Part shown: positions 1 through 64,000 of the stretch, piece by piece
How positions within the stretch are numbered: the stretch's first letter is position 1
Layout: every line of letters starts with the position of its first letter
Source: an uncultured Spirochaetales bacterium
GTDB lineage: Bacteria; Spirochaetota; Spirochaetia; SPDA01; CAZSGZ01
Assembly (NCBI GenBank): GCA_964440465.1
Contig: CAYTSI010000005.1
Location: forward strand, 151-64,150
Direction of reading: 5' to 3'
Length of the DNA stretch: 64,000 nt
The notes under the pieces: model-generated
What the model was told of the DNA's origin: nothing
Seen by the model: only the letters and a program-made list of their open reading frames with translations
The model's database searches: none
Program-made: the position numbers and the translations under genes

Positions 1-736
1 CTTCGGTAATGCCGCCGTCGGTGATAAAGGCGTCGAAATCTTTTAAATCGGCGAAGTGGGTTGAATGCACCTTCCCGATTTTTGATGAATCGGCAACGAG
101 GATCGAAGATATACTCGAATCGATAATCGCCTTTTTTGTTTCCATCTCGTACTGGTTTGGGCAGGTAACGCCTAGATCTTTGCTGATTCCCCCGGCGGAG
201 ATAAAAGCTTTCGACGCCCTGGACCGCCGTATCAGGGAGATCCCCTCGGGGCTTTCAAACATCATCGTATTTTCATGAAGATATCCCCCGGCGAAGATGA
301 CGCGGCAGTTCTTCTTTTTCTGCAATTCCGCGAGGATGTTGAAAGAGTAGCAGATTACCGTCAGCGGCAGGTCCGCGGGAATGGAGCGCGCGATGTATTC
401 GGTAGTGGACCCGGCATCGATGCTGATAACGTCCTCCGCTTCGATGAGGGACGCGGCGTACCGGCCGATGGCTGCTTTTTCTTTCGTCTGTTTCGATCCC
501 GCCGTGATAAGGGAATAACTGATTTCACCCGATGGCGGTCCGCTGTTCTGGGCCGGATTTAAGACCGCGCCGCCGTGAAGGAGCTGGATGTAGTTTTGAT
601 CCTCGAGTTCCTGCAGGTCCCGCCGGATAGTCATGTGGGAAACGCCGAGCTTGTCGGCAAGTTCGTTTACCGACGCGGCATTATAAATCCGGAGAATTTT
701 CAGTATTTCATCTAACCGTTCCTTTTTATCGGCCAT
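1..736 (-). CDS. DeoR/GlpR-family transcriptional regulator, probably of the adjacent BMC operon. The start is at 734-736 and the C-terminus runs off the window edge.
   Basis: The reverse-strand translation begins MADKKERLDEILKILRIYNAASVNELADKLGVSHMTIRRDLQELE, which is an N-terminal HTH followed by a DeoR-type sugar-phosphate sensor domain. The ORF continues past position 1. It is absent from the ORF track only because it is truncated. Confidence 0.8.
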   Translation of the reverse strand, partial: MADKKERLDEILKILRIYNAASVNELADKLGVSHMTIRRDLQELEDQNYIQLLHGGAVLNPAQNSGPPSGEISYSLITAGSKQTKEKAAIGRYAASLIEAEDVISIDAGSTTEYIARSIPADLPLTVICYSFNILAELQKKKNCRVIFAGGYLHENTMMFESPEGISLIRRSRASKAFISAGGISKDLGVTCPNQYEMETKKAIIDSSISSILVADSSKIGKVHSTHFADLKDFDAFITDGGITE

Positions 737-747
737 TTCCCCCGCCT

Positions 748-777
748 TTACTTGACAAAAATGTATTATGGAATGTA
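748..777 (+). promoter_or_regulatory. Candidate sigma70-like promoter for the BMC operon: a TTGACA -35 box at 748-753 with an AT-rich -10 roughly 17-18 bp downstream.
   Basis: Sequence cTTGACAaaaatgtattatggaatgTAAAAT read directly. The site lies in the 125-bp gap between the divergent deoR-like gene and the first BMC gene. Confidence 0.35.
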
Positions 778-794
778 AAATAACTATCAATATA

Positions 795-835
795 TGTTAA
801 CAAAATACCATCGTTATGTTAAAATTATAACGTAA
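795..835 (+). promoter_or_regulatory. Direct-repeat candidate operator (ATGTTAACA ... ATGTTAAAA) upstream of the BMC operon, a possible DeoR binding site.
   Basis: Two ATGTTAA(C/A)A copies about 20 bp apart were seen in the sequence. DeoR-family repressors characteristically bind direct repeats. Confidence 0.25.
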
Positions 836-860
836 AACCAAGAAAAAGAAAAGGGAAGGG

Positions 861-1508
861 ATGAAAATTATGAATAATATTGATTTACGGACCTATATCT
901 ACTTAGATTCACTGCAGCCGCAGATGGCATCGTATATATCCACCATTTCCCGGGGATATTTTCCGGTGGCAGGTCAGGCGTGTATGGTCGTGGAGATCTC
1001 GCCGGGTATCGAGATCAACCGGCTGACGGACATCGCTTTAAAAGCGACGAACGTACGGCCTGGAATACAAATCGTCGAGCGGCTGTTCGGGCTCTTAGAG
1101 CTCCATTCCGACAGTCAGGCCGACGCGCGGCAGTCGGGGGAGTCGATCCTGAAAGAGCTCGACTTAACCGAAGCGGACAGGATGAAGCCGACGGTACTGA
1201 CCAGTCAGCTGATAAAAAACGTGGACGACCATCACGCTCAGCTTATCAATAAAGTGCGCTACGGCAACATGATCCTCCGGGGGGACACCCTCTATGTACT
1301 GGAGCTGCAGCCGGCGGGATATGCCTATTACGCCGCGAACGAGGCGGAAAAGGCCTCGCATATAAATATTATCAACGTGCAGGGCTACGGCAGTTACGGC
1401 CGTATTTATATAGCGGGACCGGAAGCGGAAGTTCTGGTCAGCCAGCAGATTGTTGAATCCCGCCTTTTGTCGTTAAGCGGCAGGGAAGCGGGCGGTAAAA
1501 AAGAATAA
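861..1508 (+). CDS. BMC-T shell protein of the permuted tandem-domain type (EutL/PduB-like).
   Basis: The 215-aa protein has two repeated halves that resemble EutL. Compare VEISPGIEINRLTDIALKATNVRPGIQIVERLFG with GDTLYVLELQPAGYAYYAANEAEKASHINIINVQGYG. The gene sits first in the BMC operon. Confidence 0.6.
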   Translation: MKIMNNIDLRTYIYLDSLQPQMASYISTISRGYFPVAGQACMVVEISPGIEINRLTDIALKATNVRPGIQIVERLFGLLELHSDSQADARQSGESILKELDLTEADRMKPTVLTSQLIKNVDDHHAQLINKVRYGNMILRGDTLYVLELQPAGYAYYAANEAEKASHINIINVQGYGSYGRIYIAGPEAEVLVSQQIVESRLLSLSGREAGGKKE

Positions 1509-1547
1509 CTAAAAGAATAACTAAAAGAATAACTAGAGGAGAAAAAA

Positions 1548-1856
1548 ATGGCAGAGGTATTTGAAAACGCATTGGGAATGATCGAAACAAAGAGCTTCGC
1601 CGCGATGGTTGAAGCATCGGACGCCATGGTCAAGGCGGCAAGGGTTGAACTGACGAACTGGGTCAACACAGGCGGCGGTTATGTAACATCCATCGTCCGG
1701 GGCGATGTCGCAGCGGTACGGGCGGCCTTAGACGCGGGCGGCCGGGCGGCTGAAAAAGTCGGTGAACTGATCAGCGTTCATATTATTCCCCGTCCCCATG
1801 ACAATGTGGACAGCGCGCTTCCGTTGGGACGGACACCGCAGGGCGGAAAGAAATAG
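1548..1856 (+). CDS. BMC-H hexameric shell protein (PduA/EutM-like).
   Basis: ALGMIETKSFAAMVEASDAMVKAARVEL ... VTSIVRGDVAAVRAALDAGGRAAEKVGELISVHIIPRPH is the canonical BMC domain (Pfam PF00936). Confidence 0.9.
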   Translation: MAEVFENALGMIETKSFAAMVEASDAMVKAARVELTNWVNTGGGYVTSIVRGDVAAVRAALDAGGRAAEKVGELISVHIIPRPHDNVDSALPLGRTPQGGKK

Positions 1857-1860
1857 GTAG

Positions 1861-2160
1861 ATGGTACTCGCGAAAGTAGTCGGAACGGTTGTAGCTACCC
1901 GAAAAGAGCCGAAGATCGAAGGGATAAAATTCCTGCTGATAGAAAAACTGGACCCGGCAACCATGAAGGGAAAAAAAGACTTTCTCGTGGCCATGGACAG
2001 TGTCGGCGCCGGTCCCGGAGAGGTTGTCTTTTACGTGTCCGGAAGTTCGTCGAGAATGACCGCGACGACGGAGGGCAAACCGAGCGACGCGACCATAACG
2101 GCGATCGTGGACGTAATCGAAATGGACGGGAAGACCGTTTATCACAAGGACAGGCCTTAA
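1861..2160 (+). CDS. BMC-P pentameric vertex protein (EutN/CcmL/PduN family), paralog 1.
   Basis: [15 protein letters not shown]...FLLIEK...[15 protein letters not shown] is the EutN/CcmL fold signature. Confidence 0.85.
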
Positions 2161-2163
2161 GCG

Positions 2164-2451
2164 ATGATTTTTGCACAAACTGTGGGAACGGTGGTGAGCA
2201 CCGCCCGAAGCGATGAGATAGAAGGGGCGAAATTCCTTTTAGTGCGGGAATGCAGCTACAAAGGAGAACTTTCTGACAATTACATGATCGCCCTCGACGC
2301 GGTGCAGACCGGCCCGGGAGAGATGGTCCTCATTGCCCAAGGCAGTTCCTGCCGTCAGACGGAAAACACCTTCCAGAAGCCGGTGGATGCCCTGATTGTG
2401 GGAATCGTCGATTCCATAGACGAGGGAGGGGACCTTGTCTTTAGAAAGTAA
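2164..2451 (+). CDS. BMC-P vertex protein, paralog 2.
   Basis: MIFAQTVGTVVSTARSDEIEGAKFLLVRE...ALDAVQTGPGEMVLIAQGSS is a EutN/CcmL family sequence. Confidence 0.85.
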   Translation: MIFAQTVGTVVSTARSDEIEGAKFLLVRECSYKGELSDNYMIALDAVQTGPGEMVLIAQGSSCRQTENTFQKPVDALIVGIVDSIDEGGDLVFRK

Positions 2452-3790
2452 GACCGCTGTCCGTCTCGCGGAGGCGGTCCGGGAGGCGGGTATCGTCGGC
2501 GCCGGCGGCGCCGGCTTCCCCACCCATAAAAAGCTCGGCGGGACCTGCCGCACGGTAATTGCCAACGGAGCCGAGTGTGAACCCCTTCTGCAGAGCGACA
2601 AATACATTATGGAAACGGAGGCGGAGAAAATCGCCGCCGCCCTCGAGCTTGCGGTGAATGAACTGCGGGCGGAAGAGGGGATTATCGCGGTAAAGGAGAA
2701 GAACAGCCGGGCTGTGGAGCGGCTCGAAGCAGCGGCGGCATCAAGGGTTGCTCTGTCCCTCTATCACCTTGAAAACTTCTATCCAGCGGGGGACGAGCAT
2801 GTGTTAGTCCATGAGATAACCGGAAAGGTAGTGCCCGAGGGGGGTATCCCGATTGCCGTGGGTGTTGTTGTCCTGAATGTGGAAACGCTGTTGAACATCT
2901 GCAACGCGGTATATGAATCGGCCCCGGTCACCCTGCGCACCGTTACCTGTACGGGAGAGGTGAAGACGCCGAAGGTGCTGCGGGTTCCGGTCGGTACGGC
3001 CATGCGGGACGTAATTCATGAGTGCGGGGGTGCTCTGGTGGAAGAACCCGCTATAATCATCGGCGGACCGATGATGGGAAAGGTCACCACCGATGTAGAT
3101 ACGCCGGTTGATAAACTGACCGGCGGAATTATCGTTTTGCCGAGGGACCACGATTGCATTCAACGGAAAACACGGCCGTTAGAAGTGCAGGTGCGGCTCT
3201 CGCGGAGCGCCTGCTGTCAGTGCGTACTGTGCAGCGAGCTCTGTCCCCGGGAGATGCTCGGGCATAATCTGTATCCGCACTTAATTATGCGGCAGATCAA
3301 TTACGGTCTTGATTTGCCGGAAGAAGCGCTGGCAGCGGCGGCGCTCTGCTGTGAATGCGGAGTGTGCGAGGTGTTCGCGTGTCCTATGGGGCTTTCCCCC
3401 TCCTTTATCAACGGAATTATCAAACAGCGGTTTGCCGAGGGGGGGTACAAGCCGGAGTTCCCCGACAGGGAGCCTAAGCCGCATGAGATGCGGGAATACC
3501 GCAAGGTGCCGGCACAGCGGATAATAGGCCGTTTGCGGCTTAACCGCTACGACGAGCCGATGTATGACCGGGGAGGCGCCGTTACACCGGAACGGGTTGA
3601 ATTGCCGCTGCGGCAGCACATCGGGGCGCCGGCGGTGCCGGTGGTTTCCCCCGGGGCAGCGGTGAAACGGGGAGACTTAATCGGGGAAATTCCCGAAGGG
3701 AGCTTAGGGGCACGGGTGCACGCCTCGGTTACGGGGACCGTTACACTGGTGGAGGAAAGCCGGATACTTATTACGGCATCAGGGGCATAA
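2435..3790 (+). CDS. PduS/RnfC-like Fe-S flavoprotein, a BMC-associated NADH-dependent oxidoreductase. A TTG start is used in the ORF track and the true start is uncertain.
   Basis: It carries the GAGGAGFPTHKKL nucleotide-binding motif and two 4Fe-4S ferredoxin motifs (CCQCVLCSELCP and CCECGVCEVFACP). The C-terminal barrel-sandwich-like domain gives the same domain order as PduS. Confidence 0.75.
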   Translation: MSLESKTAVRLAEAVREAGIVGAGGAGFPTHKKLGGTCRTVIANGAECEPLLQSDKYIMETEAEKIAAALELAVNELRAEEGIIAVKEKNSRAVERLEAAAASRVALSLYHLENFYPAGDEHVLVHEITGKVVPEGGIPIAVGVVVLNVETLLNICNAVYESAPVTLRTVTCTGEVKTPKVLRVPVGTAMRDVIHECGGALVEEPAIIIGGPMMGKVTTDVDTPVDKLTGGIIVLPRDHDCIQRKTRPLEVQVRLSRSACCQCVLCSELCPREMLGHNLYPHLIMRQINYGLDLPEEALAAAALCCECGVCEVFACPMGLSPSFINGIIKQRFAEGGYKPEFPDREPKPHEMREYRKVPAQRIIGRLRLNRYDEPMYDRGGAVTPERVELPLRQHIGAPAVPVVSPGAAVKRGDLIGEIPEGSLGARVHASVTGTVTLVEESRILITASGA

Positions 3791-3793
3791 CAT

Positions 3794-4345
3794 ATGGAAT
3801 ACAGCGTAATCGGAGTACTTGAATTTTCGGCAACGGCGGCGGGCATTCTGGCCTTAGACAGCATGGTGAAGGCCGCGCCGGTGAAAATTATCGACGCGAA
3901 AACGATTTGTCCCGGCAAGTTCTATATTATCGTTACCGGAGACGTTGCCTCGGTTGATGCCGCGCTGACGGCGGGCAAAAAAGCGGGCGAGGGGTACTTG
4001 ATCGACGAGCTCTTTATTACCAACCTGCAGGAGCAGGTAATTCCGGCCATTTTAGGAACGGTGGAAACGACGAAGTGGGAATCTTTAGGCGTTATCGAAT
4101 CGTTTTCCATTGTGTCGAGTATCGTCGCGGGGGATTTGGCGGCGAAAGCGGCGGCGGTGGAGCTGCCTGAAATCAGGCTTGCTACGGGAATGGCGGGTAA
4201 ATCGTATGTAAAGATGATCGGGACGGTGCATGAGGTGGAGGTCTCCATGAAGGCGGCGAAAGAGTATGTGGGAAAGCAGGGCCTGTTATGTAAGGACGTT
4301 ATTATTCCCCACGCGCACCCGGAAATGAAGCCGTTTATTTTATAG
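3794..4345 (+). CDS. BMC-T shell protein with tandem BMC domains (PduT-like).
   Basis: The 183-aa protein has two consecutive BMC domains, VIGVLEFSATAAGILALDSMVKAAPVKI and LGVIESFSIVSSIVAGDLAAKAAAVEL. The size and architecture match PduT. Confidence 0.8.
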   Translation: MEYSVIGVLEFSATAAGILALDSMVKAAPVKIIDAKTICPGKFYIIVTGDVASVDAALTAGKKAGEGYLIDELFITNLQEQVIPAILGTVETTKWESLGVIESFSIVSSIVAGDLAAKAAAVELPEIRLATGMAGKSYVKMIGTVHEVEVSMKAAKEYVGKQGLLCKDVIIPHAHPEMKPFIL

Positions 4346-4369
4346 GCACGGCGGAGGTAGGATACAGAT

Positions 4370-5815
4370 ATGCAGATAGATGAAAAAACGATACGGACGG
4401 TTGTCGAAGAGGTGTTAAAAGAGGTGAGCGCGGCGGCGGTGTCGTCCGCCTCGCCGCCCCGGACCCCTTCCCCGGCAGCCTCCTCTACATATCAGGGCTC
4501 ATTCAGTACCATGGACGCAGCCGTGCGCGCGGCGCATCAGGCGCATCTGGATTTAATGAACACGACGCTGGAAATACGGAGAAAAATGATCGATGCCATG
4601 CGGGAGACCATATGGTCCAATCTTTTTGTCCTGTCAAAAAAAGCGGTGGAGGAGACCGGCTTCGGCCGCACCGACGACAAGGTGAAGAAAAACCTTCTCG
4701 CGGCGAAGATGACACCCGGTGTGGAGGATTTAACGCCGACATCGTATACGGATGACCACGGACTTACCCTGACCGAACTCGCACCCTACGGCGTTATCGG
4801 GGCGATTGCTCCGAGTACGAACCCGACGGAGACGATTATCAGCAATGCCATTGGAATGGTAGCAGGCGGAAACACGGCGGTGTTTGGTCCCCACCCGGCC
4901 GCGAAGGAAGTTTCGAAATATACCATCTGCTTGTTAAACACGGCCATTCAGAAAGCCGGCGGACCGGCAAATGTTCTTACAACGGTGGACGAACCGACCA
5001 TCGAGGCCGCCCAGACGATGATGGACCATCCTCTCGTTTCGCTCTTAGTCGTGACCGGCGGCCCGGGAGTAGTAAAAGAGGCGATGAAACGGGCGAAAAA
5101 GGTCATTGCCGCGGGACCGGGGAACCCGCCGGTGGTGGTGGATGAAACCGCGGACATCGTGAAGGCCGGGAAAGATATCGTCGCGGGCGCGGGTTTGGAC
5201 AACAACATCATCTGTATTGACGAGAAAGAAGTCCTGGCGGTGGACTCTATTGCCGATCAGCTGAAGGCGGAAATGAAGAAAAACGGCGCCTTTGAACTGG
5301 ACCGGCAGCAGGCGGAGGCCCTGACGAAAATCGTCATTTCCGATCCCGGACGGCCGGGGCATGAAGGAATGGCGAATAAAAAATACGTGGGAAAAAACGC
5401 GTCCGTATTGGCGGACCTCATCGGCCTGAAGGTCCCCGAAGATACGCGCATCCTCATTGCCGAAGTCGACCGCGACCATCCGATGGTATGGACGGAACAG
5501 CTGATGCCCTTTATTCCGCTGGTGCGGATGAAGAGCGCCGATGAGGCGATCGATTTTGCCGTAGAATGCGAACACGGGTTTCGGCACACGGCAAGCATGC
5601 ATTCGAAAAACATCGAGCGGCTCTCAAGGATGGCGAAAGTCATGAACTGTTCCCTCTTTGTAAAAAACGGTTCGAATTTTAACGGCATGGCCTTCGGCGG
5701 CGCGGGCTACACCTCCTTTACCATTGCCAGTCCCACCGGCGACGGCTTTACCCGGGCGAGGACCTTTACCCGGGAACGGCGGTGTTCGCTCATTGATTAT
5801 TTTCGGATTGTGTAG
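4370..5815 (+). CDS. CoA-acylating aldehyde dehydrogenase (EutE/PduP-like) carrying an N-terminal encapsulation peptide.
   Basis: It has the ALDH-family core with GPGNPPVVVDETADI. The N-terminus is an amphipathic helix, IRTVVEEVLKEV, followed by a Pro/Ser/Ala-rich linker. That arrangement is typical of BMC cargo. Confidence 0.85.
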   Translation: MQIDEKTIRTVVEEVLKEVSAAAVSSASPPRTPSPAASSTYQGSFSTMDAAVRAAHQAHLDLMNTTLEIRRKMIDAMRETIWSNLFVLSKKAVEETGFGRTDDKVKKNLLAAKMTPGVEDLTPTSYTDDHGLTLTELAPYGVIGAIAPSTNPTETIISNAIGMVAGGNTAVFGPHPAAKEVSKYTICLLNTAIQKAGGPANVLTTVDEPTIEAAQTMMDHPLVSLLVVTGGPGVVKEAMKRAKKVIAAGPGNPPVVVDETADIVKAGKDIVAGAGLDNNIICIDEKEVLAVDSIADQLKAEMKKNGAFELDRQQAEALTKIVISDPGRPGHEGMANKKYVGKNASVLADLIGLKVPEDTRILIAEVDRDHPMVWTEQLMPFIPLVRMKSADEAIDFAVECEHGFRHTASMHSKNIERLSRMAKVMNCSLFVKNGSNFNGMAFGGAGYTSFTIASPTGDGFTRARTFTRERRCSLIDYFRIV

Positions 5816-5840
5816 GTTAAGGAAAATAGGAAGTGATGGA

Positions 5841-6113
5841 ATGAAATTAGGGAAAGTAATCGGAACGGTGGTGAGTACACAAAAGGTGGAGTCCTTCGAG
5901 GGGGTAAAGCTTCTTTTAGTACAGCCGTTAGATGAAAATTACGACGAGAAAGGCGGACCCTTAGCGGCGTGTGATACCGTTCAGGCGGGAGTTGGAGACA
6001 TTGTCCTTTATGAAGGCGGCCGGGAAGCCGCCCTGACGCTGGAAAACTGGTACAATCCGTCGGACGCGGCGGTAATGGCTATTGTCGACAGTACAAACCT
6101 GGAGGCAACCTAA
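5841..6113 (+). CDS. BMC-P vertex protein, paralog 3. The internal ATG at 5841 preceded by an aggaag RBS is preferred over the 5724 start.
   Basis: MKLGKVIGTVVSTQKVESFEGVKLLLVQ...DTVQAGVGDIVL is a EutN/CcmL family sequence. A Shine-Dalgarno sequence lies 7 nt upstream. Confidence 0.85.
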   Translation: MKLGKVIGTVVSTQKVESFEGVKLLLVQPLDENYDEKGGPLAACDTVQAGVGDIVLYEGGREAALTLENWYNPSDAAVMAIVDSTNLEAT

Positions 6114-6388
6114 TGCTTGTGGCTAAAGTAATCGGAACGGTTGTCGCCACGCGGAAGCATCCCGTTTTACAGGGGTATAAGCTGTTAATTGTGCAGCCGA
6201 AGGGGCCTGACGGAACGGATGCCGGCGGGATCGAGATTGCCCTCGATACGGTACAGGCAGGGACCGGCGAAACGGTGCTGCTGTTGACGGAGGGCAACTC
6301 TTCGAGGATGATTATCGGCGACGACATGGCCCCGGTACGTGCGGTGGTGGTCGGCATTATCGATGAGGTACAGTACGATGCAGTATAA
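6113..6388 (+). CDS. BMC-P vertex protein, paralog 4.
   Basis: [28 protein letters not shown]...DTVQAGTGETVLL is a EutN/CcmL family sequence. It overlaps the previous stop (TAATG). Confidence 0.85.
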   Translation: MLVAKVIGTVVATRKHPVLQGYKLLIVQPKGPDGTDAGGIEIALDTVQAGTGETVLLLTEGNSSRMIIGDDMAPVRAVVVGIIDEVQYDAV

Positions 6389-6929
6389 AAGTGATTCATC
6401 CATTGTACAAAATATCGTTTCCACGCTTCACACGGCCGCGGACCGGCCGCTTCCGGTGGAGAATACCGCGAACCAGGAAGACAAGGTCCTTCGGGTTGCC
6501 CTCGGGGCGGACCACGGCGGCTTCGAGGCGAAGGAGGCCCTGCGGGAGTATCTGAAGTCCTTAGGTTACCGTGTTACCGACGTCGGGACCGACAGTACCG
6601 AAAGCGTCGACTATCCCGATTTCGCGGTAAAGGTGGCGAAAAAAGTGGCCTCCGGGGAATGCGAGCGGGGAATTATGATCGACGGCGCGGGAATCGGATC
6701 GACGATGGTATGCAACAAGGTGCGGGGCATCCGCGCGGCGCTGTGCTACGATGTGAAAACAATCAGCAACAGCAGGGTGCACAATAACGCGAACGTGCTG
6801 TGCTTAGGCGGCCCCCTGCACGGCAGAGAGGAAATTTTTGAAATGGCAAAGCTGTGGCTAACCACGCGATTCGAGGGCGGCAGACACTGGCCGCGGATTA
6901 ATAAAATGATGGCAGTTGAACGAGGATAA
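6378..6929 (+). CDS. rpiB: Ribose-5-phosphate isomerase B / galactose-6-P isomerase family (RpiB/LacAB) with an N-terminal extension. The start is taken at ATG 6378.
   Basis: LRVALGADHGGFEAKEAL...GIMIDGAGIGSTMVCNKVRGIRAALCYD is the RpiB/LacAB signature. An extra amphipathic segment of about 35 aa (SIVQNIVSTLH) precedes the catalytic domain. Confidence 0.85.
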   Translation: MQYKSDSSIVQNIVSTLHTAADRPLPVENTANQEDKVLRVALGADHGGFEAKEALREYLKSLGYRVTDVGTDSTESVDYPDFAVKVAKKVASGECERGIMIDGAGIGSTMVCNKVRGIRAALCYDVKTISNSRVHNNANVLCLGGPLHGREEIFEMAKLWLTTRFEGGRHWPRINKMMAVERG

Positions 6930-6941
6930 GAGGATAGACAG

Positions 6942-7820
6942 ATGGAGCAGAAAGATTTAGTAGAAAAATTGACGAAAGAGGTTATCGCGCGGCTTACGCA
7001 GGAAGGCAGCGGCGTTACAGGCGGCGCGCCTGCAGGCGGCAGCAGGACAACGGCCTCCGGCGGCGTCGGCGGCAATATGGGCGGCGGCCGGTCATCGGGC
7101 GCCGTACAGGAAGGCGGCTCGGCTCAGGCGGCCGGTTCCGGGGAGCTCCGTCCCTCCGACCTCAATAAATATATCGACCACACTCTGCTCAAACCGGAGG
7201 CGACGAAAGAGCAGATCGACAAGCTCTGCGATGAGGCGAAGGAATACTCTTTTTATTCGGTATGCGTCAACTCGAGCTGGGTGGAATACTGCGCGAAAAA
7301 ACTCCGCGGAAGCGGAGTCAAAATCAGTGCCGTAGTGGGGTTCCCCTTAGGCGCCATGGAAGGCCGTGCGAAGGGTTATGAAACAAGACACGTCGTCGAG
7401 GCGGGTGCCGATGAAATAGATATGGTGATGAACGTGGGCGCCCTGAAATCGGGAGACACGAAAAAGGTTGAAGAAGACATCCGCTGGGTCCGCCGGTCCA
7501 CCCGGCAGAAGACGGTTGTAAAAGTAATTATCGAAGCGGCCCTGCTGACCGATGACGAGAAGGTGCTCGCCTGTCAGATTTCGAAAAACGCCGGCGCCGA
7601 TTTCGTAAAAACGTCCACCGGGTTTGCAAAAGGCGGCGCCACCGCCGAAGATGTCGCCCTGATGCGGCGCACCGTCGGTCCGAAGACGGGCGTTAAAGCT
7701 GCCGGGGGGATCCGCTCCTTCGAAGATGCTGTGAAGATGATCAATGCCGGCGCGACTCGCTTAGGCACCAGTTCCAGCGTAGAGATTGTTACGGGGCAAA
7801 AGAGCACGTCGGCGTACTAA
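6942..7820 (+). CDS. deoC: Deoxyribose-phosphate aldolase (DERA) with an N-terminal encapsulation peptide and Gly-rich linker.
   Basis: The DeoC core is present (YIDHTLLKPEAT...VCVN...KVIIE..L...VKTSTGF, with the Schiff-base lysine region). The first 70 aa are an amphipathic helix, DLVEKLTKEVIARL, followed by a GGAPAGGSRTTASGGVGGNMGGG linker. Confidence 0.9.
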   Translation: MEQKDLVEKLTKEVIARLTQEGSGVTGGAPAGGSRTTASGGVGGNMGGGRSSGAVQEGGSAQAAGSGELRPSDLNKYIDHTLLKPEATKEQIDKLCDEAKEYSFYSVCVNSSWVEYCAKKLRGSGVKISAVVGFPLGAMEGRAKGYETRHVVEAGADEIDMVMNVGALKSGDTKKVEEDIRWVRRSTRQKTVVKVIIEAALLTDDEKVLACQISKNAGADFVKTSTGFAKGGATAEDVALMRRTVGPKTGVKAAGGIRSFEDAVKMINAGATRLGTSSSVEIVTGQKSTSAY

Positions 7821-7907
7821 AGACCGGACACCAGCCTCCCAAAAAGGTCCGGCGAAACGCGAAACGCTAATATTGACAACCAGTATTCAAATCGCTATCG
7901 TTATCAT

Positions 7908-8276
7908 ATGGGGACGTTTCATATCAGCTGTAAAGTAGAAAACCATATTGACCGCGGGAAAAATACTACAGTTAAAAACCTATTAGTAGACACCGGAAGC
8001 GGATTTACCTGGCTCCCCGCCTCGGAACTGGAGAACATCGATGTTGCCCGTGAGAAAAAAGATCTGCCTTTTATTATGGCAAACGGTCAAAGGATTACCA
8101 GGGACGCCGGCTTCGCGATCATCCGTGTAGAAGACCATTTCACCATTGATGAGGTTGTATTCGCGGAGGAAGGGGACTTGCTGCTGTTAGGCGCCCGCAC
8201 TTTAGAAGGACTGAACCTCCGGGTCGATTCGGTCCGGAAGAAACTCGTGGCCGCCGGACCGCTCCCGGCCGCGTAG
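7908..8276 (+). CDS. Retropepsin-like (clan AA) aspartic protease domain protein. It is cytoplasmic and has a single DTG.
   Basis: LLVDTGSGFTWL contains the D-T/S-G-S active-site motif. Length is 122 aa with no signal peptide. It resembles the bacterial Asp_protease_2 / Ddi1-like families. Confidence 0.6.
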   Translation: MGTFHISCKVENHIDRGKNTTVKNLLVDTGSGFTWLPASELENIDVAREKKDLPFIMANGQRITRDAGFAIIRVEDHFTIDEVVFAEEGDLLLLGARTLEGLNLRVDSVRKKLVAAGPLPAA

Positions 8277-8286
8277 AATCTCCCTG

Positions 8287-8517
8287 TTGCCCCGCCGAGT
8301 CCTCTTTGGTATGATGGGACGGGAGATGGACAATACTCCAAAGAAAGCTCCGAACTGCCTGAAATGCCGTTTTTTTTCGGTTTCCTGGGACAGACGTTAC
8401 CCCCGGGCATGTTCCGTATTTGGTATTAAATCGAAGCAGCTTCCCAGCATGGAGGTATACCGGGCCACCGGGCGGCATTGTCCAATGTTTCAAAAATCCG
8501 AAAAAATAAAGGACTAA
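8287..8517 (+). CDS. Small Cys-containing hypothetical protein of up to 76 aa, possibly a zinc ribbon.
   Basis: It is an ORF only. The pattern NCLKC...C...C suggests metal binding. The start codon is ambiguous among three in-frame Met codons. Confidence 0.3.
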   Translation: MPRRVLFGMMGREMDNTPKKAPNCLKCRFFSVSWDRRYPRACSVFGIKSKQLPSMEVYRATGRHCPMFQKSEKIKD

Positions 8518-8533
8518 ACTGAAGGAATACATC

Positions 8534-9682
8534 ATGAATAGAGAACGAAAAAAAAGGCGGACACTAAAAAAGAGCGGGCCGATGATGTCCCGCCTGTACG
8601 GAGACACCGGCGTTAACGTTTCCGCGTTAGGTTTCGGCGGGATGCGGTTTGAGAAACCGGACGATATCGAGCATTCCGCCGAGACGGTGTTCCACGCCTT
8701 CGAGCGGGGGATTACCTATTTCGATACGGCGCCGGGGTATTTCGACGGTAAGTCGGAGGAGGCCGTCGGTACGGCGGTAAACGAGATGAAGAAAACCGGC
8801 AGGCCTTTTTATATATCCACGAAATCAAACAAGGCGGACGGTGCCGTGGTCCGGAAAGAGCTGGAAGAAAGCCTGAAGCGGCTGAATCTCGACTGTATCG
8901 ATTTTTATAACTGCTGGTACGTACTGACATTAGAGGATTGGGAAAAACGGAAAAACGGCGGGGCAGTGGAAGCAATTCTAAAGGCGCGGGACGAGGGGCT
9001 TGTCCGCTTTCCGGTATTTTCCACCCACCTTCCGGGAGACGCGGTACGTACGGTCATTGAAGAGGGATATTTCCGCGGCGTTACCCTCGGCTATTCGGCC
9101 ATCAATTTTCCCTACCGGGAAGAGGGGATACGGGCAGCCGGAGAGAACAATCTCGGTGTTGTCGTTATGAACCCCTTAGGGGGAGGAACAATTGTAAACA
9201 ATGCCGATGCCTTTCAATTTATCAAACGGGACAGCAAACAGACCGTTTTAGAGGCGGCCCTTCATTTTCTCTGGGCCCACGATGAAATTACGGTCGCGTT
9301 AGTAGGATGCAGGAACAAGTCCGATGTGGACGATGCCGCTGCCGCCGCGGCATCGTACGTACCCTATTCGGACGAAGATATCTCTAAAATAAAGAAGAAC
9401 ATTACCCGGGACTTCAACCAGCTGTGTACAAGCTGTACCTACTGTGATGTTTGTCCCGAAGACATCCCTGTCTGGAAGTTTGTGGAAACTGCAAACCATG
9501 TTATTTTAGGCTCTTCCGCGTCACTGTCCGGACGACTGAAATACTACTGGGGGGCTGATCCGACGGCCATGGAGCGGTGTATCCGGTGCGGGCAGTGTGA
9601 AAGTGCCTGCACCCAGCATATACCGATTATGGAACGGTTTGAGATGCTGAAAACAGCATTGACGGAGGAACCTACAAAGTAA
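8534..9682 (+). CDS. Aldo/keto reductase with a C-terminal 2x[4Fe-4S] ferredoxin-like domain. The start may instead be at 8582.
   Basis: AKR N-terminal motifs are present (GxxVSALGFGGMRF, YFDTAPGY). The C-terminal motifs are CTSCTYCDVCP and CIRCGQCESAC. Confidence 0.8.
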   Translation: MNRERKKRRTLKKSGPMMSRLYGDTGVNVSALGFGGMRFEKPDDIEHSAETVFHAFERGITYFDTAPGYFDGKSEEAVGTAVNEMKKTGRPFYISTKSNKADGAVVRKELEESLKRLNLDCIDFYNCWYVLTLEDWEKRKNGGAVEAILKARDEGLVRFPVFSTHLPGDAVRTVIEEGYFRGVTLGYSAINFPYREEGIRAAGENNLGVVVMNPLGGGTIVNNADAFQFIKRDSKQTVLEAALHFLWAHDEITVALVGCRNKSDVDDAAAAAASYVPYSDEDISKIKKNITRDFNQLCTSCTYCDVCPEDIPVWKFVETANHVILGSSASLSGRLKYYWGADPTAMERCIRCGQCESACTQHIPIMERFEMLKTALTEEPTK

Positions 9683-9795
9683 CAGCGCCGAAAAATGGCT
9701 GTAGCTTTGTCTGAGTACAGATGATGTCCCCGCGTGCAGCCGAAAAGAGGATATATCCCGGAAGATTTGATAAATCACTTGCAGATTAGCCGAAA

Positions 9796-10953
9796 TTGTA
9801 TCAAAATAGAGGTATGGAAGAAAGAAAAGTATTAATAAAAGATTTCGAGAAAAAAATCCAATCCAATGAGGAAAAAATCAGGCTGCTGCTGATACAAACG
9901 GGTGAATACCTCTTTGCAAAGGCGAAAAAAGATACCCGGTCCGCGGCGCAGGATGATTATGATGCCGCGAAACGGCAGCTGGATTCCCTGGAACAATACA
10001 AGGACAGCAAAAAACGGATTCTTGCCATTCTCGAACGGCTTTCTGAGATTAAAGAAGAGATGACCAATTCCGGCGGGCAGATTGAGATCATAGAACGGGC
10101 GAATCTGCCGGTATATGAAGTCATAGGAGAAAAGGCCTACGAACACCTGCGTCATGATCCGTCCCGGTATAATCAGTACAGCGATGTATTTGTGGATGTC
10201 AATAATCAGATAGAGGACATTGAAAATATAGAAAATGACATTGAAGCAATACACGCGCAGAAAAAGCAGCGTAAATTCTTTGAAAAAATTGCGGACACCG
10301 GTCAGGTAACCTATTTAAAGGGGATCAAGATGGTCCGGGCAAAAACAATGCCCCGGCTGTACCGGGAGGCCGGGCAAAAGCTCACGGAAACCAATTTTTT
10401 GGAAACAACAGGAAACGAAGAAATCGTAAGCGCCGCCGGACCGTACCTGCAGAACAAAGAAAAATTGAAGGAACTGCATACCCGGATGGAGCATCTCTCG
10501 GAAGAGGAAAAGAGTTTAGAGTCGGAACTGATCAATTTAGGAGTGGACAAACGGGCAGACCGGCGAACGGACGAACTCGACCGGAATATTGCCGCTGCCC
10601 AGGAGAAATACACGGAAAAGCTTCTCGCGATTGCCCGGAAGGTGCGGGAAAACACCCCGGAGGCAATTGCCTCACTGTCGGACTATAAAGAATTTCTCAA
10701 AGAAATCGCGAAATGCGAAAAGCAGAATGATCAATACCGGGAAAATATTACAAAACTCAACGCGGCAATTGAGGCGGATAATTGTGCCCGCCAGCTTGAA
10801 AGAATGAATGAAAGTATCGGCGACCGCGAGCGGCGTATTCGGGAGTACGAACAGGAAATAGAAGACCTGCAAAAACGGATAGCGGAAACGGAGAAAGAGA
10901 AAAAGCGCTACGAGGAAATCAGGGGTCCTAAGGAACTGACACTTCAGTCGTAA
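9796..10953 (+). CDS. Hypothetical coiled-coil protein rich in E/K/R/Q, with no recognisable catalytic motif.
   Basis: It is a 385-aa ORF that reads as heptad-like charged repeats throughout. It sits 94 bp upstream of the SbcD-like gene on the same strand. Confidence 0.5.
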   Translation: MYQNRGMEERKVLIKDFEKKIQSNEEKIRLLLIQTGEYLFAKAKKDTRSAAQDDYDAAKRQLDSLEQYKDSKKRILAILERLSEIKEEMTNSGGQIEIIERANLPVYEVIGEKAYEHLRHDPSRYNQYSDVFVDVNNQIEDIENIENDIEAIHAQKKQRKFFEKIADTGQVTYLKGIKMVRAKTMPRLYREAGQKLTETNFLETTGNEEIVSAAGPYLQNKEKLKELHTRMEHLSEEEKSLESELINLGVDKRADRRTDELDRNIAAAQEKYTEKLLAIARKVRENTPEAIASLSDYKEFLKEIAKCEKQNDQYRENITKLNAAIEADNCARQLERMNESIGDRERRIREYEQEIEDLQKRIAETEKEKKRYEEIRGPKELTLQS

Positions 10954-11046
10954 TGTCTGCCCGCGGCATCCCATAACAACCTTCCACTGACAGCCCGTTC
11001 GGATAACTCCGGCCGGGCTGCTCTTTTTTGTAAGCTGTGATAGGAT

Positions 11047-12174
11047 ATGTTCCGTATGAACCGGTTTACGATGTGCGCGGCAGCCGACTTTCACCTCGGC
11101 ATGAGGTTCTCTTCCTACCCTTCTGTGCAAAAGGAGCTGATACGGGCGAGGTTTTCCGCGCTCCGGCGGGTGGTGGACCGGGCAAATGCCGAACAATGCG
11201 CTCTTCTTGTGATAGCGGGAGATTTGTTTGATCGTATCAACATCCCGGTAAAAGAAGCGGAGGAAGTGATAGAAATTCTCGGCGGATTTCAGGGTGATTG
11301 CATTGCGGTTTTACCGGGTAACCACGATTATTTCAGCGGTGCAAAGAGCGGTGTCTGGAAAACCGTTACGGAGAATGGACCGGATAACCTCCTGCTGCTG
11401 TCGGAGAAGAAAAAATACTACCTCAATGATTTCCATTTGCCGGTTGTTTTATATGCCGGCCCATGCAGTTCTCAGCACGGACGTGAAAACGCGGTATCGT
11501 GGATCGGCCCGGCGGACCGAAAGGACAGAGAATTGTTTCATATAGGGGTAGCCCACGGCAGCATTGAGGGGATTTCCCCCGACGTAACCAAGCAGTATTT
11601 CCCGATGAACAGGAAGCAGCTGGAGTCCGCCGGTCTCGATTTGTGGATTATCGGGCACACCCATATACCCTTCCCGGAGCGGGAGGAAACGGTATCGCCT
11701 TTTATTATACCCGGCACACCCGAACCGGACGGTTTTGATTCCGGCGGGGACGGAGCTGCTTGGATTATTTCGGTAAATGATAACAAGGCGGTACACAAGA
11801 AGCGGTTTACTGCCGGCTCATACCGTTTTACGCGGCAGATAAAGGAAATACACTCCGCCGGGGACATTGAGGAGGCGGTCCGTGAAATGAGCGGAACGGC
11901 CGGTCCTTCCGTTCTCCTGCAGCTGAAACTGCGGGGCACTCTTGTGAAGGGCGATTTTCCCCTTTTAGGTCCGGCAATGGAAGAATTGGCACAGCGGTTT
12001 TTTTATACGGATATTGATACGGAAAGCGTGAAAACAAAGCTGACCCCCGGAGAAATCGGCAATGAATTCCGGGAAGGGACCTTTCCCTATATTCTTCTTT
12101 CCCGTCTCTCCGAGTACGGCGATACCGAGGCGCTCGAGCGGGCTTACAGGATCCTAGAGGAGATGAGGAAATGA
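11047..12174 (+). CDS. SbcD/Mre11-like metallophosphoesterase of the YhaO type (DNA-repair exonuclease).
   Basis: Calcineurin-like phosphoesterase motifs are present: CAAADFHLG (I), AGDLFD (II), PGNHD (III), GHTH (V/VI). Confidence 0.8.
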   Translation: MFRMNRFTMCAAADFHLGMRFSSYPSVQKELIRARFSALRRVVDRANAEQCALLVIAGDLFDRINIPVKEAEEVIEILGGFQGDCIAVLPGNHDYFSGAKSGVWKTVTENGPDNLLLLSEKKKYYLNDFHLPVVLYAGPCSSQHGRENAVSWIGPADRKDRELFHIGVAHGSIEGISPDVTKQYFPMNRKQLESAGLDLWIIGHTHIPFPEREETVSPFIIPGTPEPDGFDSGGDGAAWIISVNDNKAVHKKRFTAGSYRFTRQIKEIHSAGDIEEAVREMSGTAGPSVLLQLKLRGTLVKGDFPLLGPAMEELAQRFFYTDIDTESVKTKLTPGEIGNEFREGTFPYILLSRLSEYGDTEALERAYRILEEMRK

Positions 12175-14651
12175 TCATCCGGGACCTGCACATTCATACC
12201 TTCGGGGACTTTCAGGATGTCCGGCTGCAGTTTGCAGACGGGTGTAATATTGTCCTTGGTGAAAATGAAGCGGGTAAGTCAACGGTTTTCAATGTAATCG
12301 ATCATCTGCTGTTTACTCCCGTCAAGCTGACGAAGCGTGAAATGGAAAAAAGCTTGAATCGATGGTTTCCCGTTGGAGGCGGGGATACGTTGAGCGCGGA
12401 ATTATCTGCCGAACTCGGGGACAGAGCTGTTCGGTACTTCAAGTGCTGGGGCGGGAATCCGGAAGGAACAATTCGATTTTCACCGGGAGGGACCTATTCG
12501 GGCGATGATGCCCTCGCTGCGGAAACGGAAAAATTGTGGGGATACTCTCCGGAGACGGTGCGGCAGGTTTGCCTGCTGCGGCAGAGTACCCTCGCGGATA
12601 CGCTGCCTTCCTACCAGAATTCGAAGGAGGTATTGCAGTCTCTTACCGACATCCTGCAAAATTCTTTAATAGAAGGCGGCGGTATTTCCACCTCCGGTTT
12701 TATTGAAACTCTCCGGGACCGGTACAGCTTGTTTTTTTCAAGATGGGACAGAGACCGGAACTATCCGGAAAAAAACAGAGGGATTGAAAATCCATGGTCG
12801 GTAAACGTGGGTACGGTTTTGAAATGGTGGTATGAAATGAAGCGGGCCGAGTTAGAGGTCCGGCGGGTAGAGCAGCTGGAAGACTCAATATGTTTACTGC
12901 AGAGCAGCCAAAAAGAAAAAAAGAAGGAAACGGCAGCTCTCGAGTCGTTTCTTTCTGCCTTTGAGACAGTCTACAACACTGCCGGAGACAGAAAAAGCCT
13001 GGAATTGGAACTGCGGGAAATTATCGGTACGATGGAGCGGATAAAGAAAGACAGTCAATCCTGGGGACGGGGGAGGGATGGTCTTGAACAGGCGCTCCGG
13101 GAGCGGAAAGAAGGGAACGAAGAACTTGGAAAGCTCCGCGGGCGGATCGAAAGCAGGGATGAAGTAACGGCGAAACGGAAACGGTTCGAAAAATATCGTC
13201 GGCTGCTGGAGGTGAAAACAAAACTCGACGCCCTGGAGGCAAAGCTCAGAGAACAGCCGGCAATACCGGAAAAGGATTTGCAGGCACTCCGTGAATCAAG
13301 GTTGGCAATTCGGGAAAGTGAGGTGAAACTGCAGTCCGGAACACTCTTTGCACAGCTGACCGCGAAGAAAAATATCAGTTTTTCCTATACTCCCGGATTG
13401 GGCACTGAAAAGCGGCGTGACCTTATGGCAGGGAATTCGCTTGAAATAACGGCGGAAGGGAAAATTCGGCTGAGCCACGAAGACTGGGAGCTGGATGTTT
13501 ATTCGGGAAACGAAGATTACGAAACCGTCAAAAAGGAGCTGGAGGCAGGCAAAAAAGAGTTTAACGCTCTCTGTGAGAAGTACGGTGTTGTTTCCGTCGA
13601 GGAAGGAGAAGCACAGCGGAAGGTTTATACTGATCTGGAAGGGGAAACGGCACGGGCGCGGAAACAATTTTCCGAGGAACGCGGAGAGGACTCTTTTGAA
13701 GCCCTGAAGAAGGAAGTCGAAAGTTTTGGGGCCCTTCCTGAGGAAACCGACAGTACCGAGCTGGGAAGAGAATACGGTTCTCTCAATGAACGGCTTGCCG
13801 CGCTTGAAAAAACAATACAGGAACATCGGGAACGGTTGTCGTATTTGGAAGAGACATATGGGACGGAGGAAAAGCTTCTGGACATGCTCGCGGACCTCCG
13901 CGGCCGGCAGCGGGACTTGGAGAAACAAGTGGCTGCTCTTCCGGAAATTCCTGACCCCTTCGAAACGGCGGAAGAATTTCTTGAGGCATACAGGGAAAAA
14001 CAAAGAAAAAGGGAGACGCTCCGTCAGGAAATATTTGAGTTAGATAAGGCGGCCGCCCTTGCGGTAAAAGACCTCCCGGACATCTCCCTCGAGGAGCTCG
14101 AAGCGGACGCTGAAGCCGCGCGGCGGCGTTTTCAATCCGCGCTTTCGGAGGGGGAGACAATCGGCCGGATTCTCGAGACAGCGCTGCGGATCCAAAAAGA
14201 AATTCAGGAGAACCCCTATACCGCCTTTATGGAGGCGGCGGAAGCAAACCTTAAAAAAATGACCGGGCAGAGGCTGCAGTATAAAAGCAGATCAGGCGGG
14301 GGGGACGGTCAGGCAGCGGCCCCTTTTCACGGTGATGTTAGAAACAGCCGGGGAGAAATTCTGGCGTACGGACAGCTTTCAGGCGGAACGAAAGACGCGG
14401 TTTCTCTAGCCGTCCGGCTGGCAATGGCGGAGTATTATCTGAAAAATAAAGCAGGGTTTCTCCTCTTTGATGATCCCCTAGTGGAAATGGACCCGCGGCG
14501 CCAGAAGGCCGCCGCCGAACTGCTTTCCGAAACCGCCCGGCGCTACCAGTCGATAATCTTTACCTGTCATCCCCACATGCGCGATTTATTCCCGAATGCC
14601 AATGTAATTGAGCTGCATCGGGACGGGGAACGGAGGCGTGTTAAATTTTAA
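12171..14651 (+). CDS. SbcC/Rad50-like AAA ATPase with a long coiled-coil insert (YhaN type). It is translationally coupled to the upstream nuclease by an ATGA overlap.
   Basis: It has Walker A (GENEAGKST), a long E/K/R/L-rich coiled-coil centre, the ABC signature LSGGTKDA, Walker B/D-loop (LLFDDPLVEMD) and an H-loop (FTCH). No CxxC zinc hook was seen. Confidence 0.8.
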   Translation: MIIRDLHIHTFGDFQDVRLQFADGCNIVLGENEAGKSTVFNVIDHLLFTPVKLTKREMEKSLNRWFPVGGGDTLSAELSAELGDRAVRYFKCWGGNPEGTIRFSPGGTYSGDDALAAETEKLWGYSPETVRQVCLLRQSTLADTLPSYQNSKEVLQSLTDILQNSLIEGGGISTSGFIETLRDRYSLFFSRWDRDRNYPEKNRGIENPWSVNVGTVLKWWYEMKRAELEVRRVEQLEDSICLLQSSQKEKKKETAALESFLSAFETVYNTAGDRKSLELELREIIGTMERIKKDSQSWGRGRDGLEQALRERKEGNEELGKLRGRIESRDEVTAKRKRFEKYRRLLEVKTKLDALEAKLREQPAIPEKDLQALRESRLAIRESEVKLQSGTLFAQLTAKKNISFSYTPGLGTEKRRDLMAGNSLEITAEGKIRLSHEDWELDVYSGNEDYETVKKELEAGKKEFNALCEKYGVVSVEEGEAQRKVYTDLEGETARARKQFSEERGEDSFEALKKEVESFGALPEETDSTELGREYGSLNERLAALEKTIQEHRERLSYLEETYGTEEKLLDMLADLRGRQRDLEKQVAALPEIPDPFETAEEFLEAYREKQRKRETLRQEIFELDKAAALAVKDLPDISLEELEADAEAARRRFQSALSEGETIGRILETALRIQKEIQENPYTAFMEAAEANLKKMTGQRLQYKSRSGGGDGQAAAPFHGDVRNSRGEILAYGQLSGGTKDAVSLAVRLAMAEYYLKNKAGFLLFDDPLVEMDPRRQKAAAELLSETARRYQSIIFTCHPHMRDLFPNANVIELHRDGERRRVKF

Positions 14652-14667
14652 GGCACCCGCGAAAGAA

Positions 14668-15645
14668 TTATGAATCGAAGCTGTATTCCCCGCGCCATGA
14701 AACAATGTATTCCCAGACATTTCCCCGCGGCGGCCGTACCGATCCTCCTGTGCCGGGGTCGTACGTCCACGTTCCCGTAATCCCCTTTTCCGCGGCGGCG
14801 GCTTCGAAATGATACATTGCAATTCCCGTATCGATCCGCTGTAGGTCAATGTGCTTCCTGAAAAGCCCGTAAGCTCTGTCCCTTTGCAGAAAAAAATGCA
14901 CCAGGTTCTCCGCTTTCCCGCTGCCCCGGAAGGTGATTATCAGCCGCCATGGCTGCTTGTTTGATGCCGAGGGAGCAAGTCGCACGCATTCGAGAATGAT
15001 CTTTGTTTTTTCGGAAACTTCACTGGGTTGCAGAGGTTTGAGGGGGACAGAGCTGCAGGTAACGAAAAACAGTTTTTCCCACGGTTTCCGGCGTTTCGAT
15101 CCCGCGGCAAATCTGATGAAGCGTGCAGCCGGCCGCCTACGTTCCGCCGGATATCCCACAGGTGTTATTGCAGGGATAATTTCGTTGTCTGGAAGATTGA
15201 GGTATTCTGAAAGTTTCCCGCGCTGAAAAGTTCCCCCGAGCCAGCAGGTCCCGAGGCCGAGATTCGTCAACTGCAGGATAATATGTTCAAAGGTGTAGCC
15301 GAGGTCCGTCATTTTCTGAGGGACAGAGCTGCCTTTTGAGGAATTTTCTATGTTTCGCTTCCGATTTGCAGTGTCCGCCGCGACTGATTTTTCTGTAACT
15401 GTAACAATGCCCGCGGCAAAAAGGCGTGCCCCTCGTATAAAACCGTAAGTACCAAGTGAGCTCCGCCACTCCTCCGGCATACCGGATAGGTCAATCAGCG
15501 TAAACCGGATGCGCGATCCGAACGGCGGGACAGCACCGGGATGTACGATGAGTTTTTCAATTTTATTTACCAGTTCCGGTTCGCAATGCCGCCCAGAATA
15601 AGAGCGGATCGACCTTCTCCGAAGTATTGTATCGTGTATCGTCAT
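14668..15645 (-). CDS. Nitroreductase-family flavoprotein of 325 aa. The internal Met at 15645 is preferred over 15723.
   Basis: RRRSIRSY is near the N-terminus, and GLGTCWLGG and APSASNKQPWRL are nitroreductase signatures. Confidence 0.75.
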   Translation of the reverse strand: MTIHDTILRRRSIRSYSGRHCEPELVNKIEKLIVHPGAVPPFGSRIRFTLIDLSGMPEEWRSSLGTYGFIRGARLFAAGIVTVTEKSVAADTANRKRNIENSSKGSSVPQKMTDLGYTFEHIILQLTNLGLGTCWLGGTFQRGKLSEYLNLPDNEIIPAITPVGYPAERRRPAARFIRFAAGSKRRKPWEKLFFVTCSSVPLKPLQPSEVSEKTKIILECVRLAPSASNKQPWRLIITFRGSGKAENLVHFFLQRDRAYGLFRKHIDLQRIDTGIAMYHFEAAAAEKGITGTWTYDPGTGGSVRPPRGNVWEYIVSWRGEYSFDS

Positions 15646-15836
15646 CGTCTCTTGTCGAGGGTAATTATATTCACAGGTAGGAGAATACTCTAATTGGGAG
15701 TCTACTTCTATGGGCGACCTCAAGTTTTCCCTTACTGGTCTGGAGATGTAAAGCGTTTAGGAAAATCAGCTACTTACTCTTAATGCTCCGTCCCTCATCA
15801 ACAGCACCGGTTATCGCTCACCGGTATTCGGCATTA

Positions 15837-16343
15837 TCAGCGTAACTTCATCCAAACCCGCCGCAGGAAATCATTAGGCGGCCGCTCTAATATGTCCAGC
15901 TGTCCCTTATAGATCAAACTCATGCCGCTGTATTTATAGTCTGTCGCGTATTGGACCATTTTGGCGCGAACTGGGTTATTGGCTATATAAACAAATGTGG
16001 CAAGATATTGCAGGAAACTGTGAATTATTTTGCTTTTAAACCGCTCGTTCCATACATGGCCGGTTAGCCCAAATGTTTTATTATACTGCATCGCGAAAAC
16101 GCTTAAAACCCATTGCATAATGGCCGATAAGCTCTCATTATTCAGCGGTTTTATGATGAAATGGTAATGGTTTCCCATTATACAGAAGTTTTTGATAGTG
16201 AAGCGGTATTTTTTTTTTGCCCTTCTGATGACTTCCATAAACATTTCTTGTATTTCCGGTGTTTTGAATATTACTTCTTTGCGGTTCACTCTGGAAACTA
16301 CGTGATAACTTGCCCCATACTGTAATTGCCTTGGTTTTCTCAT
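15837..16343 (-). mobile_element. REP-associated tyrosine transposase (RayT / IS200-like Y1 HUH transposase). It is a single ORF with no obvious inverted repeats.
   Basis: YHVVSRVNRKEVIF ... GNHYHFIIKP (HuH motif) ... NNPVRAKMVQYATDYKYSG (the catalytic Tyr region) closely matches the RayT/TnpA_REP consensus. The gene and its flanks are low in GC. Confidence 0.75.
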
Positions 16344-16464
16344 TCTTTACCCCCTCGAATAGTCGGTATTTTTTTTTGCCTATACTTAATAAGAAGGGGT
16401 AAATAGGATTGCTGATTTTAAAATTCGGTCATTTTTTTTATTTTTTTTGCTCTGTCCCCATCTT

Positions 16465-17661
16465 TTAGCTTTTTAACCGCTTGAGAAGTTCCCGGGCGAC
16501 AGCTGTCTCAACTTTATCCTCTGTCCCTAGCCCGCATACAGTACGGACCATGTGTTCATGTCCGTTTGCGGCCAGTTCTTCAGCGAACTGCTTGTCCCCT
16601 GGGAAAAGAATGCCGTTTTCGTCGGATCCGCGGAATGCAAACCCGGCGGCGGCTGCCTCGGCAATTGCGCTATAGGGAAGCCCGTGGGTTTCGGCTAAAA
16701 GCATTGCTCCGACCAGCCTATCGTCTTTGGCAAGTTTCCGTTGAAGGTCCCGGCCGACCCGGAAAATGGTATCACCCAATGCTTTATTTCGGAACCTGTT
16801 TAGAAGGTCGCCAATGTGTTCTCGGAGCGCGTCCAGAGAGAGATCGGCCGGGTACGCGGCGTGAAGGGCTTCTCCTGACTGTTCCATTGCTTTTTGTACT
16901 TTATCCTTAATTTCCGGAAGCTCAAGGGGTTCCCAGATGTAGGTAAACCCGGGTTCCTTACGATATCCGATATACGCCGCCGCCGCGTGACCCATATTAT
17001 GAATGAACAGTTTCCTGTCTACGTAGGCGGTTATATTTTCCACTGCTTTTATCTCGGGGAAATCCGGCACTTCTCGGACAAATCCGTGTTTATCAAGGAT
17101 AAGCGTATTGTATTCTTCCGAGAATACCCACAGTGGATCTTCGTTTTTGTCTTCCTCCCGCATAATCGGTACCATTTTCCCAATACTCGTTTCAACCAGG
17201 CCCACTGTTTTCTGAATGGGGAAGCCGGGAGGTAGATATTTCTGCAGTTCCCTTCTAAAAAAAGCAGCTCCGTCCCTCATATTTTCAGCAATAATGATGT
17301 CGATTTTTGCCGCTTCCGTCCGCATTTTTATCCCTTCGGCAATAACGGGGATTATATGCGGTAAGACCCCCTTCCCAACAGACGTGGCAATGTACGCCGC
17401 TTTGGAAATTTCTTCCGCTACTGCAGCTCTGTCCCTGCCGTCGACGGCTCGGACACCGGTAACGAAGACCTCTTCATCTTCCTGATTGTTCCGTTTAATA
17501 ATGACACGATAGGAGTTCCTGCTGTTCAACTCCCGTATCAGCGTTTCATCAATATCGACAAAGACAACCTCATAACCGTTGCCTGCAAACACCTTCCCGA
17601 TAAATGATCTGCCGATATTTCCGGCACCGAACTGCACTAGTTTTTTCTGTTTTTCCTGCAT
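16465..17661 (-). CDS. mtlD: Mannitol-1-phosphate 5-dehydrogenase / mannitol dehydrogenase family.
   Basis: The N-terminal FGAGNIGRSF Rossmann motif and overall similarity to the MtlD family, including NMGHAAAAYIG. Confidence 0.85.
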   Translation of the reverse strand: MQEKQKKLVQFGAGNIGRSFIGKVFAGNGYEVVFVDIDETLIRELNSRNSYRVIIKRNNQEDEEVFVTGVRAVDGRDRAAVAEEISKAAYIATSVGKGVLPHIIPVIAEGIKMRTEAAKIDIIIAENMRDGAAFFRRELQKYLPPGFPIQKTVGLVETSIGKMVPIMREEDKNEDPLWVFSEEYNTLILDKHGFVREVPDFPEIKAVENITAYVDRKLFIHNMGHAAAAYIGYRKEPGFTYIWEPLELPEIKDKVQKAMEQSGEALHAAYPADLSLDALREHIGDLLNRFRNKALGDTIFRVGRDLQRKLAKDDRLVGAMLLAETHGLPYSAIAEAAAAGFAFRGSDENGILFPGDKQFAEELAANGHEHMVRTVCGLGTEDKVETAVARELLKRLKS

Positions 17662-17794
17662 ACCCTATTATAAAGTGTTCGTGTACTCCGATACAAGCCG
17701 AGCGGGAGAGCCTGTCCTTGCCTCCGAAGGCCTTCAGTGCTCTGTCCCCGGAATTGCCGGAATTGCGGAATTGAACTGTCTGCCATTGCACTAG

Positions 17795-18769
17795 ATGATC
17801 ATATTTGAAATACTAAAGAAAAGTGAGGCTGATGTGAAACCAGTAATAACTGCATATGGCGAGGCCCTGTGGGACCTTCTGCCGGAAGGCCCGGTCTTAG
17901 GCGGGGCATTGCTGAATTTTACCTACCGGGCAAAGAGCTTAGGCGCTGACGCGGAATGTATCAGCAGGCTCGGTATGGACGATTTGGGGGACAGAGCTGC
18001 CGGAAAAATGAACGACTTGGGGTTTGATATGAATTATATTCAGAGGGACAGTGCTCACTCTACCGGGACGGTCCCAGTCAGTTTTGATGAACAGAAAAAT
18101 CCCAGCTATGTCATTACCCCGGAGGTTGCGTTTGATTTTATTGAAGACACGGAAAATCTTGAGGCCAGAATACAACAATCCGACTGCCTCTGCTTCGGGA
18201 GCCTTATTCAGCGCGCTCCGGTTTCGCGGGAAACCCTCTACAAACTGATCGAGCAATTCGGGGGCAGGTACCTGCTTTTCGATATCAATTTACGAAAAGA
18301 CTGTTATTCCTCCAAAACGGTGCGCACGTCCCTGGAAAAATGTCATATTGCGAAGCTCAATGAGGACGAACTGCATGAGCTTAAAGAATTAATTGGAATT
18401 TCCGGGAATTCAGTCCGGAAACTGACGCAATCCTGTGTTGAAACCTACGGTTTGACCTATTGTCTCGTAACTTTAGGAGACAAGGGGCTTTTTGCCGCGG
18501 CTGATTCGGGGACAGAGGTGTATGTTCCGGGTATTGTCGTCGACCTTGTCGACCCGATTGGTGCCGGGGACGCCTGTACGGCAGGGTTTATTTTTTCTCT
18601 CCTGCAGGACAGTCCTCTCGATTACGCGTGCAAATATGCCAATGCAATCGGTGCGGCGGTCGCGGAAACTTCCGGGGCCACCGGTTTTGTATCGAAAGAG
18701 CGGATCGAAGCGGTCCTCCGCGGTGGGGACTATTCGGAGCCTCATCCAGAATTTCGGAGGAAGTACTGA
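17795..18769 (+). CDS. PfkB-family carbohydrate kinase, ribokinase/fructokinase-like.
   Basis: DPIGAGDACTAGFIFSL is the PfkB signature 2. An N-terminal GG dipeptide motif region is also present. Confidence 0.8.
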   Translation: MIIFEILKKSEADVKPVITAYGEALWDLLPEGPVLGGALLNFTYRAKSLGADAECISRLGMDDLGDRAAGKMNDLGFDMNYIQRDSAHSTGTVPVSFDEQKNPSYVITPEVAFDFIEDTENLEARIQQSDCLCFGSLIQRAPVSRETLYKLIEQFGGRYLLFDINLRKDCYSSKTVRTSLEKCHIAKLNEDELHELKELIGISGNSVRKLTQSCVETYGLTYCLVTLGDKGLFAAADSGTEVYVPGIVVDLVDPIGAGDACTAGFIFSLLQDSPLDYACKYANAIGAAVAETSGATGFVSKERIEAVLRGGDYSEPHPEFRRKY

Positions 18770-18822
18770 ACTTTTAGTTGATTTTTTTGCGCTTTACTAT
18801 TATTATATCTCGAAACAACTAA

Positions 18823-19008
<186 letters not shown>

Positions 19009-19046
19009 CACTTTTACGTAAGCAGTGTTAAGCTGCATTTTGTATG

Positions 19047-19090
19047 AAAGCTGCTGCCGGCCGTTGGTGCCGACGGCAGCTTTTTGTTTG
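19047..19090 (+). terminator. Rho-independent terminator downstream of the ferredoxin gene.
   Basis: The hairpin is gctgccg-N13-cggcagc, followed immediately by TTTTTGTTTG. Confidence 0.6.
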
Positions 19091-19119
19091 CCCGGCGAAG
19101 CCGGCAAACCTGCCGCGGT

Positions 19120-19130
19120 GGGGACAGAGC
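19120..19130 (+). repeat. Intergenic copy of the hyper-abundant motif GGGGACAGAGC.
   Basis: An exact match to the core 10-mer that is seen 19 times in the window. Confidence 0.7.
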
Positions 19131-19156
19131 ATGCCGATCGATGCCTAATTAATTCG

Positions 19157-19185
19157 TTGACAGGGGACAGAGCCGAAGGTAAACT
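19157..19185 (+). promoter_or_regulatory. Sigma70 consensus promoter for the downstream secreted-protein gene: TTGACA, a 17-bp spacer, then TAAACT. The spacer is itself a copy of the GGGGACAGAGC motif (19163-19173).
   Basis: Read directly as gTTGACAggggacagagccgaaggTAAACT. It is followed by an aaggag RBS and a GTG start at 19204. Confidence 0.5.
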
Positions 19186-19203
19186 TTTTTTAAGGAGTGT
19201 GGT

Positions 19204-19875
19204 GTGAAAAAAATACTAAGTGCTCTCGTGTTGTTGTTCTTTTGCCGCGTTTTTCCTGTTTTTTCCTTCAATCCGGAGGAACTGAACACAATTACCTTTC
19301 ATAATAATACAGGTTACGATATTTACTATATTTTCCTCTCCCCGGGAGACAGCGACTTTTGGGGGCCGGAGGTGCTCGGGGCCGACCGCGTCCTTGGCGC
19401 CGGGGAAAGCCTGGGGTTTTATATTCATTACCCCGATTTTTCGAACACTTTCGATATTATGGCCATCGATGACGACGGGTATACCTTTATTCTGTGGGAC
19501 TATGAAGTCTCCGACGATGCTCCGGCGGAACTGACTTTCGATTTTGAAGACCTTTTGGACGATCCTCCGGACCTGGAGTTTATTACACTCAATGTAACAA
19601 ATGAAACGGTGCCGGTTTATCTTCTTTTCGTATCTCCCGAAGATTCAAACATGTGGGGTGTCGATTTGCTGGATGAATATACCATTTTAGAATCGGAAAA
19701 ATCCTTCAGTGTTCTCGTTCCGGTGGGTGGGACTACAACAACCTACAACGTTCTGGCGGTGGACGAGGACATGGATGAATACATCTTTGATATTCACCTC
19801 AACACCCGCTATGCCGATTCCGAAGGGACCATGTACGAGGCCGTTACCCTGGATGATTTGGTTACCGGCTACTGA
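19204..19875 (+). CDS. Secreted acidic hypothetical protein with an internal tandem duplication of a domain of about 75 aa.
   Basis: It has a signal peptide (MKKILSALVLLFFCRVFPVFS). Two homologous halves are ITFHNNTGYDIYYIFLSPGDSDFWGPEVLG... and ITLNVTNETVPVYLLFVSPEDSNMWGVDLL... Confidence 0.55.
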   Translation: MKKILSALVLLFFCRVFPVFSFNPEELNTITFHNNTGYDIYYIFLSPGDSDFWGPEVLGADRVLGAGESLGFYIHYPDFSNTFDIMAIDDDGYTFILWDYEVSDDAPAELTFDFEDLLDDPPDLEFITLNVTNETVPVYLLFVSPEDSNMWGVDLLDEYTILESEKSFSVLVPVGGTTTTYNVLAVDEDMDEYIFDIHLNTRYADSEGTMYEAVTLDDLVTGY

Positions 19876-21944
19876 ACCGTAAGTTCTTTCAGCGGCTGCG
19901 GTTTCGATATTTCGTACCCCTGAGCGTAGTCGACACCGATTTCCGTTAGTTTTTCGAGGATCGTACTATTTCGAACAAATTCGGCAATTGTTTCTATTCC
20001 CATGACATGACCTAACGTGTTAATAGCTTCAACCATAGCTGAGTTGACGCTGTTTTCATCCATATCTTTTACAAAGGAACCGTCTATTTTGAGGTAATCG
20101 ACAGGCATATTTTTCAGGTAATTGAAAGAGGAAAAACCGCTCCCGAAATCGTCCAATGAAAATGTACATCCCATTTTTTTCAGCTCGTGAATAAACTGGC
20201 TTGCCGTGGTCATATTGCTGATGGTGACGGTTTCGGTTATTTCAAAGCAAAAGTTTTCCGGCGCCGCGCCGCTGCTGTGAAGCTGGTTCTGTATAAACTC
20301 GAGAAAATGCTCATCCGCCATACTTTCGGCGGAAAGATTGATGGAAAATACCTTTTTCCCGGCGCCGCCGTTCAACTTGTTAAACATCCCGACCGCTGTT
20401 TTCACGACCCAGCGGTCCACGAGGGGCATTAAATTGTAGCGTTCCGCGGCGGGAAGAAAATCGATCGGGGGGATTATCCCTCCGTTTTCGTCTATCATCC
20501 GGATGAGGACCTCCATTTTTTCCGACGTGCTGGCAACCGCGTGGGGCGAAATGGGCATAATCGTCTGATAGTAGAGCTCAAACCTGTCTTCTTCCAAAGC
20601 CTTGGTTAATCGGGTTACCCACTGCATTTCTCCGCGGCGCTGTTTAAATTGTTTGTCCGATGTTTTATAGACCCGGATCCGCCTTCCCCCCTCGTCTTTT
20701 GCGATGTAGCAGGCATCGTCGGCGGCGGCTAAAACCGAATGGATGTCTTCGCTTGTATCATCGATTACAACGAGGCCGATACTCGAGTGGATGTTGAACG
20801 CGTTCTGGCCCCATACCAGGCGCCGTTCCTTCAGCCGGTTCTGCAGCCGCTCGGCGATAATGTGGGCGGTTTCCTGGTCGGTGTTGTTCAGGACAATACC
20901 GAACTCGTCGCCGCCGAGCCGCGCGCAGATGTCACTGCTTCGAAATACGTTTTTGACAATTGCCGTAGTCTCGAGCAGCAGCTCATCTCCCGCGGCGTGG
21001 CCGATGGTGTCGTTTATCAGCTTAAACTGGTCGAGGTCGAGATAGATGAGGGCGTGCTGTGCCCCTTCTTTTTTCGCGGAATTGATAAGGCCCTTCAATG
21101 CCTGTGAAAAAGCGTCCCGATTTAAAAGGCCGGTAAGAGCGTCGTGGCTTGCCTGATAGGAAATTTTGTTCGACATCTCCCTCAGTTCCGAGATGTCCCG
21201 TACTGCTATTACCTGTCCCTCGATTCCCGATTGGCTGTCCCGGATACTGGCTACCGTACCTTCGACGGGGATCGTTTCGCCGTTTTTGTTCTTGATTACC
21301 GCTTCTTTGAAGAAAAATGTTCCCTGTTGAGGGTTTTTAACGTCGATATCGGGAAGCATAATCTCTTGCTTGGTATTTTCGTCATATATCTTTATCACCG
21401 ATGCAATATGCTTTGCTTTGGCTTCGGTTTCTTCGAGTCCCGTTATCGATTCCGCAACGGGATTCATGAATTCCACGTTCCGCTGATTGTCGGTTGCAAT
21501 TATCCCGTCGGCAATGCTGTGAAGAATAGCTGAAAACCGCCGTTCCTGCCGTTTCAGGGTTTTATCCACCTGGTATTTATAGATTGCTATATCAATGGTA
21601 GTGTAGAGTTCTTTTTCTTTAAAGGGTTTGAGAATGTAGCCGAAAGGTTCCGCTTCTTTCGCCCGGTTTAAGGTCTTTTCATCGGCATAGGCCGTGAGAA
21701 AAATGACGGGTATCTGGTTCCGGTCTTTAACGATTTTTGCCGCGTCGATACCGTCGATATCACCTCCGCCAAGCATAATGTCCATAAGAATGATATCCGG
21801 GTTAAGTTCCGCCGCTTTATCTATAGCTTCCTGTCCGGTAGTGCAGAGCCCGACAACATCGTAGTCGAATTTTTCCAAACGCCGCTGCAGGTCGAGGGAA
21901 ATTATTTTTTCATCTTCAACAATAAGAATTCGTTCTTTACTCAT
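19869..21944 (-). CDS. Response regulator with REC, PAS, GGDEF and EAL domains (c-di-GMP turnover).
   Basis: The N-terminal receiver has the phospho-acceptor Asp (ILMDIML). The GGDEF domain has RLGGDEFGIV. The C-terminal EAL domain region has EVLIRM. Confidence 0.85.
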   Translation of the reverse strand: MSKERILIVEDEKIISLDLQRRLEKFDYDVVGLCTTGQEAIDKAAELNPDIILMDIMLGGGDIDGIDAAKIVKDRNQIPVIFLTAYADEKTLNRAKEAEPFGYILKPFKEKELYTTIDIAIYKYQVDKTLKRQERRFSAILHSIADGIIATDNQRNVEFMNPVAESITGLEETEAKAKHIASVIKIYDENTKQEIMLPDIDVKNPQQGTFFFKEAVIKNKNGETIPVEGTVASIRDSQSGIEGQVIAVRDISELREMSNKISYQASHDALTGLLNRDAFSQALKGLINSAKKEGAQHALIYLDLDQFKLINDTIGHAAGDELLLETTAIVKNVFRSSDICARLGGDEFGIVLNNTDQETAHIIAERLQNRLKERRLVWGQNAFNIHSSIGLVVIDDTSEDIHSVLAAADDACYIAKDEGGRRIRVYKTSDKQFKQRRGEMQWVTRLTKALEEDRFELYYQTIMPISPHAVASTSEKMEVLIRMIDENGGIIPPIDFLPAAERYNLMPLVDRWVVKTAVGMFNKLNGGAGKKVFSINLSAESMADEHFLEFIQNQLHSSGAAPENFCFEITETVTISNMTTASQFIHELKKMGCTFSLDDFGSGFSSFNYLKNMPVDYLKIDGSFVKDMDENSVNSAMVEAINTLGHVMGIETIAEFVRNSTILEKLTEIGVDYAQGYEISKPQPLKELTVQ

Positions 21945-22031
21945 AGATGCTTATCTTTTCCTTATTACGTTGTATAATATTACCATGATTATTGCAACAT
22001 CAATCTTAATAAATATATACTATTATATAAT

Positions 22032-23165
22032 ATGCAGTTTGTAAATAAAATAAATGTTATGGAGTTGCAAAAACGGGAGCGTCCACGGGAGGAAGATCTG
22101 CGGGGGGCCTTTTTCAGGGACACTACCGCTATTATTCACTCCTATCCTTTCCGAAGGCTGCGGCACAAAACACAGGTATTTTTTTCACCGAAAAACGATC
22201 ATATCTGTACGCGCATCGAACATGTCATGCATGTCGCGACTGTGGCGACCACCATCTGCAAAGCCTTGAAACTCGATACCGACCTGGCTTGGGCAATCAG
22301 CATGGGCCACGACTTAGGGCATACTCCCTTCGGGCATTCCGGCGAAAAAATTATCGAGAAGATGTTTGCCGACCGGGGAGGGTTCGCCCACGAACTCTAC
22401 TCCCTTCGGGTGGTGGACAAACTCCACAAATACGGAAAGGGAATGAACCTGACCTATGCCGTGCGGGACGGAATTGTTACCCACTGCGGAGAAAAGTTTG
22501 AGCAGTTTATTTCCCCCGACCACAGGGTAAAAGAACTTTCTTCCATTACCGACAGGGAGTCCTATCCGGCAACGTGGGAAGGGGCTGTTGTCCGGATGTC
22601 CGACAAAATTGCTTACTTAGGAAGGGACATGGAGGATGCCGTACGGCTGAATGTTATCACTCCGAAAGAGCTTCCCGATACTGTAGTACGGGTCTTAGGA
22701 ACGCGGAACAGCGATATTATTGACACCCTCGTACGTGACTGTGTAGCAACTTCGACAGCTGAGGGACAGATCGGGTTCAGCCCGCGGGTCTACTCCGCTC
22801 TTATCGATTTAAAAGATTTCAACTATGAGCATATTTATACAAGCAGGGCCCTCTCCCGCTATACAGCCTTCTTTGAAAGGATCCTTACGACATTGTTTTT
22901 GTATTTGGAGCGAATTTTTAAAGCTTACCGCTTTACATTTGCCGATTACCAGCGGGAGCATACAATTCTTGCCATCCGCTTTGGAGATTACCTGTCTAAA
23001 ATGCAGTCCTTCTACACCGCCGAGAGAGCGGGGGACGATCAGATAGTAATTGATTATGTAGCAGGAATGACCGACGATTACGCGATAGACTGTATAGAAG
23101 AGATTATGGTCCCAAAAGAGTTTGAACATTACGACAGAGAGCTGTACACAAAGTTGAATTTATGA
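22032..23165 (+). CDS. dGTP triphosphohydrolase-like HD-domain protein (Dgt family).
   Basis: HSYPFRRLRHKTQVF ... the HD motif MGHDLGHTPFGH ... a conserved C-terminal Dgt-like region. Confidence 0.75.
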   Translation: MQFVNKINVMELQKRERPREEDLRGAFFRDTTAIIHSYPFRRLRHKTQVFFSPKNDHICTRIEHVMHVATVATTICKALKLDTDLAWAISMGHDLGHTPFGHSGEKIIEKMFADRGGFAHELYSLRVVDKLHKYGKGMNLTYAVRDGIVTHCGEKFEQFISPDHRVKELSSITDRESYPATWEGAVVRMSDKIAYLGRDMEDAVRLNVITPKELPDTVVRVLGTRNSDIIDTLVRDCVATSTAEGQIGFSPRVYSALIDLKDFNYEHIYTSRALSRYTAFFERILTTLFLYLERIFKAYRFTFADYQREHTILAIRFGDYLSKMQSFYTAERAGDDQIVIDYVAGMTDDYAIDCIEEIMVPKEFEHYDRELYTKLNL

Positions 23166-23192
23166 TTTAATGCAGATATTAGAGGAAAATGA

Positions 23193-23561
23193 ATGCCGTT
23201 TAGTATTTTGGAAAAAGACAGGAAGACATTTGAATATTTTAAAAAATACGTTGAGTTTTTAGAGCTCGAGGAAAACACCTGTCTCATCCTTGACAACAAG
23301 ATACAATCCGAGGAAATCCAGGAGCATTTGCGCCGGACCGGTCATAACAGCGGAATGGATGGAAGGAAAAAAGAGATTATTTCACAGTGGATTAAAGAAA
23401 ATGCCCGTCCGTTCCGGGATTATCTGAACAGCATCAAACTTGCCTATGTCGTATGGAAATGCATGGGCAAAGAATGGTCCGAGATAACCTGGGAAGAGTT
23501 CTTCAAAATCGAAGAGCGCCTCAATTCCCTCAAGTACAAATGTCTCGATACGATTTTTTAA
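23193..23561 (+). CDS. Hypothetical protein of 122 aa.
   Basis: ORF only. No motif was recognised. Confidence 0.35.
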   Translation: MPFSILEKDRKTFEYFKKYVEFLELEENTCLILDNKIQSEEIQEHLRRTGHNSGMDGRKKEIISQWIKENARPFRDYLNSIKLAYVVWKCMGKEWSEITWEEFFKIEERLNSLKYKCLDTIF

Positions 23562-25399
23562 GAAAACATCATGCTGTTCACGTAATCGTCCATAAACTCC
23601 GGCGAAGATGACAATTCAATATATTCGGTCTGTTCACTCAGTGCCCCGCATTCCTGTAATTTTTCCCGGGACAGCAGCGCCATAATCGCGCCGGAGCCGG
23701 CTGCATTGCCGATAACTTCAATCTTGTTTTCCAGTTCTTTGGGAATAAGGCCGATATGTATTGCGTGATGTTTATCGATATAGCTGCCGAATCCGCCCGC
23801 GAGGAACACCCGTTCGATATCATGAACGCTCTTACCGGCGGTTTTCATGAGGGTGGTTATTCCCGCTGCAATTGAAGCTTTCGCGTTTTGCACCTCCCGT
23901 ATGTCCTTCTGGGTAAGAAGAATTGCATCGCCGTGGGACGTATCTTCAGCCTTTACCAAGGTGTAGGCGGTCTGTTTGTCGAGTTTGGTCAGGTTTTCCG
24001 CTAAATGCTTTCCGGTTTCGTTTTCTATATCATCGGCATCAACCATCCTGCCGGTTTCATCGATAATACCGGCATAGAGCAGGTTGGAAATGGCATCCAC
24101 AATTCCGGAACCGCAAATGCCTAAAGGTTTTTTATCGGCAATGGTAGTACAGGATATCGATGAATCGTGAAGGGCGACCGTATCGATTGCTCCGGCTATT
24201 CCTCCGACTCCGTCCCTGATGGTGGCGCCTTCAAATGCCGGTCCGGCCGCGGTGGAACAGGAAAGCAGCCGGTCCTTGTTTCCGAGCATAATTTCACCGT
24301 TTGTTCCGATGTCGATGAGGAGGCTCAAGCTTTCTTCTTTTGCCATTCCGCTGGCCAATGTAGCGGCGGTAATGTCCGCGCCGATATAGGCTGAAATCCC
24401 GGGCAGCAGATAGATCCACCCCTGTTCGGCAATGGCAATCCCCATTTCAGCCGCGGTTGTCCGCGTCATTTCCAGACTGGCGGGGATAAAGGGCGCCGCG
24501 GCGATATTTTTCGGAGGTATTCCCGCCGCGAGGTGCATCATGGTGGAGTTCCCCACGATGGTCATGCTGTAGATGCTCTTCCGGTCAATTGCATATTTGG
24601 AGACAAGCGAATCGATGAGGTCATTCAGCTGCCCGATAATGCCGTTGTGCAGTGTTTCCAAGCCCTGTTCATTCGTCATGGTGTGATTTATCCGGGCAAT
24701 AACGTCCTGTCCGTAACTTTTCTGCACGTTCAGGCCGGAGGCCACGCCGATTTTTTTCCCGGAAGTCATGTCTAAAAGATAGACGACCACGGTTGTTGTC
24801 CCGATATCCACCGCCAGGCCGTAATTGATATCTTCGGTGTTCCCCTGCTCGATGGTCAGAATCTGCGCGTCGTTGTAGACCGCGGTAGCGGAAAAACCGT
24901 TGTCCCGAAGCACCGAGGGCAGTTTTCCGATCTCATTCAGCGTAATCCTGTGGTCCGGCAGTTTGAGTTCGTCCCGAAGCCTTTTCAGGTCGTCCCGCTG
25001 GTCTTCTAAGGTCGGCTTGGAAAGGGAAACATATTTCTTTTTAATGCATGGGTTTAGATGTTCCCGAAACTCGCTGCTGTCCTCTAATATAACGATCTGT
25101 CCGGACTTGTCGTTTAAGGTAACGGTAATGTCTCCGGTTATCTGAGTAGAACAGGCAAGTCTGTATCCCCGGGCGAGTTCGGTTTCCGACAGTTTTTTCT
25201 TTTCAATTTCGGTAACGCCGGAAGCTCCGTCCCCCTCTACACGGACAAGGCATTTGCCGCAGGTCCCCCTCCCCCCGCAGGGTGTTTCGATAAACGACCT
25301 GTATTTTTCACCCACCGCTTCTAAAATCGTAGTTTCTTTTTTGCATGATACCGTTTCTGTTTCGTTTTCGGTAATAATGGTAACGTTGTATTCTGACAT
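23558..25399 (-). CDS. RACo-type ATP-dependent reductive activase of corrinoid proteins: a 2Fe-2S ferredoxin domain plus an ASKHA ATPase (DUF4445).
   Basis: The N-terminal plant-type ferredoxin motif is CGGRGTCGKC. It is followed by a Gly-rich ASKHA-fold region of about 550 aa, as in RamA/RACo. Confidence 0.7.
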   Translation of the reverse strand: MSEYNVTIITENETETVSCKKETTILEAVGEKYRSFIETPCGGRGTCGKCLVRVEGDGASGVTEIEKKKLSETELARGYRLACSTQITGDITVTLNDKSGQIVILEDSSEFREHLNPCIKKKYVSLSKPTLEDQRDDLKRLRDELKLPDHRITLNEIGKLPSVLRDNGFSATAVYNDAQILTIEQGNTEDINYGLAVDIGTTTVVVYLLDMTSGKKIGVASGLNVQKSYGQDVIARINHTMTNEQGLETLHNGIIGQLNDLIDSLVSKYAIDRKSIYSMTIVGNSTMMHLAAGIPPKNIAAAPFIPASLEMTRTTAAEMGIAIAEQGWIYLLPGISAYIGADITAATLASGMAKEESLSLLIDIGTNGEIMLGNKDRLLSCSTAAGPAFEGATIRDGVGGIAGAIDTVALHDSSISCTTIADKKPLGICGSGIVDAISNLLYAGIIDETGRMVDADDIENETGKHLAENLTKLDKQTAYTLVKAEDTSHGDAILLTQKDIREVQNAKASIAAGITTLMKTAGKSVHDIERVFLAGGFGSYIDKHHAIHIGLIPKELENKIEVIGNAAGSGAIMALLSREKLQECGALSEQTEYIELSSSPEFMDDYVNSMMFS

Positions 25400-25444
25400 A
25401 GGACATCCTTTCTTACATATAGAATTTTTAATATATTGATTAAT

Positions 25445-25720
25445 TTACATCGATTTTATCAATTGTTCAAGTCTGTTTTCGGTAATAATTGAACCGGCAC
25501 TGACCTGTTTTCCCCGAACAAGAAGGGCGGGAAACTGATGAATTTCAACACCGGGTACCGTGCATTCTTCATCCGCCCGGAGTTTTACATGATTTATTTG
25601 TATATCGGGATGTTTGGTCTGTATCTCACGCAATACTTCACGAACAATTTGATCGCTAATTGTGCAGGAAGCGCAATGCTGGTCTTTTGAAACAAGGGTA
25701 ATGGTAACAGGTTCAGCCAT
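25445..25720 (-). CDS. Small thioredoxin-like protein with a CxxC motif.
   Basis: The 91-aa protein has CASC and a thioredoxin-like layout. Confidence 0.5.
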   Translation of the reverse strand: MAEPVTITLVSKDQHCASCTISDQIVREVLREIQTKHPDIQINHVKLRADEECTVPGVEIHQFPALLVRGKQVSAGSIITENRLEQLIKSM

Positions 25721-26651
25721 TTCCTTCTATTGTACACGCTTTAATGCTTTGCGCAAGAGATTCTTCGCTGATGCTGCCGCGGATAAGGACGATTTTGCTG
25801 CTGTTTGCTTCGAGAAGCGCGGGAACAGGGGGTTTTTCGGAATAGACGCCGTCAATAATTTCAAAGTACTTCGGACCTTCGGGAAAGCGGAGGACCCCTT
25901 TGCCACGGAGTATTTCCGGTTGTATTTTTTTAATATACGCCTCCCATTTCCCCCGGTCGAGGAGGGCTTTCAGTTCAATACTGAAAGAGAAAAAATTATC
26001 CGGCGGTGTATCGCTGCATTTTTCGGGGACATCCTTCTGCCGCGGCGCGATTTCTTCCAGTGCGTCCCGGGAAACTTCCCCGAAACGGGCGGGAAAGATG
26101 GGGGCGGATTCATTATGTTCCCGCAGAAGCTTTTCCGTTTCTTCCAACCGCTCCGGCGTTACCGTGTCGACTTTATTCAGAATAAAGGCGTCGGCGTATT
26201 CTGCCTGGATCTGTACCGCCTCTAAGGTGGCCTCGACTTTATGAAAATTCGCCGCGTCGATAACACAGAAATTCTGTTCCAGTGATATCAGCTTATCGAG
26301 CCCGTCGAGGCGCATCATGGCATACATATCATCCACCCGGGCGATCCCGGTTGCTTCGATAAGGAGAAAATCGGGCCGCGTCTTCTCCGCTATGTTTTTC
26401 AGCTCCGCGATAAAATCGGTGCGCATGCATACGCAGAAAATGCTGCCCTTGTTGAGTTCGATTTTGTAAAAATCGCCCTCCCGTACCAGGGCGCCGTCAA
26501 TCCCGATGGACCCGAACTCATTAATCATCACCGCGAGTTTTCCGCCCCGGGTACTGTACCATTCGATAAGCCGGTTAATAAGTGTCGTTTTCCCGGCGCC
26601 TAAGAACCCCGTAACCAGGACGGTTTTAATTAGAGGATAGCTTTGATCCAT
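25713..26651 (-). CDS. COG0523 (CobW/ZNG1-like) G3E-family GTPase, a putative metallochaperone.
   Basis: The P-loop is GFLGAGKTT, and the C-terminal CobW_C-like region is present. Confidence 0.8.
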   Translation of the reverse strand: MDQSYPLIKTVLVTGFLGAGKTTLINRLIEWYSTRGGKLAVMINEFGSIGIDGALVREGDFYKIELNKGSIFCVCMRTDFIAELKNIAEKTRPDFLLIEATGIARVDDMYAMMRLDGLDKLISLEQNFCVIDAANFHKVEATLEAVQIQAEYADAFILNKVDTVTPERLEETEKLLREHNESAPIFPARFGEVSRDALEEIAPRQKDVPEKCSDTPPDNFFSFSIELKALLDRGKWEAYIKKIQPEILRGKGVLRFPEGPKYFEIIDGVYSEKPPVPALLEANSSKIVLIRGSISEESLAQSIKACTIEGNG

Positions 26652-28249
26652 TCCTTAATAACCTCTTTGTCGATTACCTTTCCGAAAGATTTGAGTTCTT
26701 TTTTAACGGAAATGACCGCCGGCAGTTTTTTTACCTTTAAATCGCGGATTTCGTCGGTATCATTAACCCGTTCGATGGTAATATTGCTTCCCAGTTCCCG
26801 CTGGGCCCTGTTGATGTTGTCGAGCAGCTCCATCGATTCGTCGGAACCGTCGTCTATAACGATCAGTTTCGAGTCGGCCCGCTTAATCCGCGCCCGTTCA
26901 ATCATCCTCTTGTAGACGGCATGGACTAAGTCTTCCCGTTTCGGGATTTGGCTGATAAAAGCAACCTGCCCGTCGATACAGATGGTGGGCACTTTTTCCA
27001 CATGCAGAGCCTCCATCAGTTCGATGGATTCCTTTGTTTTAATTTTATGTTCCCGCCATTCGACCACCCCTTCGAACTCCGGCGCGATTTCCTGCACGCT
27101 TTCCACCATGTACTGACAGGGGGCGCAGGATTCGGAGTCAAGGGTTATGATATCAACCTTGATTTTATCCAGGCCGCCGTAATCGGACATGTCCAGGTCG
27201 GAATGTTCGGCCACCTCTGTCCCCACTAACTCCATGGCAACCTGAAGCTTGTAATCGTCCTTCAGCATTTCCGAAACGGCGATAATGTTTTCCTTCGGTA
27301 CGCCGAAGGGAATATCGCATCCCGGGGCGAGGATAAATCCCGTTTTTCCGCCGGTCTGCAGGCATTCCGCCGCGTGCCGGAGGTTGTCCTTTTCATCCCC
27401 GAAGAGCATGATCGTTGTCAGGCGCATATTGCCGCCGAAGGAAACGTTGTATTTTTCAGCGGTCTCCCGAACGTAATCGAGGGGAATGTTTTCATCAATT
27501 GATACATTGTCGGGCCTGCATTTACACATGGCCTCGACATTTTTCTGGGCGTGGCCGCATACAAAAAAGGATGAGTAGGTGTTTTCCTCCCGAATATGGG
27601 AAAAAATGTCGGAGCAGTATTTTGAGACGTAGGTCCCGAAATCTTTCGGGCTTATCTGGCTTGTCATAGGATCGACAACCGCAATCACATCGCAGCCGTT
27701 TTTTATGTAGTAGGAAGCCATTTTTTTCCCAATTTCCGTACCGAATCGCATTACCTCATGGACTTTCTCCGGATTATCGTACATTTCCATAAAGATTTCC
27801 GGCCCTAACAGGTGCAGTGACAATGTAAAGGGCCCTGTTATCAGGCCGTACAGGGCCACTTCGGGGTATTTCTCCCGGATCTTCCGGGTAACTTCCATAA
27901 TCATCGGAATACGACCCTTGGTTTCATTCAATTCCGGAAGGTCCTCCAGTTTTTTTCCGCCTGTAAGGGCGTGGCTGGATACCGCCGGCGGATTGTCCCG
28001 GGCCCAGATCAGGTCGCAGCCTAAAATTTCCGCTTCCACCTGCAGGTCGAAAATGACCGGGATCCCGTCGGGCCGGTAGGTGTCAACTGCCGCGGAAATG
28101 CCCGCGATCATATTGTCTTTGCTTTTTAAAAACTCCTCGGCCCCCATTCCCAGAAGGGCCGCCGCGTGCACCCCCACAAAGGGGACATAGGGTACACGGA
28201 GGGTCTCTTTATTTTGAATAGCTGTTACTACGAGTTCTTTACCTGTCAA
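26630..28249 (-). CDS. Uroporphyrinogen-decarboxylase (URO-D) family methyltransferase, MtaA/CmuA-like, fused to a C-terminal thioredoxin-like domain.
   Basis: It has an N-terminal URO-D/MtaA-like barrel of about 340 aa. The C-terminal segment of about 180 aa has CAPC and a Trx-like VPTICIDGQ motif. Confidence 0.65.
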   Translation of the reverse strand: MTGKELVVTAIQNKETLRVPYVPFVGVHAAALLGMGAEEFLKSKDNMIAGISAAVDTYRPDGIPVIFDLQVEAEILGCDLIWARDNPPAVSSHALTGGKKLEDLPELNETKGRIPMIMEVTRKIREKYPEVALYGLITGPFTLSLHLLGPEIFMEMYDNPEKVHEVMRFGTEIGKKMASYYIKNGCDVIAVVDPMTSQISPKDFGTYVSKYCSDIFSHIREENTYSSFFVCGHAQKNVEAMCKCRPDNVSIDENIPLDYVRETAEKYNVSFGGNMRLTTIMLFGDEKDNLRHAAECLQTGGKTGFILAPGCDIPFGVPKENIIAVSEMLKDDYKLQVAMELVGTEVAEHSDLDMSDYGGLDKIKVDIITLDSESCAPCQYMVESVQEIAPEFEGVVEWREHKIKTKESIELMEALHVEKVPTICIDGQVAFISQIPKREDLVHAVYKRMIERARIKRADSKLIVIDDGSDESMELLDNINRAQRELGSNITIERVNDTDEIRDLKVKKLPAVISVKKELKSFGKVIDKEVIKEWIKAIL

Positions 28250-28388
28250 TATATTCTCCTTACATATGAATATACAAAAATTGCCGCTCTGGAGAAAGGA
28301 TGATCTTTCTAATTTTTGTAATTCCTCTTCCTCCGTCCCCTCATTTATGGTATTTTAGCTGTGGACCCGCAAAATAGAAGGAGAAGAT

Positions 28389-29285
28389 ATGGCACGAACG
28401 ACAATAACAGAGGCAATAGCGGCGCGGAAAGTACTCGTTTCCGACGGCGCGTGGGGAACAATGATGCAGATGGGGGGGCTCTCGCCGGGTGAATGCCCGG
28501 AGGCCTGGAACACGGAAAAGGCCGATACGGTATTCGAAATCGGCAAGGCGTATATCGATGCCGGGTCCGATATTATCGAGACAAACAGCTTCGGCGGAAC
28601 ATCATATAAATTGAAGTACTACGGTCTTGAAGACCGGGTCGAAATACTGAATAAACTGGCCGCGGAATTGTCCCGGAAGGCCGCCGGCGAGGACAGATGG
28701 GTAATGGGGTCCATGGGACCGACAGGGAAGCTAACGGTAATGGGGGACATAACGGAAGAGGAATATTTCACCGCCTTCACCGAGCAGGCAAAGGCCCTCG
28801 AGGCTGGCGGCGCGGACGCGCTGATGATAGAAACCCAAATGGCCCTTGATGAGGCGTTGGCAGCGGTCCGGGCCGGGAAAGAACATACCTCTCTCGAGAT
28901 TATCGCCTCGTTTACTTTTGAAGAAACCGAAAAAGGCGGTTTTAAAACGATGATGGGTGTAAGCCCCGCGCGGGCGGTTACGGCTGCCGTGGACGCCGGG
29001 GCCTCGATTATCGGCGCGAACTGCGGCAGAGGCTATGCAGGAATGGAACGGGTAATACGGGAGTTCAAGGAGGCCCGCCCGGATGTACCTGTCCTTATTC
29101 AGACAAATGCCGGAATTCCGAAGCAGGAGGACGGGGTAGATGTGTTCCCCGCGACACCGGAGGAGATGGCGGGACAGGTGCCGCTATGGATTGAAGCCGG
29201 GGCCTCGATTATCGGCGGCTGCTGCGGAACGACGGAACAGCATATTGCCGCGATCCGGAAAGCCGTCGATGAATATCTACGCTGA
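28389..29285 (+). CDS. Homocysteine S-methyltransferase domain protein (Pfam PF02574). The donor is probably a methyl-corrinoid or S-methylmethionine.
   Basis: VLVSDGAWGTMMQ, GANCGRG and the GGCCGTT zinc-ligand motifs are characteristic of the Hcy-binding domain of MetH/BHMT/MmuM. Confidence 0.8.
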   Translation: MARTTITEAIAARKVLVSDGAWGTMMQMGGLSPGECPEAWNTEKADTVFEIGKAYIDAGSDIIETNSFGGTSYKLKYYGLEDRVEILNKLAAELSRKAAGEDRWVMGSMGPTGKLTVMGDITEEEYFTAFTEQAKALEAGGADALMIETQMALDEALAAVRAGKEHTSLEIIASFTFEETEKGGFKTMMGVSPARAVTAAVDAGASIIGANCGRGYAGMERVIREFKEARPDVPVLIQTNAGIPKQEDGVDVFPATPEEMAGQVPLWIEAGASIIGGCCGTTEQHIAAIRKAVDEYLR

Positions 29286-29299
29286 CAAAAGGACGGAAC

Positions 29300-30349
29300 A
29301 TGGACCGAAAACTGAAGCTCTCGATTAGGAAAACTGAAAATGAAAAACTCCGGGGGGAAATTCAAACCCGCCTCGACGACTTGACGAAGCCCCCGGGAAG
29401 CCTGGGACGGTTGGAAGAACTGGTTATGCAGTACTGTCTCTGCAGAGGTAATGCCGATGCCGTACTTGAAAAAATGAAGATTTTTACCTTTGCCGGGGAC
29501 CACGGGATTACCGAAGAAGGCGTCAGCCCCTATCCCTCGGAGGTTACCATGCAGATGGTGATGAACATGGCCGCCGGCGGGGCCGCTATCAGTGTGCTCT
29601 GTAAGAACGCGGGAATCGAATATTCCGTTGTGGATATCGGCGTTGCCGGGGACCTTCCGAAGATTGACGGCATTATCTATCAAAAAATTGCACGGGGGAC
29701 GGAGAATTTTGCCAAAGGGCCGGCAATGACGGAGGAGCAGTGCTTCAATGCCCTGCAGGCGGGCATTGATCTCGCCGGCGCGGGACCCCGCGACCTGTAT
29801 GGCGTCGGGGAGATGGGGATTGGCAACACTTCATCCGCTTCCGCCCTCTGTGCCCTTTTGCTGGGAATACCGGCCGAGGAAACAGTCGGTGCCGGGACCG
29901 GAGCGTCGGGAGATCTTCTGGCGCGAAAAAAAGAAGTCATACGGGCGGCGGTTCATTTTCACCGAAAGTCCTGGGACGGAAGCGGGTTTGACGCCCTGCG
30001 CCGTGTCGGGGGGTATGAACTTGCCGGAATGGCCGGTGTCATGCTGGGTGCCGCCGCGAAAAGGGTCCCGACCGTGGTCGACGGCTTTATCTCCTCCGCG
30101 GCGGCGCTGGCGGCGCTTCGTATCTGTCCCGAAACGGAGGATTATCTTATCTTTTCTCACGCATCGGCGGAACATTATCACCGGGCTTTTTTAGAAAAAC
30201 TTTCCGTCAAGCCGGTAATGGACCTGCGGATGCGTTTAGGTGAGGGGACCGGTTCCGCCCTGGCAATGCAGATTATTCAGCAGGGAATGAACTGCTATCA
30301 CCAGATGGCCACCTTCAGTTCCGCCGGGGTTTCGGGGACGGAGGAATAG
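29300..30349 (+). CDS. cobT: Nicotinate-nucleotide--dimethylbenzimidazole phosphoribosyltransferase.
   Basis: The CobT family signature region is DIGVAGD...[14 protein letters not shown]...AGMAG. Confidence 0.85.
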
Positions 30350-30356
30350 CCGCGGC

Positions 30357-31271
30357 ATGCCGATTAAAATACCCGACAATTTACCCGCCCACCTTGTCTT
30401 GTCCCGGGAAAACATCTTCGTTATGGACGAGACCCGGGCAATCCATCAGGATATCAGGCCGTTAAAAATCCTTTTACTCAATTTGATGCCGACAAAAATT
30501 ACGACGGAAACCCAGGTGATGCGTCAGCTTTCCAACTCGCCCCTGCAGATCGAGGTTGAGCTGCTGCATCCGAAAACGCATATACCGAAAAACACCCCTT
30601 CCGAGCATCTGCTGGCTTTTTATAAAACCTTTGACGATGTGAAACATCAAAAATACGACGGCCTTATTATTACCGGCGCGCCTGTTGAGCGTATCGAATT
30701 TGAAGAGGTCACCTACTGGGAAGAGCTTACCCGCATTATGGAATGGTCGATACATCATGTAACGTCGACAATGCACGTCTGCTGGGCCGCCCAGGCGGGG
30801 CTGTACTATCATTACGGGATAAAAAAGCACGATCTTTCGAAAAAAATGTTCGGTGTCTTCCCGCATTCCACCCTGAACAGATCGATACCCCTAGTCCGCG
30901 GCTTCGATGACGTGTTTGTCGCCCCCCATTCGAGGCATACGGAGGTCCGGCGGGAAGAAATCGCGGCCCATCCGGAGCTCGAACTTTTAAGTGAATCCCA
31001 GGAGGCGGGAGTATACATCGTTTTGGCGAAAAACGGCATGATTTTCGTAACCGGTCATGCCGAATACGATCCCCTTACCCTGAAGGAGGAGTACGAACGG
31101 GACCGGCAGAAGGGGGAGTACATCGAATTACCGAAAAACTACTTTATCAATGATGATCCGGGACTAGGCGTTATCGTCCGCTGGCGAAGCCACGCCCAGC
31201 TCCTCTTTTCGAACTGGCTTAATTACTACGTCTACCAGCTTACCCCCTATGATATGAACCAGATCCGGTAG
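30357..31271 (+). CDS. metA: Homoserine O-acyltransferase (MetA family).
   Basis: The N-terminal [14 protein letters not shown] and an HVCWAAQAG catalytic Cys region are typical of MetA. Confidence 0.85.
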
Positions 31272-31273
31272 CT

Positions 31274-32800
31274 TTACTCCTGAAAGATCCGTTTTGTCGC
31301 GTAGACAGGGTCCGCCGTCAAGTTTACGCCGATCCTCCTCAGTCCCGCCTCATCGCCGGGGCTCGGAATATGGGTCAGATGCATTTTGCAGCCCCGAATT
31401 TCGTGCAGTTTATCCATGCAGGCCTTGACCATCGGGGTGAGGGCGGAACTTATCGCTAAAGCGATCAGGGCCTCATCCACATCAAGACTGGGATGTTTCC
31501 CGCCTCCCACTTCCCGTTTAAAACCGGCGATGGATTCGATAATCAGCGGGGAAAGGAGGTGTATCGAATCCGGTACGCCCGCGAGTCTCTTCAGCCCGTT
31601 AATGATTGCCGCGGTTGCCGCGTGCAGCAGGTGGGAATTTTTTCCCGTTATCATTTCTCCCGAGGAAAGTTCCAAAGCGGCACCGCAGATGGTAAGTCCG
31701 TCGGCAACACCCCCTTTCGCGCCCAAACGTTCCGCTCTTTCCTCCACCGTTTTTCGGGCGGGAGTTACAACCGGCCGATACTCCGGTGTTATCCCCAGCT
31801 CCTTCAGAAGCATATGGGCTTTATTGAGAGACTCTATGTCAGCTAATCCCATCATATACTCACAGGCCGTCCGAAAATATCTGTAAACGGTTTCCTGCTT
31901 TGCCGATTCACGGGCAGCGTCGTCGTTAACAATAGCGAATCCCACGCGGTTTACCCCCATTTCCGTTGGGGACCGGTAGATCGGCCGGGAAGCGGTAATA
32001 CGTTCTAGTATCGCCTTTAAAATAGGAAAGGACTCCACGTCCCGGTTGTAGTTGATTGCACTTTCCCCCGCGGCCTCCAGGTGGAAAGGGTCGATACAAT
32101 TAACGTCCTTGAGGTCCAGTGTAGCAGCTTCGTAGGCAATATTGACGGGGTGTTTAAAGGGGAGGTTCCACACGGGGAAGGTTTCGAACTTCGCGTACAT
32201 TGCGGGGACCCCCCGTTTATAATCATGGTAAACCTGGGAGAGGCATGTTGCCATTTTCCCCGAACCGGGGCCGGGACCGGTAACCACCACCAGGGGGCTC
32301 GAGACTTCGATCCTGGGATTCGCGCCGTACCCTTCGCCGGAAACAATAAGGTCGATATCGGCAGGATAGCCGCTGATCGGCGCGTGCGTGTAGACCCTGA
32401 GTCCGCGGTTCTCCAGCTTCGTTTTGAATACTTTTGCCTGGCGCTGCCCCTCCCACCGGGTAATGACCACCGCGGACACGGCAAGACTTCTTTCGGCGAG
32501 ATCGTCGATGAGTTTCATGGCGTCGGCATCGTAGGTTATCCCGTAATCGGCCCGGATCTTCCGCTGTTCGATGGCTCCCGCGTGGATGCATAAAAGGATG
32601 TCCGCCTCCTTCTTAAGTTCCTTGAGAAGTCTGACTTTTATATTCGGATCATATCCGGGAAGGACCCGGGCGGCATGGAAGTCATTCAGCAGCTTTCCTC
32701 CGAATTCCAGGTAGAGCCTTCCTTTTGATGTACGCATCCGTTCTCTGATGCAAGAGGTCTGTTCTTGGAGGTAAATTTCGTTATCGAATGCCTTTTCCAT
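31274..32800 (-). CDS. UPF0371/DUF1846 family protein.
   Basis: The 508-aa ORF is similar overall to the UPF0371 family found in Firmicutes and Spirochaetes. Confidence 0.6.
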   Translation of the reverse strand: MEKAFDNEIYLQEQTSCIRERMRTSKGRLYLEFGGKLLNDFHAARVLPGYDPNIKVRLLKELKKEADILLCIHAGAIEQRKIRADYGITYDADAMKLIDDLAERSLAVSAVVITRWEGQRQAKVFKTKLENRGLRVYTHAPISGYPADIDLIVSGEGYGANPRIEVSSPLVVVTGPGPGSGKMATCLSQVYHDYKRGVPAMYAKFETFPVWNLPFKHPVNIAYEAATLDLKDVNCIDPFHLEAAGESAINYNRDVESFPILKAILERITASRPIYRSPTEMGVNRVGFAIVNDDAARESAKQETVYRYFRTACEYMMGLADIESLNKAHMLLKELGITPEYRPVVTPARKTVEERAERLGAKGGVADGLTICGAALELSSGEMITGKNSHLLHAATAAIINGLKRLAGVPDSIHLLSPLIIESIAGFKREVGGGKHPSLDVDEALIALAISSALTPMVKACMDKLHEIRGCKMHLTHIPSPGDEAGLRRIGVNLTADPVYATKRIFQE

Positions 32801-32886
32801 GGTAACGCCTTGTCCCGGGGCAGTCTAACCGGTATCCGGTCTTTTGGGAATAGAACAGATTGAATGATGTTTATTCCCCGCCGATG

Positions 32887-32915
32887 TTACAACTTTTTTA
32901 CAATTGTTTTACACT
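32887..32915 (+). promoter_or_regulatory. Three direct repeats TTACAAC, TTACAAT, TTACACT at exactly 11-bp periodicity, a candidate OmpR/PhoB-family response-regulator binding array upstream of the vWA-HK-RR operon.
   Basis: Read directly as gTTACAACttttTTACAATtgttTTACACT. The array lies about 40 bp upstream of the vWA gene start. Confidence 0.45.
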
Positions 32916-32953
32916 GGTCTGACTAAAAAAAATCTCCGGGATATAGATTTGTA

Positions 32954-34321
32954 ATGAAAGAATCTAATTGCAAGGAGAAAGAAATGAAAAAAAGCGGTAT
33001 TATAACGGTGTTTTTGGCGGCAGCGGTCGTTATCGGCGGTGTTTTCGGAGGGACAGAGCTGTCCGCGCAGACTGTGGACTTGAAGGTTTCCGTGTCGAAC
33101 CCGTATCTGCTCGCTGGGGAGCGGCAGAGTGTCTTTCTGAAGGTGGGGCTGACCGGGTTTGAGCTGGATGGACGGATAGACAGGCCGCCCGCGAATGTTT
33201 CTATTGTGCTGGACAAGTCGGGGTCGATGGAGGGGGAAAAGCTGGTCCGGGCGAAGGAAGCGGCGCTGTTAGCGGTGGAGATGCTCGGAGACAGGGACAT
33301 TGTTTCGATTGTGACCTATTCCGATACTGTATCGGTCCTGGTGCCCGCGACACGGGTATCGGAGCGGAGTTATATCCGGCGGCGGATCGAGTCGATTTTT
33401 GCCGGGGGATCGACGGCGCTGTTTGCCGGGGTGAGCAAAGGGGCCGACGAGGTGTCGAAATTCTTAGAGCGGAACAAGGTAAACCGGGTCATTCTTCTTT
33501 CCGACGGTCTGGCGAATGTGGGGCCGGATTCGCCTATGGCGTTAGGCAGTTTGGGAGAATCGTTGAAGCGCACGGGGATTTCGGTGACCACTATCGGCCT
33601 CGGCTTGGGTTACAATGAAGACTTGATGGTTGCTTTAGCGGAACGGAGCGACGGGAACCATGCTTTTGTGGAAAATTATCGCGATTTGACAAGGATTTTT
33701 CAGTATGAGTTTCAGGACATTCTGTCCGTGGTGGCGCAGGACGTGAAAATAGAAATTATATGCGACGAACGGATTGTTCCCCGGCGGATTTTAGGCAGAA
33801 ACGCGGAAATTATCGGGAACAAAGTGTATACCAACCTCAATCAGCTTTACAGCAATCAGGAAAAGTATCTGCTTATCGAGCTCGAAGTGCCCCCGTTTCA
33901 GGAGGGGACACAGATTGATGCCGCCCGGGTAAGTATACAGTATGATAATATGGGGACATACAAGTCCGATTATCTAACGGGGGCCGCGGCCGTCAGTTTT
34001 ACCCGGTCGAAGCAGGCTGTCGACGATGCGAAGGACCGGGCGACATTGGTAGACGCGGTAAAGCAGATAGCAACGGAACGGAGTGAAGAGGCCATCAGTC
34101 TGCGGGACAAGGGAGAGGTGGAGGAAGCACGGCGGGTTTTGCAGGCGAATTCCGAGTTTTTGCTGGAAGAGGCGGAAGAACTGGCATCGCCGGAACTGGA
34201 AGGATTAAGCCAGTCGATTCAGATGGACGCGGCGGCAATTGAGGATGATGCCGAGTGGAATTCCAACCGGAAACGGATGAAGAAGGAGTCCTATGAAGTC
34301 CAGAATCAGCAGAGTTACTAA
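32954..34321 (+). CDS. Secreted von Willebrand factor A (vWA) domain protein.
   Basis: It has a signal peptide and a MIDAS motif (VLDKSGSMEG ... S ... T ... SDG). Confidence 0.75.
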   Translation: MKESNCKEKEMKKSGIITVFLAAAVVIGGVFGGTELSAQTVDLKVSVSNPYLLAGERQSVFLKVGLTGFELDGRIDRPPANVSIVLDKSGSMEGEKLVRAKEAALLAVEMLGDRDIVSIVTYSDTVSVLVPATRVSERSYIRRRIESIFAGGSTALFAGVSKGADEVSKFLERNKVNRVILLSDGLANVGPDSPMALGSLGESLKRTGISVTTIGLGLGYNEDLMVALAERSDGNHAFVENYRDLTRIFQYEFQDILSVVAQDVKIEIICDERIVPRRILGRNAEIIGNKVYTNLNQLYSNQEKYLLIELEVPPFQEGTQIDAARVSIQYDNMGTYKSDYLTGAAAVSFTRSKQAVDDAKDRATLVDAVKQIATERSEEAISLRDKGEVEEARRVLQANSEFLLEEAEELASPELEGLSQSIQMDAAAIEDDAEWNSNRKRMKKESYEVQNQQSY

Positions 34322-35954
34322 CAAAAAACTAATTGCGGTTTTTCTACTATTGACCGCGGTACCGGTAGGGCTGCTGGGCTGGCTTGCCGTAGTGGGCTAC
34401 AGGTCCGAAGCGGAACGGACTCGGCAGCAGCTCGAGGCCCTGGGGAGGGAACGCCTTACCACCGTTAATCTGCAGATAGAACACCATTTTTCTTCCCTGG
34501 AATCGGAGCTGCTGGGCCTGCCGAATCTGTATGAGGCATTTACCCGCGGCGCCGGCGAAGGCGCCGGCGCCGCGGGGACGGAGGAGCTGCGGGAACTTAC
34601 CCGTGAAAATTTTCTTTTTCGCCAGGTTTTTATCCTCGATAGCGAAAACCGCATGCTTTTCCCCGATGCTGAAATGCCGTTAAGCGAAAATGAACGTGAT
34701 TTTCTCCTTCGGACAAAGGAGATTGGGCTCTCCCGGGGGCTGTTTGAAAATAGCAGCGAGAAACGTACCGGTACACAGGAGTACGGCTGGTATACCTGGT
34801 ATTTAGGTGAAGGCATCAATTTTATTTTCTGGCAAAAAGGGGAACAAAAAGGGGGGACAGAGCAAGAAAAAAGCGTGATAACCGCTGTTGAATTAAACCG
34901 TATGGCCGTTATTTCCGGTGTTATCCGGGGACTTCCGGCAACCGACCCTAAGAGCGGTGACAGGTTTCGCGTGGTTTTAAAGGATGTCGGGAATAATGAA
35001 GTGTATATATGGGGCAGCTATGTTCCTGAAGAGGGGATTCCGCCAACGGCAACTGCTTCGGTAGTACCGCCGCTTGCCGCGTGGAGTCTCGAATATTACC
35101 TTCCGCCGGGGACAGAGGAGGCGGCCGCGGGAAGAATTATCCCGCTGTTCGGCGTAATCGGGTTTGTTTCCCTGGCGATTATCGGTTTGGCGGTGTATTT
35201 TTACCGGGAAAGTAGGAGGGAAGTCCGTGAAGCGTATAAAAAGGTCAGTTTCGTCAATCAGGTCAGCCATGAATTGAAAACTCCGTTAACGAATATCCGA
35301 ATGTACGCGGAGCTTCTCGAGAACAGGCTGCCTGAAGAGGATGAGAGGGGAAGCAGCTATCTCGATATCGTTATATCCGAAAGCAGAAGGCTGGGCAGGC
35401 TGATAGGCAATGTGCTTACCTTTGCAAGAGAGGGGCAAAACGGGGCCGCGTTTTCTCCCTCGGAGGAAGTCCCGGACCGGATCGTACAAGCGGTGGTCGG
35501 GAATTTTCGCGCCTCCCTGGAATCGAAAAAAATTCACGTTGAGTTGGACCTTCATGCCGGTACGGCGGTGATGATAGACAGGGACATTACCGAACAAATA
35601 GTGAGTAATCTAATCAGCAATGTGGAAAAGTATGCCGCCTCCGGCGAGTACCTGGGAATACAAACAAAGCAGTACGGGCAAACCGCGAAGAGCTTTACTA
35701 CTGAAATTACCGTTGTCGACAAGGGGCCGGGAATTCCGAAGGGTTTGCGGGAAAAGGTGTTTTCGCCGTTTTTCAGAATCAGCAGCAAGTCGACAGACGG
35801 GATTTCCGGGACCGGTATCGGTTTGTCGATTGTCCGCGGTCTGGCAAAGAAACACGGCGGAAGCGCGGCTGTAATTTCCGGCGGGGGGCCGGGGACAGAG
35901 CTGCGGGTTGTTTTGAAAACTGAAAGAGGACAAAATGAAAATACTGTTAGCTGA
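34293..35954 (+). CDS. Sensor histidine kinase with two TM segments and a periplasmic sensor domain.
   Basis: The TM segments are at about aa 15-35 and 265-290. The HisKA H-box is VSHELKTPLTNI. HATPase_c N, G1 and G2 boxes are present (GTGIGLSIV). Confidence 0.8.
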   Translation: MKSRISRVTNKKLIAVFLLLTAVPVGLLGWLAVVGYRSEAERTRQQLEALGRERLTTVNLQIEHHFSSLESELLGLPNLYEAFTRGAGEGAGAAGTEELRELTRENFLFRQVFILDSENRMLFPDAEMPLSENERDFLLRTKEIGLSRGLFENSSEKRTGTQEYGWYTWYLGEGINFIFWQKGEQKGGTEQEKSVITAVELNRMAVISGVIRGLPATDPKSGDRFRVVLKDVGNNEVYIWGSYVPEEGIPPTATASVVPPLAAWSLEYYLPPGTEEAAAGRIIPLFGVIGFVSLAIIGLAVYFYRESRREVREAYKKVSFVNQVSHELKTPLTNIRMYAELLENRLPEEDERGSSYLDIVISESRRLGRLIGNVLTFAREGQNGAAFSPSEEVPDRIVQAVVGNFRASLESKKIHVELDLHAGTAVMIDRDITEQIVSNLISNVEKYAASGEYLGIQTKQYGQTAKSFTTEITVVDKGPGIPKGLREKVFSPFFRISSKSTDGISGTGIGLSIVRGLAKKHGGSAAVISGGGPGTELRVVLKTERGQNENTVS

Positions 35955-36621
35955 AGATGATCAGTTTACCCGGGAGGGACTATCGGAGATTTTTGAACGG
36001 GAAGGGTACAACGTAACCACCGCGGGGGACGGAGCCGCGGCAATTGAGCTGTTTCGGGAAAGTCGGCCGGATATGGTTGTTCTTGATATTATGATGCCGG
36101 AGATAAGCGGCTATGATGTCTGCAGGAAAATTAGAAAAGAGGACAAACACGTGCCCGTCATCTTTTTAAGTGCAAAATCGGAGGAAATTGACAAGGTTGT
36201 AGGGCTCGAACTGGGGGCAGACGACTATATTTCGAAGCCCTTCGGCGTGCGGGAAGTTGTCGCGCGGATCCGGGCCGTTACGAGGAGAGTGATGAATGCA
36301 GGATCAGAATCACCTGCTGCCGTTGAAACCTTCGTGCTGGGAGACCTTGAGGTATATCCGGCCGAGCTGAAGGCCCAGAGAGGGACGGAGGAAATCGATT
36401 TGAGTCTGCGTGATGTGAAAATACTGTCGCTTTTTGCCCGAAACAGGGGGAAAGTCCTTAGCCGGGACGAGATCTACAACACCGGCTGGGGAATCAGCCA
36501 CATGCCGAATTCACGGACCCTCGATCAGCATATATCACAACTGAGAAAAAAAATCGAAGTAGACCCCAAAAATCCTCAGATTATTACGACTGTCCATTCC
36601 GCGGGCTACCGGTATCCCTGA
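35935..36621 (+). CDS. OmpR/PhoB-family response regulator.
   Basis: The REC domain is MKILLAEDD...DMVVLDIMMP. The C-terminal winged helix ends in TVHSAGYRY. Confidence 0.85.
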   Translation: MKILLAEDDQFTREGLSEIFEREGYNVTTAGDGAAAIELFRESRPDMVVLDIMMPEISGYDVCRKIRKEDKHVPVIFLSAKSEEIDKVVGLELGADDYISKPFGVREVVARIRAVTRRVMNAGSESPAAVETFVLGDLEVYPAELKAQRGTEEIDLSLRDVKILSLFARNRGKVLSRDEIYNTGWGISHMPNSRTLDQHISQLRKKIEVDPKNPQIITTVHSAGYRYP

Positions 36622-36722
36622 GGCGGTTCGATAGGTGTTATTTGTACAGTCCTATTTCGGAAACTTGGATATCGGCATCGAATTCGGCTTTTGCCGCTAC
36701 TACGGCAATACTTTTTAGGTGT

Positions 36723-37592
36723 TCAGTTTTTACATCGGGCGGTCTGCCGTTTAAAAACAATGTCCCCGAGGGTGACTCCAAGTTCCCGGGCCACGCAGAC
36801 GCATTTCGTCCTCAAAAGAAAGTAGATATTTGCTTCGAGTTCGGAGAGGGTTTCAAAGTTTGCATGCCCCTTGCTGATGATGATATCGGCACTGGAAAAG
36901 CAGTTTTTGAATTCATCGGAAGTGTGGTCCCAATGAACACCCAGATGCCCCGATCCGGTCCCGATAACCTTGACAATATCGGTCAGTCCGGCGAATTCGG
37001 CGTCTTCCATGGTTACATCGTTGATAATCGGGGCTGATTTTACAGAATATGTCAGCTCTGTCCCCAGTTCCAGCAGTTCTTCAACGAAGACCCGGTCAAA
37101 AATGATTTCTCCCGAGTTGTCTCCAATGTAAAGGACCTTTGCGCCCGGCCCGATGTCTTCGCGGAATTGTTCAATATCGTCAATTGCAAAGGTCTGTTCC
37201 GCAATCGGCAGTACGTCACGCTCGACTTTCAGGTCCGGATTAATTCCGAAATCGATAATATTTCCCGCCACGGCCATGTGGACCGCGCTGCGTAACGGGT
37301 CATCCGAGGTAAACACCAGTTTTTCCAGCGTCGGCAGCAGGTCCTTCGCCTGTCTGTTAGTCTCTGCTTTCATGCTTTTATACGGATCGGCTTCTCCGGT
37401 AACCTCCGTAACAATATCGTACACGTGCTGCGAAACTGCCGCCGGGGTGTCCCGGTCTAACACCATTTCTTTTACGCGATCGGCAAGCCGCCGGATAACT
37501 TCTTCCCATTCATCCGGATTATTCGACGCTATTTTTGATGTACGTATCGCCTGGCCGAAAATACAGGAGAGGCATTCAGGATATGCTTTCAT
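36723..37592 (-). CDS. DUF89 (ARMT1-like) metal-dependent phosphatase/carbohydrate damage-control family protein.
   Basis: The overall DUF89 pattern is present, including the conserved Cys near the N-terminus (CLSCIF) and a DNSGE motif. Confidence 0.6.
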   Translation of the reverse strand: MKAYPECLSCIFGQAIRTSKIASNNPDEWEEVIRRLADRVKEMVLDRDTPAAVSQHVYDIVTEVTGEADPYKSMKAETNRQAKDLLPTLEKLVFTSDDPLRSAVHMAVAGNIIDFGINPDLKVERDVLPIAEQTFAIDDIEQFREDIGPGAKVLYIGDNSGEIIFDRVFVEELLELGTELTYSVKSAPIINDVTMEDAEFAGLTDIVKVIGTGSGHLGVHWDHTSDEFKNCFSSADIIISKGHANFETLSELEANIYFLLRTKCVCVARELGVTLGDIVFKRQTARCKN

Positions 37593-37693
37593 GCTGTTTC
37601 ATACCATGCCTCGGTGTCTTGTGCAAGAGCGGCTCGTTTAAAAGATTTGCCGGAATGATTGTATTTCGGCACAAATTTGCGTACTTTTATGAT

Positions 37694-40273
37694 ATGAAAA
37701 ACAGGCAAGGACGAATATGGACTGCGGTTGTCGTTTCAACATTGTTTCTCGGCTCATGTTCCTCAATGGCCGGGAGGTATATCGGGTATAGGCTGAATCC
37801 CGATACCGTACAAACAACAGGAACGATAGAAGTTGATGTCGAAGCTGACCTGCAGCAGCCGGTAACAGTATACCTGGACGATTACGCGGTGCCCCACATC
37901 CAGGCTGACAGCGAGTACGATCTCTATTTTGCCCTCGGCTATATGCAGGGGCGGGACAGGCGGTTTCAGCTCGAGATGTTCAAGATGCTTGCATACGGCA
38001 GGCTGCGGGAGTTAGTCGGCGACCGGGACAAAACGGGGATCCTTAAGCAGACTGAAATGATGAGCAGGATGCTCGGTTTTTATAAAGATGCTGAGTATCT
38101 TCTGCGGGAGGCCTCGGAAGAGGATGCGCGGCTGCTCGAGGCATTTTCGGCAGGCATCAACGAGGCGACCCGGCTCGAACCTCGGCCCATGGAATTCCGG
38201 GTGCTGGATTATCAGCCGGAGGAGTGGAAGCCGGAAGATTCGATGGTTATTTTTGCAATGATTTCCTTCGGTTTATGTAAAAACTGGGAACACGAATTGA
38301 GCAGGCTGGAACTGATAGTGCATCAGCTCAGAATCGGCCAAAGTATTGATCGAAGCTTACAGATATATAAACCCGTTTATGAATTACCGCCGTATCTTAT
38401 CAGTGACGGGGCTGCCAATACCTACTCACCAAACGGGAGCGGATACCGCTCTCCTGCCGACGGCGGCGTTTCTCTTATTTCCCCGGAGCTTGTCAGTTAT
38501 TTAGAAGCGTTTGTTGAAGATTATCCCGAACCGGACATGGAAAACCCGGCCGAAGATGCCGGACTTGTCTACAGAGGGATGGATAACTGGTACCGCGGCA
38601 ACAGCGCAAGCAACAACTGGGCGGTTGACGGCAGCTGGACCGGCACCGGCAAAGCGGCGCTGGCAACGGATTCACATATGCCGCATATGCTGCCGTCGAT
38701 GGGATATCTTTTTCACCTGGAAAAAGAGGGTGCATATTCGGCAATCGGGGCGGGCTTTACCGGCCTGCCCGCGGTCCCATTCGGGACAAACGGTAACGTT
38801 GCGTGGGGTGCGACTTCGAACTGGGCGGACGTAACGGACCTGTTTGTTGAAAAACCCGTATCGGGCGATCCGGATTTTTACTATTTTGAAGGGGAAGCTG
38901 TCCCGTTCGAAAAGCGGGTCGAGACATTTAAAATTCGCCGTGACGACGGCAGTTTTACGGAAGAAACCTATACGGTAAGGGAGTCGCGTCACGGGGTTAT
39001 CCTCAACGATTTTATAGAACGGATTGGCGGCGATTTTCCTCTTTTGGCACTGCGAAGAAACCGCATATTGGGAGAGCCCCTCAGTGCTCTCCGGCGGGCT
39101 TATAACGCTTATAATGTGGATGATGCGAGAGGGGCCTTTGAGGATTTCTATGGTTTTACCGGACACTGGGCCCTGGCGGATGTAAACGGGGACATAGGCT
39201 ATGTTGGAAGTGTCAGGCTGCCGCGGCGGCAGTTTCATCCGGGGACTCTCCCGGTACCGGGATGGATTGATCGGTATGAATGGAAGGAATATGTAGGGAC
39301 GGAGGAACTTCCGTTTATCAAAAACCCGCCGGCGGGACACCTCGGCACTGCAAATAATCAGGTCGTCGACCCTGAGTCAGTTTCATATCCGTTAAACCTG
39401 GACGGCTCTACGCCATTTCGCTATCAGCGAATAAAGGAAGTATTGGATAAAGGCAGCGAGGGCAGGGAAATATCGGAGATTATGTCGGAATTACAGATGG
39501 ACGACAAATTTATGGGCTGGGAGCTTCTCCGTTCCCGCTTTGGGGCCTTTCTAACCCCATTGTTACATGATGCTGATCCGCTTGTTGCTGATGCTTCCGC
39601 GATATTGCTGGAGTGGGACGGTCGGAATATTGATACGAGTACCGGGCCGACGATTTTTAATATTTTCCAGATCCAGGCATTCATTGCGGCCCTCGAGGAT
39701 GAGGTAAGTCCGAAAACGCTTCATTTCTACCTTTCCTTTTATAATATGGAGCCGCTTGTTTACGATCTTCTCGGTGATCCTGAAAATCCGGCCTGGGATG
39801 ATATCCGGACGTCCGGAAGGGAAACCTATGAAGAGGTCCTCGATGAGGCTTTCCGGAAGACTGTTTCCATGTGTGCCGATCTATATGGGGAAAAGGTTGA
39901 AAAATGGAGATGGGACCGGGGAGCGACCTTTATTTTAGAACACCCCTTCGGGACGGAAAAGGCCCTTGCCGGCTTTTTAAACAGGGGCCCCCTGCCGCTC
40001 CGCGGTGCTACCGACACACTGTTTGCACATCAAATCCAGAGGAGTGAAATCGACCACTTCGATATCAAAGGCGGTCCGGTTCTTCGTGTAGTCGTCGATT
40101 TTGGTGATCTTGAGCGTTCTTTTATGAGTTTACCAGGTGGTCAGTCGGGACGTCCTGTATCCGGCCACTATGACGATATACTTCCGCTGTATGTGAAAGG
40201 GAAGGGAATACCGATGTTAACCGATTTTTACCGGCTTGACTCCAACGCGAAGGGGCGGATAATTCTTTATTAG
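37694..40273 (+). CDS. Penicillin-acylase-family (Ntn-hydrolase S45) lipoprotein, possibly an acyl-homoserine-lactone or beta-lactam acylase.
   Basis: A lipobox signal (LFLGSC) is present. The SNNWAV motif is the autoproteolytic N-terminal Ser nucleophile of the beta-subunit. The size is about 860 aa. Confidence 0.8.
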   Translation: MKNRQGRIWTAVVVSTLFLGSCSSMAGRYIGYRLNPDTVQTTGTIEVDVEADLQQPVTVYLDDYAVPHIQADSEYDLYFALGYMQGRDRRFQLEMFKMLAYGRLRELVGDRDKTGILKQTEMMSRMLGFYKDAEYLLREASEEDARLLEAFSAGINEATRLEPRPMEFRVLDYQPEEWKPEDSMVIFAMISFGLCKNWEHELSRLELIVHQLRIGQSIDRSLQIYKPVYELPPYLISDGAANTYSPNGSGYRSPADGGVSLISPELVSYLEAFVEDYPEPDMENPAEDAGLVYRGMDNWYRGNSASNNWAVDGSWTGTGKAALATDSHMPHMLPSMGYLFHLEKEGAYSAIGAGFTGLPAVPFGTNGNVAWGATSNWADVTDLFVEKPVSGDPDFYYFEGEAVPFEKRVETFKIRRDDGSFTEETYTVRESRHGVILNDFIERIGGDFPLLALRRNRILGEPLSALRRAYNAYNVDDARGAFEDFYGFTGHWALADVNGDIGYVGSVRLPRRQFHPGTLPVPGWIDRYEWKEYVGTEELPFIKNPPAGHLGTANNQVVDPESVSYPLNLDGSTPFRYQRIKEVLDKGSEGREISEIMSELQMDDKFMGWELLRSRFGAFLTPLLHDADPLVADASAILLEWDGRNIDTSTGPTIFNIFQIQAFIAALEDEVSPKTLHFYLSFYNMEPLVYDLLGDPENPAWDDIRTSGRETYEEVLDEAFRKTVSMCADLYGEKVEKWRWDRGATFILEHPFGTEKALAGFLNRGPLPLRGATDTLFAHQIQRSEIDHFDIKGGPVLRVVVDFGDLERSFMSLPGGQSGRPVSGHYDDILPLYVKGKGIPMLTDFYRLDSNAKGRIILY

Positions 40274-40433
40274 TGCCGTTTAACAAGTGCCGTTTAACAA
40301 GGGACCGCTTGCCGATACTATTTTTTCAGGAAGCCCTAAGTACAGAAATGAAAAGATATCTCTATTAATTTTCAAAAGGACCTGAAAGTTTTTATGTGGA
40401 AGTCAATACCGTTGTACTAGTTGTACTATATGT

Positions 40434-40472
40434 GCAAGAGAAACAAGGCAATGCAATTGCCTTGTTTCTCTT
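40434..40472. repeat. Perfect 18-bp inverted repeat with a 3-nt loop (caagagaaacaaggcaat-gca-attgccttgtttctcttg).
   Basis: Read directly. It lies just downstream of the minus-strand lipoprotein gene and is not followed by a U-tract on either strand. Confidence 0.8.
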
Positions 40473-40478
40473 GAGATA

Positions 40479-40760
40479 TTATTCGCCTGTTATAATAGTA
40501 GTTATTTTATACCCGACGAAAAACCAGTTGTATTCTATATCAACAGTACCAATCTTGGAGATACCTCCATTTTGGGCGGCTTTTCTAAGTCCGGCATCAC
40601 CGGTTGCTGGGAAAAACAGAATACTCGTCATTTCCGATCGTCCAACTTTTGATCCCACTTTGCCACTGGCGCCGGCATCAAATGGCCTTACATTAACACA
40701 AGATCCAAGTAATGCAATAATGAACACCACAGTAATAGCTAACATTACCCCTTTTTTCAT
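40479..40760 (-). CDS. Small lipoprotein, hypothetical, in a low-GC islet.
   Basis: MKKGVMLAITVVFIIALLGSC has a lipobox. Local GC is about 38%, against about 55% for the surroundings. Confidence 0.4.
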   Translation of the reverse strand: MKKGVMLAITVVFIIALLGSCVNVRPFDAGASGKVGSKVGRSEMTSILFFPATGDAGLRKAAQNGGISKIGTVDIEYNWFFVGYKITTIITGE

Positions 40761-40914
40761 GAAAATACTCCTTAGGCTAAGTTTTTTTATGCAGTTTGTA
40801 TGATATAATATTAATAAAATCATGTCAATCTGTTTTTTTTCGAACTTTTTGCGAGATTATCCAAATTTCTTTGATATTTTCTAGGCTGCTTTATACCATT
40901 TAACCTGGGTAAGC

Positions 40915-41283
40915 TTACTCGATTGGATATAACTTGTAATAGTGTTCTTCTTGGGGGCCGTAAACCCATAAAAGAGGCCACGGAGCAAAGAAGAATGGAA
41001 TACTAGCAATAATAGCCCCTGCCTTTATCTCTTTTTCCAATTGAGCAGAAACTTCTTGGTATCCTTGTTTTTTTATTTTTACGTTGTAGGTGTTGCCAGC
41101 AAAATCACTCAATTCCGTTTTCACCGGAGTAGCTCCGACGTACCTATGATTAATGAATACATCGGATCCTTTCGGTTCACTATCAATCGAAACAACTGTT
41201 GTGCAACTTATTAGCGTAGCAATTAAAATAATAGATGTAATATTCTTGACGAAAATCATAAGCCTTTTAAAATTATAATACAT
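40915..41283 (-). CDS. PEGA-domain lipoprotein.
   Basis: The lipobox is LISC. VFINHRYVGATPVKTEL is PEGA-like. Confidence 0.45.
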   Translation of the reverse strand: MYYNFKRLMIFVKNITSIILIATLISCTTVVSIDSEPKGSDVFINHRYVGATPVKTELSDFAGNTYNVKIKKQGYQEVSAQLEKEIKAGAIIASIPFFFAPWPLLWVYGPQEEHYYKLYPIE

Positions 41284-41289
41284 GGCTGC

Positions 41290-42864
41290 CTACTCCGGCG
41301 GCATGGTGGTGAGGGTTAGAAACGCCTCTCCAACTTTTACGTCGGTGCTGCCCGTCTCGCTCTGCTTTTTTCGCAGTCCCCGTGTTTGAGCGACAACCGC
41401 CTTCGCGTCTCCAAACACTTCGTAACGCTCGCCGTCAATGTAATCGATAATGACGTTTGCCGGCGGCGGTTCCTTTGAGAAGGCCGTTACCATGAGATGT
41501 TCGACGCCGTACGGCGGGACAACTTCAAATTCGTACGAGTATTTCACTACCCGGTTAACCATATCCATGCCGATATAAAAGGATTCTTCTAAAAGCACCT
41601 TTTCTCCGGTTGCCAAATCGTAGGTAAGCTGGAGGAACGCCGGCTGGTTGACCTTGAAATAGAGCTGTAGAGATTCTCCGCCTGTAAAAACGAGAACATC
41701 TCCATTTCTGCCTCTGTTTGTCCATATGTCTACCTTCAGTCCCCCGTCGGTAAAGGCGCCGTCGGCTATGGCATACTGTGTTTTCAGTGCTTCTTCGGCG
41801 TTTTGCGGTTTTATGTCATATCCCCCGGGGGCGGAGGAAACCGGAAACTCGGCAAAACCGCTGCCGAGGCTTTGCCCCGTCTCGACCGACCTCGCGACGA
41901 CCATCAGTTCAATGGAATCGCCTTTTTCCCAGTATGTGCCCCGCACTGCAATTTTGCTCTGTCCCCGTGTAAGCCGGGTATTGACGAGATTTTCAAGTTT
42001 CCGTGAAGCATAATTGCCGAAAGCGCTGGTAAAGTCGGAGTTCTGATACAAAAGAGGCGGGACTTGAAAGGAGCCGCCTTGTACCTGCTGCGTGGCGAGC
42101 ATAACGACGATTTTGTCCAGCGCGGCGTCGAGGTCGGGGACAGAGCCTTTCTGCAGGGTGGTTATTTTATTTCTAATCTCACCTTCTAAGCGGAAAAAGG
42201 TGTCCGCGTTGGTAATCCCGCCGACATTTCCCGCGGGGAAAAAACCGCTTTCGTAGCTCCCTTCCGCTAAGACATTGAAAATTGACCGGTTTTCGAGTAC
42301 ATCGGAAAAATACGGCAGTATGCCGATATATATGTCGATGGCGGACCCGATATCTCCCGCGCGTTCGGCATTTTCCGCCCGGTTTTTCCCCTGGACGATC
42401 TTTTGAAGCGCCTCCGTCCCTCTGCTCAGGAACGTATTCCGAAGCGGCCCCTTCGCGGCGTAGGCGAGGGCGTAGTGATGCTTCCAGTCGCCTGCAATTT
42501 CAAAGTCGATGTTGGTCAGTTTCATATTGCTGATGCTCCTGCTGACCATGGATACACTGGAGGACGCCGTCCCGCCGCTATCGGCCGTCGACGTGGTAAT
42601 GGTACTGGAAACCTGTACCCTGATTTTACGAATTAAATCGTCTAACGCGCCGGTTTTCGCGGCTTCCAGGGACTCGGCATCATCCGCTCCCCGCTCAGCC
42701 ATCCCGAATCCGGTAATGTGCCGCGTATCGGAGTAGGGTGATTGTAAGCCGTACTCCCGCGCCCATTCCGGCAGGCTTTGAGCGCCGGCAGGTCCGGGAA
42801 CTAGTACCGCCGCAAAGAGAAAAAGCGGCAGCGCGGCATGGAGTGTCACTTTTTTCATCATCAC
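41290..42864 (-). CDS. Secreted protein with an N-terminal LPP20-like domain and a C-terminal DUF4384-like domain.
   Basis: It has a signal peptide, an ITGFGMAERGADDAESLEAAKTGALDDL LPP20-like segment, and a C-terminal beta-rich domain. The annotation is tentative. Confidence 0.45.
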   Translation of the reverse strand: MMMKKVTLHAALPLFLFAAVLVPGPAGAQSLPEWAREYGLQSPYSDTRHITGFGMAERGADDAESLEAAKTGALDDLIRKIRVQVSSTITTSTADSGGTASSSVSMVSRSISNMKLTNIDFEIAGDWKHHYALAYAAKGPLRNTFLSRGTEALQKIVQGKNRAENAERAGDIGSAIDIYIGILPYFSDVLENRSIFNVLAEGSYESGFFPAGNVGGITNADTFFRLEGEIRNKITTLQKGSVPDLDAALDKIVVMLATQQVQGGSFQVPPLLYQNSDFTSAFGNYASRKLENLVNTRLTRGQSKIAVRGTYWEKGDSIELMVVARSVETGQSLGSGFAEFPVSSAPGGYDIKPQNAEEALKTQYAIADGAFTDGGLKVDIWTNRGRNGDVLVFTGGESLQLYFKVNQPAFLQLTYDLATGEKVLLEESFYIGMDMVNRVVKYSYEFEVVPPYGVEHLMVTAFSKEPPPANVIIDYIDGERYEVFGDAKAVVAQTRGLRKKQSETGSTDVKVGEAFLTLTTMPPE

Positions 42865-42909
42865 CTCCTGTAGATAGTATAGCGCTTTTTTTCCGGAAAA
42901 CCAGGCCCC

Positions 42910-43671
42910 CTATACTCCTCGAACTTCGCAGTTGATGCCCGTTTCTCGGACGATTTCAGCCGCGCGGCGCAGTTCAGTCCCGAAATAGGGACAGAGCTCG
43001 CTGAACGCGGGGTCGAGGGTCGTGCCGGGCCTGAATTGCGTCAGAATGTACCTGCCCGCGCTTTGCGGGTCCCGGGCCGCCGAAGTATAAGCCGATTTCA
43101 GGAGTTCCGCTATTGCTGCCGCCTCCTCCGTCCCCGCTATACCCGGGGCCATGGTGGTGCGGAATTCGTGGCGCACCCCGGAAGAGATGATGATTTCAAT
43201 GCTTTGCCGCAGGGCGTTTTCCACAGTGTCGACAGCCGCGGATGCCGGAGGGACAGAGCTGCTGAGAAGGCCGTATTTCTCCGGGACCGTTTTGATGTCC
43301 ATGGCAATATAGTCGGTCCGTGCAAGCAGCGGACGAAGCAGGCGGGGAAAGCAGCCGTTCGTGTCGAGTTTTACTTTTAAACCGAGGTTTTTACAGAAAT
43401 CGATAAACCCTATCAGGTCCGTATGCAGAAGCGGTTCGCCGCCGGTAACGCAGACCCCCCCGAGGACGGAAGCGCGTTTTGCTACAAACCGCCGCACCTC
43501 TTCAATCGGCAGCAGGTCATCCGGAAACGGCGGTATAACGAGCTCGGGATTGTGGCAGTAGGGGCAGCGGAGGTTGCAGCCCGGTGTAAACACCGTGGCC
43601 GCAACCTCTCCCGGAAAGTCGATTAAGGTCGTTTTAACCAGCCCTGCCCTGGTAAGCGTCATGGCCGGCAC
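42910..43671 (-). CDS. nrdG: Anaerobic ribonucleoside-triphosphate reductase activating protein (radical SAM).
   Basis: CNLRCPYCHN is the radical-SAM CxxxCxxC motif. The size and operon context fit NrdG. Confidence 0.85.
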   Translation of the reverse strand: MPAMTLTRAGLVKTTLIDFPGEVAATVFTPGCNLRCPYCHNPELVIPPFPDDLLPIEEVRRFVAKRASVLGGVCVTGGEPLLHTDLIGFIDFCKNLGLKVKLDTNGCFPRLLRPLLARTDYIAMDIKTVPEKYGLLSSSVPPASAAVDTVENALRQSIEIIISSGVRHEFRTTMAPGIAGTEEAAAIAELLKSAYTSAARDPQSAGRYILTQFRPGTTLDPAFSELCPYFGTELRRAAEIVRETGINCEVRGV

Positions 43672-43691
43672 ACTAACCGGAGAAAACGACC

Positions 43692-44228
43692 CTAGGAGAC
43701 GCCGGCTTCCGCAAGTGAAAACACCTGCTCCATGGTTTCGGTGTTATTCGCCCGAAACACCTCGTGATCCTGGACGTCGAAAAAGATCACCGTTGGAGAG
43801 GCAAGTACCTGATGCTCTATCGCCGAATCCATTCCTTCGGGGGTATCAACATCGACGGAACTGCCGGGCATGGAAAGCTTGTTTACATATTCTTTAACCG
43901 GAGGACAATTCGGGCATGTGCCGCGGTAAAAAAACGTATAGGAAGCGGCCGATTCCGCGATGTCCCGGGGAGGGGACCCGCCGGTGCCCATCTCTTTTCC
44001 CGCGAATTCCGGCTGCCTCGAGCCGTGTTTTATCATGTTTTTCGGTTCCGAAAACAGCTTTCGGTAGTCGTATTCCTCCCGCTTCCCCTTGTTCCAATTT
44101 GCCACGGAACGGTAATATCCGACAATCCGCGTATATACTTCGGTTTTCGTACCGGTCACGCCCCGCAGATGCTGTTGTAATTCGGCTATTTCTTTGTCCA
44201 CCTGTTCAACTGTTCGTGTCGCGTTCAT
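43692..44228 (-). CDS. Stand-alone NrdD C-terminal glycyl-radical domain fused to a thioredoxin-like domain. It overlaps the nrdD stop by ATGA.
   Basis: TRIVGYYRSVANWNKGKREEY matches the class III RNR glycyl-radical loop (RxxGY...WNxGK.E). A downstream CPNCPP motif sits in a Trx-like segment. Confidence 0.6.
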   Translation of the reverse strand: MNATRTVEQVDKEIAELQQHLRGVTGTKTEVYTRIVGYYRSVANWNKGKREEYDYRKLFSEPKNMIKHGSRQPEFAGKEMGTGGSPPRDIAESAASYTFFYRGTCPNCPPVKEYVNKLSMPGSSVDVDTPEGMDSAIEHQVLASPTVIFFDVQDHEVFRANNTETMEQVFSLAEAGVS

Positions 44229-46351
44229 TTCTTCTCTCCCTTCTGTGTTTTAACCAGTTTCTGCTTTTCTGTTTGCAGTTCATCGAGCCGCCGCTGGATT
44301 TTCTCCCGTTCTTCATCGGCGCATTTCGGGCAGGCGAAATGTTCACCGTTTAAATATCCGTGTATCGGGCAGATAGAGAACGTCGGCGAGATGGTAAAAT
44401 AGGGGAGCCTGTAATTCCAGGCAATGGCGCGCACGAGATTTCTGCATGCCTCCCAGTTGTCCACGGCTTCACCCAGAAATCCATGGAATACAGTCCCCCC
44501 TGTATATTTAATTTGAAGCTCGTCCTGATGGTCGAGGGCCTCAAAAATGTCCGAAGTAAAATCGACGGGCATCTGCGTCGAATTGGTGTAGAAGGGCTCC
44601 TGAACGCCGCTGGTAATAATGTCCGGATACCGCTCTCTGTCGTGTTTTGCCAGCCTGTAGGAGGTGCTCTCCGCGGGTGTTGCCTCAAGATTGAACAGGT
44701 CTCCCGTGTCTTCCTGCAGGTCCGCAAGGTGCCGCCGCATGTAGTCGAGAATTTCCAGAGCAAATTCGCGGCCTGTTTCGGTGGTCATGTCCTCTCCTGA
44801 AAAATTAAGAGTGCATTCGTTCATCCCCACGATGCCGATAGTCGAAAAGTGGTTGTCCAGGTGTTTCAGGTACCGTTTGGTATATGGAAACAGTCCGGCT
44901 TCCATCAGCCTGTTGATTACCTTCCGTTTAATAGTGAGGGACTCCGCGGCGGTGTCCATCAGTTCGGTAAGCCGGTGGAAGAAATCCACTTTCGTGTTCG
45001 AAAGATATCCGATTCTCGGAAGGTTGATGGTTACCACCCCGATAGACCCGGTAAACTCGTCGGAACCGAAGAGGCCGCCCCCCCGTTTCCGGAGTTCCCG
45101 CTTGTCCAGCTGCAGCCGGCAGCACATGGAGCGGACATCCCCGGGATTCAGGTCGCTGTTGACGAAATTCTGAAAGTAGGGTGTTCCGTACTTCGAGGTC
45201 ATTTCAAACAGCAGTTTCGCGTTTTCCGAATCCCAGTTGAAATCGTCGGTAATGTTGTAGGTGGGTATAGGATATTGAAACCCCCGGCCGTTGGCGTCAC
45301 CGTCAATCATAAGATGAATGAAAGCCTTGTTGATGAGGTCCATCTCCCGCTGACAGTCGCCGTAGGTAAAGTCAAGATCTTCACCCCCCACAATTGCCGG
45401 CCGTTCCTGCAGGTCGGAAGGAACATTCCAGTCCAGGGTAATGTTGGTGAACGGCGCCTGACTTCCCCAGCGGGACGGTGTATTAACACCGAAAATAAAA
45501 CTCTGGATTGCCTGTTTTACCTGTTCGAAGCTTAAATCATCAATTTTTACAAAGGGGGCCAAGTAGGTGTCGAAACTCGAAAGCGCCTGCGCGCCGGCCC
45601 ATTCGTTCTGCATAATCCCTAAAAAATTGACAATCTGCTGAATTAAGGTGTTTAAGTGCTTTGCCGGTTTCGACGTAATTTTATCGGGAACGCCGCCTAA
45701 GCCTTCCATAATCAGCTGACGCAGGGACCAGCCGGCGCAGTAGCCGGAAAACATTGACAGATCGTGGATATGAAAATCGGCATTCTGATGGGCCATGGAA
45801 ACGTCCTCGGGATAGATGTTTTTAAGCCAGTAATTTGCCGTGATGGTACCCGAATTGTGAAGGACCAGCCCGCCTAATGAAAAATTAACGTTGGCGTTTT
45901 CGTTTACCCGCCAGTCGGACTGGCTTAAGTATCCGTCCATGGTTGAGCTGATGTCCAGTGTCAGCTTTCTGGTGTCCCTTATTATCTCATGTTTGGCCCG
46001 GTAGATAATATAGGCTTTTGCAATATCGAACTGCTTCCTTTCCATCAGGACCGTTTCCACTAAGTCCTGTATCTCCTCTATTGCCGGTACCGAGTTCGGA
46101 TGCCGTGCGGACATTACCTTCCGCATCCGTTCCTCCACCTGACTTGTAAGCTCCTCTACAAAGTCGAGGTCTTCCTCTCCCCGGACTGCCCGGACCGCTT
46201 TCCCGACGGCCCCGGCAATTTTCCATCGGTCATACTTTTCCAATTTCCCGTTTCTTTTAATAACCTGCCGTATCACTGCCCCTGCAGCCGGCTTCTCGGA
46301 ACTCTCTATGCCGAGAAACTCCTCCCAATAGCTGCGTCCTGTATGCTCCAA
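44225..46351 (-). CDS. nrdD: Anaerobic ribonucleoside-triphosphate reductase large protein (class III RNR). It has an ATP-cone and a C-terminal Zn ribbon but lacks the glycyl-radical loop.
   Basis: The N-terminal ATP-cone is VIKRNGKLEKYDRWKI. The NrdD core is present. The C-terminus is CPIHGY...CPKC followed by a K/E-rich tail with no RxxGY motif. Confidence 0.8.
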   Translation of the reverse strand: MEHTGRSYWEEFLGIESSEKPAAGAVIRQVIKRNGKLEKYDRWKIAGAVGKAVRAVRGEEDLDFVEELTSQVEERMRKVMSARHPNSVPAIEEIQDLVETVLMERKQFDIAKAYIIYRAKHEIIRDTRKLTLDISSTMDGYLSQSDWRVNENANVNFSLGGLVLHNSGTITANYWLKNIYPEDVSMAHQNADFHIHDLSMFSGYCAGWSLRQLIMEGLGGVPDKITSKPAKHLNTLIQQIVNFLGIMQNEWAGAQALSSFDTYLAPFVKIDDLSFEQVKQAIQSFIFGVNTPSRWGSQAPFTNITLDWNVPSDLQERPAIVGGEDLDFTYGDCQREMDLINKAFIHLMIDGDANGRGFQYPIPTYNITDDFNWDSENAKLLFEMTSKYGTPYFQNFVNSDLNPGDVRSMCCRLQLDKRELRKRGGGLFGSDEFTGSIGVVTINLPRIGYLSNTKVDFFHRLTELMDTAAESLTIKRKVINRLMEAGLFPYTKRYLKHLDNHFSTIGIVGMNECTLNFSGEDMTTETGREFALEILDYMRRHLADLQEDTGDLFNLEATPAESTSYRLAKHDRERYPDIITSGVQEPFYTNSTQMPVDFTSDIFEALDHQDELQIKYTGGTVFHGFLGEAVDNWEACRNLVRAIAWNYRLPYFTISPTFSICPIHGYLNGEHFACPKCADEEREKIQRRLDELQTEKQKLVKTQKGEKK

Positions 46352-46367
46352 TTGGTCCCCCTTCCCC

Positions 46368-46835
46368 TCATGACGATTTATTTGACAACTTTCCTATTTC
46401 ATCGATAAATTGATCAACATTTTCAAACATCCGGTATACCGAGGCAAACCGGACATACCCCACCATATCAACGTCGAATAATTTTGAAAGCACCATTTCC
46501 CCTAATTTCCGCGAGGTAATCTCATGGGTGCTTTTTGCCTGCATGGCCGCTTCATCTTCCAATTCGTGAAGCATTTCTTCTACTTTCAGCTGGGGGACCG
46601 GCCGTTTTTCCAGGGAAATTTGAATACCCCGTTCGAGTTTGGTCAAATCGAACTGCTGCCGCCGGCCGTCACGCTTTACAACCATCAGCTTTTTTTCTTC
46701 AATGTGTTCGTAGGATGTGAATCGATACCCGCAGTGCAGACATTCCCTCCGCCGGCGTATGGACGTGCCGCTGGCGTTCTGTCTGGACTCGAGGACCCTG
46801 TCTTCGTGACTTTCACAAAGCGGGCATTTCACAAC
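46368..46835 (-). CDS. nrdR: Transcriptional repressor NrdR. The probable GTG start is near 46832-46835, and the ORF-track start at 46964 is too far upstream.
   Basis: VKCPLCESHEDRVLESR...CLHCGYRF is the NrdR zinc ribbon. It is followed by an ATP-cone (LMVVKRDGRRQQFDLTKL). Confidence 0.8.
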   Translation of the reverse strand, partial: VVKCPLCESHEDRVLESRQNASGTSIRRRRECLHCGYRFTSYEHIEEKKLMVVKRDGRRQQFDLTKLERGIQISLEKRPVPQLKVEEMLHELEDEAAMQAKSTHEITSRKLGEMVLSKLFDVDMVGYVRFASVYRMFENVDQFIDEIGKLSNKSS

Positions 46836-46865
46836 CTTCCCCCAATTAACGCGGCCGCCCAAAAC

Positions 46866-46923
46866 CTCTATATATAGTGGAATTAGCCGCAACAATATCA
46901 CTATATCACACCATATATTGTGT
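46866..46923 (-). promoter_or_regulatory. Two NrdR-box-like palindromes (cCTCTATATATAGTGG at about 46866-46881 and ACACCATATATTGTGT at 46908-46923) upstream of nrdR.
   Basis: Both match the NrdR box consensus acaCwAtATaTwGtgt. They lie just upstream of the proposed nrdR start on the same strand. Confidence 0.55.
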
Positions 46924-47039
46924 TGCAACACAATTCTAATATTTTTATCGACATTTCTTGCCAAACCCTAAACGGATGTGTGTAAAATTTTCGGTAACGG
47001 GTATATACTGATACCAATGACCACTGTAAGGAGATATGA

Positions 47040-50000
47040 ATGAAACGGACCGTAATGCTGATTGCCCTTTTACTAGGCAGCATACTGCTTGTTTTTACCG
47101 GCTGCACCAGGGAGGAAGCCCCCGGGGCGAAACCTGCTACGGAGGAAAACACGGAGGAGATGAGTGAAAGCCAAAAAATCCAGCGGCAGCTGTATCAAGA
47201 CGCGGCAATTAACGAGGACCTAGCCTCCTATGACATTACCTACTACGAGCCGGACTCGATACAAACGGTAGCGGCGCCGGTGAAGGAATCGGACGAACCG
47301 TTTCAAATTGTCGATTACGGTCCCGTCGAGGAGCTTCCCCCGGAGGTCGTTTATCCGTCGATGTATGTCGTTTTCTCCCAGCCGGTGGTGCCTCTGCGGC
47401 AGCTGGGAGAACCTATGCGTTCGTCTGACATTATGTCAATTGACCCGCCCATACAAGGTACCTTCCGATGGTACGGGACCAGGCTTTTGAGTTTTGACGC
47501 CGATGAAAAGGCCCTTCCCCAGCGGCGTTACACCGTTTCAATTTCGGATACCGCGCGGTCATTAGGCGGCAAAGAGCTGACGGGAGAGAAATCCTTCAGT
47601 TTTCATACCGAATATCTTTCGATTCGGGACTTTTTTACCGGTACAGCGGAGGGGGACTACAGCTTAGATGATGTGCCCCCAGACGAAGCAAAAACAATCC
47701 ACATCGTATTTTCCCACAAGGTCAACCTCAATGTTATCAAAAATTATCTGTCCGTCGAAGCGGGAGGCCGCGGCTATAATTTTACCATTGCCCGTCCCGA
47801 CGACCCGGAAAATCGGCTGTCCGAAGAAATCAAGGAACGGACGGCAGTCCTGCATGTGGAAGGTCTGTTCCCTGAAGATACCGATGTTACCGTAACAGTA
47901 CGGAAAGGGGCGCGGAGTGAAGCCGATTTTATCGGTACGCCGGTGAACATAACACGGAGTTTTCATACCCTCAGGCCCTTCCGGTTTGTGGATTACGATA
48001 CCTGTTCCTGGTCCTTTCCCCGGAGCAGGCAGGGCGAAGCAAATCCGGTATATCTAAAGTTCAGTCATTCCGTAAAAGCCGAGGACCTCACGGGTAAGGT
48101 CCGCACCAATCCGGCAATGGAAATAACGGAAGAGAATGTCGAGGTTTACCGGGACCGGGTCCGGATCAACAATCTGCCCGTTGCCCCCGAGTCGGTATAC
48201 ACTCTGTTTCTGGACGCCGGTATTACCGACGTGTACGGGAGAAAACTACAAAGGAGCGAACAGGTCCGAGTCGAGGTCCCTCCGGCGGAACGCTACGCCT
48301 ATTTTCCGAATACCGGGCCCCGGATGCTGGAGGCCGCGTTCCCGAAGCGGATTATGTGGGAGCACCAGAATGTTTTCGAAGGCCTGTGGAAGGCGGATAC
48401 CGTTTCCGACCCCTACGGGACGTTCAGTCATGAGGAGCTCAGGCCCTACAATTTCGGAGAAATCGAGAGGAATAAACGGTATTTTGAGGTCTACAATTTC
48501 AAGGACTATTTGAACAGTGAAGGATACGGCTGGGTCGGCTTCTCCTGGAACTTCGGGAAGAGGAACAACGACGGCACCATGCCGACATGGACGAAACGGG
48601 ACCTTCGGCTGCAGGTTACCGATTTGGGCCTTACGGTCCGCCACGGTTACAATAAAATTATTACCCTTGTTACTTCCCTCGCGACAGGCGAGGCGGTAGA
48701 GGGTGCCGAGGTAAGCATTACGCGGAAACAGGCCGTTAAAAAGAGCACCGAAACGGATGCCGACGGCTTAGCGGTATTCGAGCTGGAAGAAGGGGAATAC
48801 TTTGAATATTTCGGGGTCCCCGGACGGACCTATGAAAATGAACTGCGGATACGGGTCAAGTACGGAAACGACAAAATAGAATTTAAACCGAATTACAGTC
48901 ACGATACGTGGCGTTCCAATATATACAACACCGCGGCGCCGACACAGATCGGGACCCCGAATATGGTCACCTATCTGTTTACCGACCGCAAACTGTACAA
49001 GCCGGGGGAAACGGTCACCTTCAGAGGTATCGACCGGAACCAGCAGTACGGTAAATACACGCCTTTTTCCGGCGGGTACGATATCGCCGTTCGTGAGTCC
49101 CGGTACCGCGGAAGAGAAATAACCCGTTTCCGCGGTGAAACAACCGGTTCCGGCGGGTTGTACGGGAGTTTTACCCTGCCGGAGGACGCGGAACCGGGGT
49201 GGTATGAAATTGCTTACAGCCGGGACGAAAAAACGGTCCGGGAGCTGTTCCAGGTGGCCCACTTCCGGCGGCTTCTCTTTTCCGTCGATATGTCGAGTCC
49301 CGACATTACCCATTATCAGGGGGACACGGTGAGTTTTACCGTTGCCTCGGAATATCTTGCAGGCGGGGCTCTCAGCCGGGGAAATTACGAGGTCTATTGG
49401 TCGAAACGTCCGGTTACCTACACGCCGCCGGGAGATGACTGGAAGGATTACCGGTTCGGACCGGAAGGGTACGACAGCAGACACAGCCTGGAAACTGCCG
49501 AAGGCAGCCTGCCGCCGACGGGTACTATCAATGTGAAGCAGAAAACATCACCCGAGGGCATCGAGGGGAGGGCCTATGTTTATGAAGCAGAAGCGCGAAT
49601 CAGCGACGTCAGCAATCAGCTTGTAGCAAAGCGGGAGGGTGTAACGGTCCATCCCGCCGCTTTTTACATCGGCGCCCGGGTGAAGGACGCTGCCGGCTCC
49701 TGGTATACCTTTGTGGAAAAGGGAAAGGAGATGGAGTGTGAGGTCCGGCTGGTTACACCGGAAGGCGGCCTTGTAAAAGACGGAGAAAAAATCAGCCTTA
49801 CAGGTGAATTGTATAAAATCGAGTGGAAACTGGCCCAGCAGCAGGGGGTGTATGATACCATCAACTCCCGCTGGGAGCGGGTGGAGACGAAAATCGCCGA
49901 CGAGGAAATAACCCTAAGCAGCGGAAAGGGGACGGCGCGGTTTACCCCCGGGGAGAGCGGTTCGTATTATATCAAATTTACCGCCGAGGACGCCATGGAG

Positions 50001-52820
50001 CGGAAAGCGGTAACGGAACTGAGCTTGTACGCCACCGGCGGCGGGTGGGTCCGCTGGGGGTCCGGAGACGCGGACATGCTGGAGCTGAAACCGGACAAGC
50101 AGCTGTATAAGCCGGGAGATACGGCGAAAATCCTGCTGCAGTCTCCCATTCCCGAAGGGGACTACCTGATAACCGTCGAGCGGGAGGGAATTTTCAATGA
50201 GAGAAAAATCAGCGTGGAAGGATCGGCGAAGCTGATCGAGGTCCCGATTACGGAGGACTATCTGCCGGTTGTGTATGTCAGCGTTTCCTCCTATACGGTG
50301 AGGACCGGCAAACCGGAGCATACCTACTTCGAACCCGATTTAGACAAGCCGAAGGGACTCTACGGCGTTACGCCGCTGCGGGTTGAAACGGCGGCGAAAT
50401 TGATCGATATCAGTATCGAACCGGCGGCACCTGCCTATTTGCCGGGGGCTGAGGCGGAAGTGGTCCTTACCGCGACACAAAACGGCAGGCCCGTGGAAAA
50501 CGCGGAGCTTACCTTTTTGGCAGTCGACCGCGGGGTTTTAGACCTCATCAACTACCATATTACGGACCCGCTTGCATTTTTCTACAGTGAAGGACGGTTT
50601 CCCCTGGCCGTGGAGGGGGCGGATTCCCGGTCCCTCTTAATCGACCCGGTTACCTACGACGTGCCCGACCTGGCAGGGGGCGACGGGAAAGACGGAGAAG
50701 ACGAGGGAGGCGCCGGTATGGGGATGAAAAGGCGGGAGGATTTTAACCCTACCGCGGTTTTCGAGCCGTTTCTCAGTACCGATGAAGAGGGCAGAGTAAC
50801 GGTGCGCTTTACCCTTCCCGATACCCTTACAACGTACCGCTTAACCGCCGTTGCGGTACGGGACAACAGCTTCGGTATTCAGGAAAAAGAGCTGAAGGTC
50901 CAGAATCCCATCAACGTAAAAACCGCCTTTCCGCGGCGTCTCCGCTACCGGGACACCGCCGTCGGCAGCGTGCTGCTTACCAATTTAGACGGCAAAGAGC
51001 ACGAAGTTACCCTGAATATCGAATCGGACATTCTCGGTATCGGAGGAAAAAACTCCAAGACCGTTGCCATACCCGCGGCGTCCACCTTGGAAGTGCCGTT
51101 TCAGCTCTTAGCTGTTTCGCCGGGTACGGCGGAAATTACGGTCACCACGAAGTCCGAAGTCCTGGAAGAACAGCTTGTGGAAACACTAATTGTTGAAAAG
51201 CCCTACATTTTCGAAACATTTGCCACTATCGGGCAGGCGGAGGACTCCGCGGGAGAGGGGATTGTACTTCCTTCCTATGTCGACGACGATGAGGGGAGCC
51301 TTACCATTAACCTTTCCGGTTCCCGGGCCGCCTCGTTAGGAGAGGCAATCGACTATGTAATCGGATATCCGTACGGCTGCATGGAGCAGCGGGCGAGCAA
51401 ACTCTTGCCGCTGGTGCTTTTAGAGGATTATGTCGACGATTTCGCTTTGGAAAATCCCGTCGGGGACATCAGGGGAACGGTGCAGGCCGACCTCGACTTG
51501 TGGGGAGCGTATCAGCGTTCCGACGGGGGGTTCCCCTTCTGGCCGGTCCGGGAAGGTGTATATTCATCCTACTATGCCACTGTCCGTGCCGGACACCTCC
51601 TGGCCCTCGCACGGGACCGGGGCTACACGATTCCGGACGGCCTCAGTGTTCCCGGGCTGCTCGACTATCTGGCCAATCCCCCCTCCTCCGCGCGGGGGAA
51701 CAATTACCTCATGCTCTACGGGCTCTATGTCCGCTCCCTCCTCGGTGCCGGAGTTTCCGGGGAGGCGGCCCGCTATTTTGCCAGGGGTGATGAAATTGGT
51801 ATTTCAGGATACGGATTTTTAGGGCTTATTTACCTGGACCAAAACCAGGACAATCAGGCGGAGCAGTGCCTGAACAGAATTAAGCAGTTTGTCCGGCCCG
51901 GTACCCGGTCCGTTGATCTAACGGAAACATACGAAAGCTCCTCGTTTTATAATTCCCAGGTTGAGCAGCTGGCGCTGTTTCTCATGCTTTACAGCCGGAT
52001 CGACCCCGAAAGCGATATGGTAACCAGGATTACCAACACCCTCATGGACAGACAGAAGGGGGGAATCTGGAAAAATACCGCCGATACAAACTGGGCCATT
52101 CAGGCCTTTACCTCATTACTGCAAGCCGAAGGCGGGGGAGGGCCCGATTTTGCCGCGGAGGTGACAATCGACGGTGAGACAATCGCGGAAGCTGAAATCG
52201 ATTCGATCGCGGAAATTTTCAACCGGAAGCTGCCCCTGTCGGGAAGCGTGCTTACGGGATTCGACCGGGACACCATGTATCCCCTTACATTTACAAAAGA
52301 GGGGGCGGGCCGCCTCTACTATACCGCGAGTCTGCGTTACGCAATTCCTTCGGAAATAAGCTACCCCCGGGACGAGGGGATAGGGATTGTCTATGAAATC
52401 AGCACCGTAGACGGGCAGAAGGTGGAGGGTGCTGCCCTTACCGTCGGTAAAACGTACCGTCTGAAAGCGGTAGTTTCCAGCCACCGCGGCCGGAGCTACG
52501 TAGCTGTCCGTCTGCCCGTGCCGTCGGGGGCGGAAATCCTCGATGCCGCTTTCGTTACCACACCGAAGTACGACGAATTTCAGGACCCGGACGTCGACTG
52601 GTCCCGGTATGTTCCATTCGGGTCGAAAATATTCGACAACGAAGTGCGCTATTTCTGGGACGAGTTCCCCCGGGGGCGGCAGGAGGTGAGTTTTCTCTTC
52701 CGGACGACCAGCGGCGGTGTTTTTCCCACGCCTCCGGCAACGGCGGAATGTATGTACGAACCGGAAATTTTCGGCCGGACCGGGGGGAGGATCTTTATTA
52801 TCAAACGGGATGAGGAGTAG
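47040..52820 (+). CDS. Bacterial alpha-2-macroglobulin lipoprotein of 1926 aa with an apparently intact thioester motif.
   Basis: The lipobox is VFTGC. MG-domain repeats are present. GYPYGCMEQRAS is the thioester CxEQ motif. Adjacency to pbpC is the classic bacterial A2M arrangement. Confidence 0.85.
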   Translation: MKRTVMLIALLLGSILLVFTGCTREEAPGAKPATEENTEEMSESQKIQRQLYQDAAINEDLASYDITYYEPDSIQTVAAPVKESDEPFQIVDYGPVEELPPEVVYPSMYVVFSQPVVPLRQLGEPMRSSDIMSIDPPIQGTFRWYGTRLLSFDADEKALPQRRYTVSISDTARSLGGKELTGEKSFSFHTEYLSIRDFFTGTAEGDYSLDDVPPDEAKTIHIVFSHKVNLNVIKNYLSVEAGGRGYNFTIARPDDPENRLSEEIKERTAVLHVEGLFPEDTDVTVTVRKGARSEADFIGTPVNITRSFHTLRPFRFVDYDTCSWSFPRSRQGEANPVYLKFSHSVKAEDLTGKVRTNPAMEITEENVEVYRDRVRINNLPVAPESVYTLFLDAGITDVYGRKLQRSEQVRVEVPPAERYAYFPNTGPRMLEAAFPKRIMWEHQNVFEGLWKADTVSDPYGTFSHEELRPYNFGEIERNKRYFEVYNFKDYLNSEGYGWVGFSWNFGKRNNDGTMPTWTKRDLRLQVTDLGLTVRHGYNKIITLVTSLATGEAVEGAEVSITRKQAVKKSTETDADGLAVFELEEGEYFEYFGVPGRTYENELRIRVKYGNDKIEFKPNYSHDTWRSNIYNTAAPTQIGTPNMVTYLFTDRKLYKPGETVTFRGIDRNQQYGKYTPFSGGYDIAVRESRYRGREITRFRGETTGSGGLYGSFTLPEDAEPGWYEIAYSRDEKTVRELFQVAHFRRLLFSVDMSSPDITHYQGDTVSFTVASEYLAGGALSRGNYEVYWSKRPVTYTPPGDDWKDYRFGPEGYDSRHSLETAEGSLPPTGTINVKQKTSPEGIEGRAYVYEAEARISDVSNQLVAKREGVTVHPAAFYIGARVKDAAGSWYTFVEKGKEMECEVRLVTPEGGLVKDGEKISLTGELYKIEWKLAQQQGVYDTINSRWERVETKIADEEITLSSGKGTARFTPGESGSYYIKFTAEDAMERKAVTELSLYATGGGWVRWGSGDADMLELKPDKQLYKPGDTAKILLQSPIPEGDYLITVEREGIFNERKISVEGSAKLIEVPITEDYLPVVYVSVSSYTVRTGKPEHTYFEPDLDKPKGLYGVTPLRVETAAKLIDISIEPAAPAYLPGAEAEVVLTATQNGRPVENAELTFLAVDRGVLDLINYHITDPLAFFYSEGRFPLAVEGADSRSLLIDPVTYDVPDLAGGDGKDGEDEGGAGMGMKRREDFNPTAVFEPFLSTDEEGRVTVRFTLPDTLTTYRLTAVAVRDNSFGIQEKELKVQNPINVKTAFPRRLRYRDTAVGSVLLTNLDGKEHEVTLNIESDILGIGGKNSKTVAIPAASTLEVPFQLLAVSPGTAEITVTTKSEVLEEQLVETLIVEKPYIFETFATIGQAEDSAGEGIVLPSYVDDDEGSLTINLSGSRAASLGEAIDYVIGYPYGCMEQRASKLLPLVLLEDYVDDFALENPVGDIRGTVQADLDLWGAYQRSDGGFPFWPVREGVYSSYYATVRAGHLLALARDRGYTIPDGLSVPGLLDYLANPPSSARGNNYLMLYGLYVRSLLGAGVSGEAARYFARGDEIGISGYGFLGLIYLDQNQDNQAEQCLNRIKQFVRPGTRSVDLTETYESSSFYNSQVEQLALFLMLYSRIDPESDMVTRITNTLMDRQKGGIWKNTADTNWAIQAFTSLLQAEGGGGPDFAAEVTIDGETIAEAEIDSIAEIFNRKLPLSGSVLTGFDRDTMYPLTFTKEGAGRLYYTASLRYAIPSEISYPRDEGIGIVYEISTVDGQKVEGAALTVGKTYRLKAVVSSHRGRSYVAVRLPVPSGAEILDAAFVTTPKYDEFQDPDVDWSRYVPFGSKIFDNEVRYFWDEFPRGRQEVSFLFRTTSGGVFPTPPATAECMYEPEIFGRTGGRIFIIKRDEE

Positions 52821-52832
52821 AAACAGCCGGTG

Positions 52833-52862
52833 ATTAACCCGCTCGGAAATGAGCGGGTTAAT
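52833..52862 (+). terminator. Stem-loop of 12 bp with a 6-nt loop, directly after the A2M stop. It lacks a U-tract.
   Basis: The hairpin is attaacccgctc-ggaaat-gagcgggttaat, read directly. Confidence 0.4.
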
Positions 52863-53118
52863 TAAGTGACAAGGCCCCTCGCCCGCGGAGGGTTCCCGGC
52901 CCCGTCCTGCTACGTCTTCTGGCTGACGGTATGAAAAGTATGCGGATAGTCCTTCCCGCTCACGTGGCAGTGGACCAACCGCGTAGAAACCCTCCACCGA
53001 ACACAGCAGCGCGTCTGCAGCGGAATTACACCGCAATTCCGTATAGCAGGACGGTTAGAAATCACCAACTGTCGGCAGTATACTATTCATCCGCCGGGAA
53101 TGCAAGCAAAAATCCGGC

Positions 53119-53696
53119 TTGATCTTCCGGTATCCGGGGTTTATATTTGTATTAATGAAAAAGACAATAATTCTCCTGCTGGTCCTGATGTGCGCGGTCC
53201 CGGTTTTCGGACTGGAGAGTATTTCCGTATATGGACGCCTGGTCGATTACGCCTGGGCGCATTCCTCGGATGAATTGGCCCTGCTGCTTTTTCGGGGGAA
53301 GGGCATCCCGATGTATATTTTTACAACGGACCTGAGCTGCTTCTGCGGACCGATGTATATCCCGGCATCATTACACTTGTAGGCTGGGATGAAGGGTACG
53401 CGTACTGCATGTCCGATGTACTCCTCGATGCGGGGATGACACAGGGTGAACGGGAGGAGTCGTACCGGAGGAGCGGAGAGGCCGAAGATGGCATTTCCTT
53501 TCGGGATTCGAAGTATTTTGTTGATGAACGGCTCAGGCTGTACCGGATCGATCCGGAAACAGGGACGGCGGTAGAATCCGAGAAATATTACAAGGAGCTG
53601 ATTAGCACTTCCTCCAGCGGTACCTACACTGTTGACTTTTCACAAATTACGCTTCCGGAGTCGGGATTCTCTCAGATTACCGTCAGCATTTTTTAA
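53119..53696 (+). pseudogene. Possible frameshifted small secreted protein. ORFs 53119-53382 (frame 1) and 53409-53696 (frame 3) may be one gene split at a T5G5 homopolymer near 53290.
   Basis: The frame-3 reading is open from 53274, overlapping the frame-1 ORF. The N-terminal ORF has a signal peptide. The join would sit at ctttttcggggga. Confidence 0.3.
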
Positions 53697-53851
53697 GCGG
53701 GCCGTATGGACCATCCCGGGCACGCCCGTCACCACCTTAAAATTGTTGAAGACCTGCCGCTGTCGCAAATAGAAGGGCTGAAAAGCGGCGCGAAGGAGAT
53801 GCTCCACGATCGGCATTTGATTCCCCTTTAAAAAAGGCGTACATTGTTGGC

Positions 53852-55759
53852 ATGAACGACAAAGAAAACCAATTTCAAAATCAATTTGACAAACTGCCCG
53901 GCTTTTCCGGCGGGGACAACGGCAACTTTTTCCGCAAATGGGGACCGCTGCTTCTCCTGCTCCTTCTGTTTACCATTCCCTGGATCGTGACCCTCTTTTC
54001 CGGAGGGGTAACCCGTACACAGGTAAGCTATTCCTTTTTTATTCAACAGCTGAACGAGGGAAATATCGAGTCCGTGCTGGTCCGCGGCGAAGAAATACAA
54101 GGAACGCTGAAGGAAAATGCCCTGACGCTGTCGACGGAAGGGGACGGCGGGGGGACGGAGGTGCGCCGGTTTACCACATTTTATCCGGCAAAGATCAGCA
54201 GTTCGCTCATTTCCGACCTCCAGGGCGGCAATGTTGTGGTATACACCCAGCCTGAAAGGGAGGGGGATTTTTTTACCGTTCTTCTGAATATTCTTCCGTT
54301 TCTTTTTATTTTCTGGATCATTTTTCGGCTTTCCAAACGGATGCGCGCCCAGGGCGGAGGGCTGTTCAATGTTGGCCGGAACAAAGCGAAAAAATATGAA
54401 AAGAAACGGCAGGAGGAAACCACCTTTGACGATGTGGCAGGGATAGAATCGGCGAAGGCCGAACTCAAGGAAATTGTCGATTTTTTAAAGAAGCCGGACA
54501 AGTACCGCAATTTCGGCGCGAAAACGCCGAAGGGAGTACTGTTAGTGGGTCCTCCGGGGACCGGAAAAACGCTCCTTGCCCGCGCGGTCGCGGGGGAGGC
54601 GGATGTGCCCTTTTTCAGCATCAGCGGTTCCGATTTTATGGAAATGTTTGTCGGTGTCGGCGCTTCACGGGTGAGAAATCTGTTTCGGGACGCAAAAAAG
54701 CAGCAGCCGAGTATTATTTTTATCGACGAACTCGACTCCATCGGCAGGAGCCGGGGCGCGGGTTTAGGGGGCGGACACGACGAGCGGGAACAGACCCTCA
54801 ATCAGCTCCTTTCCGAACTGGACGGATTCGAGCAGGACGAAAGCACAATCGTTCTAGCCGCTACCAATCGGCCGGACATTCTCGACCCCGCTCTGCAGCG
54901 CCCGGGAAGGTTTGACCGGCAGATTACCACAAATCTGCCGCCGAAGAAGGACAGAACGTCTATTCTGCGAATCCACAGTAAAAACAAACCATTGGCGGAA
55001 TCCGTGGACCTCGAGCGGCTTGCCTCGAGCACACCCGGGTTCAGCGGCGCGGATTTGGCAAACCTGCTGAACGAGGCGGCCTTGATCGCGGTAAAAAACG
55101 GGAAAAAGGAAATTGAACAGGAGGACCTTGATACGGCCAGGGACAAGGTGATACTTGGTCTTGAACGGAAAAGTGTCGTCATGAGCGACCGGGAAAAGGA
55201 GATTGTAGCGTATCACGAATCGGGGCATGCCTTAGTGGCGGCGCTCCTTCCCAATGCGGAGCCGGTCCACAAGGTCACCATTATCCCACGGGACCGTTCC
55301 ATGGGGGCGACGCAGCAGCTTCCCGAAGAAGACAGGTATCTGTATGAACTCGCCTATCTGCAGGACCGGATTTCGGTAATGATGGGAGGCCGGGCGGCTG
55401 AAAAACTGAAAACCGGTACCCTGACAAGCGGCGCGGAAAACGACTTGAAGGAGGCACAGAAACTCGCGCGGAAAATGGTCCTTGACTGGGGAATGGCGGA
55501 ACAATTCGAGAATATCGCCATGGGCAGCCAGCGGCAGAATGTTTTTTTAGGTGAACAGATCGCGGCTGAAAAAGAGTACAGCGAAGAGACAAACCGGCAC
55601 ATCGATGAAGCGGTGCAAAAACTGCTGACCGATGCTTTTAACCGGGCAACGGAAAACTTACAGGAGCAGGAGAAAGTCCTGGACGGTATTGCCGAAATAC
55701 TGCTGCGGGAAGAGGAGATATCCGGGCGGCAGATTTATGAAATGCTCCACACACAGTGA
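53852..55759 (+). CDS. ftsH: ATP-dependent zinc metalloprotease FtsH.
   Basis: It has two TM segments, AAA+ Walker A (GPPGTGKT) and Walker B (IIFIDELD), an SRH, and the HESGHAL zinc-binding HExxH motif. Confidence 0.9.
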
Positions 55760-55833
55760 AGTTGACCTGCATTTTTTCTTTTAGTATATTTACCGTATCA
55801 GTTTCGTAGAGGAGCTGAAAGAGGAGGAGACCT

Positions 55834-56217
55834 ATGGCTACAATAGATTCAACAATAATAGAGCAGCTGCAGTCGATTATCACTTCGGGGGTGGACGACA
55901 GTGAGCAGAAGTGTAAAGCGGCGTTTAAGGAAGTAATGCCGGAAAATCTGCCCGCTGATAAAATGTTTAACGAAGCGGCGGAGAAATTTTCCGACGAAGA
56001 ACTGGCGGAAGTGTGCGGAGAGGTTGCTTTAACGGTACACGCGGGATGCACCCGTGACGATTTTCACAATTGGAACTACGATCATCTCGAGTTTATCATT
56101 GACCTTTCGAACCGTTACGATTTTGATATACCGAAAAATTTTTTAAACGGGCTTCCCGAGCAGCTGATTATCCTGGTTGATTCGGACCATGTGAAAAAGC
56201 CCGAATGCGATGATTAG
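55834..56217 (+). CDS. Hypothetical acidic protein of 127 aa.
   Basis: ORF only. Confidence 0.35.
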   Translation: MATIDSTIIEQLQSIITSGVDDSEQKCKAAFKEVMPENLPADKMFNEAAEKFSDEELAEVCGEVALTVHAGCTRDDFHNWNYDHLEFIIDLSNRYDFDIPKNFLNGLPEQLIILVDSDHVKKPECDD

Positions 56218-56229
56218 AAAACAGGCTTA

Positions 56230-58476
56230 TTGAAAAGAAACGGTAACTATATACCGGTAATTGTCGCGGGAATAATTATTTTCCTGTTTGTTACCGGAGA
56301 AATTACACTGCGGCATCTCCCCTTTCCCGAACTTGAGGCGTTTCAGAACAGGGCGTACAGTACAATAGTAACCGACAGAAACGGCACAATTCTCAGAATT
56401 CTTCCTCTCGAAGGAGGATTGAGGCGGGAATACGTTCCCCTCGAAGAACTGCGCCCGGAGATTGTCCGGATTTTTATCGAAAGCGAAGACAAGCGGTTCT
56501 CTTTTCACCGCGGTGTGGACGGTTTTGCCGTGCTGCGCGGTTTTTTTCAAAACAGACGAGCGGGACGGACGGTTTCGGGGGCGTCCACCATCTCCATGCA
56601 GCTGGCGGGTCTTGTCCGCCCGCGAAAGCAGACCGTCGGGGGCAAGGTCCTTGAAGCCTGGGACGCCCTTCGCCTGGAGGCAAAACTCTCGAAACGGGAA
56701 ATCCTCGAGCTGTGGCTAAACTCTCTCCCCTTCGGCAGGCAGGCGGAGGGTGTCGGGAGCGGCAGCAGGGCCTACTTCAATATATCCGCCGCGGACCTCT
56801 CAATTCCGGAGGCGGCCCTTCTTGCCGTTGTTCCGAGGCATCCGAAAAAGTACAGCCCCGTCGACAATCCAGAGGGCGCGTATGAAGGCGCGCTCCGCAA
56901 TGCCGGGAGGCTTCGTACGGACATTTCCGCACAGGAGCTGCGGAAGGCCGCCCGGGCCGCGGAGCCGGGAAATTTTATCTACCACGCGCCCCATTTTCTT
57001 CGTCAAATAGGGACAGAGCTCGGCGGCAAGCAGGGCGGCAGGGTAACAACCACATTGGATCTGGAACTTCAGCAGCATTTTCACCGTCTTTTGTCCACCT
57101 ATCAGCAGCGGTACGCCCAAAGCCGCATTACCAGCGCCGCCGGAATGCTCATCGACAATCATACGGGCGAAGTCCTTGCCTACGTCGGTTCACTCGACTT
57201 TTTCTCCGGCAGAGCGGGGGAGCAGCTGGACGGGGTAACCGTCCCGCGGCAGCCCGGGTCCTGTCTTAAACCCTTTCTTTACGCGGCGGCGCTGGAGGAC
57301 GGGTGGTATCCGAACACACTGCTTCCCGACGTCCCGCTCAATTTCGGCGGGGGCGAGGTATATGTGCCTTCGAATTTCACAAATTCTTTTTCCGGTCCCG
57401 TCAGGCTTCGGGTTGCCCTCGGGTCGTCTCTGAACGTACCGGCGGTCTATCTGTTGGATGAGATCGGGTTGGAACGGTTCGGGGAGCTGCTGCGGGCGGC
57501 GGGTTTTCACGTCGGAGCGGGCGCGCTTGAGAAGGCGGGCCTCGGCGCCGCGTTGGGCAATCTGGATGTCTCCCTCCTGGAACTGACCCGGGGCTTCGCC
57601 CTTTTCCCCCGGCGTGGTGTGCCCCTGGAGCTTTCATGGACACTCCCCGAAGTTTTCGAAGGGCCCTCCCCCGCGGGACGGGCCGTTTCCGAATACACCG
57701 CCGATATTATCTGCGACATCCTCTCGGACCCGGCGGCGAGGGCCCGGGGGTTCGGGTACAATTCCGCTTTTACCCTTCCCTTTCCCGCCATGTTTAAAAC
57801 CGGGACAACCGATCAGTTTCAGCACATCTGGGCCCTTGCCGCGACGCCGGATTATACCGTGGGCATATGGATGGGAAACAACACCGGGGAAACGGTAATC
57901 GGCCGGACCGGTTCCTCCGTCCCCGCGCGGATAGCGGCTGAAGTGCTTACCTTCGCGCGGAAGGGGAGGGCGGAATTCCCGGTCCCGGCGGGGGCGGTGC
58001 CGGTGGAGATCTGCACAGTATCCGGGCAGCGGGGGACGGAGCTCTGTCCCTCCGTTGTTACCGAATACCTGCCGGCGGCCGGCGGGGAAGGGGCTGTACC
58101 CGGTCCCTGTACATTTCATATACTGCGAAACGGTACGGTAACAACCGAGTATCCGGAAAAATATCATGCATGGCTGCGGGAGCTGGGCCGGTCGGGGGGA
58201 TTTTCCTTCTCCGGCGGAGAAGGCCTTGAAATTATTCACCCCCGCGGCGGAGCGGTATTTTACTATGACCCGACAGTTTCCGCCGGAGTCCAGGCGCTGC
58301 GGGTCGAGGCAGCTGCCGGCAGGCCCGGGGCCTGCACACTCTATGTAAACGGCGAAAGGGCGGGTACTGTTTTCCATCCCCCCTATGTATGGTTTTTGCC
58401 GCTTCAGCGGGGAGCGTGGGAATTGACCGTATCGAATACCGGTTCCGAGGCGACGGTGCGCGTCGAAGTCCGCTAA
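56230..58476 (+). CDS. pbpC: Penicillin-binding protein 1C, with a GT51 transglycosylase domain, a transpeptidase domain and a C-terminal PBP1C domain.
   Basis: It has an N-terminal TM segment, the GT51 motifs EDKRFSFHRGVD and RPRKQTVGGKV, an SxxK-type transpeptidase region, and a C-terminal domain. It is paired with A2M. Confidence 0.85.
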   Translation: MKRNGNYIPVIVAGIIIFLFVTGEITLRHLPFPELEAFQNRAYSTIVTDRNGTILRILPLEGGLRREYVPLEELRPEIVRIFIESEDKRFSFHRGVDGFAVLRGFFQNRRAGRTVSGASTISMQLAGLVRPRKQTVGGKVLEAWDALRLEAKLSKREILELWLNSLPFGRQAEGVGSGSRAYFNISAADLSIPEAALLAVVPRHPKKYSPVDNPEGAYEGALRNAGRLRTDISAQELRKAARAAEPGNFIYHAPHFLRQIGTELGGKQGGRVTTTLDLELQQHFHRLLSTYQQRYAQSRITSAAGMLIDNHTGEVLAYVGSLDFFSGRAGEQLDGVTVPRQPGSCLKPFLYAAALEDGWYPNTLLPDVPLNFGGGEVYVPSNFTNSFSGPVRLRVALGSSLNVPAVYLLDEIGLERFGELLRAAGFHVGAGALEKAGLGAALGNLDVSLLELTRGFALFPRRGVPLELSWTLPEVFEGPSPAGRAVSEYTADIICDILSDPAARARGFGYNSAFTLPFPAMFKTGTTDQFQHIWALAATPDYTVGIWMGNNTGETVIGRTGSSVPARIAAEVLTFARKGRAEFPVPAGAVPVEICTVSGQRGTELCPSVVTEYLPAAGGEGAVPGPCTFHILRNGTVTTEYPEKYHAWLRELGRSGGFSFSGGEGLEIIHPRGGAVFYYDPTVSAGVQALRVEAAAGRPGACTLYVNGERAGTVFHPPYVWFLPLQRGAWELTVSNTGSEATVRVEVR

Positions 58477-58481
58477 ATACA

Positions 58482-59417
58482 ATGAAATGGCATGAAATAA
58501 TACAGAAATACTTCGGTCTCATATTTTTCGCGGCGATGGCGGCGGGATTTCTTTTTTCGGATGTTTTCCGTCCTCTTTCGGAAATTACCTATATTGTTTT
58601 AGGGGTAATTATTACCATATCCTTTCTCACCCTCGATTACCGGCAGTTCGCCCATACGCTGAAGCGCTTTTATGTTCCCGTCGGGGTGTTCATTGTCTAT
58701 AAACTGGTCATTCCCGCCGCCTTCTACTATATCATCTCTTTATGGGACAGAAATATCGCCCTTGCGGCACTCCTTCTGGCGGCCACACCCGTGGGGATGA
58801 TTACTCCGGCCCTTTCACAGCTCATCGGGGCCGATAGGGAATTTGTTCTTTCCATTGTAGTTATCACCTCATTCGCGGCCCCCTTTTATCTGCCCTTTCT
58901 TATTAAGCTGGTTGCCGGGGCCCATATCAGTGTCGATCCCGTTTCCATGATGTTTTCGCTTATCAAACTGATCTTTATCCCCTTTGCTGTTTCCCTCGTT
59001 GTGAGAAAATGGGGGAAACGGTTTATCGATACAACAAAGCACTTTCACAGCGCCCTTTCCGTTCTTTTGCTGATTTTCGTGCTGCTTGGAATTGTGGCAA
59101 AAGGCGCTCCCCATATCCGTGATAATTGGACGGTGTCTGTCGGTTTTCTCGGGATGTCCGTTGTTTTTTGCGCCGCGCTTGCCGGTCTGGGGTTCGGTCT
59201 GTTTTGGTTTTTATCGAAAGAAAAGCGGTTCGGACTTGCCGTTTCGGTCCCGTATATGAATTTGGCCATGTCCATCGTAATCGCGGCCGTTTATTTCCGG
59301 CCGGATGTTCTCCTGTTCTGCATTATGTATGAAGTTCCGGTAAATCTCCTGCCGGTCATTCTTCGCGGAATCAAGCGGAAGCCGGCCGCGGAAAGCGCGG
59401 CTGACGGAGGGGACTAA
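58482..59417 (+). CDS. Polytopic membrane protein, a putative BASS/AEC-like transporter. The internal start at 58482 is preferred.
   Basis: About nine predicted hydrophobic helices are present. No catalytic motifs were seen. Confidence 0.45.
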   Translation: MKWHEIIQKYFGLIFFAAMAAGFLFSDVFRPLSEITYIVLGVIITISFLTLDYRQFAHTLKRFYVPVGVFIVYKLVIPAAFYYIISLWDRNIALAALLLAATPVGMITPALSQLIGADREFVLSIVVITSFAAPFYLPFLIKLVAGAHISVDPVSMMFSLIKLIFIPFAVSLVVRKWGKRFIDTTKHFHSALSVLLLIFVLLGIVAKGAPHIRDNWTVSVGFLGMSVVFCAALAGLGFGLFWFLSKEKRFGLAVSVPYMNLAMSIVIAAVYFRPDVLLFCIMYEVPVNLLPVILRGIKRKPAAESAADGGD

Positions 59418-59450
59418 GTGTGTTACAATCACTACAACAGAGAATAAAAC

Positions 59451-60119
59451 GTGTTTCATATCGATAAAAACGACATTAAAAAGAAGCGGGTAGTTAAACT
59501 CTTTATAGAAGCCGCGTCGGATATTATCAGCAATGAAGGGATCGACGGAGTAACCATCCGAAAAGTTGCCGAACGTACCGGCTATAACAGTGCTTCCATC
59601 TATTCCTATTTTGATAATTTCCGGCAGCTGGTGTTCCTCGCCTCGGCGTCCTCGCTGCACGACTATGTTACCGCTATGCCGAAATATATTAAAAAGGGGA
59701 AAAACGCCCTGGATAAATTCCTGCTGATGTGGGAATGTTTCTGCCGGTATTCTTTTCAGAAGCCCCGGGATTATTACGCGGTATTTTCAGACGACATAGG
59801 GTCCGAGCCGGAGGCCCTGGTTGCCCATTATTATGAACTGTTTCCCGAAGAATTAGCGGAGGCCCCGAAGGACCTGCGTCCAATGCTTACAGAAACAGAC
59901 CTGAAGCGCAGAAACATGATTGCAATCAGCGGCTGCACGGAGGCGGGATTTTTCTCAGAAGCTGATGAAGAAGTCGTGGAGGAATCGATCCGGTTGATCT
60001 ATCAGGGGATGCTTACGCTGATGGTGAACCGCCGTGTGGAATATACGCCTGAAGAGGCGGTGAAACGGACAATGCGGAGCATTACAAAAATCGCGGAGAG
60101 TTATTCCCGGCGTTCCTGA
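59451..60119 (+). CDS. TetR/AcrR-family transcriptional regulator.
   Basis: The N-terminal HTH is GIDGVTIRKVAERTGYNSASIYSYFDN. Confidence 0.8.
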   Translation: MFHIDKNDIKKKRVVKLFIEAASDIISNEGIDGVTIRKVAERTGYNSASIYSYFDNFRQLVFLASASSLHDYVTAMPKYIKKGKNALDKFLLMWECFCRYSFQKPRDYYAVFSDDIGSEPEALVAHYYELFPEELAEAPKDLRPMLTETDLKRRNMIAISGCTEAGFFSEADEEVVEESIRLIYQGMLTLMVNRRVEYTPEEAVKRTMRSITKIAESYSRRS

Positions 60120-60132
60120 TAACCGGCTGCCG

Positions 60133-60175
60133 CGGGCTGCTGTGTATAGAAAAAACTCCAGCCGTAAACGGCAGG
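60133..60175. terminator. Structured inverted repeat (ctccagcc ... ggctggag with an inner cggcag/ctgccg hairpin) between convergent genes. It is probably a bidirectional terminator.
   Basis: Read directly. Confidence 0.4.
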
Positions 60176-60229
60176 ACAACTGCCGCCTGACCTGGCTGGA
60201 GAATTGGAAGGATTTTTACATAAACTTTT

Positions 60230-61654
60230 TTACATGTTCTTTTTTTTACTTACAAACCCTATAAGGTCTTTTTCCAGTTTTGGATCGATATCCGGTTTCT
60301 CCCATTCCTCAAGCCGCCGTTCGAGGATTTTTTCCGCGCGGTCAACCGCGAGGGGTTTACCGCTGCTTTCCCAGGAGGGGAAATCGGAAACAGTCATAAT
60401 TTCAGGATCGAAAAATTCGCTTCTGCACCGCTCGATAGTTTTGTCCTGGGTCATAAACTCTCCGCCGATTCCCGCCTCCCGGAACGCGGCGACGTCAATT
60501 TCGTCACCTGAAATTACAGTCGGCGTAATCAGTTTCCTGATCATTCCGGCAAGTTCTTCGTCGGCAAGGTATTTTTCATAACTCATTGCCAGATAGGAAC
60601 CGAGGATTCCGGCAGAATGGAGGATGAAATTGATGCCGCTTCGTATGGCCGTGGAAAGGGCCAGCGCGGACTGGGCACCGGCCTGGATGTCGGGGTAATT
60701 AGCATCCGTCAGTCCTCCGCCGCTCCGGGACGGCAGGTGGTAGTAGTGTGCCAACTGGGCGGTAAAGGAAACCAGCATGGAAAGTTCCGGCGCTCCGATG
60801 GAGAGGCCGCCGGTTTTCATGTCCATCGGTGCCGATGTGGAGCCGTAAATAACCGGCGCGCCGGGGCGAACGAGCTGGGCGAGGGTAAGCCCTGCCAGCA
60901 CTTCCGCGTTCTGCTGCGCCAATACTCCCGGCAGTGTAATAGGCCCGGAGGACCCCGCCATAATAAGGCTTGCGATAACACAAGCCTGTCCGCCGCGGAC
61001 CAAGGCAATCAGGCTCCCTGCCATCTCTTCCGAAAATCCCAGGGGAGACAGTGAATTGATCAGGGATACGGTGGCCGGGGCGCGTTCCATTTCCTCCTTT
61101 CCCCAGACAATTTCGAGCATTTCAGCGCACTCGTCCGCCCCCTGCCGTGAAACGGGGCTTCCCATAAACGGTTTATCACAGTGCAGTATATTAGCCAGCA
61201 GCATATCGAGGTGCGCGGTGGCGGCGGGAATACCCGACGGTTCGACCATCATAAAACCGTTCATATTGATGTGCCGGGATGTCTGCGCCAGTTTACAGAA
61301 GTTGTTGTAATCCTCCATGCTCGCTTCCCGCCGCGCCTTTTCCGCGGTAATAATGAATGGGGCCCCGTAGCCCGGTACAAGGGCAAAATCGTCTTTTCCA
61401 ATGGGAACACTTTTTTCAGGGTCCCGTGCCGTAACAATAAAGGTTTCCGGCGCCGAATCGAGGGCTTTCCTGATGTCCGCCTCCGATAAATAAACGACAT
61501 AACCGTCTGTTGTAACACCGTGTTTTTTAAATATCTCGATGGCCTCGTCTTCTTTAAACCGTATCCCGACCGAACTCAATATTTCCATCGAAGAAGAATG
61601 GATAAGTTCGAGGTCCGTTTTCGTCAATTCCTGTATTCGGTCATACATTGGCAT
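60230..61654 (-). CDS. MttB-superfamily methyltransferase, non-pyrrolysine type (quaternary-amine or other substrate to corrinoid).
   Basis: The 474-aa protein is similar overall to the trimethylamine methyltransferase MttB family (COG5598). There is no in-frame amber codon. Confidence 0.8.
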   Translation of the reverse strand: MPMYDRIQELTKTDLELIHSSSMEILSSVGIRFKEDEAIEIFKKHGVTTDGYVVYLSEADIRKALDSAPETFIVTARDPEKSVPIGKDDFALVPGYGAPFIITAEKARREASMEDYNNFCKLAQTSRHINMNGFMMVEPSGIPAATAHLDMLLANILHCDKPFMGSPVSRQGADECAEMLEIVWGKEEMERAPATVSLINSLSPLGFSEEMAGSLIALVRGGQACVIASLIMAGSSGPITLPGVLAQQNAEVLAGLTLAQLVRPGAPVIYGSTSAPMDMKTGGLSIGAPELSMLVSFTAQLAHYYHLPSRSGGGLTDANYPDIQAGAQSALALSTAIRSGINFILHSAGILGSYLAMSYEKYLADEELAGMIRKLITPTVISGDEIDVAAFREAGIGGEFMTQDKTIERCRSEFFDPEIMTVSDFPSWESSGKPLAVDRAEKILERRLEEWEKPDIDPKLEKDLIGFVSKKKNM

Positions 61655-61790
61655 TTACCCTCCTTATCTCCTTGGCTGAAATTCTACCATGGCTTTTTCC
61701 AGACGTCAATCAAGATTATTAATTAATCGCGATTATTTTGTTGTTATTTTTCATCTATACCTTTATACTGAATACAGAAGGGGGTATATA

Positions 61791-62462
61791 ATGAAAGTAA
61801 AAAAACTGATGACGCCTGCACCGATAACCGCCGGAACGAACACAAGCTACAATGAAGCCGTAAAACTGTTGCAGGAGAACGAAATTCGGCATTTGCCGGT
61901 TATCGGTAAAAAAGGAAAGCTTGTTGGAATAGTCTCTCTCGAGGACTTGTTAAGTGCAAAGCCTTCGGGAGTTTCTACATTGAGCGTTTATGAAATTGCC
62001 TCTCTGCTTGAATCCGTGAAGCTTGAAAAGGTTATGACGTCTCCGGTATATGCCGTTAGTGAAGATTGCAGTCTGACGAACGCGGCACGTTTTATGATCG
62101 AAAAAAAGATCGGCTGTCTTCCTGTTGTGCAAGATGATAAACTGATCGGCATTATTACCGACACCGATATTTTCCGCAGCTTTGTTGAAATCTCCGGAGG
62201 AGGTCAGCCGGGGACCCGAATTGAAATCAAGATGCCCGATAAAAAAGGTGAACTGGCAAAAATTATCCAGGCTTTGGCAGACGCCGGAAGCTATATTGTT
62301 TCCGTTACTCTCACGTACGAGAAAGGTGAACCGGTCTGTATTGCCGATATCAAAGAGCGGGACGGCGACGAAAAAAACCTCCGGGAGGAACTCGAAAAAC
62401 TCGAAGGGATGGAAATTACAACTTTCAGGCCCCACCGGGAGGATAAACTGCTGTCCTACTAA
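61791..62462 (+). CDS. CBS-pair plus ACT domain protein.
   Basis: There are two CBS motifs (IRHLPVIGKKGKLVGIVS and IGCLPVVQDDKLIGIIT) and a C-terminal ACT-like segment. Confidence 0.65.
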   Translation: MKVKKLMTPAPITAGTNTSYNEAVKLLQENEIRHLPVIGKKGKLVGIVSLEDLLSAKPSGVSTLSVYEIASLLESVKLEKVMTSPVYAVSEDCSLTNAARFMIEKKIGCLPVVQDDKLIGIITDTDIFRSFVEISGGGQPGTRIEIKMPDKKGELAKIIQALADAGSYIVSVTLTYEKGEPVCIADIKERDGDEKNLREELEKLEGMEITTFRPHREDKLLSY

Positions 62463-62482
62463 AACGGCACAGCGCTGCCTCA

Positions 62483-63454
62483 TTAAACCGGGGGGGTAAA
62501 TTGATCAGCGGGCTTTTTCGGATGCCGGTTCCGATTTAACATGATAAAAAGCGATACCCCTCCCACCACAAAGGTCGTGCCGATCCATTGGTAGAGGGTA
62601 AAGCTTTCCGAGAACAGCAGGGATGCATACAGAAATGCAACGGGAATTTCCGCCATGGAAAGTATTCCGGCAATGCTCACCTGTAGTTTCCGCAGTGTCG
62701 CGGTGTAAAGTGCAAACGGCAGAAGTGTTGAAATAATAACGAGCCCGCCAAGCCACAGGCAGGAAACCGCGGGAAAACTTGCCGGAGGCGGAACGAAGAA
62801 CTGGATTGGAAGGAGTACCAGCGCCCCGAAACCGAAGCCGTAGGTAAGAATTGTAAAAGGATGATACTTGCCGGTAATTTTTTTTCCAAAGAGATTAAAC
62901 AGAGCATAGGCTAGTGGAATAGAGAACCCGACAATGACACCGGTTATGTTTGCCGGCCCGGGACCGCCTCTAAGCAGTCCCGACAGAAAAACGGACCCGC
63001 TAAGAGTCAGCACGACGGCGATTATTTTCCTAAAATTAAACGCTTCTTTAAAAAAAAGCCGGGCCGCGACGGCAAGGATTATCGGCATAATCGCCTGCTG
63101 TACCGTGGAAACCGCTACACCGTTTATTCCCACGCCGAAATTCCACAGCAGGTGGAACACCCCGAGGCCGAGGCCGCCGAGTGCGGCAAGCCAGGGGATG
63201 TCCTTCCGGTCAACGCGAAGCAGGTCGCGCCTGAAGATGAGGAGAATAAACAAAAGACAGAAGAACGTTGCAAGATCTCGGTAGAAGGCCAGGGAGTATT
63301 CCGATATTTCCGCCGAGGACAATGTCAGCTTGATAAAAACGCCGGATGTCGCCCACATAACTGTGGTGGCGAAAACTCCGCCGTAATTCTTGGCTTCAGA
63401 GGTCTTTGTAGGAAACTTTGTTCCCCGTCGATTGCAGAAATTTTTTAAAATCAT
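62483..63454 (-). CDS. EamA/DMT-family transporter. The start is uncertain and may be the internal Met near 63358.
   Basis: The typical 10-TM duplicated EamA pattern is present. Confidence 0.65.
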   Translation of the reverse strand: MILKNFCNRRGTKFPTKTSEAKNYGGVFATTVMWATSGVFIKLTLSSAEISEYSLAFYRDLATFFCLLFILLIFRRDLLRVDRKDIPWLAALGGLGLGVFHLLWNFGVGINGVAVSTVQQAIMPIILAVAARLFFKEAFNFRKIIAVVLTLSGSVFLSGLLRGGPGPANITGVIVGFSIPLAYALFNLFGKKITGKYHPFTILTYGFGFGALVLLPIQFFVPPPASFPAVSCLWLGGLVIISTLLPFALYTATLRKLQVSIAGILSMAEIPVAFLYASLLFSESFTLYQWIGTTFVVGGVSLFIMLNRNRHPKKPADQFTPPV

Positions 63455-63884
63455 CTATGCTTATCGTTATAGTTGCCGTATTGACGTTCGGGTGAAACCC
63501 GATCCGTCCGCTTTTCAGAAGCTTGTTATCGACAATTACCTCGACTGCTTTCTTTTCGTCATTGATCAGCCCGAAAACAGATACGGCGCCTTTGGAGAGG
63601 CCGAGATGTTCTTGCAGCCTCCTGTCGGAGGCGAAACTCAGTGTTCCGGCTCCAATCTTGGATTGGAGGGACTTTATATCGAGGTTTTTCGCGCTGTCCA
63701 GAATAACAAGGAAATGACGGTTGCCTTTTTTGTTCCGAAAAAAAAGGTTTTTTGTATGGGACCCCTCGAGGGCCGCCCAGTGTTCATTTGCCTCCTCCAC
63801 CGTAAAAACCGGAGGGTGGGTTATTTTTTCGTACTCTATTCCAAGATCATTAAGTACTTCATACACGTTTTCTTCCGACGCCAT
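63396..63884 (-). CDS. YbaK/ProX-family aminoacyl-tRNA deacylase (Cys-tRNA(Pro) editing).
   Basis: YEKITHPPVFTVEEA...HTKNLFFRNKKGNRHFLVI...GFHPNVNTATI matches YbaK/EbsC. The start is at the Met of MASEENVYEV. Confidence 0.7.
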   Translation of the reverse strand: MASEENVYEVLNDLGIEYEKITHPPVFTVEEANEHWAALEGSHTKNLFFRNKKGNRHFLVILDSAKNLDIKSLQSKIGAGTLSFASDRRLQEHLGLSKGAVSVFGLINDEKKAVEVIVDNKLLKSGRIGFHPNVNTATITISIDDFKKFLQSTGNKVSYKDL

Positions 63885-64000
63885 AGCTGCCTCCTGGATA
63901 CTGTTGCTGAAAACAAGTATAGCAGAAGCATACGGGGGAGGCAAGGGAGTATCCGGCAAGGCAAACAGAAAACTGCAAAAAAGTAGTTAAATATTGTGTA

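Follow-up and report, generated by a model that had tools for sequence, protein, structure and literature searches.

A short sequence word clustered around a RayT transposase gene is probably the core of a repeat that accompanies one RayT clade

Why should one short word recur so often, on both strands and mostly inside genes, in a single stretch of DNA from an uncultured Spirochaetales bacterium? The window, by which we mean the whole 64,000-nucleotide stretch that was analysed, runs from position 151 to 64150 of contig C5 (CAYTSI010000005.1; 65,018 bp) and covers nearly the whole of that contig, one of 235 in a 3.6-Mb genome of 51.5% GC that we call G000. The word is GGGGACAGAGC(T), and we followed it both as the exact 10-mer GGGACAGAGC and as the degenerate family GGGACRGAG, where R is A or G. 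The 10-mer is present in 22 copies, 13 on the + strand and 9 on the - strand, starting at these positions:

12418, 15044, 15320, 17988, 19121, 19164, 33050, 34854, 35892, 42137, 42988, 43250 and 57010, + strand: exact copies of GGGACAGAGC
2750, 3238, 14873, 16449, 17426, 17739, 37055, 41956 and 58041, - strand: exact copies of GGGACAGAGC

The preliminary description of this DNA was right in calling the word hyper-abundant; its count of 19 missed the copies at 2750, 3238 and 14873, and its coordinates are 1-2 bp off in places. It had also described the BMC locus (0-12 kb) as free of copies, yet the 10-mer occurs there at 2750 and 3238 and GGGACRGAG at 2751, 3239, 7146 and 11747, and the 11 copies that it extended to GGGACAGAGCTG come down to nine on recounting. 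Both of the longer subfamilies that it recognised are real, as is the palindrome GGGACGGAGCTCTGTCCC at 58033-58050.

The degenerate family occurs 46 times in the window (26 on the + strand, 20 on the - strand) against 157 times in the whole 3.6-Mb genome. The consensus of the 46 sites is gGGGGACRGAGCTg, and their flanks show no extended conservation beyond ±3 bp. When k-mers were ranked by their enrichment in the window over the rest of the genome, the top ones all came from this motif family. A literature search with the motif sequence itself returned only unrelated primer matches.

The abundance is a local matter. Genome-wide, GGGACAGAGC occurs 29 times where a 5th-order Markov model predicts 5.7, and its count is the highest when it is set beside its 30 one-mismatch neighbours (median 5); on both of these comparisons, which the preliminary description had proposed, the 10-mer is in excess across the genome, with the excess confined to C5. 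That contig holds 22 of the 29 copies, and the 7 copies elsewhere, against 5.6 expected, amount to no enrichment; because counts outside C5 match expectation, the over-representation must be local. The degenerate family behaves in the same way, with 46 of its 157 genomic copies in the 65-kb contig: a 50-kb stretch of C5 holds 41-43 of them and every other such stretch in the genome at most 6. No 16-mer or 21-mer in the G000 genome is repeated more than 7 times, and the genome is without an abundant REP population.

Within C5 the copies crowd around one gene, which encodes a RayT protein and is flanked by copies of the motif:

2751-58050, both strands: cluster of 46 GGGACRGAG copies, densest near RayT
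15837-16343, - strand: RayT gene (REP-associated tyrosine transposase, IS200/IS605 Y1 family), product P0001, 168 aa
15786-15794, - strand: copy GGGACGGAGC, 43 bp past the RayT stop codon
16450-16458, - strand: upstream copy (GGGGACAGAGC with an A-rich tail), 107 bp 5' of the RayT start, on the same strand
16519-16527, - strand: second upstream copy, 176 bp 5' of the RayT start

P0001 matches the Pfam Y1_Tnp family (E=2.1e-15) and the NCBIfam model NF047646.1, REP_Tyr_transpos (80.2 bits, cutoff 80), and its homologs include matches named 'Spirochaetes/Spirochaetales transposase', names that point to Spirochaetia as the class. The gene is single-copy, with one match in the G000 genome, and is the sole Y1 transposase of C5. 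GGGACRGAG reaches 2.5 copies per kb less than 2 kb from RayT and 0.3-0.9 per kb out to 48 kb, whereas the background elsewhere in the genome is 0.031 per kb; density thus declines with distance from RayT but out to 48 kb remains 10-30 times the background.

RayT is flanked at close range, within about 200 bp, on both sides (43 bp past the stop codon, 107 and 176 bp before the start). Nunvar et al. (2010, PMC2817692) report REPs at the flanks of RAYT genes in every case, and a repeat copy within 200 bp of a RAYT is the association criterion of RAREFAN. The copy at 16450 shares its position and orientation with copies at the RayT loci of the congener G001 and of G005, G012, G015, G009, G021, G057 and G028; that at 16519 is retained in G001, and paired upstream copies also occur in G028 and G057. 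Both flanking copies in G000, upstream and downstream, lie on the RayT strand; at most other RayT loci the upstream copy, usually about 55-175 bp before the start, shares the strand of RayT, and the copy past the stop has the opposite orientation. Across genera the upstream copy is part of a longer conserved element in which GGGGACRGAG precedes an A-rich tract (GGGGACRGAGGAAAAAAA...).

The association reaches well beyond this genome. A search for RayT across 151 relatives returned 30 loci, spread over many families of the class to which G000 belongs, probably Spirochaetia, and 26 of the 30 carry a copy of the motif. Together these loci hold 115 copies in about 100 kb, where the motif density of each genome would predict 3.55, an enrichment within about 1.5 kb of RayT of 32-fold (31-fold with this genus left out). 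Some RayT homologs at 41-48% identity (e.g. those of G108, G109, G116 and G137) have no copies nearby. The genome-wide motif ratio has a median of 1.8 in genomes with RayT versus 0.7 in those without (MWU p = 9e-9), and two RayT-less genomes, G010 and G086, have high ratios nonetheless. Because the word surrounds the matching gene in dozens of relatives, we regard it as the partner sequence of the transposase, not as a genome-wide signal.

Local clustering recurs as well. G028 has 16 copies in the 12.5 kb around its RayT; within ±20 kb of RayT, the single-contig genome G057 has 18 copies against 0.82 expected and G021 has 16 against 0.70. Seen in four unrelated genomes, local clustering is a general feature of this RAYT clade and more than the oddity of a single genome. 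A comparison of gene sharing between the RayT neighbourhoods of different families found no synteny outside the genus, and since the neighbourhoods are non-syntenic, the clusters follow RayT and not one fixed chromosomal domain. The word itself differs between lineages: gGGGGACAGAGCTg in G000, cGGGGACAGAGGTT in G028 and GGGGACGGAGGA in G015 and G026.

The form of the repeat is suggested by G028, in which a full palindrome, GGGGACAGAGGTTTATC(T/A)GATAAACCTCTGTCCCC, lies about 1 kb from RayT with the motif as its outer stem. Full palindromes of this kind were found in 7 of the 151 genomes, once per genome. From the G028 palindrome and its rarity elsewhere, we read the motif as an arm of a REP-like palindrome that is represented here mostly by single arms. 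In G000 the only motif palindrome is the inverted dimer at 58033-58050; a search for inverted partner copies of the kind that pair into REPINs found none, nearly all copies being single arms, and no hairpin was predicted around them.

How, then, do the copies sit in the genes that contain them? Examples are as follows:

12418-12429, + strand: GGGACAGAGCTG copy in an SMC/YhaN-like AAA ATPase gene (12171-14651), kept in G001
17427-17435, - strand: copy in a mannitol dehydrogenase gene (16465-17661, - strand), used in the homolog comparison
33050-33061, + strand: CGGAGGGACAGAGCTG copy in a vWA gene (32954-34321), encoding GTEL, kept in G001
34575-35900, + strand: four copies (34575, 34854, 35109 and 35892) in a histidine kinase gene (34293-35954)
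57010-57021, + strand: AAATAGGGACAGAGCTCG copy in PBP1C (56230-58476), encoding GTEL
58033-58050: inverted dimer GGGACGGAGCTCTGTCCC, two motif arms without a spacer, inside PBP1C

Forty of the 46 GGGACRGAG copies are intragenic, which, at a coding fraction of 0.90, is the background rate. They lie on both strands and in all three reading frames, in line with the preliminary description, which had counted at least three; most are in phase 0 (GTE) or phase 1 (.D[RG]A, that is, D-R/G-A), their codon usage is average, and the test of frame and codon usage gave no clear sign of protein-level selection. Their sense-strand bias of 30:10 is ordinary for purine-rich 9-mers. Against homologs from other genera, six intragenic copies (three in mannitol dehydrogenase, three in PBP1C) show no insertion gaps; those in mannitol dehydrogenase, at 16519, 17268 and 17427, occupy homologous codons with no indel relative to the G002 and G005 homologs. 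Indels near copies are weakly enriched at most (4/23 vs 6%).

Contig C12 of the congener G001 has a region that is syntenic with this one, 82-93% identical to it and provided with the same motif cluster, so that the motif is also present in a close relative, a point that the preliminary description had singled out for checking. The 28 kb that align include 24 window copies, of which 20 are unchanged in G001, whereas the proportion for all 9-bp windows is 0.457 (p≈2e-4); in the reciprocal comparison G000 retains 20 of the 23 copies of G001. Identity between the two genomes is 98% over motif bases and 87% over the ±15-bp flanks. Where the congeners differ at a copy, they differ by point substitutions: G001 lacks the copy at 57010 and has GKEL there in place of GTEL, with no indel relative to orthologs. 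The copies are thus conserved between congeners more than neutral sequence is, which supports the earlier proposal that selection acts on the DNA sequence. From this conservation, the use of all frames and the absence of gaps, we conclude that the constraint on the copies lies in the DNA and that they did not enter the genes as additional, inserted stretches.

Overall, we think it probable that GGGGACRGAGC(T) is the conserved core of a repeat that accompanies one RayT clade in this class, probably Spirochaetia, and that in G000 it is present chiefly as short single arms within tens of kb of RayT. The preliminary description had treated the motif as independent of any gene family; a repeat core that travels with a RayT lineage across a bacterial class comes closer. 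The likeness to a REPtron is considerable, with a single-copy, vertically inherited IS200/IS605-type Y1 transposase flanked by a lineage-specific repeat, further copies of that repeat elsewhere in the genome, and a repeat sequence that varies by lineage and is tied to the RAYT clade. Classical REPs and REPINs, however, are imperfect palindromes of 20-40 bp, which form a hairpin in a REP and a spaced inverted pair in a REPIN; they begin with a GTRG (or CGTC) head, lie outside genes, are spread genome-wide and are mobile (PMC2817692; PMC3116915), and their known populations run to tens to hundreds of copies spread by insertion (PMC2817692; Bertels & Rainey 2011, PMC3116915). The motif, by contrast, has a conserved core of about 12 bp that is usually one palindrome arm, and its consensus contains no GTRG/GTAG or CGTC head. 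Its copies are not extragenic (40 of 46 are in genes, at the background rate and without insertion gaps); they are concentrated within tens of kb of RayT and not dispersed through the genome at high copy number, GGGACAGAGC being at its Markov expectation outside C5; they are kept between congeners beyond neutral expectation; and those compared with homologs and with G001 bear no signs of transposition, whether insertion or excision. Because the copies are intragenic, single-armed and without hairpins or gaps, the REP label suits the way in which the motif accompanies and flanks RayT but does not suit how the copies themselves behave.

Other known systems resemble this one in part. IS200/IS605 elements such as IS608 and ISDra2 belong to the same HUH Y1 family, and their TnpA recognises subterminal sequences in single-stranded DNA, short determinants beside the element ends guiding cleavage; G000, on the other hand, has no repeated transposase copies and no motif hairpins, and the motif lies away from any element end. 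Intragenic REPs, tagged by GTAG/CGTC, demonstrate that REP-family sequences can occur in coding regions, yet they are palindromic insertions that often add 20-30 amino acids (PMC3733652), whereas the copies here are non-palindromic and replace homologous codons. The DUS of Neisseria, the USS of Pasteurellaceae and Chi are likewise short motifs over-represented in one genome and partly intragenic, but those are genome-wide (and, for Chi, oriented), and the present motif is local and tied to RayT.

As to how the copies arise and stay near RayT, we suggest that RayT, as an HUH single-strand endonuclease, would recognise the motif (candidate target GGGGACAGAGCTG) and would act mostly near its own gene. 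Copies would be made or kept in place through point changes or short conversions, not by insertion of a whole element, an in-place origin being favoured over insertion because the intragenic copies show no insertion gaps; they would then be held by selection or by repeated conversion, and may be of importance to RayT or to its host as sites of binding or cleavage. The preliminary description had raised a link to a sequence-specific endonuclease, namely RayT, and the clustering and the flanking copies support it; a binding site for a site-specific recombinase, which it had also raised, was rejected. In a more specific and rather speculative version, which we consider unlikely as it stands, RayT would be a cis-acting nicking enzyme at GGGGACRGAGC(T) and not a mover of REPs, and nick-directed repair or short-tract conversion would create and maintain copies, those in coding DNA included, to build a local 'motif halo'. 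If true, this would be RAYT-driven sequence homogenisation and not transposition.

A RAYT-linked sequence that, in a whole class (probably Spirochaetia), is not a genome-wide extragenic palindrome uncouples the link to RAYT from the transposition model usually applied, and provides a testable system for the DNA specificity and cleavage of RayT and for the question whether the enzyme generates or preserves motif copies close to its gene.

Two alternatives keep RayT at the centre. In classic REP mobilisation, RayT would insert full palindromic REPs with a cis bias, either close to its own locus or on the same replication fork as a single-strand intermediate, and these would later decay to the outer-stem core. 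The association with RayT, the flanking layout and the one full palindrome near the G028 RayT all fit such a history, and IS200/IS605-type transposases are known to work through single-strand intermediates (PMC6006769). Insertion followed by decay is nevertheless weakened by the absence of insertion gaps at the six intragenic copies compared with other-genus homologs, and copies in genes at the background rate, a congener difference by point substitution (GTEL vs GKEL at 57010) and an only modest enrichment of indels near copies also count against it; we find this account improbable. In the other alternative, RayT or a partner protein would bind the copies, which would matter to the host or to RayT, for example through titration or cis-regulation of RayT activity, and which would have arisen by point mutation and been retained by selection near RayT. 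Conservation beyond neutral, the substitution origin of the copies and the conserved element upstream of the RayT start are what such sites would be expected to leave behind, yet no mechanism presents itself for selection limited to tens of kb around a gene, and we hold this explanation to be conceivable, though doubtful.

The remaining alternatives dispense with RayT and fare worse. A DNA-uptake sequence of the DUS/USS kind or a Chi-like recombination motif would also be short, over-represented, intragenic and on both strands; the 7 copies against 5.6 expected outside C5, the RayT-centred concentration in several genomes and the mixed, non-polar orientation make it extremely improbable. Uptake, restriction-modification and nucleoid-protein readings, which the preliminary description had put forward, are not supported because such motifs would spread genome-wide, and this word is concentrated at RayT and at background elsewhere; its argument against Chi from mixed strand use has held, the motif being local and of mixed orientation. 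ComEC is present, which is uninformative, since the distribution of the motif by itself already tells against uptake. Clustering in one region of about 65 kb might instead mark a chromosome-domain organiser, parS- or matS-like, at a set place close to the origin or terminus, but the clusters follow RayT into the non-syntenic neighbourhoods of other families, the motif is not palindromic as parS and matS are, and there is no skew switch within C5, so we give this very little credence. That the cluster is limited to one contig of a 235-contig assembly could, finally, point to a contaminating, misassembled or foreign contig carrying the repeat of another organism, for which the likelihood is negligible: the tetranucleotide composition of C5 is typical of the genome, and the congener region is syntenic, 82-93% identical and bears the same cluster, which together rule out a foreign C5.

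The window contains several further features of its own. The BMC locus at 0-12 kb includes an RnfC/Nuo51-like protein, and genes for corrinoid methyl transfer are represented by RACo, MtaA/CmuA-like and MTTB. NrdD/NrdR and a GGDEF-EAL sensor are also encoded, and a bacterial α2-macroglobulin adjoins PBP1C.

In G000, the Spirochaetales genome that holds the window, the GGGACGGAGG variant of the motif occurs in genome-wide excess outside contig C5 (57 copies observed against 16.6 expected under the Markov model), whereas the exact 10-mer does not; this excess of the variant suggests that an older, dispersed layer of the motif family may exist there. The commonest 10-mers across all contigs of G000, the CCGCCGCCGC-type words and CGGCGGAAAA/CGGAAAAAAA (~150-300 copies), are possibly another repeat or low-complexity family.

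Among the relatives, G028 carries a full palindrome of 33 bp, GGGACAGAGGTTTATCTGATAAACCTCTGTCCC (G028:C3:141940-141972, locus L097), which lies downstream of its RayT transposase at a distance of ~1 kb, and palindromes nearly identical to it are found in G068. This may be the motif family's ancestral form, a full REP.

Within the window, motif copies lie in the bacterial microcompartment (BMC) locus, at 2751, 3239, 7146 and 11747, and four more within PBP1C, the palindrome at 58033-58050 among them.

Features of the window (window coordinates)
1-12000: BMC locus, including RpiB/LacAB isomerase, DeoC/LacD aldolase, small aspartyl-protease-like protein, and aldo-keto reductase with 4Fe-4S ferredoxin domain
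2435-3790: RnfC/Nuo51-like FMN/Fe-S protein, BMC locus
3794-4345: BMC shell protein
4370-5815: aldehyde dehydrogenase, BMC locus
19869-21944 (-): REC-PAS-GGDEF-EAL protein, cyclic-di-GMP signalling
23558-31271 and 60230-61654: RACo-type reductive activator, CobW-like GTPase, URO-D-like methyltransferase (MtaA/CmuA family) with thioredoxin domain, homocysteine S-methyltransferase, CobT phosphoribosyltransferase, MetA, DUF1846, trimethylamine methyltransferase MTTB
42910-43671: radical-SAM protein, likely NrdG-like
43692-46964: NrdR and the anaerobic ribonucleotide reductase NrdD, which has an ATP-cone
47040-52820: bacterial alpha-2-macroglobulin, 1926 aa
56230-58476: PBP1C, transglycosylase-transpeptidase with BiPBP_C

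The alpha-2-macroglobulin and the adjacent PBP1C are the known A2M–PBP1C pair. The stretches at 23558-31271 and 60230-61654 hold genes for corrinoid-dependent methyl transfer, a set that suggests an anaerobe with methylamine or methyl-group metabolism, and the NrdD, NrdR and radical-SAM genes are consistent with an anaerobic lifestyle.

Follow-up and report, generated by a model that had tools for sequence, protein, structure and literature searches.

The window, i.e. the whole 64-kb stretch of DNA analysed here, contains a single rayT gene surrounded by a cloud of copies of a short linear word, GGGACAGAGC. The cloud is about 5 kb wide on each side of rayT, lies mostly in neighbouring genes and occurs only where rayT is present, and each RayT lineage has its own spelling of the word, with concerted shifts at orthologous copies. 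Because the pairing of rayT with the word recurs at about 80 related loci, we regard it as a REP/RAYT-like system in which the repeat is a short linear word with no hairpin. Judging from sequence comparisons, RayT is quite probably a host-maintained ssDNA nuclease-ligase of the RayT/TIRYT type (HUH plus one catalytic tyrosine), with GGGAC[A/G]GAG[C/G] as its predicted cognate site. A preliminary description of this DNA had cautiously suggested an atypical REP-like system served by RayT, which the comparison of 80 loci supports. The motif excess, the RayT identity and the hotspot that it reported also held up, whereas its copy count, some of its coordinates and its claims about orientation did not.

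The rayT gene (15837..16343, minus strand) encodes a 168-residue Y1 HUH nuclease/transposase of the RayT (TnpA_REP) class, consisting of the Y1 core only. Its hit to NF047646 has 80.2 bits (cut-off 80) and that to PF01797 is at 2e-15, in agreement with the earlier assignment, and the HUH residues H59/H61 and the Y119-x3-N-P signature are invariant among 26 homologues. The best PDB match of its AF2 model (pLDDT 91) is 4ER8, E. coli TnpA_REP, with a TM-score of 0.71. A tblastn search over the window returned no other Y1 homologue, so the gene is indeed single there. It is syntenic in three species (the window and loci L004 and L164) and is under purifying selection, with dN/dS of 0.05-0.09 against L004 and L164 and saturated dS.

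The window holds 22 exact copies of GGGACAGAGC, where 19 had been counted previously, against 0.13 expected; none of 100 shuffles matched this number. Ten exact copies fall at 12418-19173, all within 3.7 kb of rayT (scan-statistic P = 0.0018; binomial P = 7e-5 in a test centred on rayT), just as the preliminary description had placed ten in 12.4-19.2 kb. The density beside rayT is 2.0/kb, and clustering elsewhere in the window is weak (0.64 vs 0.56/kb). Copies continue at about 0.5/kb out to 42 kb from rayT, and the locality of the cloud is thus not absolute. As had been observed, most copies lie inside ORFs (18 of 22) and the motif is not a hairpin-forming REP: neither a hairpin nor a palindrome was found with the word. 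The exact 10-mer is spread over five frame/strand classes, and its orientation in the window is mixed (13:9).

The copies reported near rayT are real, though their positions were off by 0-2 nt. An exact copy in an SbcC-like gene (12418..12427, +, sense, LGDRAV) is kept in L004. The nitroreductase gene carries three exact copies, one sense (14873..14882, -, QRDRAY) and two antisense (15044..15053, +, and 15320..15329, +, reading ..SSVP..). Of the copies inverted with respect to the upstream one, that at 15320..15329 is the closest, 508 nt past the rayT stop. Further exact copies are found in mtlD (17426..17435, -, sense, GRDRAA), in the mtlD/pfkB gap (17739..17748, -), in pfkB (17988..17997, +, sense, LGDRAA; its L164 orthologue has G at motif position 6) and, as an intergenic direct pair spaced 43 nt apart, at 19121..19173 (+). 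Four copies with one mismatch belong to the same family: GGGACGGAGC in direct orientation 42 nt past the rayT stop codon (15785..15794, -), at a position not conserved among homologues; GGGACAGAGG at the mtlD 3' end (16518..16527, -), which reads GGGACAGAGC in L004 and GGGACGGAGC in L164; GGGACGGAGC in mtlD (17267..17276, -, MRDGAA); and GGGACAGAGG in pfkB (18509..18518, +). The claim that the three copies below rayT are all in plus orientation overlooked the one at 14873-14882 (-). Nor is a flip of orientation across rayT a general rule: in the 80 loci, orientation is fixed for the proximal upstream copy alone. In the window the flip largely tracks the strand of the host genes, and over all loci sense copies outnumber antisense ones by 2:1.

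The motif-encoded residues occupy ungapped columns of solved homologues and orthologues; the alignment of those at 17267..17276 with solved MtlD structures and orthologues, for example, is gap-free. At the ungapped columns of the mtlD GRDRAA copy, orthologues from loci without rayT read GRDEEQ or GKDKEK. Between the window and L004, copies have been gained and lost through single substitutions. Copies thus arise in place through point substitution. It is extremely improbable that amino-acid or codon usage (G-D-R-A, G-T-E-L/E), or a peculiar composition of certain genes, produced the excess as a by-product. In favour of such an origin, the G-dialect 9-mer shows a strong sense bias in the window (15:2), where GTE or GDG is often what it encodes. 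However, copies are three times denser in intergenic than in coding DNA, the exact 10-mer is not confined to one frame or strand, and orthologues from loci without rayT encode similar peptides without the word.

The comparison set comprised 80 homologous loci, each covering 10 kb on either side of the homologue, with genes called by a crude longest-ORF rule; all are from Spirochaetota MAGs except two, both from one Margulisiibacteriota MAG. In most of them the commonest 9-mer is a dialect of GGGAC[A/G]GAG[C/G]. The preliminary description had asked whether motif density falls off with distance from rayT, and it does, from 0.83/kb near the gene to 0.20/kb at 6-10 kb (Wilcoxon P = 2e-4; 19 loci vs 2). 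This decay is unexplained by GC content, is also seen with intragenic copies alone and is stronger for the cognate dialect. Regions of equal density without rayT, which had been named as evidence against a link, were not found. Syntenic rayT-bearing mtlD loci (the window, L004 and L164) have 0.7-2 copies/kb, whereas L165-L172, mtlD loci of full or partial synteny that lack rayT, have 0-1 copies in 6-21 kb. Among the latter, L171 and L172, of the same synteny, have none, and L166 and L169 have none in 21 kb each. The MAGs of these last two carry rayT and a cloud on another contig (L005 and L039, respectively; the pairing of contigs rests on MAG binning). The baseline is 7 copies in 883 kb of FtsH-anchored loci (0.008/kb), which also argues against codon usage.

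These densities bear on the possibility that the word serves the host genome as a signal independent of RayT (DUS/USS-like uptake, Chi- or KOPS-like), born by substitution everywhere, and that rayT chanced on a rich patch. The word does have uptake-like traits, being about 10-12 nt long, non-palindromic, mostly intragenic in several frames, substitution-born and split into lineage dialects, and its polarity is over-dispersed among loci with a weak correlation with GC skew (rho 0.37). However, a host signal should not vanish from syntenic loci without rayT and from 21-kb loci of two MAGs that have rayT clouds elsewhere, nor decay over about 5 kb, and the mixed orientation in the window is unlike that of Chi or KOPS. 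Together with the fixed upstream copy and the clade-specific dialects described below, this largely refutes the idea, which we consider very improbable.

The conserved proximal copy in the window, GGGGACAGAGC-A (16449..16459, -), lies in gene orientation 105-106 nt upstream of the rayT ATG and is orthologous to L004:9903 and L164:11250. It starts a few nucleotides past the mtlD stop codon and is therefore likely the left boundary of the rayT unit. A copy in gene orientation 30-220 nt upstream of rayT is present in 61 of 74 loci (3.6 expected), even where the word is otherwise rare (L012, L050 and L064); its usual place is some 45-130 nt ahead of the start codon. Homologues flanked by unrelated classical REPs, likewise named as contrary evidence, were not found: these 61 have the word or a dialect 1-2 bases away. 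Within 500 nt upstream of rayT, 95 of 104 copies in the 80 loci are in gene orientation; farther away both orientations occur on both sides. An inverted downstream partner is found in only 13-14 of 69 loci (about 20%).

Between this copy and the start codon there is a conserved box, AATTTTAAAATCAGCAATCC (16406..16425, -; TTTGAAGCAGCAG in most homologues), recognised by eye when the upstream regions of about 60 loci were anchored and compared. This box is a possible -35 region for rayT transcription; promoter prediction gave no consensus sigma-70 promoter here. The inverted repeat noted at 16346-16403 is present and longer than the 8 bp claimed, with 11 nt per arm. It is predicted to form a 5'-UTR hairpin (16346..16403, -) in which the SD region GAGGGGGUAAA pairs with an upstream anti-SD arm, UUUACCCCUUC; the 11-bp stem (arms 16346-16356 and 16393-16403) is common to the centroid and minimum-free-energy structures (z = -1.8). 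In L004, the same place is occupied by another pair, CUCCU/AGGAG.

Could rayT instead be an active IS200-like insertion sequence, with the upstream copy as its target and the cloud as a target-rich place? IS608, for instance, inserts 3' of TTAC. The upstream copy is just beyond the 5' end of the rayT unit, mtlD and the nitroreductase gene, between which the unit lies, directly adjoin each other in L172, and L034 and L038 are 92.5% identical with homology beginning exactly at the word. The GC content of rayT and its flanks is low, as had been noted (33-46% vs 50-57%). However, the position of rayT is constant in three species despite saturated dS, and its low dN/dS speaks for constraint. Paralogues within a MAG are just 65-80% identical, with homology restricted to the coding sequence, and neither subterminal hairpins nor longer terminal repeats turned up. 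As loci without rayT lack copies, no target-rich patch existed before insertion, and the lineage-specific gains and the concerted dialect switch postdate it. We consider an active element of this kind unlikely.

The dialects, GGGAC[A/G]GAG[C/G], cluster by RayT protein clade. In 42 of 49 loci the dialect of the upstream copy is the one that predominates in its flanks, and motif position 6 matches in all 49. Dialects can differ even between contigs of one MAG (L017 and L018 vs L060), and an A-to-G difference is concerted at all three orthologous copies common to the window and L164. RayT residues 99/100 (Y-D vs G/A/N-E/C) covary with motif position 6, with the exception of L164, which shares the window's residues yet has the other dialect. 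These residues are 4-5 positions N-terminal to those aligning with E100/H101 of E. coli TnpA_REP, which have been linked to GTAG recognition (PMC6006769).

Recombination of rayT with several kilobases of flanks from a word-dense donor, the gradient reflecting import-tract lengths, would account for a cloud of about 5 kb on each side and for contigs of a single MAG having different dialects, and in the window the word is likewise common at a distance from rayT. However, the flanks are ordinary syntenic housekeeping-type genes that have diverged from L004 to a similar extent close to rayT and farther away, copies change by single substitutions within lineages, and no uniformly word-dense donor-type genome was seen. 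Such a donor would still need a RayT-linked process, and we find this origin improbable.

We return to RayT as an enzyme acting on the word, which we infer it binds and cleaves. Among exact direct repeats, 11 have their left boundary at motif position +6, compared with 0-3 at nearby positions. Short tandem duplications, which are a further source of copies, begin exactly at GGGACR|GAGS, and this junction is the putative nick site. RayT would nick ssDNA there and remain joined to the 5' end; the free 3'-OH would be extended briefly and the displaced end rejoined, giving the observed duplications. The local enrichment of substitutions towards the word might arise if RayT acts mainly close to its own gene, as transposases often do. 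Alternatively, selection on a haplotype of rayT plus sites could be effective only over recombination-tract distances. Within the rayT coding sequence itself the motif is nearly absent, with 2 copies over 42 kb of such sequence.

Among known systems, IS200/IS605 elements (IS608, ISDra2, IS200) share the Y1 HUH fold (TM about 0.5) and the presence of a specific short sequence right next to the unit's 5' end, and IS200 has an SD-sequestering 5'-UTR hairpin like the one predicted here. Unlike them, rayT has no subterminal hairpins and no near-identical copies, and its position is stable across species. The DUS of Neisseria and the USS of Pasteurellaceae resemble the present word in being short, non-palindromic, mostly intragenic and substitution-born, with lineage dialects. 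In contrast to them, it is tied to one gene and is local rather than genome-wide, being absent from other loci of the same MAGs.

The closest systems are REP/RAYT and the little-studied TIRYT class. TIRYTs are RAYT-like genes with flanking repeats (TIRtrons) that have a GGGGWSAS core (Di Nocera et al. 2013, PMC3733652), and mostly belong to TnpA_Y1 subclass 2.1 (Quentin et al. 2018, PMC6006769). As in our loci, they combine a RAYT-like gene that lacks REP hairpins with a flanking repeat at a near-constant distance from it (GGGGACAG fits the core), and some genomes have "moderately abundant" repeat families elsewhere. However, the described subclass 2.1 TIRYTs are long and have a C-terminal HTH domain, which the short RayT lacks, the G dialect GGGGACGG deviates from the core at position 7, and a clear inverted partner is found here in just a fifth or so of the loci. 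Intragenic clouds, a distance gradient, dialect co-variation or a GGGACR|GAGS junction are not described in these two papers.

REP/RAYT systems (REPtrons; E. coli TnpA_REP/YafM, 4ER8; Pseudomonas REPIN-RAYT) likewise have a single-domain Y1 HUH protein with the Y-x3-NP signature, 4ER8 being the closest match in both sequence and fold. Their genes, too, are low-copy, syntenic, under purifying selection and flanked by their own over-represented short sequence, with a separate sequence variant per protein lineage (PMC6006769, PMC5581495). Here, in contrast, the repeat is linear, 10-12 nt long and free of a palindrome or a GTAG or CGTC tag, and its copies are substitution-born rather than inserted, lie in ORFs in 70% of cases and are concentrated within about 5 kb of the gene, and they can be absent elsewhere in the genome. 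To our knowledge, every characterised Y1 enzyme of this family reads a hairpin, which counts against our reading of the word as the RayT site. The lack of a hairpin, the mostly intragenic copies and the local gradient set the present system apart from both REP/RAYT and TIRYT: it appears to work like REP-RAYT, yet with a repeat that is a short linear word, local and intragenic.

The open reading frame at 15837-16343 (minus strand) is, as judged from its sequence and predicted fold, a RayT-type Y1 HUH protein. Y1_Tnp (PF01797) is the sole Pfam domain of its 168-residue product, which passes the 'REP-associated tyrosine transposase' model NF047646 only marginally (80.2 bits, cut-off 80) and stays below the threshold of the IS200 model NF033573 (32.7 against 55). 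The catalytic signature H59-Y-H61 and Y119-IAN-N123-P124 is invariant in an alignment of 26 homologues; class 2 Y1 HUH RAYT proteins are recognized by an HUH motif plus one catalytic Tyr that forms part of Y-x3-N-P (PMC6006769). The AlphaFold model (pLDDT 91) is best matched by E. coli TnpA_REP (4ER8; TM 0.71 over 160 columns), with TM values of about 0.5 for the TnpA proteins of ISDra2, IS608 and IS200, and a profile search against PDB sequences returned 4ER8 as the sole significant solved relative. Based on the NF047646 match, the conserved signature and 4ER8 as the nearest relative in both sequence and fold, we class RayT with TnpA_REP. The gene was correctly described earlier as the only one of its type in the window.

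The word GGGACAGAGC occurs 22 times in the 64 kb of the window, compared with 0.13 copies expected from dinucleotide-preserving shuffles; the preliminary description had counted 19. In an alignment of the window copies the word is preceded by a purine and followed by T or A, but there are neither conserved flanks nor a hairpin, in agreement with the claim that the word is not palindromic. As also claimed, most copies (18 of 22) are inside ORFs; these copies occupy several reading frames and can be sense or antisense to the gene. Ten exact copies within 3.7 kb of rayT bear out the proposed hotspot (binomial P = 7e-5; scan-statistic P = 0.0018), and the density next to the gene reaches 2.0 per kb. 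Away from rayT clustering is slight (0.64 per kb around a copy vs 0.56 per kb overall), and copies continue at about 0.5 per kb out to 42 kb from the gene.

Several other features of the window are of note. Secondary clusters of the word, with no rayT nearby, are found at 33-37 kb and 42-43.3 kb, and the 12 kb between 44000 and 56000, which include the anaerobic ribonucleotide reductase gene and a 1927-aa ORF, hold one copy. Just downstream of this ORF, which ends at 52820, there is a cobalamin riboswitch (RF00174, 50.7 bits; 52892-53065, minus strand). The only hairpin-capable arrangement of the word is in the PBP1 gene at 58033-58050, where two overlapping inverted copies form the near-perfect palindrome GGGACGGAGCTCTGTCCC. 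The G-dialect spelling GGGACGGAGG (13860, 28331, 30335, 34575, 36382, 39296, 42412, 43126, 54152 and 57915) is evenly spread and nearly always in sense orientation (GTEE-type codons), in contrast to the rayT-centred GGGACAGAGC; these copies may go with a different RayT paralogue that is encoded elsewhere in the genome, or they may result from codon usage. Two microcompartment vertex genes (EutN/CcmL) adjoin DeoC and RpiB (18.5-20.5 kb in the comparison loci L001-L003, about 5.8-7.8 kb in the window), a few kb from the rayT locus, and are unrelated to the present finding.

RayT homologues are abundant in Spirochaetales MAGs, and the locus described here is also present in microbial-mat metagenomes. 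A RayT alignment scan with one genome per species gave 80 loci, all from Spirochaetota MAGs except two, both from one Margulisiibacteriota MAG. The latter (L063 and L072) encode close RayT homologues and have GGGGACGGAGG copies in their flanks, and another close homologue outside Spirochaetota is found in P0012, named as a Lokiarchaeota MAG; either horizontal transfer or a binning error would explain these three. The 9-mer that occurs most often is, at most loci, the word or a dialect of it that differs by one or two bases, GGGAC[A/G]GAG[C/G]. Literature searches returned only primers and unrelated matches for the word and its dialects, and nothing specific for RayT in spirochaetes.

A word copy in gene orientation 30-220 nt before the start codon, which we call the proximal copy, is present in 61 of the 74 loci with enough upstream sequence for this count, whereas the local density predicts 3.6. 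Its distance from the gene peaks at 40-120 nt (70 loci), and it is kept also at loci with few other copies of the word (L012, L050, L064). In the window this copy is GGGGACAG, 105-106 nt upstream of rayT, and in the homologous locus L164 it is again found 106 nt before the ATG. The nearest inverted copies in the window are 508 and 784 nt downstream of rayT, both in the nitroreductase gene. Over the homologous loci, an inverted partner within 450 nt downstream is found in 13-14 of 69. The orientation pattern of the window mostly tracks the strand of the host gene, and a minus-strand copy at 14873 had been overlooked when all copies below rayT were given as plus. As a general rule the flip of motif orientation across the gene fails: farther out than the proximal copy, each side of rayT has copies in either orientation.

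The proximal copy has the majority dialect of the other copies at its locus in 42 of 49 cases and agrees with them at motif position 6 in 49 of 49. Dialects group by RayT protein clade, and a MAG with two RayT lineages on separate contigs (L017 and L018 vs L060) uses a different dialect for each. Among the homologues, the base at motif position 6 goes together with the residues at protein positions 99/100, which are Y-D in 40-41 of 42 G-dialect proteins and G, A or N with E or C in three A-dialect clades. They sit 4-5 residues N-terminal to the alignment counterparts of E100/H101 of E. coli TnpA_REP, which are tied to GTAG recognition (PMC6006769). Residues 99/100 as the sole determinant of the dialect turned out to be too simple, as L164 breaks the pattern.

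Twenty-four loci extend a full 10 kb to either side of rayT, and in these the word density is 0.83 per kb at 0.3-3.3 kb from the gene and 0.20 per kb at 6-10 kb, confirming the fall-off that the preliminary description had suggested looking for. The decay is seen in 19 loci and reversed in two (Wilcoxon P = 2e-4). GC content does not account for it; it persists for intragenic copies alone and is steeper for the cognate dialect. As to replication-strand polarity, the word correlates weakly with GC skew, and sense bias confounds this correlation.

We used MtlD orthologues to obtain loci with and without rayT. The syntenic loci that contain rayT (the window, L004 and L164) have 0.7-2 copies of the word per kb, and those of the same synteny that lack it (L171 and L172) have none. 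In L172 mtlD overlaps the nitroreductase gene, and hence this locus is an empty site. Two loci, L166 and L169, lack rayT locally but share a MAG with the rayT loci L005 and L039, respectively, the assignment of contigs to one genome relying on MAG binning. Both have 0 copies in 21 kb, whereas the clouds of copies around rayT at L005 and L039 have 1.0 and 0.4 per kb. The other mtlD loci without rayT (L165, L167, L168 and L170) hold 0-1 copies. RayT-less regions of equal word density, which had been named as evidence against a link to rayT, were not found among these loci. The 7 copies in 883 kb of FtsH-anchored metagenome loci (0.008 per kb) serve as a general baseline only, because the best matches there are 48-66% identical and their taxonomy is unknown. 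A host word of the uptake, Chi or KOPS type is very improbable, as it is contradicted by both the rayT-less loci and the fixed upstream copy. Import of the flanks from a word-rich donor is also unlikely, and it would still require a process linked to RayT.

The position of rayT is syntenic in the three species represented by the window, L004 and L164, between which synonymous sites are near saturation, and its dN/dS of 0.05-0.09 is below that of mtlD. Paralogues inside one MAG are 65-80% identical, and their homology does not reach beyond a short leader and the coding sequence. Around rayT loci neither subterminal hairpins nor terminal repeats of greater length were found, and the sole recurrent inverted match between the two flanks is the word itself; a 9-nt inverted match in the window flanks (15762-15770 and 16411-16419) is at chance level. 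An active IS that targets the word is an unlikely explanation given the synteny and purifying selection of rayT, its old paralogues and the lack of a pre-existing target patch. Low copy number, vertical inheritance and housekeeping-like evolution, which are expected of a RAYT, were all found for rayT.

Two features of rayT that were reported earlier, low GC content and an inverted repeat in the leader, are real. The leader hairpin of the window (16346-16403, minus strand) has an 11-bp stem, UUUACCCCUUC / GAGGGGGUAAA, in which the Shine-Dalgarno sequence is paired. At the equivalent place L004 (9960-10000) has a different complementary pair, CUCCU/AGGAG, and the fold z-scores are modest (-1.8 in the window and -1.7 in L004). 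In IS200, translation is occluded by leader structure, and by analogy the paired Shine-Dalgarno sequence suggests translational occlusion of rayT. Upstream of rayT, prediction gave neither a consensus promoter nor a terminator, and no Rfam family was found at the locus. Between the motif and the start codon there is a box, TTTGAAGCAGCAG (AAAATCAGCAATCC in the window, 16406-16425, minus strand), that is conserved in most of L004-L083, at about 35-45 nt before the ATG. The ATG of many loci is so near the box that the mRNA leader would be very short or absent. In L014 the box recurs as an inverted copy of 16 nt, 154 nt downstream of the gene. The word is nearly missing from rayT coding sequences (2 copies in about 42 kb, or 0.05 per kb, over all loci), with 1.2-1.35 copies per kb in the first kb of flanking ORFs; this scarcity may reflect avoidance of self-cleavage.

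All loci together contain 749 copies, 70% of them in ORFs, and the word is three times as dense between genes as in coding sequence, as far as the crude gene calls in the loci go. The residues that the motif encodes in MtlD and PfkB fall into ungapped columns in alignments with solved homologues and orthologues (for example, GRDRAA against GRDEEQ and GKDKEK). The window and L004 share 91% nucleotide identity, and at orthologous positions single substitutions account for the copies gained or lost between them. The more distant L164 shares three copies, one in pfkB, one at the mtlD 3' end and the one upstream of rayT, and at motif position 6 all three have changed in concert, L164 having G where the window and L004 have A. 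Codon usage as the source of the excess is hardly credible, as both the higher intergenic density and the orthologue comparison go against it.

The tail of the word together with the next 8-13 nt is often tandemly duplicated. A GAG-anchored test for sharp boundaries was uninformative, as control GAGS sites showed the same distribution of leftward extension, and we therefore adopted an unbiased scan of repeat boundaries around 732 copies. The left boundary of exact direct repeats falls at motif position +6 in 11 cases, compared with 0-3 at neighbouring positions. As the duplications start there, GGGACR|GAGS can be read as a putative nick or joining site. Tandem arrays of the whole motif, with periods of 19-39 nt and up to 7 copies, represent a second mode of local amplification (L031 13-90; L073 3959-4005; L057 2278-2470; L045 3327-3400; L034 7655-7700).

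In the mechanism that we propose, the HUH enzyme would become 5'-linked after nicking at GGGACR|GAGS, and a short extension from the 3'-OH followed by rejoining of the displaced end would give duplications of the observed kind. We tentatively consider a further reading possible, with the balance somewhat against it, in which the genes around rayT have the recognition word 'written' into them by RayT itself, as a domesticated or semi-selfish HUH nuclease. The cloud would then be produced and kept uniform by a local, RayT-dependent process that converts near-cognate sequences by substitution and short duplication. To our knowledge, such sequence drive has not been described for REP/RAYT or other bacterial transposase relatives.

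RAYT-like genes, both widespread and conserved, are regarded as domesticated transposases; we know of no benefit that they confer. The Spirochaetota-centred RayT clade makes a cognate sequence visible, a linear word of 10-12 nt with lineage spellings that covary with the protein, a candidate nick site and an unexpected distribution that is local and largely intragenic. The spellings, such as GGGGACAGAGCA and the G dialect, provide concrete oligonucleotides for biochemistry, and the mtlD loci a natural comparison with and without rayT. The question raised is how a nuclease-ligase can enrich its own site through point substitution in neighbouring genes. REP-less RAYTs elsewhere merit re-examination by short k-mers, coding regions included, and the self-writing reading, if true, would give a cognate substrate to REP-less RAYT/TIRYT classes without known function.

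Of the known systems, IS200/IS605 elements differ in having near-identical multiple copies with subterminal hairpin ends, which were not found at rayT, and DUS/USS words in their even genome-wide spread, whereas the word decays with distance and is absent from L166 and L169. REP/RAYT systems are similar in that the protein is of the same class, copy number is low, a cognate repeat flanks the gene and each protein lineage has a repeat family of its own (PMC5581495, PMC6006769). However, their repeats are tagged extragenic hairpins, whereas here the repeat is a linear word, and no palindromic REP/REPIN with a GTAG-type tag flanks rayT. Di Nocera et al. described RAYT-like 'TIRYT' genes with inverted repeats at a constant distance that share GGGGWSAS and belong to families moderately abundant in some genomes (PMC3733652). 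The fixed distance from the gene is found here too, and GGGGACAG fits GGGGWSAS, but the G dialect departs from this core at one position. According to Quentin et al., most TIRYTs belong to subclass 2.1, long proteins with a C-terminal HTH domain for which no REP-like sequence was found (PMC6006769), whereas the RayT described here is short and consists of the core domain only. These two papers (PMC3733652, PMC6006769), the only ones that we found to mention TIRYTs, report no intragenic clouds, distance gradient, dialect covariation or junction site. Given the shared class and core on the one hand, and the short protein and the features unreported for TIRYTs on the other, we file the system as a variant within the REP/RAYT-TIRYT kind.

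Follow-up and report, generated by a model that had tools for sequence, protein, structure and literature searches.

The canonical anaerobic (class III) ribonucleotide reductase (RNR) comprises a single-chain NrdD and its activase NrdG, as in phage T4, E. coli, T. maritima (4coi/4u3e) and P. copri (8p23). A locus of an uncultured Spirochaetales bacterium, located in the 64 kb stretch of DNA analysed in our study (the window), has the ATP-cone, the barrel, the finger-loop cysteine, the zinc ribbon, the RxxGY loop, the radical-SAM activase and the control by NrdR in common with these systems, each of them identifiable from profile matches. Unlike in canonical NrdD, the glycyl-radical domain (GRD) resides on a separate polypeptide and is joined to a thioredoxin fold, the zinc site is of the Cys3His type, and about 55 extra residues (two helices) surround the break. 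A description of such an arrangement, i.e. a split NrdD with a trans GRD fused to a thioredoxin-like domain, was found nowhere in the available literature.

NrdD2, the thioredoxin-dependent class III RNR of Neisseria bacilliformis (Wei et al. 2014, as reported in PMC4493059 and PMC9669993; NrdD2 is used here as defined in Aurelius 2015), shares with the spirochaete enzyme the third active-site cysteine (finger-loop CC) and the glutamate equivalent to T. maritima E495. The spirochaete finger loop differs in keeping the methionine, too (MCCR, not SCCR), and instead of a free thioredoxin there is a presumed redoxin covalently tethered to the radical domain. According to a 2026 review, stand-alone glycyl-radical proteins are known for formate lyases only. 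YfiD/GrcA can be activated while free and acts in trans for PFL (PMC13450708); together with Y06I of T4 it resembles the protein described here in combining a small stand-alone GRD with a large barrel in trans and a cognate activase (PMC13450708, PMC8683613). GrcA, however, is a redoxin-free member of the PFL family and serves as a facultative substitute for an enzyme that already possesses a GRD, whereas the trans GRD of the spirochaetes is obligate, of the NrdD family and proposed to dock through a dedicated helix. A catalytic chain distributed over two adjacent genes is also found in the class II RNR NrdJa/NrdJb of Pseudomonas aeruginosa, which is of another RNR class and uses AdoCbl as cofactor. 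There, as cited in PMC9669993, the C-terminal piece carries the part needed for turnover and reduction, and association was proposed to be mediated by an additional folded element of the first chain (Crona et al. 2015). In the Grx::ATP-cone::NrdB protein of Facklamia ignava a redoxin is likewise joined to the radical-bearing RNR component, and the fused Grx was shown to be an efficient RNR reductant (PMC6187632). This enzyme differs in being class I; its redoxin is of the GrxC type, depends on glutathione and forms an N-terminal domain of the ferritin-like subunit. A single grx::nrdD fusion is reported for Lachnospiraceae bacterium TWA4 (PMC6187632).

Organization of the nrd locus

The genes and sites of the locus are given in Table 1. 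The nrdR product matched the Pfam families Zn_ribbon_NrdR and ATP-cone in a profile search. The sequence-only reading had two NrdR boxes precede nrdR, but started the gene at TTG 46964. Both boxes are present, and the start is most likely GTG 46832, and gene callers predict the 154-aa product on identical contigs, too. Therefore, the boxes sit in the promoter, outside the gene. The core and small-subunit genes meet in an ATGA overlap. That nrdG follows the small ORF was borne out by the match of its product to TIGR02495 (170.9 bits, cut-off 131); its start is probably ATG 43662, with GTG at 43671 as alternative.

Table 1. Features of the nrd locus (positions in the window)
Feature	Position	Strand	Evidence or remark
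nrdR-nrdD core-small subunit-nrdG region	42910-46832	- (throughout)	ORFs and profile matches
nrdR, 154 aa, GTG start	46368..46832	-	zinc ribbon and ATP-cone repressor; TIGR00244, E 4.6e-50
nrdD core (large subunit), 708 aa	44225..46351	-	Pfam NRDD and NF006126
ATP-cone of core, aa 29-122	45986..46267	-	PF03477, E 6e-21
Finger-loop motif M409-C410-C411-R412	45116..45127	-	aligns with T. maritima 328-SCCR-331
Zinc ribbon C661-x2-H664 ... C674-x2-C677	44321..44371	-	read from sequence
K/E-rich amphipathic C-terminal helix of core, aa 678-708 (31 aa)	44228..44320	-	AF2; proposed docking helix
Small subunit gene, 178 aa	43692..44228	-	helix, glycyl-radical domain, linker, thioredoxin-like domain
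N-terminal helix of small subunit, aa 7-22	44163..44210	-	AF2; proposed partner of core tail
Glycyl-radical loop, aa 28-59 (TRIVG37YYRSVANWNKGKREEY)	44052..44147	-	Pfam NRDD match
Variable linker, aa 60-95, predicted disordered	43944..44051	-	pLDDT <50 at residues 67-84
Thioredoxin-fold domain, aa 96-170	43719..43943	-	AF2 pLDDT >90; Foldseek
nrdG activase, 250 aa from ATG 43662	42910..43662	-	TIGR02495 (NrdG2), E 2e-50; radical SAM motif CNLRCPYC
NrdR box 1 (ACACCATATATTGTGT)	46908..46923	.	1 mismatch to ACACWATATATWGTGT
NrdR box 2 (CCTCTATATATAGTGG)	46865..46880	.	3 mismatches
Sigma-70-like promoter	46900..46928	-	TTGCAA, 17 nt spacer, TG-extended TATAGT

The NrdD core

The core matches positions 1-538 of 562 of Pfam NRDD (E 7e-178) and 2-664 of 684 of NCBIfam NF006126 (1086.8 bits), confirming the earlier assignment of a NrdD with ATP-cone, catalytic core and Zn ribbon. 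Its relatives in the PDB are 8p23, 4coi and 1h78. All catalytic residues are retained, and identity among related cores is 73-100%. MCCR, YC205AGWS (aligned to T. maritima Cys125) and NLE556 (aligned to E495, the glutamate column being T. maritima residue 495 as defined in Burnim 2022) are all invariant in the 40 species examined; the finger-loop conservation extends to MCCRL, and the C-x2-H...C-x2-C zinc-ribbon pattern occurs in 40/40 species, too. After CPIH...CPKC the core continues with ADEEREKIQRRLDELQTEKQKLVKTQKGEKK and stops. Read to this stop, it contains no RxxGY glycyl-radical loop, in agreement with the K/E-rich tail noted before.

The small subunit

In the small protein, residues 28-59 cover the final 31 positions of Pfam NRDD (532-562 of 562; 30.1 bits, cut-off 26.2), the sole Pfam family above threshold for this domain. 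The Pfam and NCBIfam matches are thereby divided exactly between the two proteins. According to the sequence-only reading the small ORF begins with the glycyl-radical loop. Its N-terminal part does align to the NrdD radical domain, but the loop is preceded by a helix of about 20 residues. Across 34 homologues there is no variation at R34-I-V-G-Y-Y-R40, W45, N46, G48 and K49 (G37 codon at 44118-44120). AF2 predicts a helix, a beta-hairpin (32-41, the glycyl loop), a further helix, the linker and a thioredoxin fold, in this order. The linker varies in length and sequence across the homologue alignment.

The CPNCPP-containing segment, described earlier as thioredoxin-like, indeed adopts a thioredoxin fold in the AF2 model, and its top Foldseek matches in the PDB are all thioredoxins (E about 1e-4). 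At the sequence level the domain resembles known thioredoxins only weakly (E 0.02-1e-4), as in its weak matches to TIGR00411 and 1fo5. The motif C105-P-N-C108-P-P (43905-43916) is accompanied by a cis-Pro loop, S-P145-T-V; C105, C108 and P145 are invariant among homologues at 45% mean identity. In total, 993 homologues of the small protein were found; at E<=1e-30 there were 157 representatives of 50%-identity clusters, nearly all with 130-255 aa. The dN/dS ratio indicates purifying selection on the small gene (0.26 overall; 0.12 for the helix and GRD vs 0.35 for the thioredoxin domain).

Helices at the break point

For the core tail, described earlier as coiled-coil-like, AF2 predicts a helix at 675-704 (pLDDT about 93 in a concatenated model of core and small protein), and a matching helix exists on the small protein (7-22, pLDDT 86-93). 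In this model the core has a mean pLDDT of 60.7 and the Gly loop is of low confidence. Heptad periodicity exceeds that of shuffled sequences in both helices; in the small-subunit helix the hydrophobic fraction is 0.87 at a/d positions vs 0.22 elsewhere, about 15 sd over shuffles. Charge complementarity of the two helices is weakly supported (Pearson -0.33, permutation p 0.06), and their lengths do not covary in the species measured. A core tail of 21-32 aa was present in all 40 species measured. Both helices were seen only in split forms.

Two genes and their origin

The comparative data decide for two genes and against a frameshift, as the sequence-only reading had favoured, because the same break occurs in 78/80 species loci, nearly all labelled Spirochaetota, with variable gaps between core and small gene (-4 to +346 nt) and with an own ribosome-binding site (GGAGG) for each small gene. 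None of the 80 loci has a continuous nrdD ORF through the junction, and 119/120 of the nearest core homologues end after zinc ribbon and helix. Rather than being peculiar to the source genome, the split characterises a large lineage of spirochaetes.

The homopolymer-rich junction, and nothing further, would suggest that an ordinary nrdD has been interrupted, either by an indel from sequencing or assembly or by a recent frameshift that made it a pseudogene. The chance of this is close to nil: five contigs, assembled independently from different samples, have the identical small protein next to the same 708-aa core, which together with the 78 split loci refutes a sequencing or assembly error, and the selection on the small gene and the conservation of helices specific to the break point speak against decay. 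The split would be only apparent if ribosomes were programmed to shift frame at the ATGA overlap and thus made a single polypeptide. The overlap itself and the A-rich GAGAAGAAATGA junction might allow for this, and the frame of the small ORF is open over the 21 nt between an upstream stop and its ATG. This interval contains no canonical slippery heptamer, however, the spacers of most species (13-346 nt) have stops in all frames and own SD sequences, and in some species the small gene has an NrdR-regulated promoter of its own, so that we consider frameshifting extremely unlikely. It is still very improbable, though a little less so, that the small protein is a spare part like GrcA/YfiD for a full-length NrdD encoded elsewhere and the core a degenerate or regulatory paralogue. 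PFL has such stand-alone proteins, and in one Treponema MAG (L018) an orphan small-subunit gene was found with neither nrdD nor nrdG nearby. Against this, the core keeps its catalytic residues and its high identity and directly precedes the small gene and nrdG in an NrdR-regulated operon in 78 loci; the matching helices are exclusive to split forms, and for a spare part no partner devoid of the domain in every species would be required.

Unsplit relatives exist, too. P0498 has 869 aa, is 76% identical to the core and lies in the synteny nrdR-nrdD-nrdG; its cluster mates from other assemblies comprise 851 and 876 aa. It reads CPRCGGEAEVYTRIVGYY, followed by linker and CPNCPP, with no helices at the break point. 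Further unsplit fragments are P0124, P0143 and P0164. These metagenomic NrdD-GRD-thioredoxin fusions, including P0514 and P0515, share the core, the Gly loop, the CPNCPP redoxin and the nrdR-nrdD-nrdG operon with the split enzyme. They differ in being a single polypeptide that lacks the two helices, the zinc ribbon leading directly into EVYTRIVGYY (in P0124 there is a short insert of 22 aa). To our knowledge, they are themselves uncharacterised. Because P0498 has the C-terminal thioredoxin domain and yet no helices, we infer that the split arose by fission of such a chain and that the two heptad helices were acquired at the break point.

Proposed mechanism and reductant

The operon, comprising nrdR, nrdD-core, nrdD-small and nrdG and repressed by NrdR, probably encodes a two-subunit class III RNR working as follows. 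The core would contribute the ATP-cone, the barrel, M409-C410-C411, the bottom-face Cys205, Glu556 and the Cys3His zinc ribbon, and the small subunit would provide the GRD in trans. Pairing of its amphipathic N-terminal helix with the K/E-rich helix of the core may put the Gly37 hairpin right after the zinc ribbon, as in single-chain NrdDs. Judged by homology, NrdG and S-adenosylmethionine would form the Gly37 radical, which would oxidise a finger-loop cysteine to the thiyl radical starting nucleotide reduction. The CPNC domain, on its disordered linker of about 35 residues, would most likely re-reduce the active-site disulfide, a task performed by free thioredoxin in NrdD2-type enzymes, and would in turn be recharged by a reductase.

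The tethered redoxin is likely the reductant because the core has the third cysteine and the glutamate of thioredoxin-type (NrdD2) enzymes. The link to thioredoxin-dependent NrdDs, drawn earlier from the redoxin fusion, fits with this double Cys and E495-equivalent. Since the methionine is kept in MCCR, reduction might depend on formate, or formate might serve as an alternative reductant. In the former case the split would be real and the small subunit would give the radical, but the enzyme would be reduced via a Met-Cys thiosulfuranyl route, leaving to the redoxin a role such as redox sensing or docking gating, protection or repair of the active-site Cys, or support of the activase. Burnim 2022 ties the Met to formate use, components for both routes are found in most double-Cys NrdDs, T. 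maritima NrdD is not supported by E. coli Trx (Aurelius 2015), automated JGI names read '(formate)', and the higher dN/dS of the thioredoxin domain would be consistent with this, too. We nevertheless regard reduction by formate as rather unlikely. Invariant Glu556 together with the third Cys is the NrdD2 signature of formate-independent reduction, CPNC and cis-Pro are invariant in spite of the divergence of the homologues, the redoxin remains joined to the GRD in the fused and the split forms as well as in NrdG-fusion variants, and the fused Grx of F. ignava is a proven RNR reductant.

Regulation by NrdR

The two NrdR boxes, 43 bp apart from centre to centre, are the only matches in the window (0.2 expected by chance). 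Box 1 overlaps the -35/spacer region of the promoter-like site, which in a consensus scan matched 9/12 consensus positions with TG ahead of the -10 and is a consensus match only. Some Treponema spacers between core and small-subunit genes contain pairs of NrdR boxes and a -35 element, the boxes being about 42 bp apart, like those in the window.

Genes of the operon and the core subunit

Four co-directional genes on the minus strand fill positions 42910-46964 of the window. Genes and layout agree with the sequence-only reading, which had proposed an nrdR-nrdD-nrdG operon with the glycyl-radical domain on a separate, thioredoxin-fused ORF. The start of nrdR has to be shifted, as gene calls on identical contigs give a protein of 154 aa with the ribosome binding site GGGGGAAGG ahead of its GTG. 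NrdG exhibits the radical SAM motif CxxxCxxC in the form C-NLR-C-PY-C (residues 32-39 of the 253-aa ORF).

Features of the operon region and its flanks (window coordinates)
Feature	Position	Strand	Remarks
nrdR	mechanical ORF from TTG 46964; GTG 46832 in gene calls	-	TIGR00244, E 4.6e-50
core gene (708 aa)	44225-46351	-	ATP-cone; Pfam NRDD 1-538 of 562; NF006126 2-664 of 684
small gene (178 aa)	43692-44228	-	ATGA overlap with core gene
nrdG	3' of small gene	-	TIGR02495, 170.9 bits (cut-off 131.15)
putative NrdR box 1	46908-46923		1 mismatch to ACACWATATATWGTGT; overlaps promoter-like TTGCAA-17-TG-TATAGT
putative NrdR box 2	46865-46880		3 mismatches to ACACWATATATWGTGT
LPP20-domain lipoprotein gene	41290-42864	-	524 aa
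bacterial alpha-2-macroglobulin gene	47040-52820	+	1926 aa
cobalamin riboswitch RF00174	52892-53065	-	full-length; 50.7 bits (gathering score 31.5)

The large subunit (core) passes the NrdD profiles PF13597 (593 bits, cut-off 26.2), NF006126 (1086.8, cut-off 548) and TIGR02487 (482.5, cut-off 326). Its finger loop SM409C410C411RL aligns to 328-SCCR-331 of the Thermotoga maritima NrdD (4coi), C410 and C411 corresponding to residues 329 and 330, while YC205AGWS aligns to the bottom-face Cys125 and FNLE556ATPAE to FNIE495QVPAE of the same enzyme. The proton-donor Glu column is defined by T. maritima residue 495 (Burnim et al. 2022, PMC9669993); NrdD of P. copri has a Leu there. For NrdD2, a third Cys and the Glu were described, in some enzymes also a Met (Aurelius et al., PMC4493059). 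In all 40 parsed species we found both the third finger-loop Cys and the Glu at the T. maritima 495 column, and MCCRL, NLE, YCAGWS and the zinc pattern C-x2-H...C-x2-C are invariant in this set. Because of the alignment and invariance of MCCR, C205 and E556, the residue pattern of the core can be assigned to the thioredoxin-capable class III type.

A zinc ribbon is predicted at the C-terminus of the core (C661-P-I-H664 ... C674-P-K-C677), apparently of the Cys3His type in contrast to the Cys4 ribbon of T4 NrdD, and is followed by the tail ADEEREKIQRRLDELQTEKQKLVKTQKGEKK. The RxxGY loop is absent from the core chain, where the NRDD match ends at position 538 of 562. Positions 532-562 are encoded by the next gene, so that the RxxGY loop expected of an NrdD is present only in trans. 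Judged by sequence, core and small protein together are a variant architecture of the class III RNR NrdD.

The small subunit

Residues 28-59 of the small protein align with the end of the NRDD profile, its last 31 positions, at 30.1 bits (Pfam cut-off 26.2). The glycyl-radical loop is present on this ORF as had been claimed, not at its very start but behind a helix. NRDD was the sole Pfam hit of the protein; the Gly_radical domain of the GrcA/YfiD-type PFL proteins (PF01228) was not matched. Neither Pfam nor NCBIfam yielded a full-length match above cut-off, the best ones being short matches to NrdD models. The C-terminal half shows weak matches to MJ0307-type thioredoxins, and all Pfam and NCBIfam matches to the redoxin domain stayed below the cut-offs. 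Depending on the source, the protein is named 'hypothetical', 'glutaredoxin' or 'ribonucleoside-triphosphate reductase'.

Across 34 aligned homologues, which share on average about 50% identity with the window protein, three groups of residues are invariant: firstly G26, E30, Y32, R34-I-V-G37-Y-Y-R40, W45, N46, G48 and K49, secondly R102, C105, C108 (CPNCPPV motif) and V111, and thirdly P145-T-V147, E156 and R159. From this alignment AlphaFold2 (mean pLDDT 77) predicted a helix (7-22), a beta-hairpin (32-35/38-41) with Gly37 at its tip and a second helix (47-55), followed by a disordered stretch (pLDDT below 50 at 67-84) and a thioredoxin fold (96-170, pLDDT above 90). The modelled helix-hairpin-helix is the layout of a glycyl-radical domain. 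Besides the predicted fold, the CxxC motif (C105/C108) and the cis-Pro loop (P145) of thioredoxins are present, and the top 50 PDB matches listed by Foldseek were thioredoxins or thioredoxin-fold domains, including a few DsbD C-terminal domains (E about 1e-4). The homologues P0353 (317 aa) and P0377 (345 aa) contain an acidic, Cys-containing linker of 150-200 residues between Gly loop and redoxin, and their active site reads CPNCPA.

Two genes or an error

The sequence-only reading had left the choice between two genes, which it favoured, and a +1 frameshift, and the comparison with orthologues decided for two genes. A locus scan with one genome per GTDB species detected a relative in at least 574 species, of which the best 80 were examined. 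In 78 of these 80 loci the zinc-ribbon ORF ends without a Gly loop and RIVGYYR lies on a separate ORF; two loci have the small gene alone, and a continuous gene was found in none. The split is shared by the relatives at junctions that vary from -4 (ATGA) to +346 nt, with a GGAGG-type site ahead of the small gene. All 78 cores present lack a glycyl-radical domain, and 119 of the 120 nearest core homologues end after the zinc ribbon and a helix. The best 80 loci are labelled Spirochaetota, Spirochaetia, Treponema or Marispirochaeta, except for one bin labelled Collinsella (L066); among them are T. socranskii ATCC 35535 and T. bryantii, both in culture. An exhaustive profile search of 1.84 billion cluster representatives gave 157 hits at E<=1e-30, almost all of 130-255 aa; a first homologue listing was apparently confined to proteins no longer than about 1.75 times the query, and its all-small outcome does not count by itself.

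A frameshift or a decayed gene is ruled out by several observations. Five contigs, assembled independently from microbial-mat metagenomes, carry exactly the same 178-aa protein with the same 708-aa core beside it, and the gaps of the 78 split loci differ. The dN/dS against an 88%-identical relative is 0.26 for the whole small gene and 0.12 for helix and Gly loop. In the window, a stop codon interrupts the frame of the small ORF 21 nt before its ATG. A programmed frameshift, which would join the two parts during translation, would have to do so without a slippery site and across the long spacers found in most species. None of the three, sequencing error, pseudogene or obligatory frameshift fusion, can serve as a general explanation.

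Two of the loci exhibit peculiarities. In an uncultured Treponema MAG (CALAUH010000329.1, L018:3980-4519) we detected an orphan small-subunit gene encoding 179 aa with helix, RIVGYY loop and CPNCPP domain. Within 4 kb on either side there is neither an nrdD core nor nrdG, the neighbours including a gene for an HExxH-motif protein and other non-RNR genes; possibly this is an additional 'spare' copy carried by a mobile region. In the 346-nt spacer of locus L028 there is a direct repeat in two tandem copies, each some 40 nt long (GTAGCCCCCTTCGAGGGCGAGAAGTTCGGGTCAGCATAT), besides further hairpin-like sequence.

Break point and probable origin of the split

In single-chain relatives the zinc ribbon passes straight into the Gly loop. 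Split forms possess about 55 extra residues at the break, 21-32 after the core CxxC and about 20 in front of 'GTxTEVYT' in the small protein. The fraction of hydrophobic residues at heptad positions a/d is 0.58 versus 0.20 for the core tails (about 3.6 sd above shuffles) and 0.87 versus 0.22 for the small N-termini (about 15.6 sd). On average the core tails carry a positive and the small N-terminal helices a negative net charge, with a weak correlation per species; the lengths of the two helices showed no correlation across species. AlphaFold2 on the concatenated chains predicted helices at 675-704 and 715-730 (pLDDT 86-93), using an alignment with 4 core homologues only, in which the barrel reached a pLDDT of 60.7 and the Gly loop had low confidence. 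When unsplit rows were included, or core rows beyond 4, MAFFT misplaced the small homologues in the concatenated alignment. From the features of the break we infer that an antiparallel association of the two helices would replace the covalent link.

Unsplit relatives do exist among metagenomic proteins. A query spanning the junction recovered P0124 and P0143, whose ORFs are open to the contig edge and are followed by nrdG. Together with the likewise unsplit P0164, they share zinc ribbon, EVY(S/T)RIVGYYR, linker and CPNCPP thioredoxin domain, and P0124 has a 22-residue insert at the break site. A fourth unsplit relative, P0234, differs in the CxxC of its C-terminal domain (CTAC). The search with the core yielded P0498 (869 aa, 76% identical), which is full-length and unsplit, lacks the helices and is encoded in the same nrdR-nrdD-nrdG operon; its cluster also holds proteins of 851 and 876 aa that stem from other assemblies, and in one of these, an NCBI MAG, the synteny is the same. 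In a neighbour-joining core tree, rooted by midpoint only, P0498 is placed on a long branch near the root, which fits a sister lineage. Read most simply, an NrdD carrying a redoxin at its C-terminus would have come first and the gene would later have been divided, complementary helices being gained at the break.

Glycyl-radical domain and redoxin stay joined in further variants, namely the small subunits with very long linkers (P0353, P0377) and those fused to NrdG (P0268, P0346). The latter, metagenomic proteins of 255 and 320 aa, respectively, comprise glycyl-radical domain, thioredoxin and radical-SAM NrdG in one ORF, thereby joining the substrate domain to its own activating enzyme. They are either real fusions or frameshift artefacts; both look incomplete, since the first residues of P0346 already lie within the Gly loop and P0268 has a radical-SAM domain that ends early. 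P0230 (178 aa, on a 528-kb NCBI contig) contains only the last 180 or so residues of an ordinary NrdD with NLEATPAE, zinc ribbon and Gly loop and no redoxin, and may come from another lineage in which the gene is broken differently or frameshifted.

Putative NrdR control

The two NrdR boxes noted earlier ahead of nrdR were found again as a candidate tandem of 16-bp sites in helical phase at the promoter-like site. They lie 43 bp apart and are the sole matches to ACACWATATATWGTGT in the 64 kb, where 0.2 would be expected. NrdR-box-like sites also occur in the core-to-small spacers of four Treponema loci, L019, L044 (T. socranskii), L051 and L061, at a density of 2.4 per kb compared to 0.02 per kb in core coding sequence. 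The spacers of L019 and L051 contain two boxes 42 bp apart, in L019 with a TTTACA -35 element between them. Such boxes imply a putative internal NrdR-regulated promoter, so that NrdR can control small gene and nrdG as a unit of their own, which speaks for separate expression and connects the small gene with the RNR regulon.

Proposed mechanism

With the gene structure, its conservation, the identity of the domains and the catalytic residue pattern observed here, a two-subunit mechanism is plausible. As in the homologous class III RNRs that are characterised, NrdG and SAM would abstract a hydrogen from Gly37, and the Gly37 radical would generate a thiyl radical on a finger-loop Cys. The substrate would then be reduced at the cost of the Cys205-Cys41x dithiol, with Glu556 as proton relay. 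The small subunit presumably docks on the core via the helix pair, and its flexibly tethered CPNC domain may re-reduce the active-site disulfide.

The sequence pattern suggests that the redoxin carries the redox-active dithiol that reduces the RNR. Alternatively, formate might be the reductant and the redoxin have another role; the formate-linked Met409 is retained in the core finger loop and keeps formate a candidate.

One may tentatively go further: it is possible, if somewhat doubtful, that the small subunit is an exchangeable radical-plus-reductant cartridge of 20 kDa, activated by NrdG in the free state, docking by the helix pair and replaced after cleavage by O2 at the glycyl radical. 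The cell would then have to re-make the 20-kDa part only, which in some species is apparently under separate NrdR control. The spirochaete class III RNR would be a genuine enzyme of two components, comparable to alpha/beta of class I, and the small subunit the first stand-alone radical protein of a glycyl-radical enzyme outside the formate lyases as well as the first in obligate use. The orphan copy of L018 and the fusions of glycyl-radical domain, thioredoxin and NrdG would be variations on the same theme.

Comparison with known systems

Glycyl-radical enzymes are defined as single chains, whose C-terminal radical domain must flip out of the barrel for activation. A review of June 2026 (PMC13450708) lists stand-alone glycyl-radical proteins for the formate lyases only (PFL spare parts) and leaves undetermined whether other glycyl-radical enzyme families have them. 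GrcA/YfiD replaces the glycyl-radical domain of an enzyme that normally has its own, whereas the partner here lacks one (78/78 loci, 119/120 homologues). Split RNR genes are known in class II (NrdJa/NrdJb, PMC9669993), and phage RNR genes are split by introns, inteins and homing endonucleases. The Grx::NrdB fusion of F. ignava is a proven RNR reductant (PMC6187632). The same survey found one grx::nrdD fusion and demanded 90% coverage of the NrdD profile, because of which the split family would escape it. In openly accessible papers we found no class III RNR whose radical subunit is separate; on split class III RNR, NrdD-thioredoxin fusions and Treponema nrdD, only the phage splits by intron, intein or homing endonuclease, split class II and Grx fusions came up.

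The split NrdD adds a new architectural variant to a well-known enzyme class and is widespread across spirochaetes. As a natural split, it allows radical installation, docking and radical transfer to be separated biochemically, and the covalent link between redoxin and radical domain is relevant to the re-reduction of thioredoxin-type class III RNRs. The split is found in T. socranskii and T. bryantii, cultured Treponema from the human mouth and the rumen; being a lineage trait there, it means that the annotation 'anaerobic RNR' hides a two-gene requirement. Surveys demanding near-full NrdD coverage would miss or mis-score the small protein.

Flanks of the operon

The genes for the LPP20-domain lipoprotein and the alpha-2-macroglobulin flank the operon on the identical metagenomic contigs, too. 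Downstream of the cobalamin riboswitch there is no plausible ORF on the same strand, and the alpha-2-macroglobulin-like gene converges on it, ending 72 nt away. The target of this riboswitch may be an antisense or non-coding RNA.
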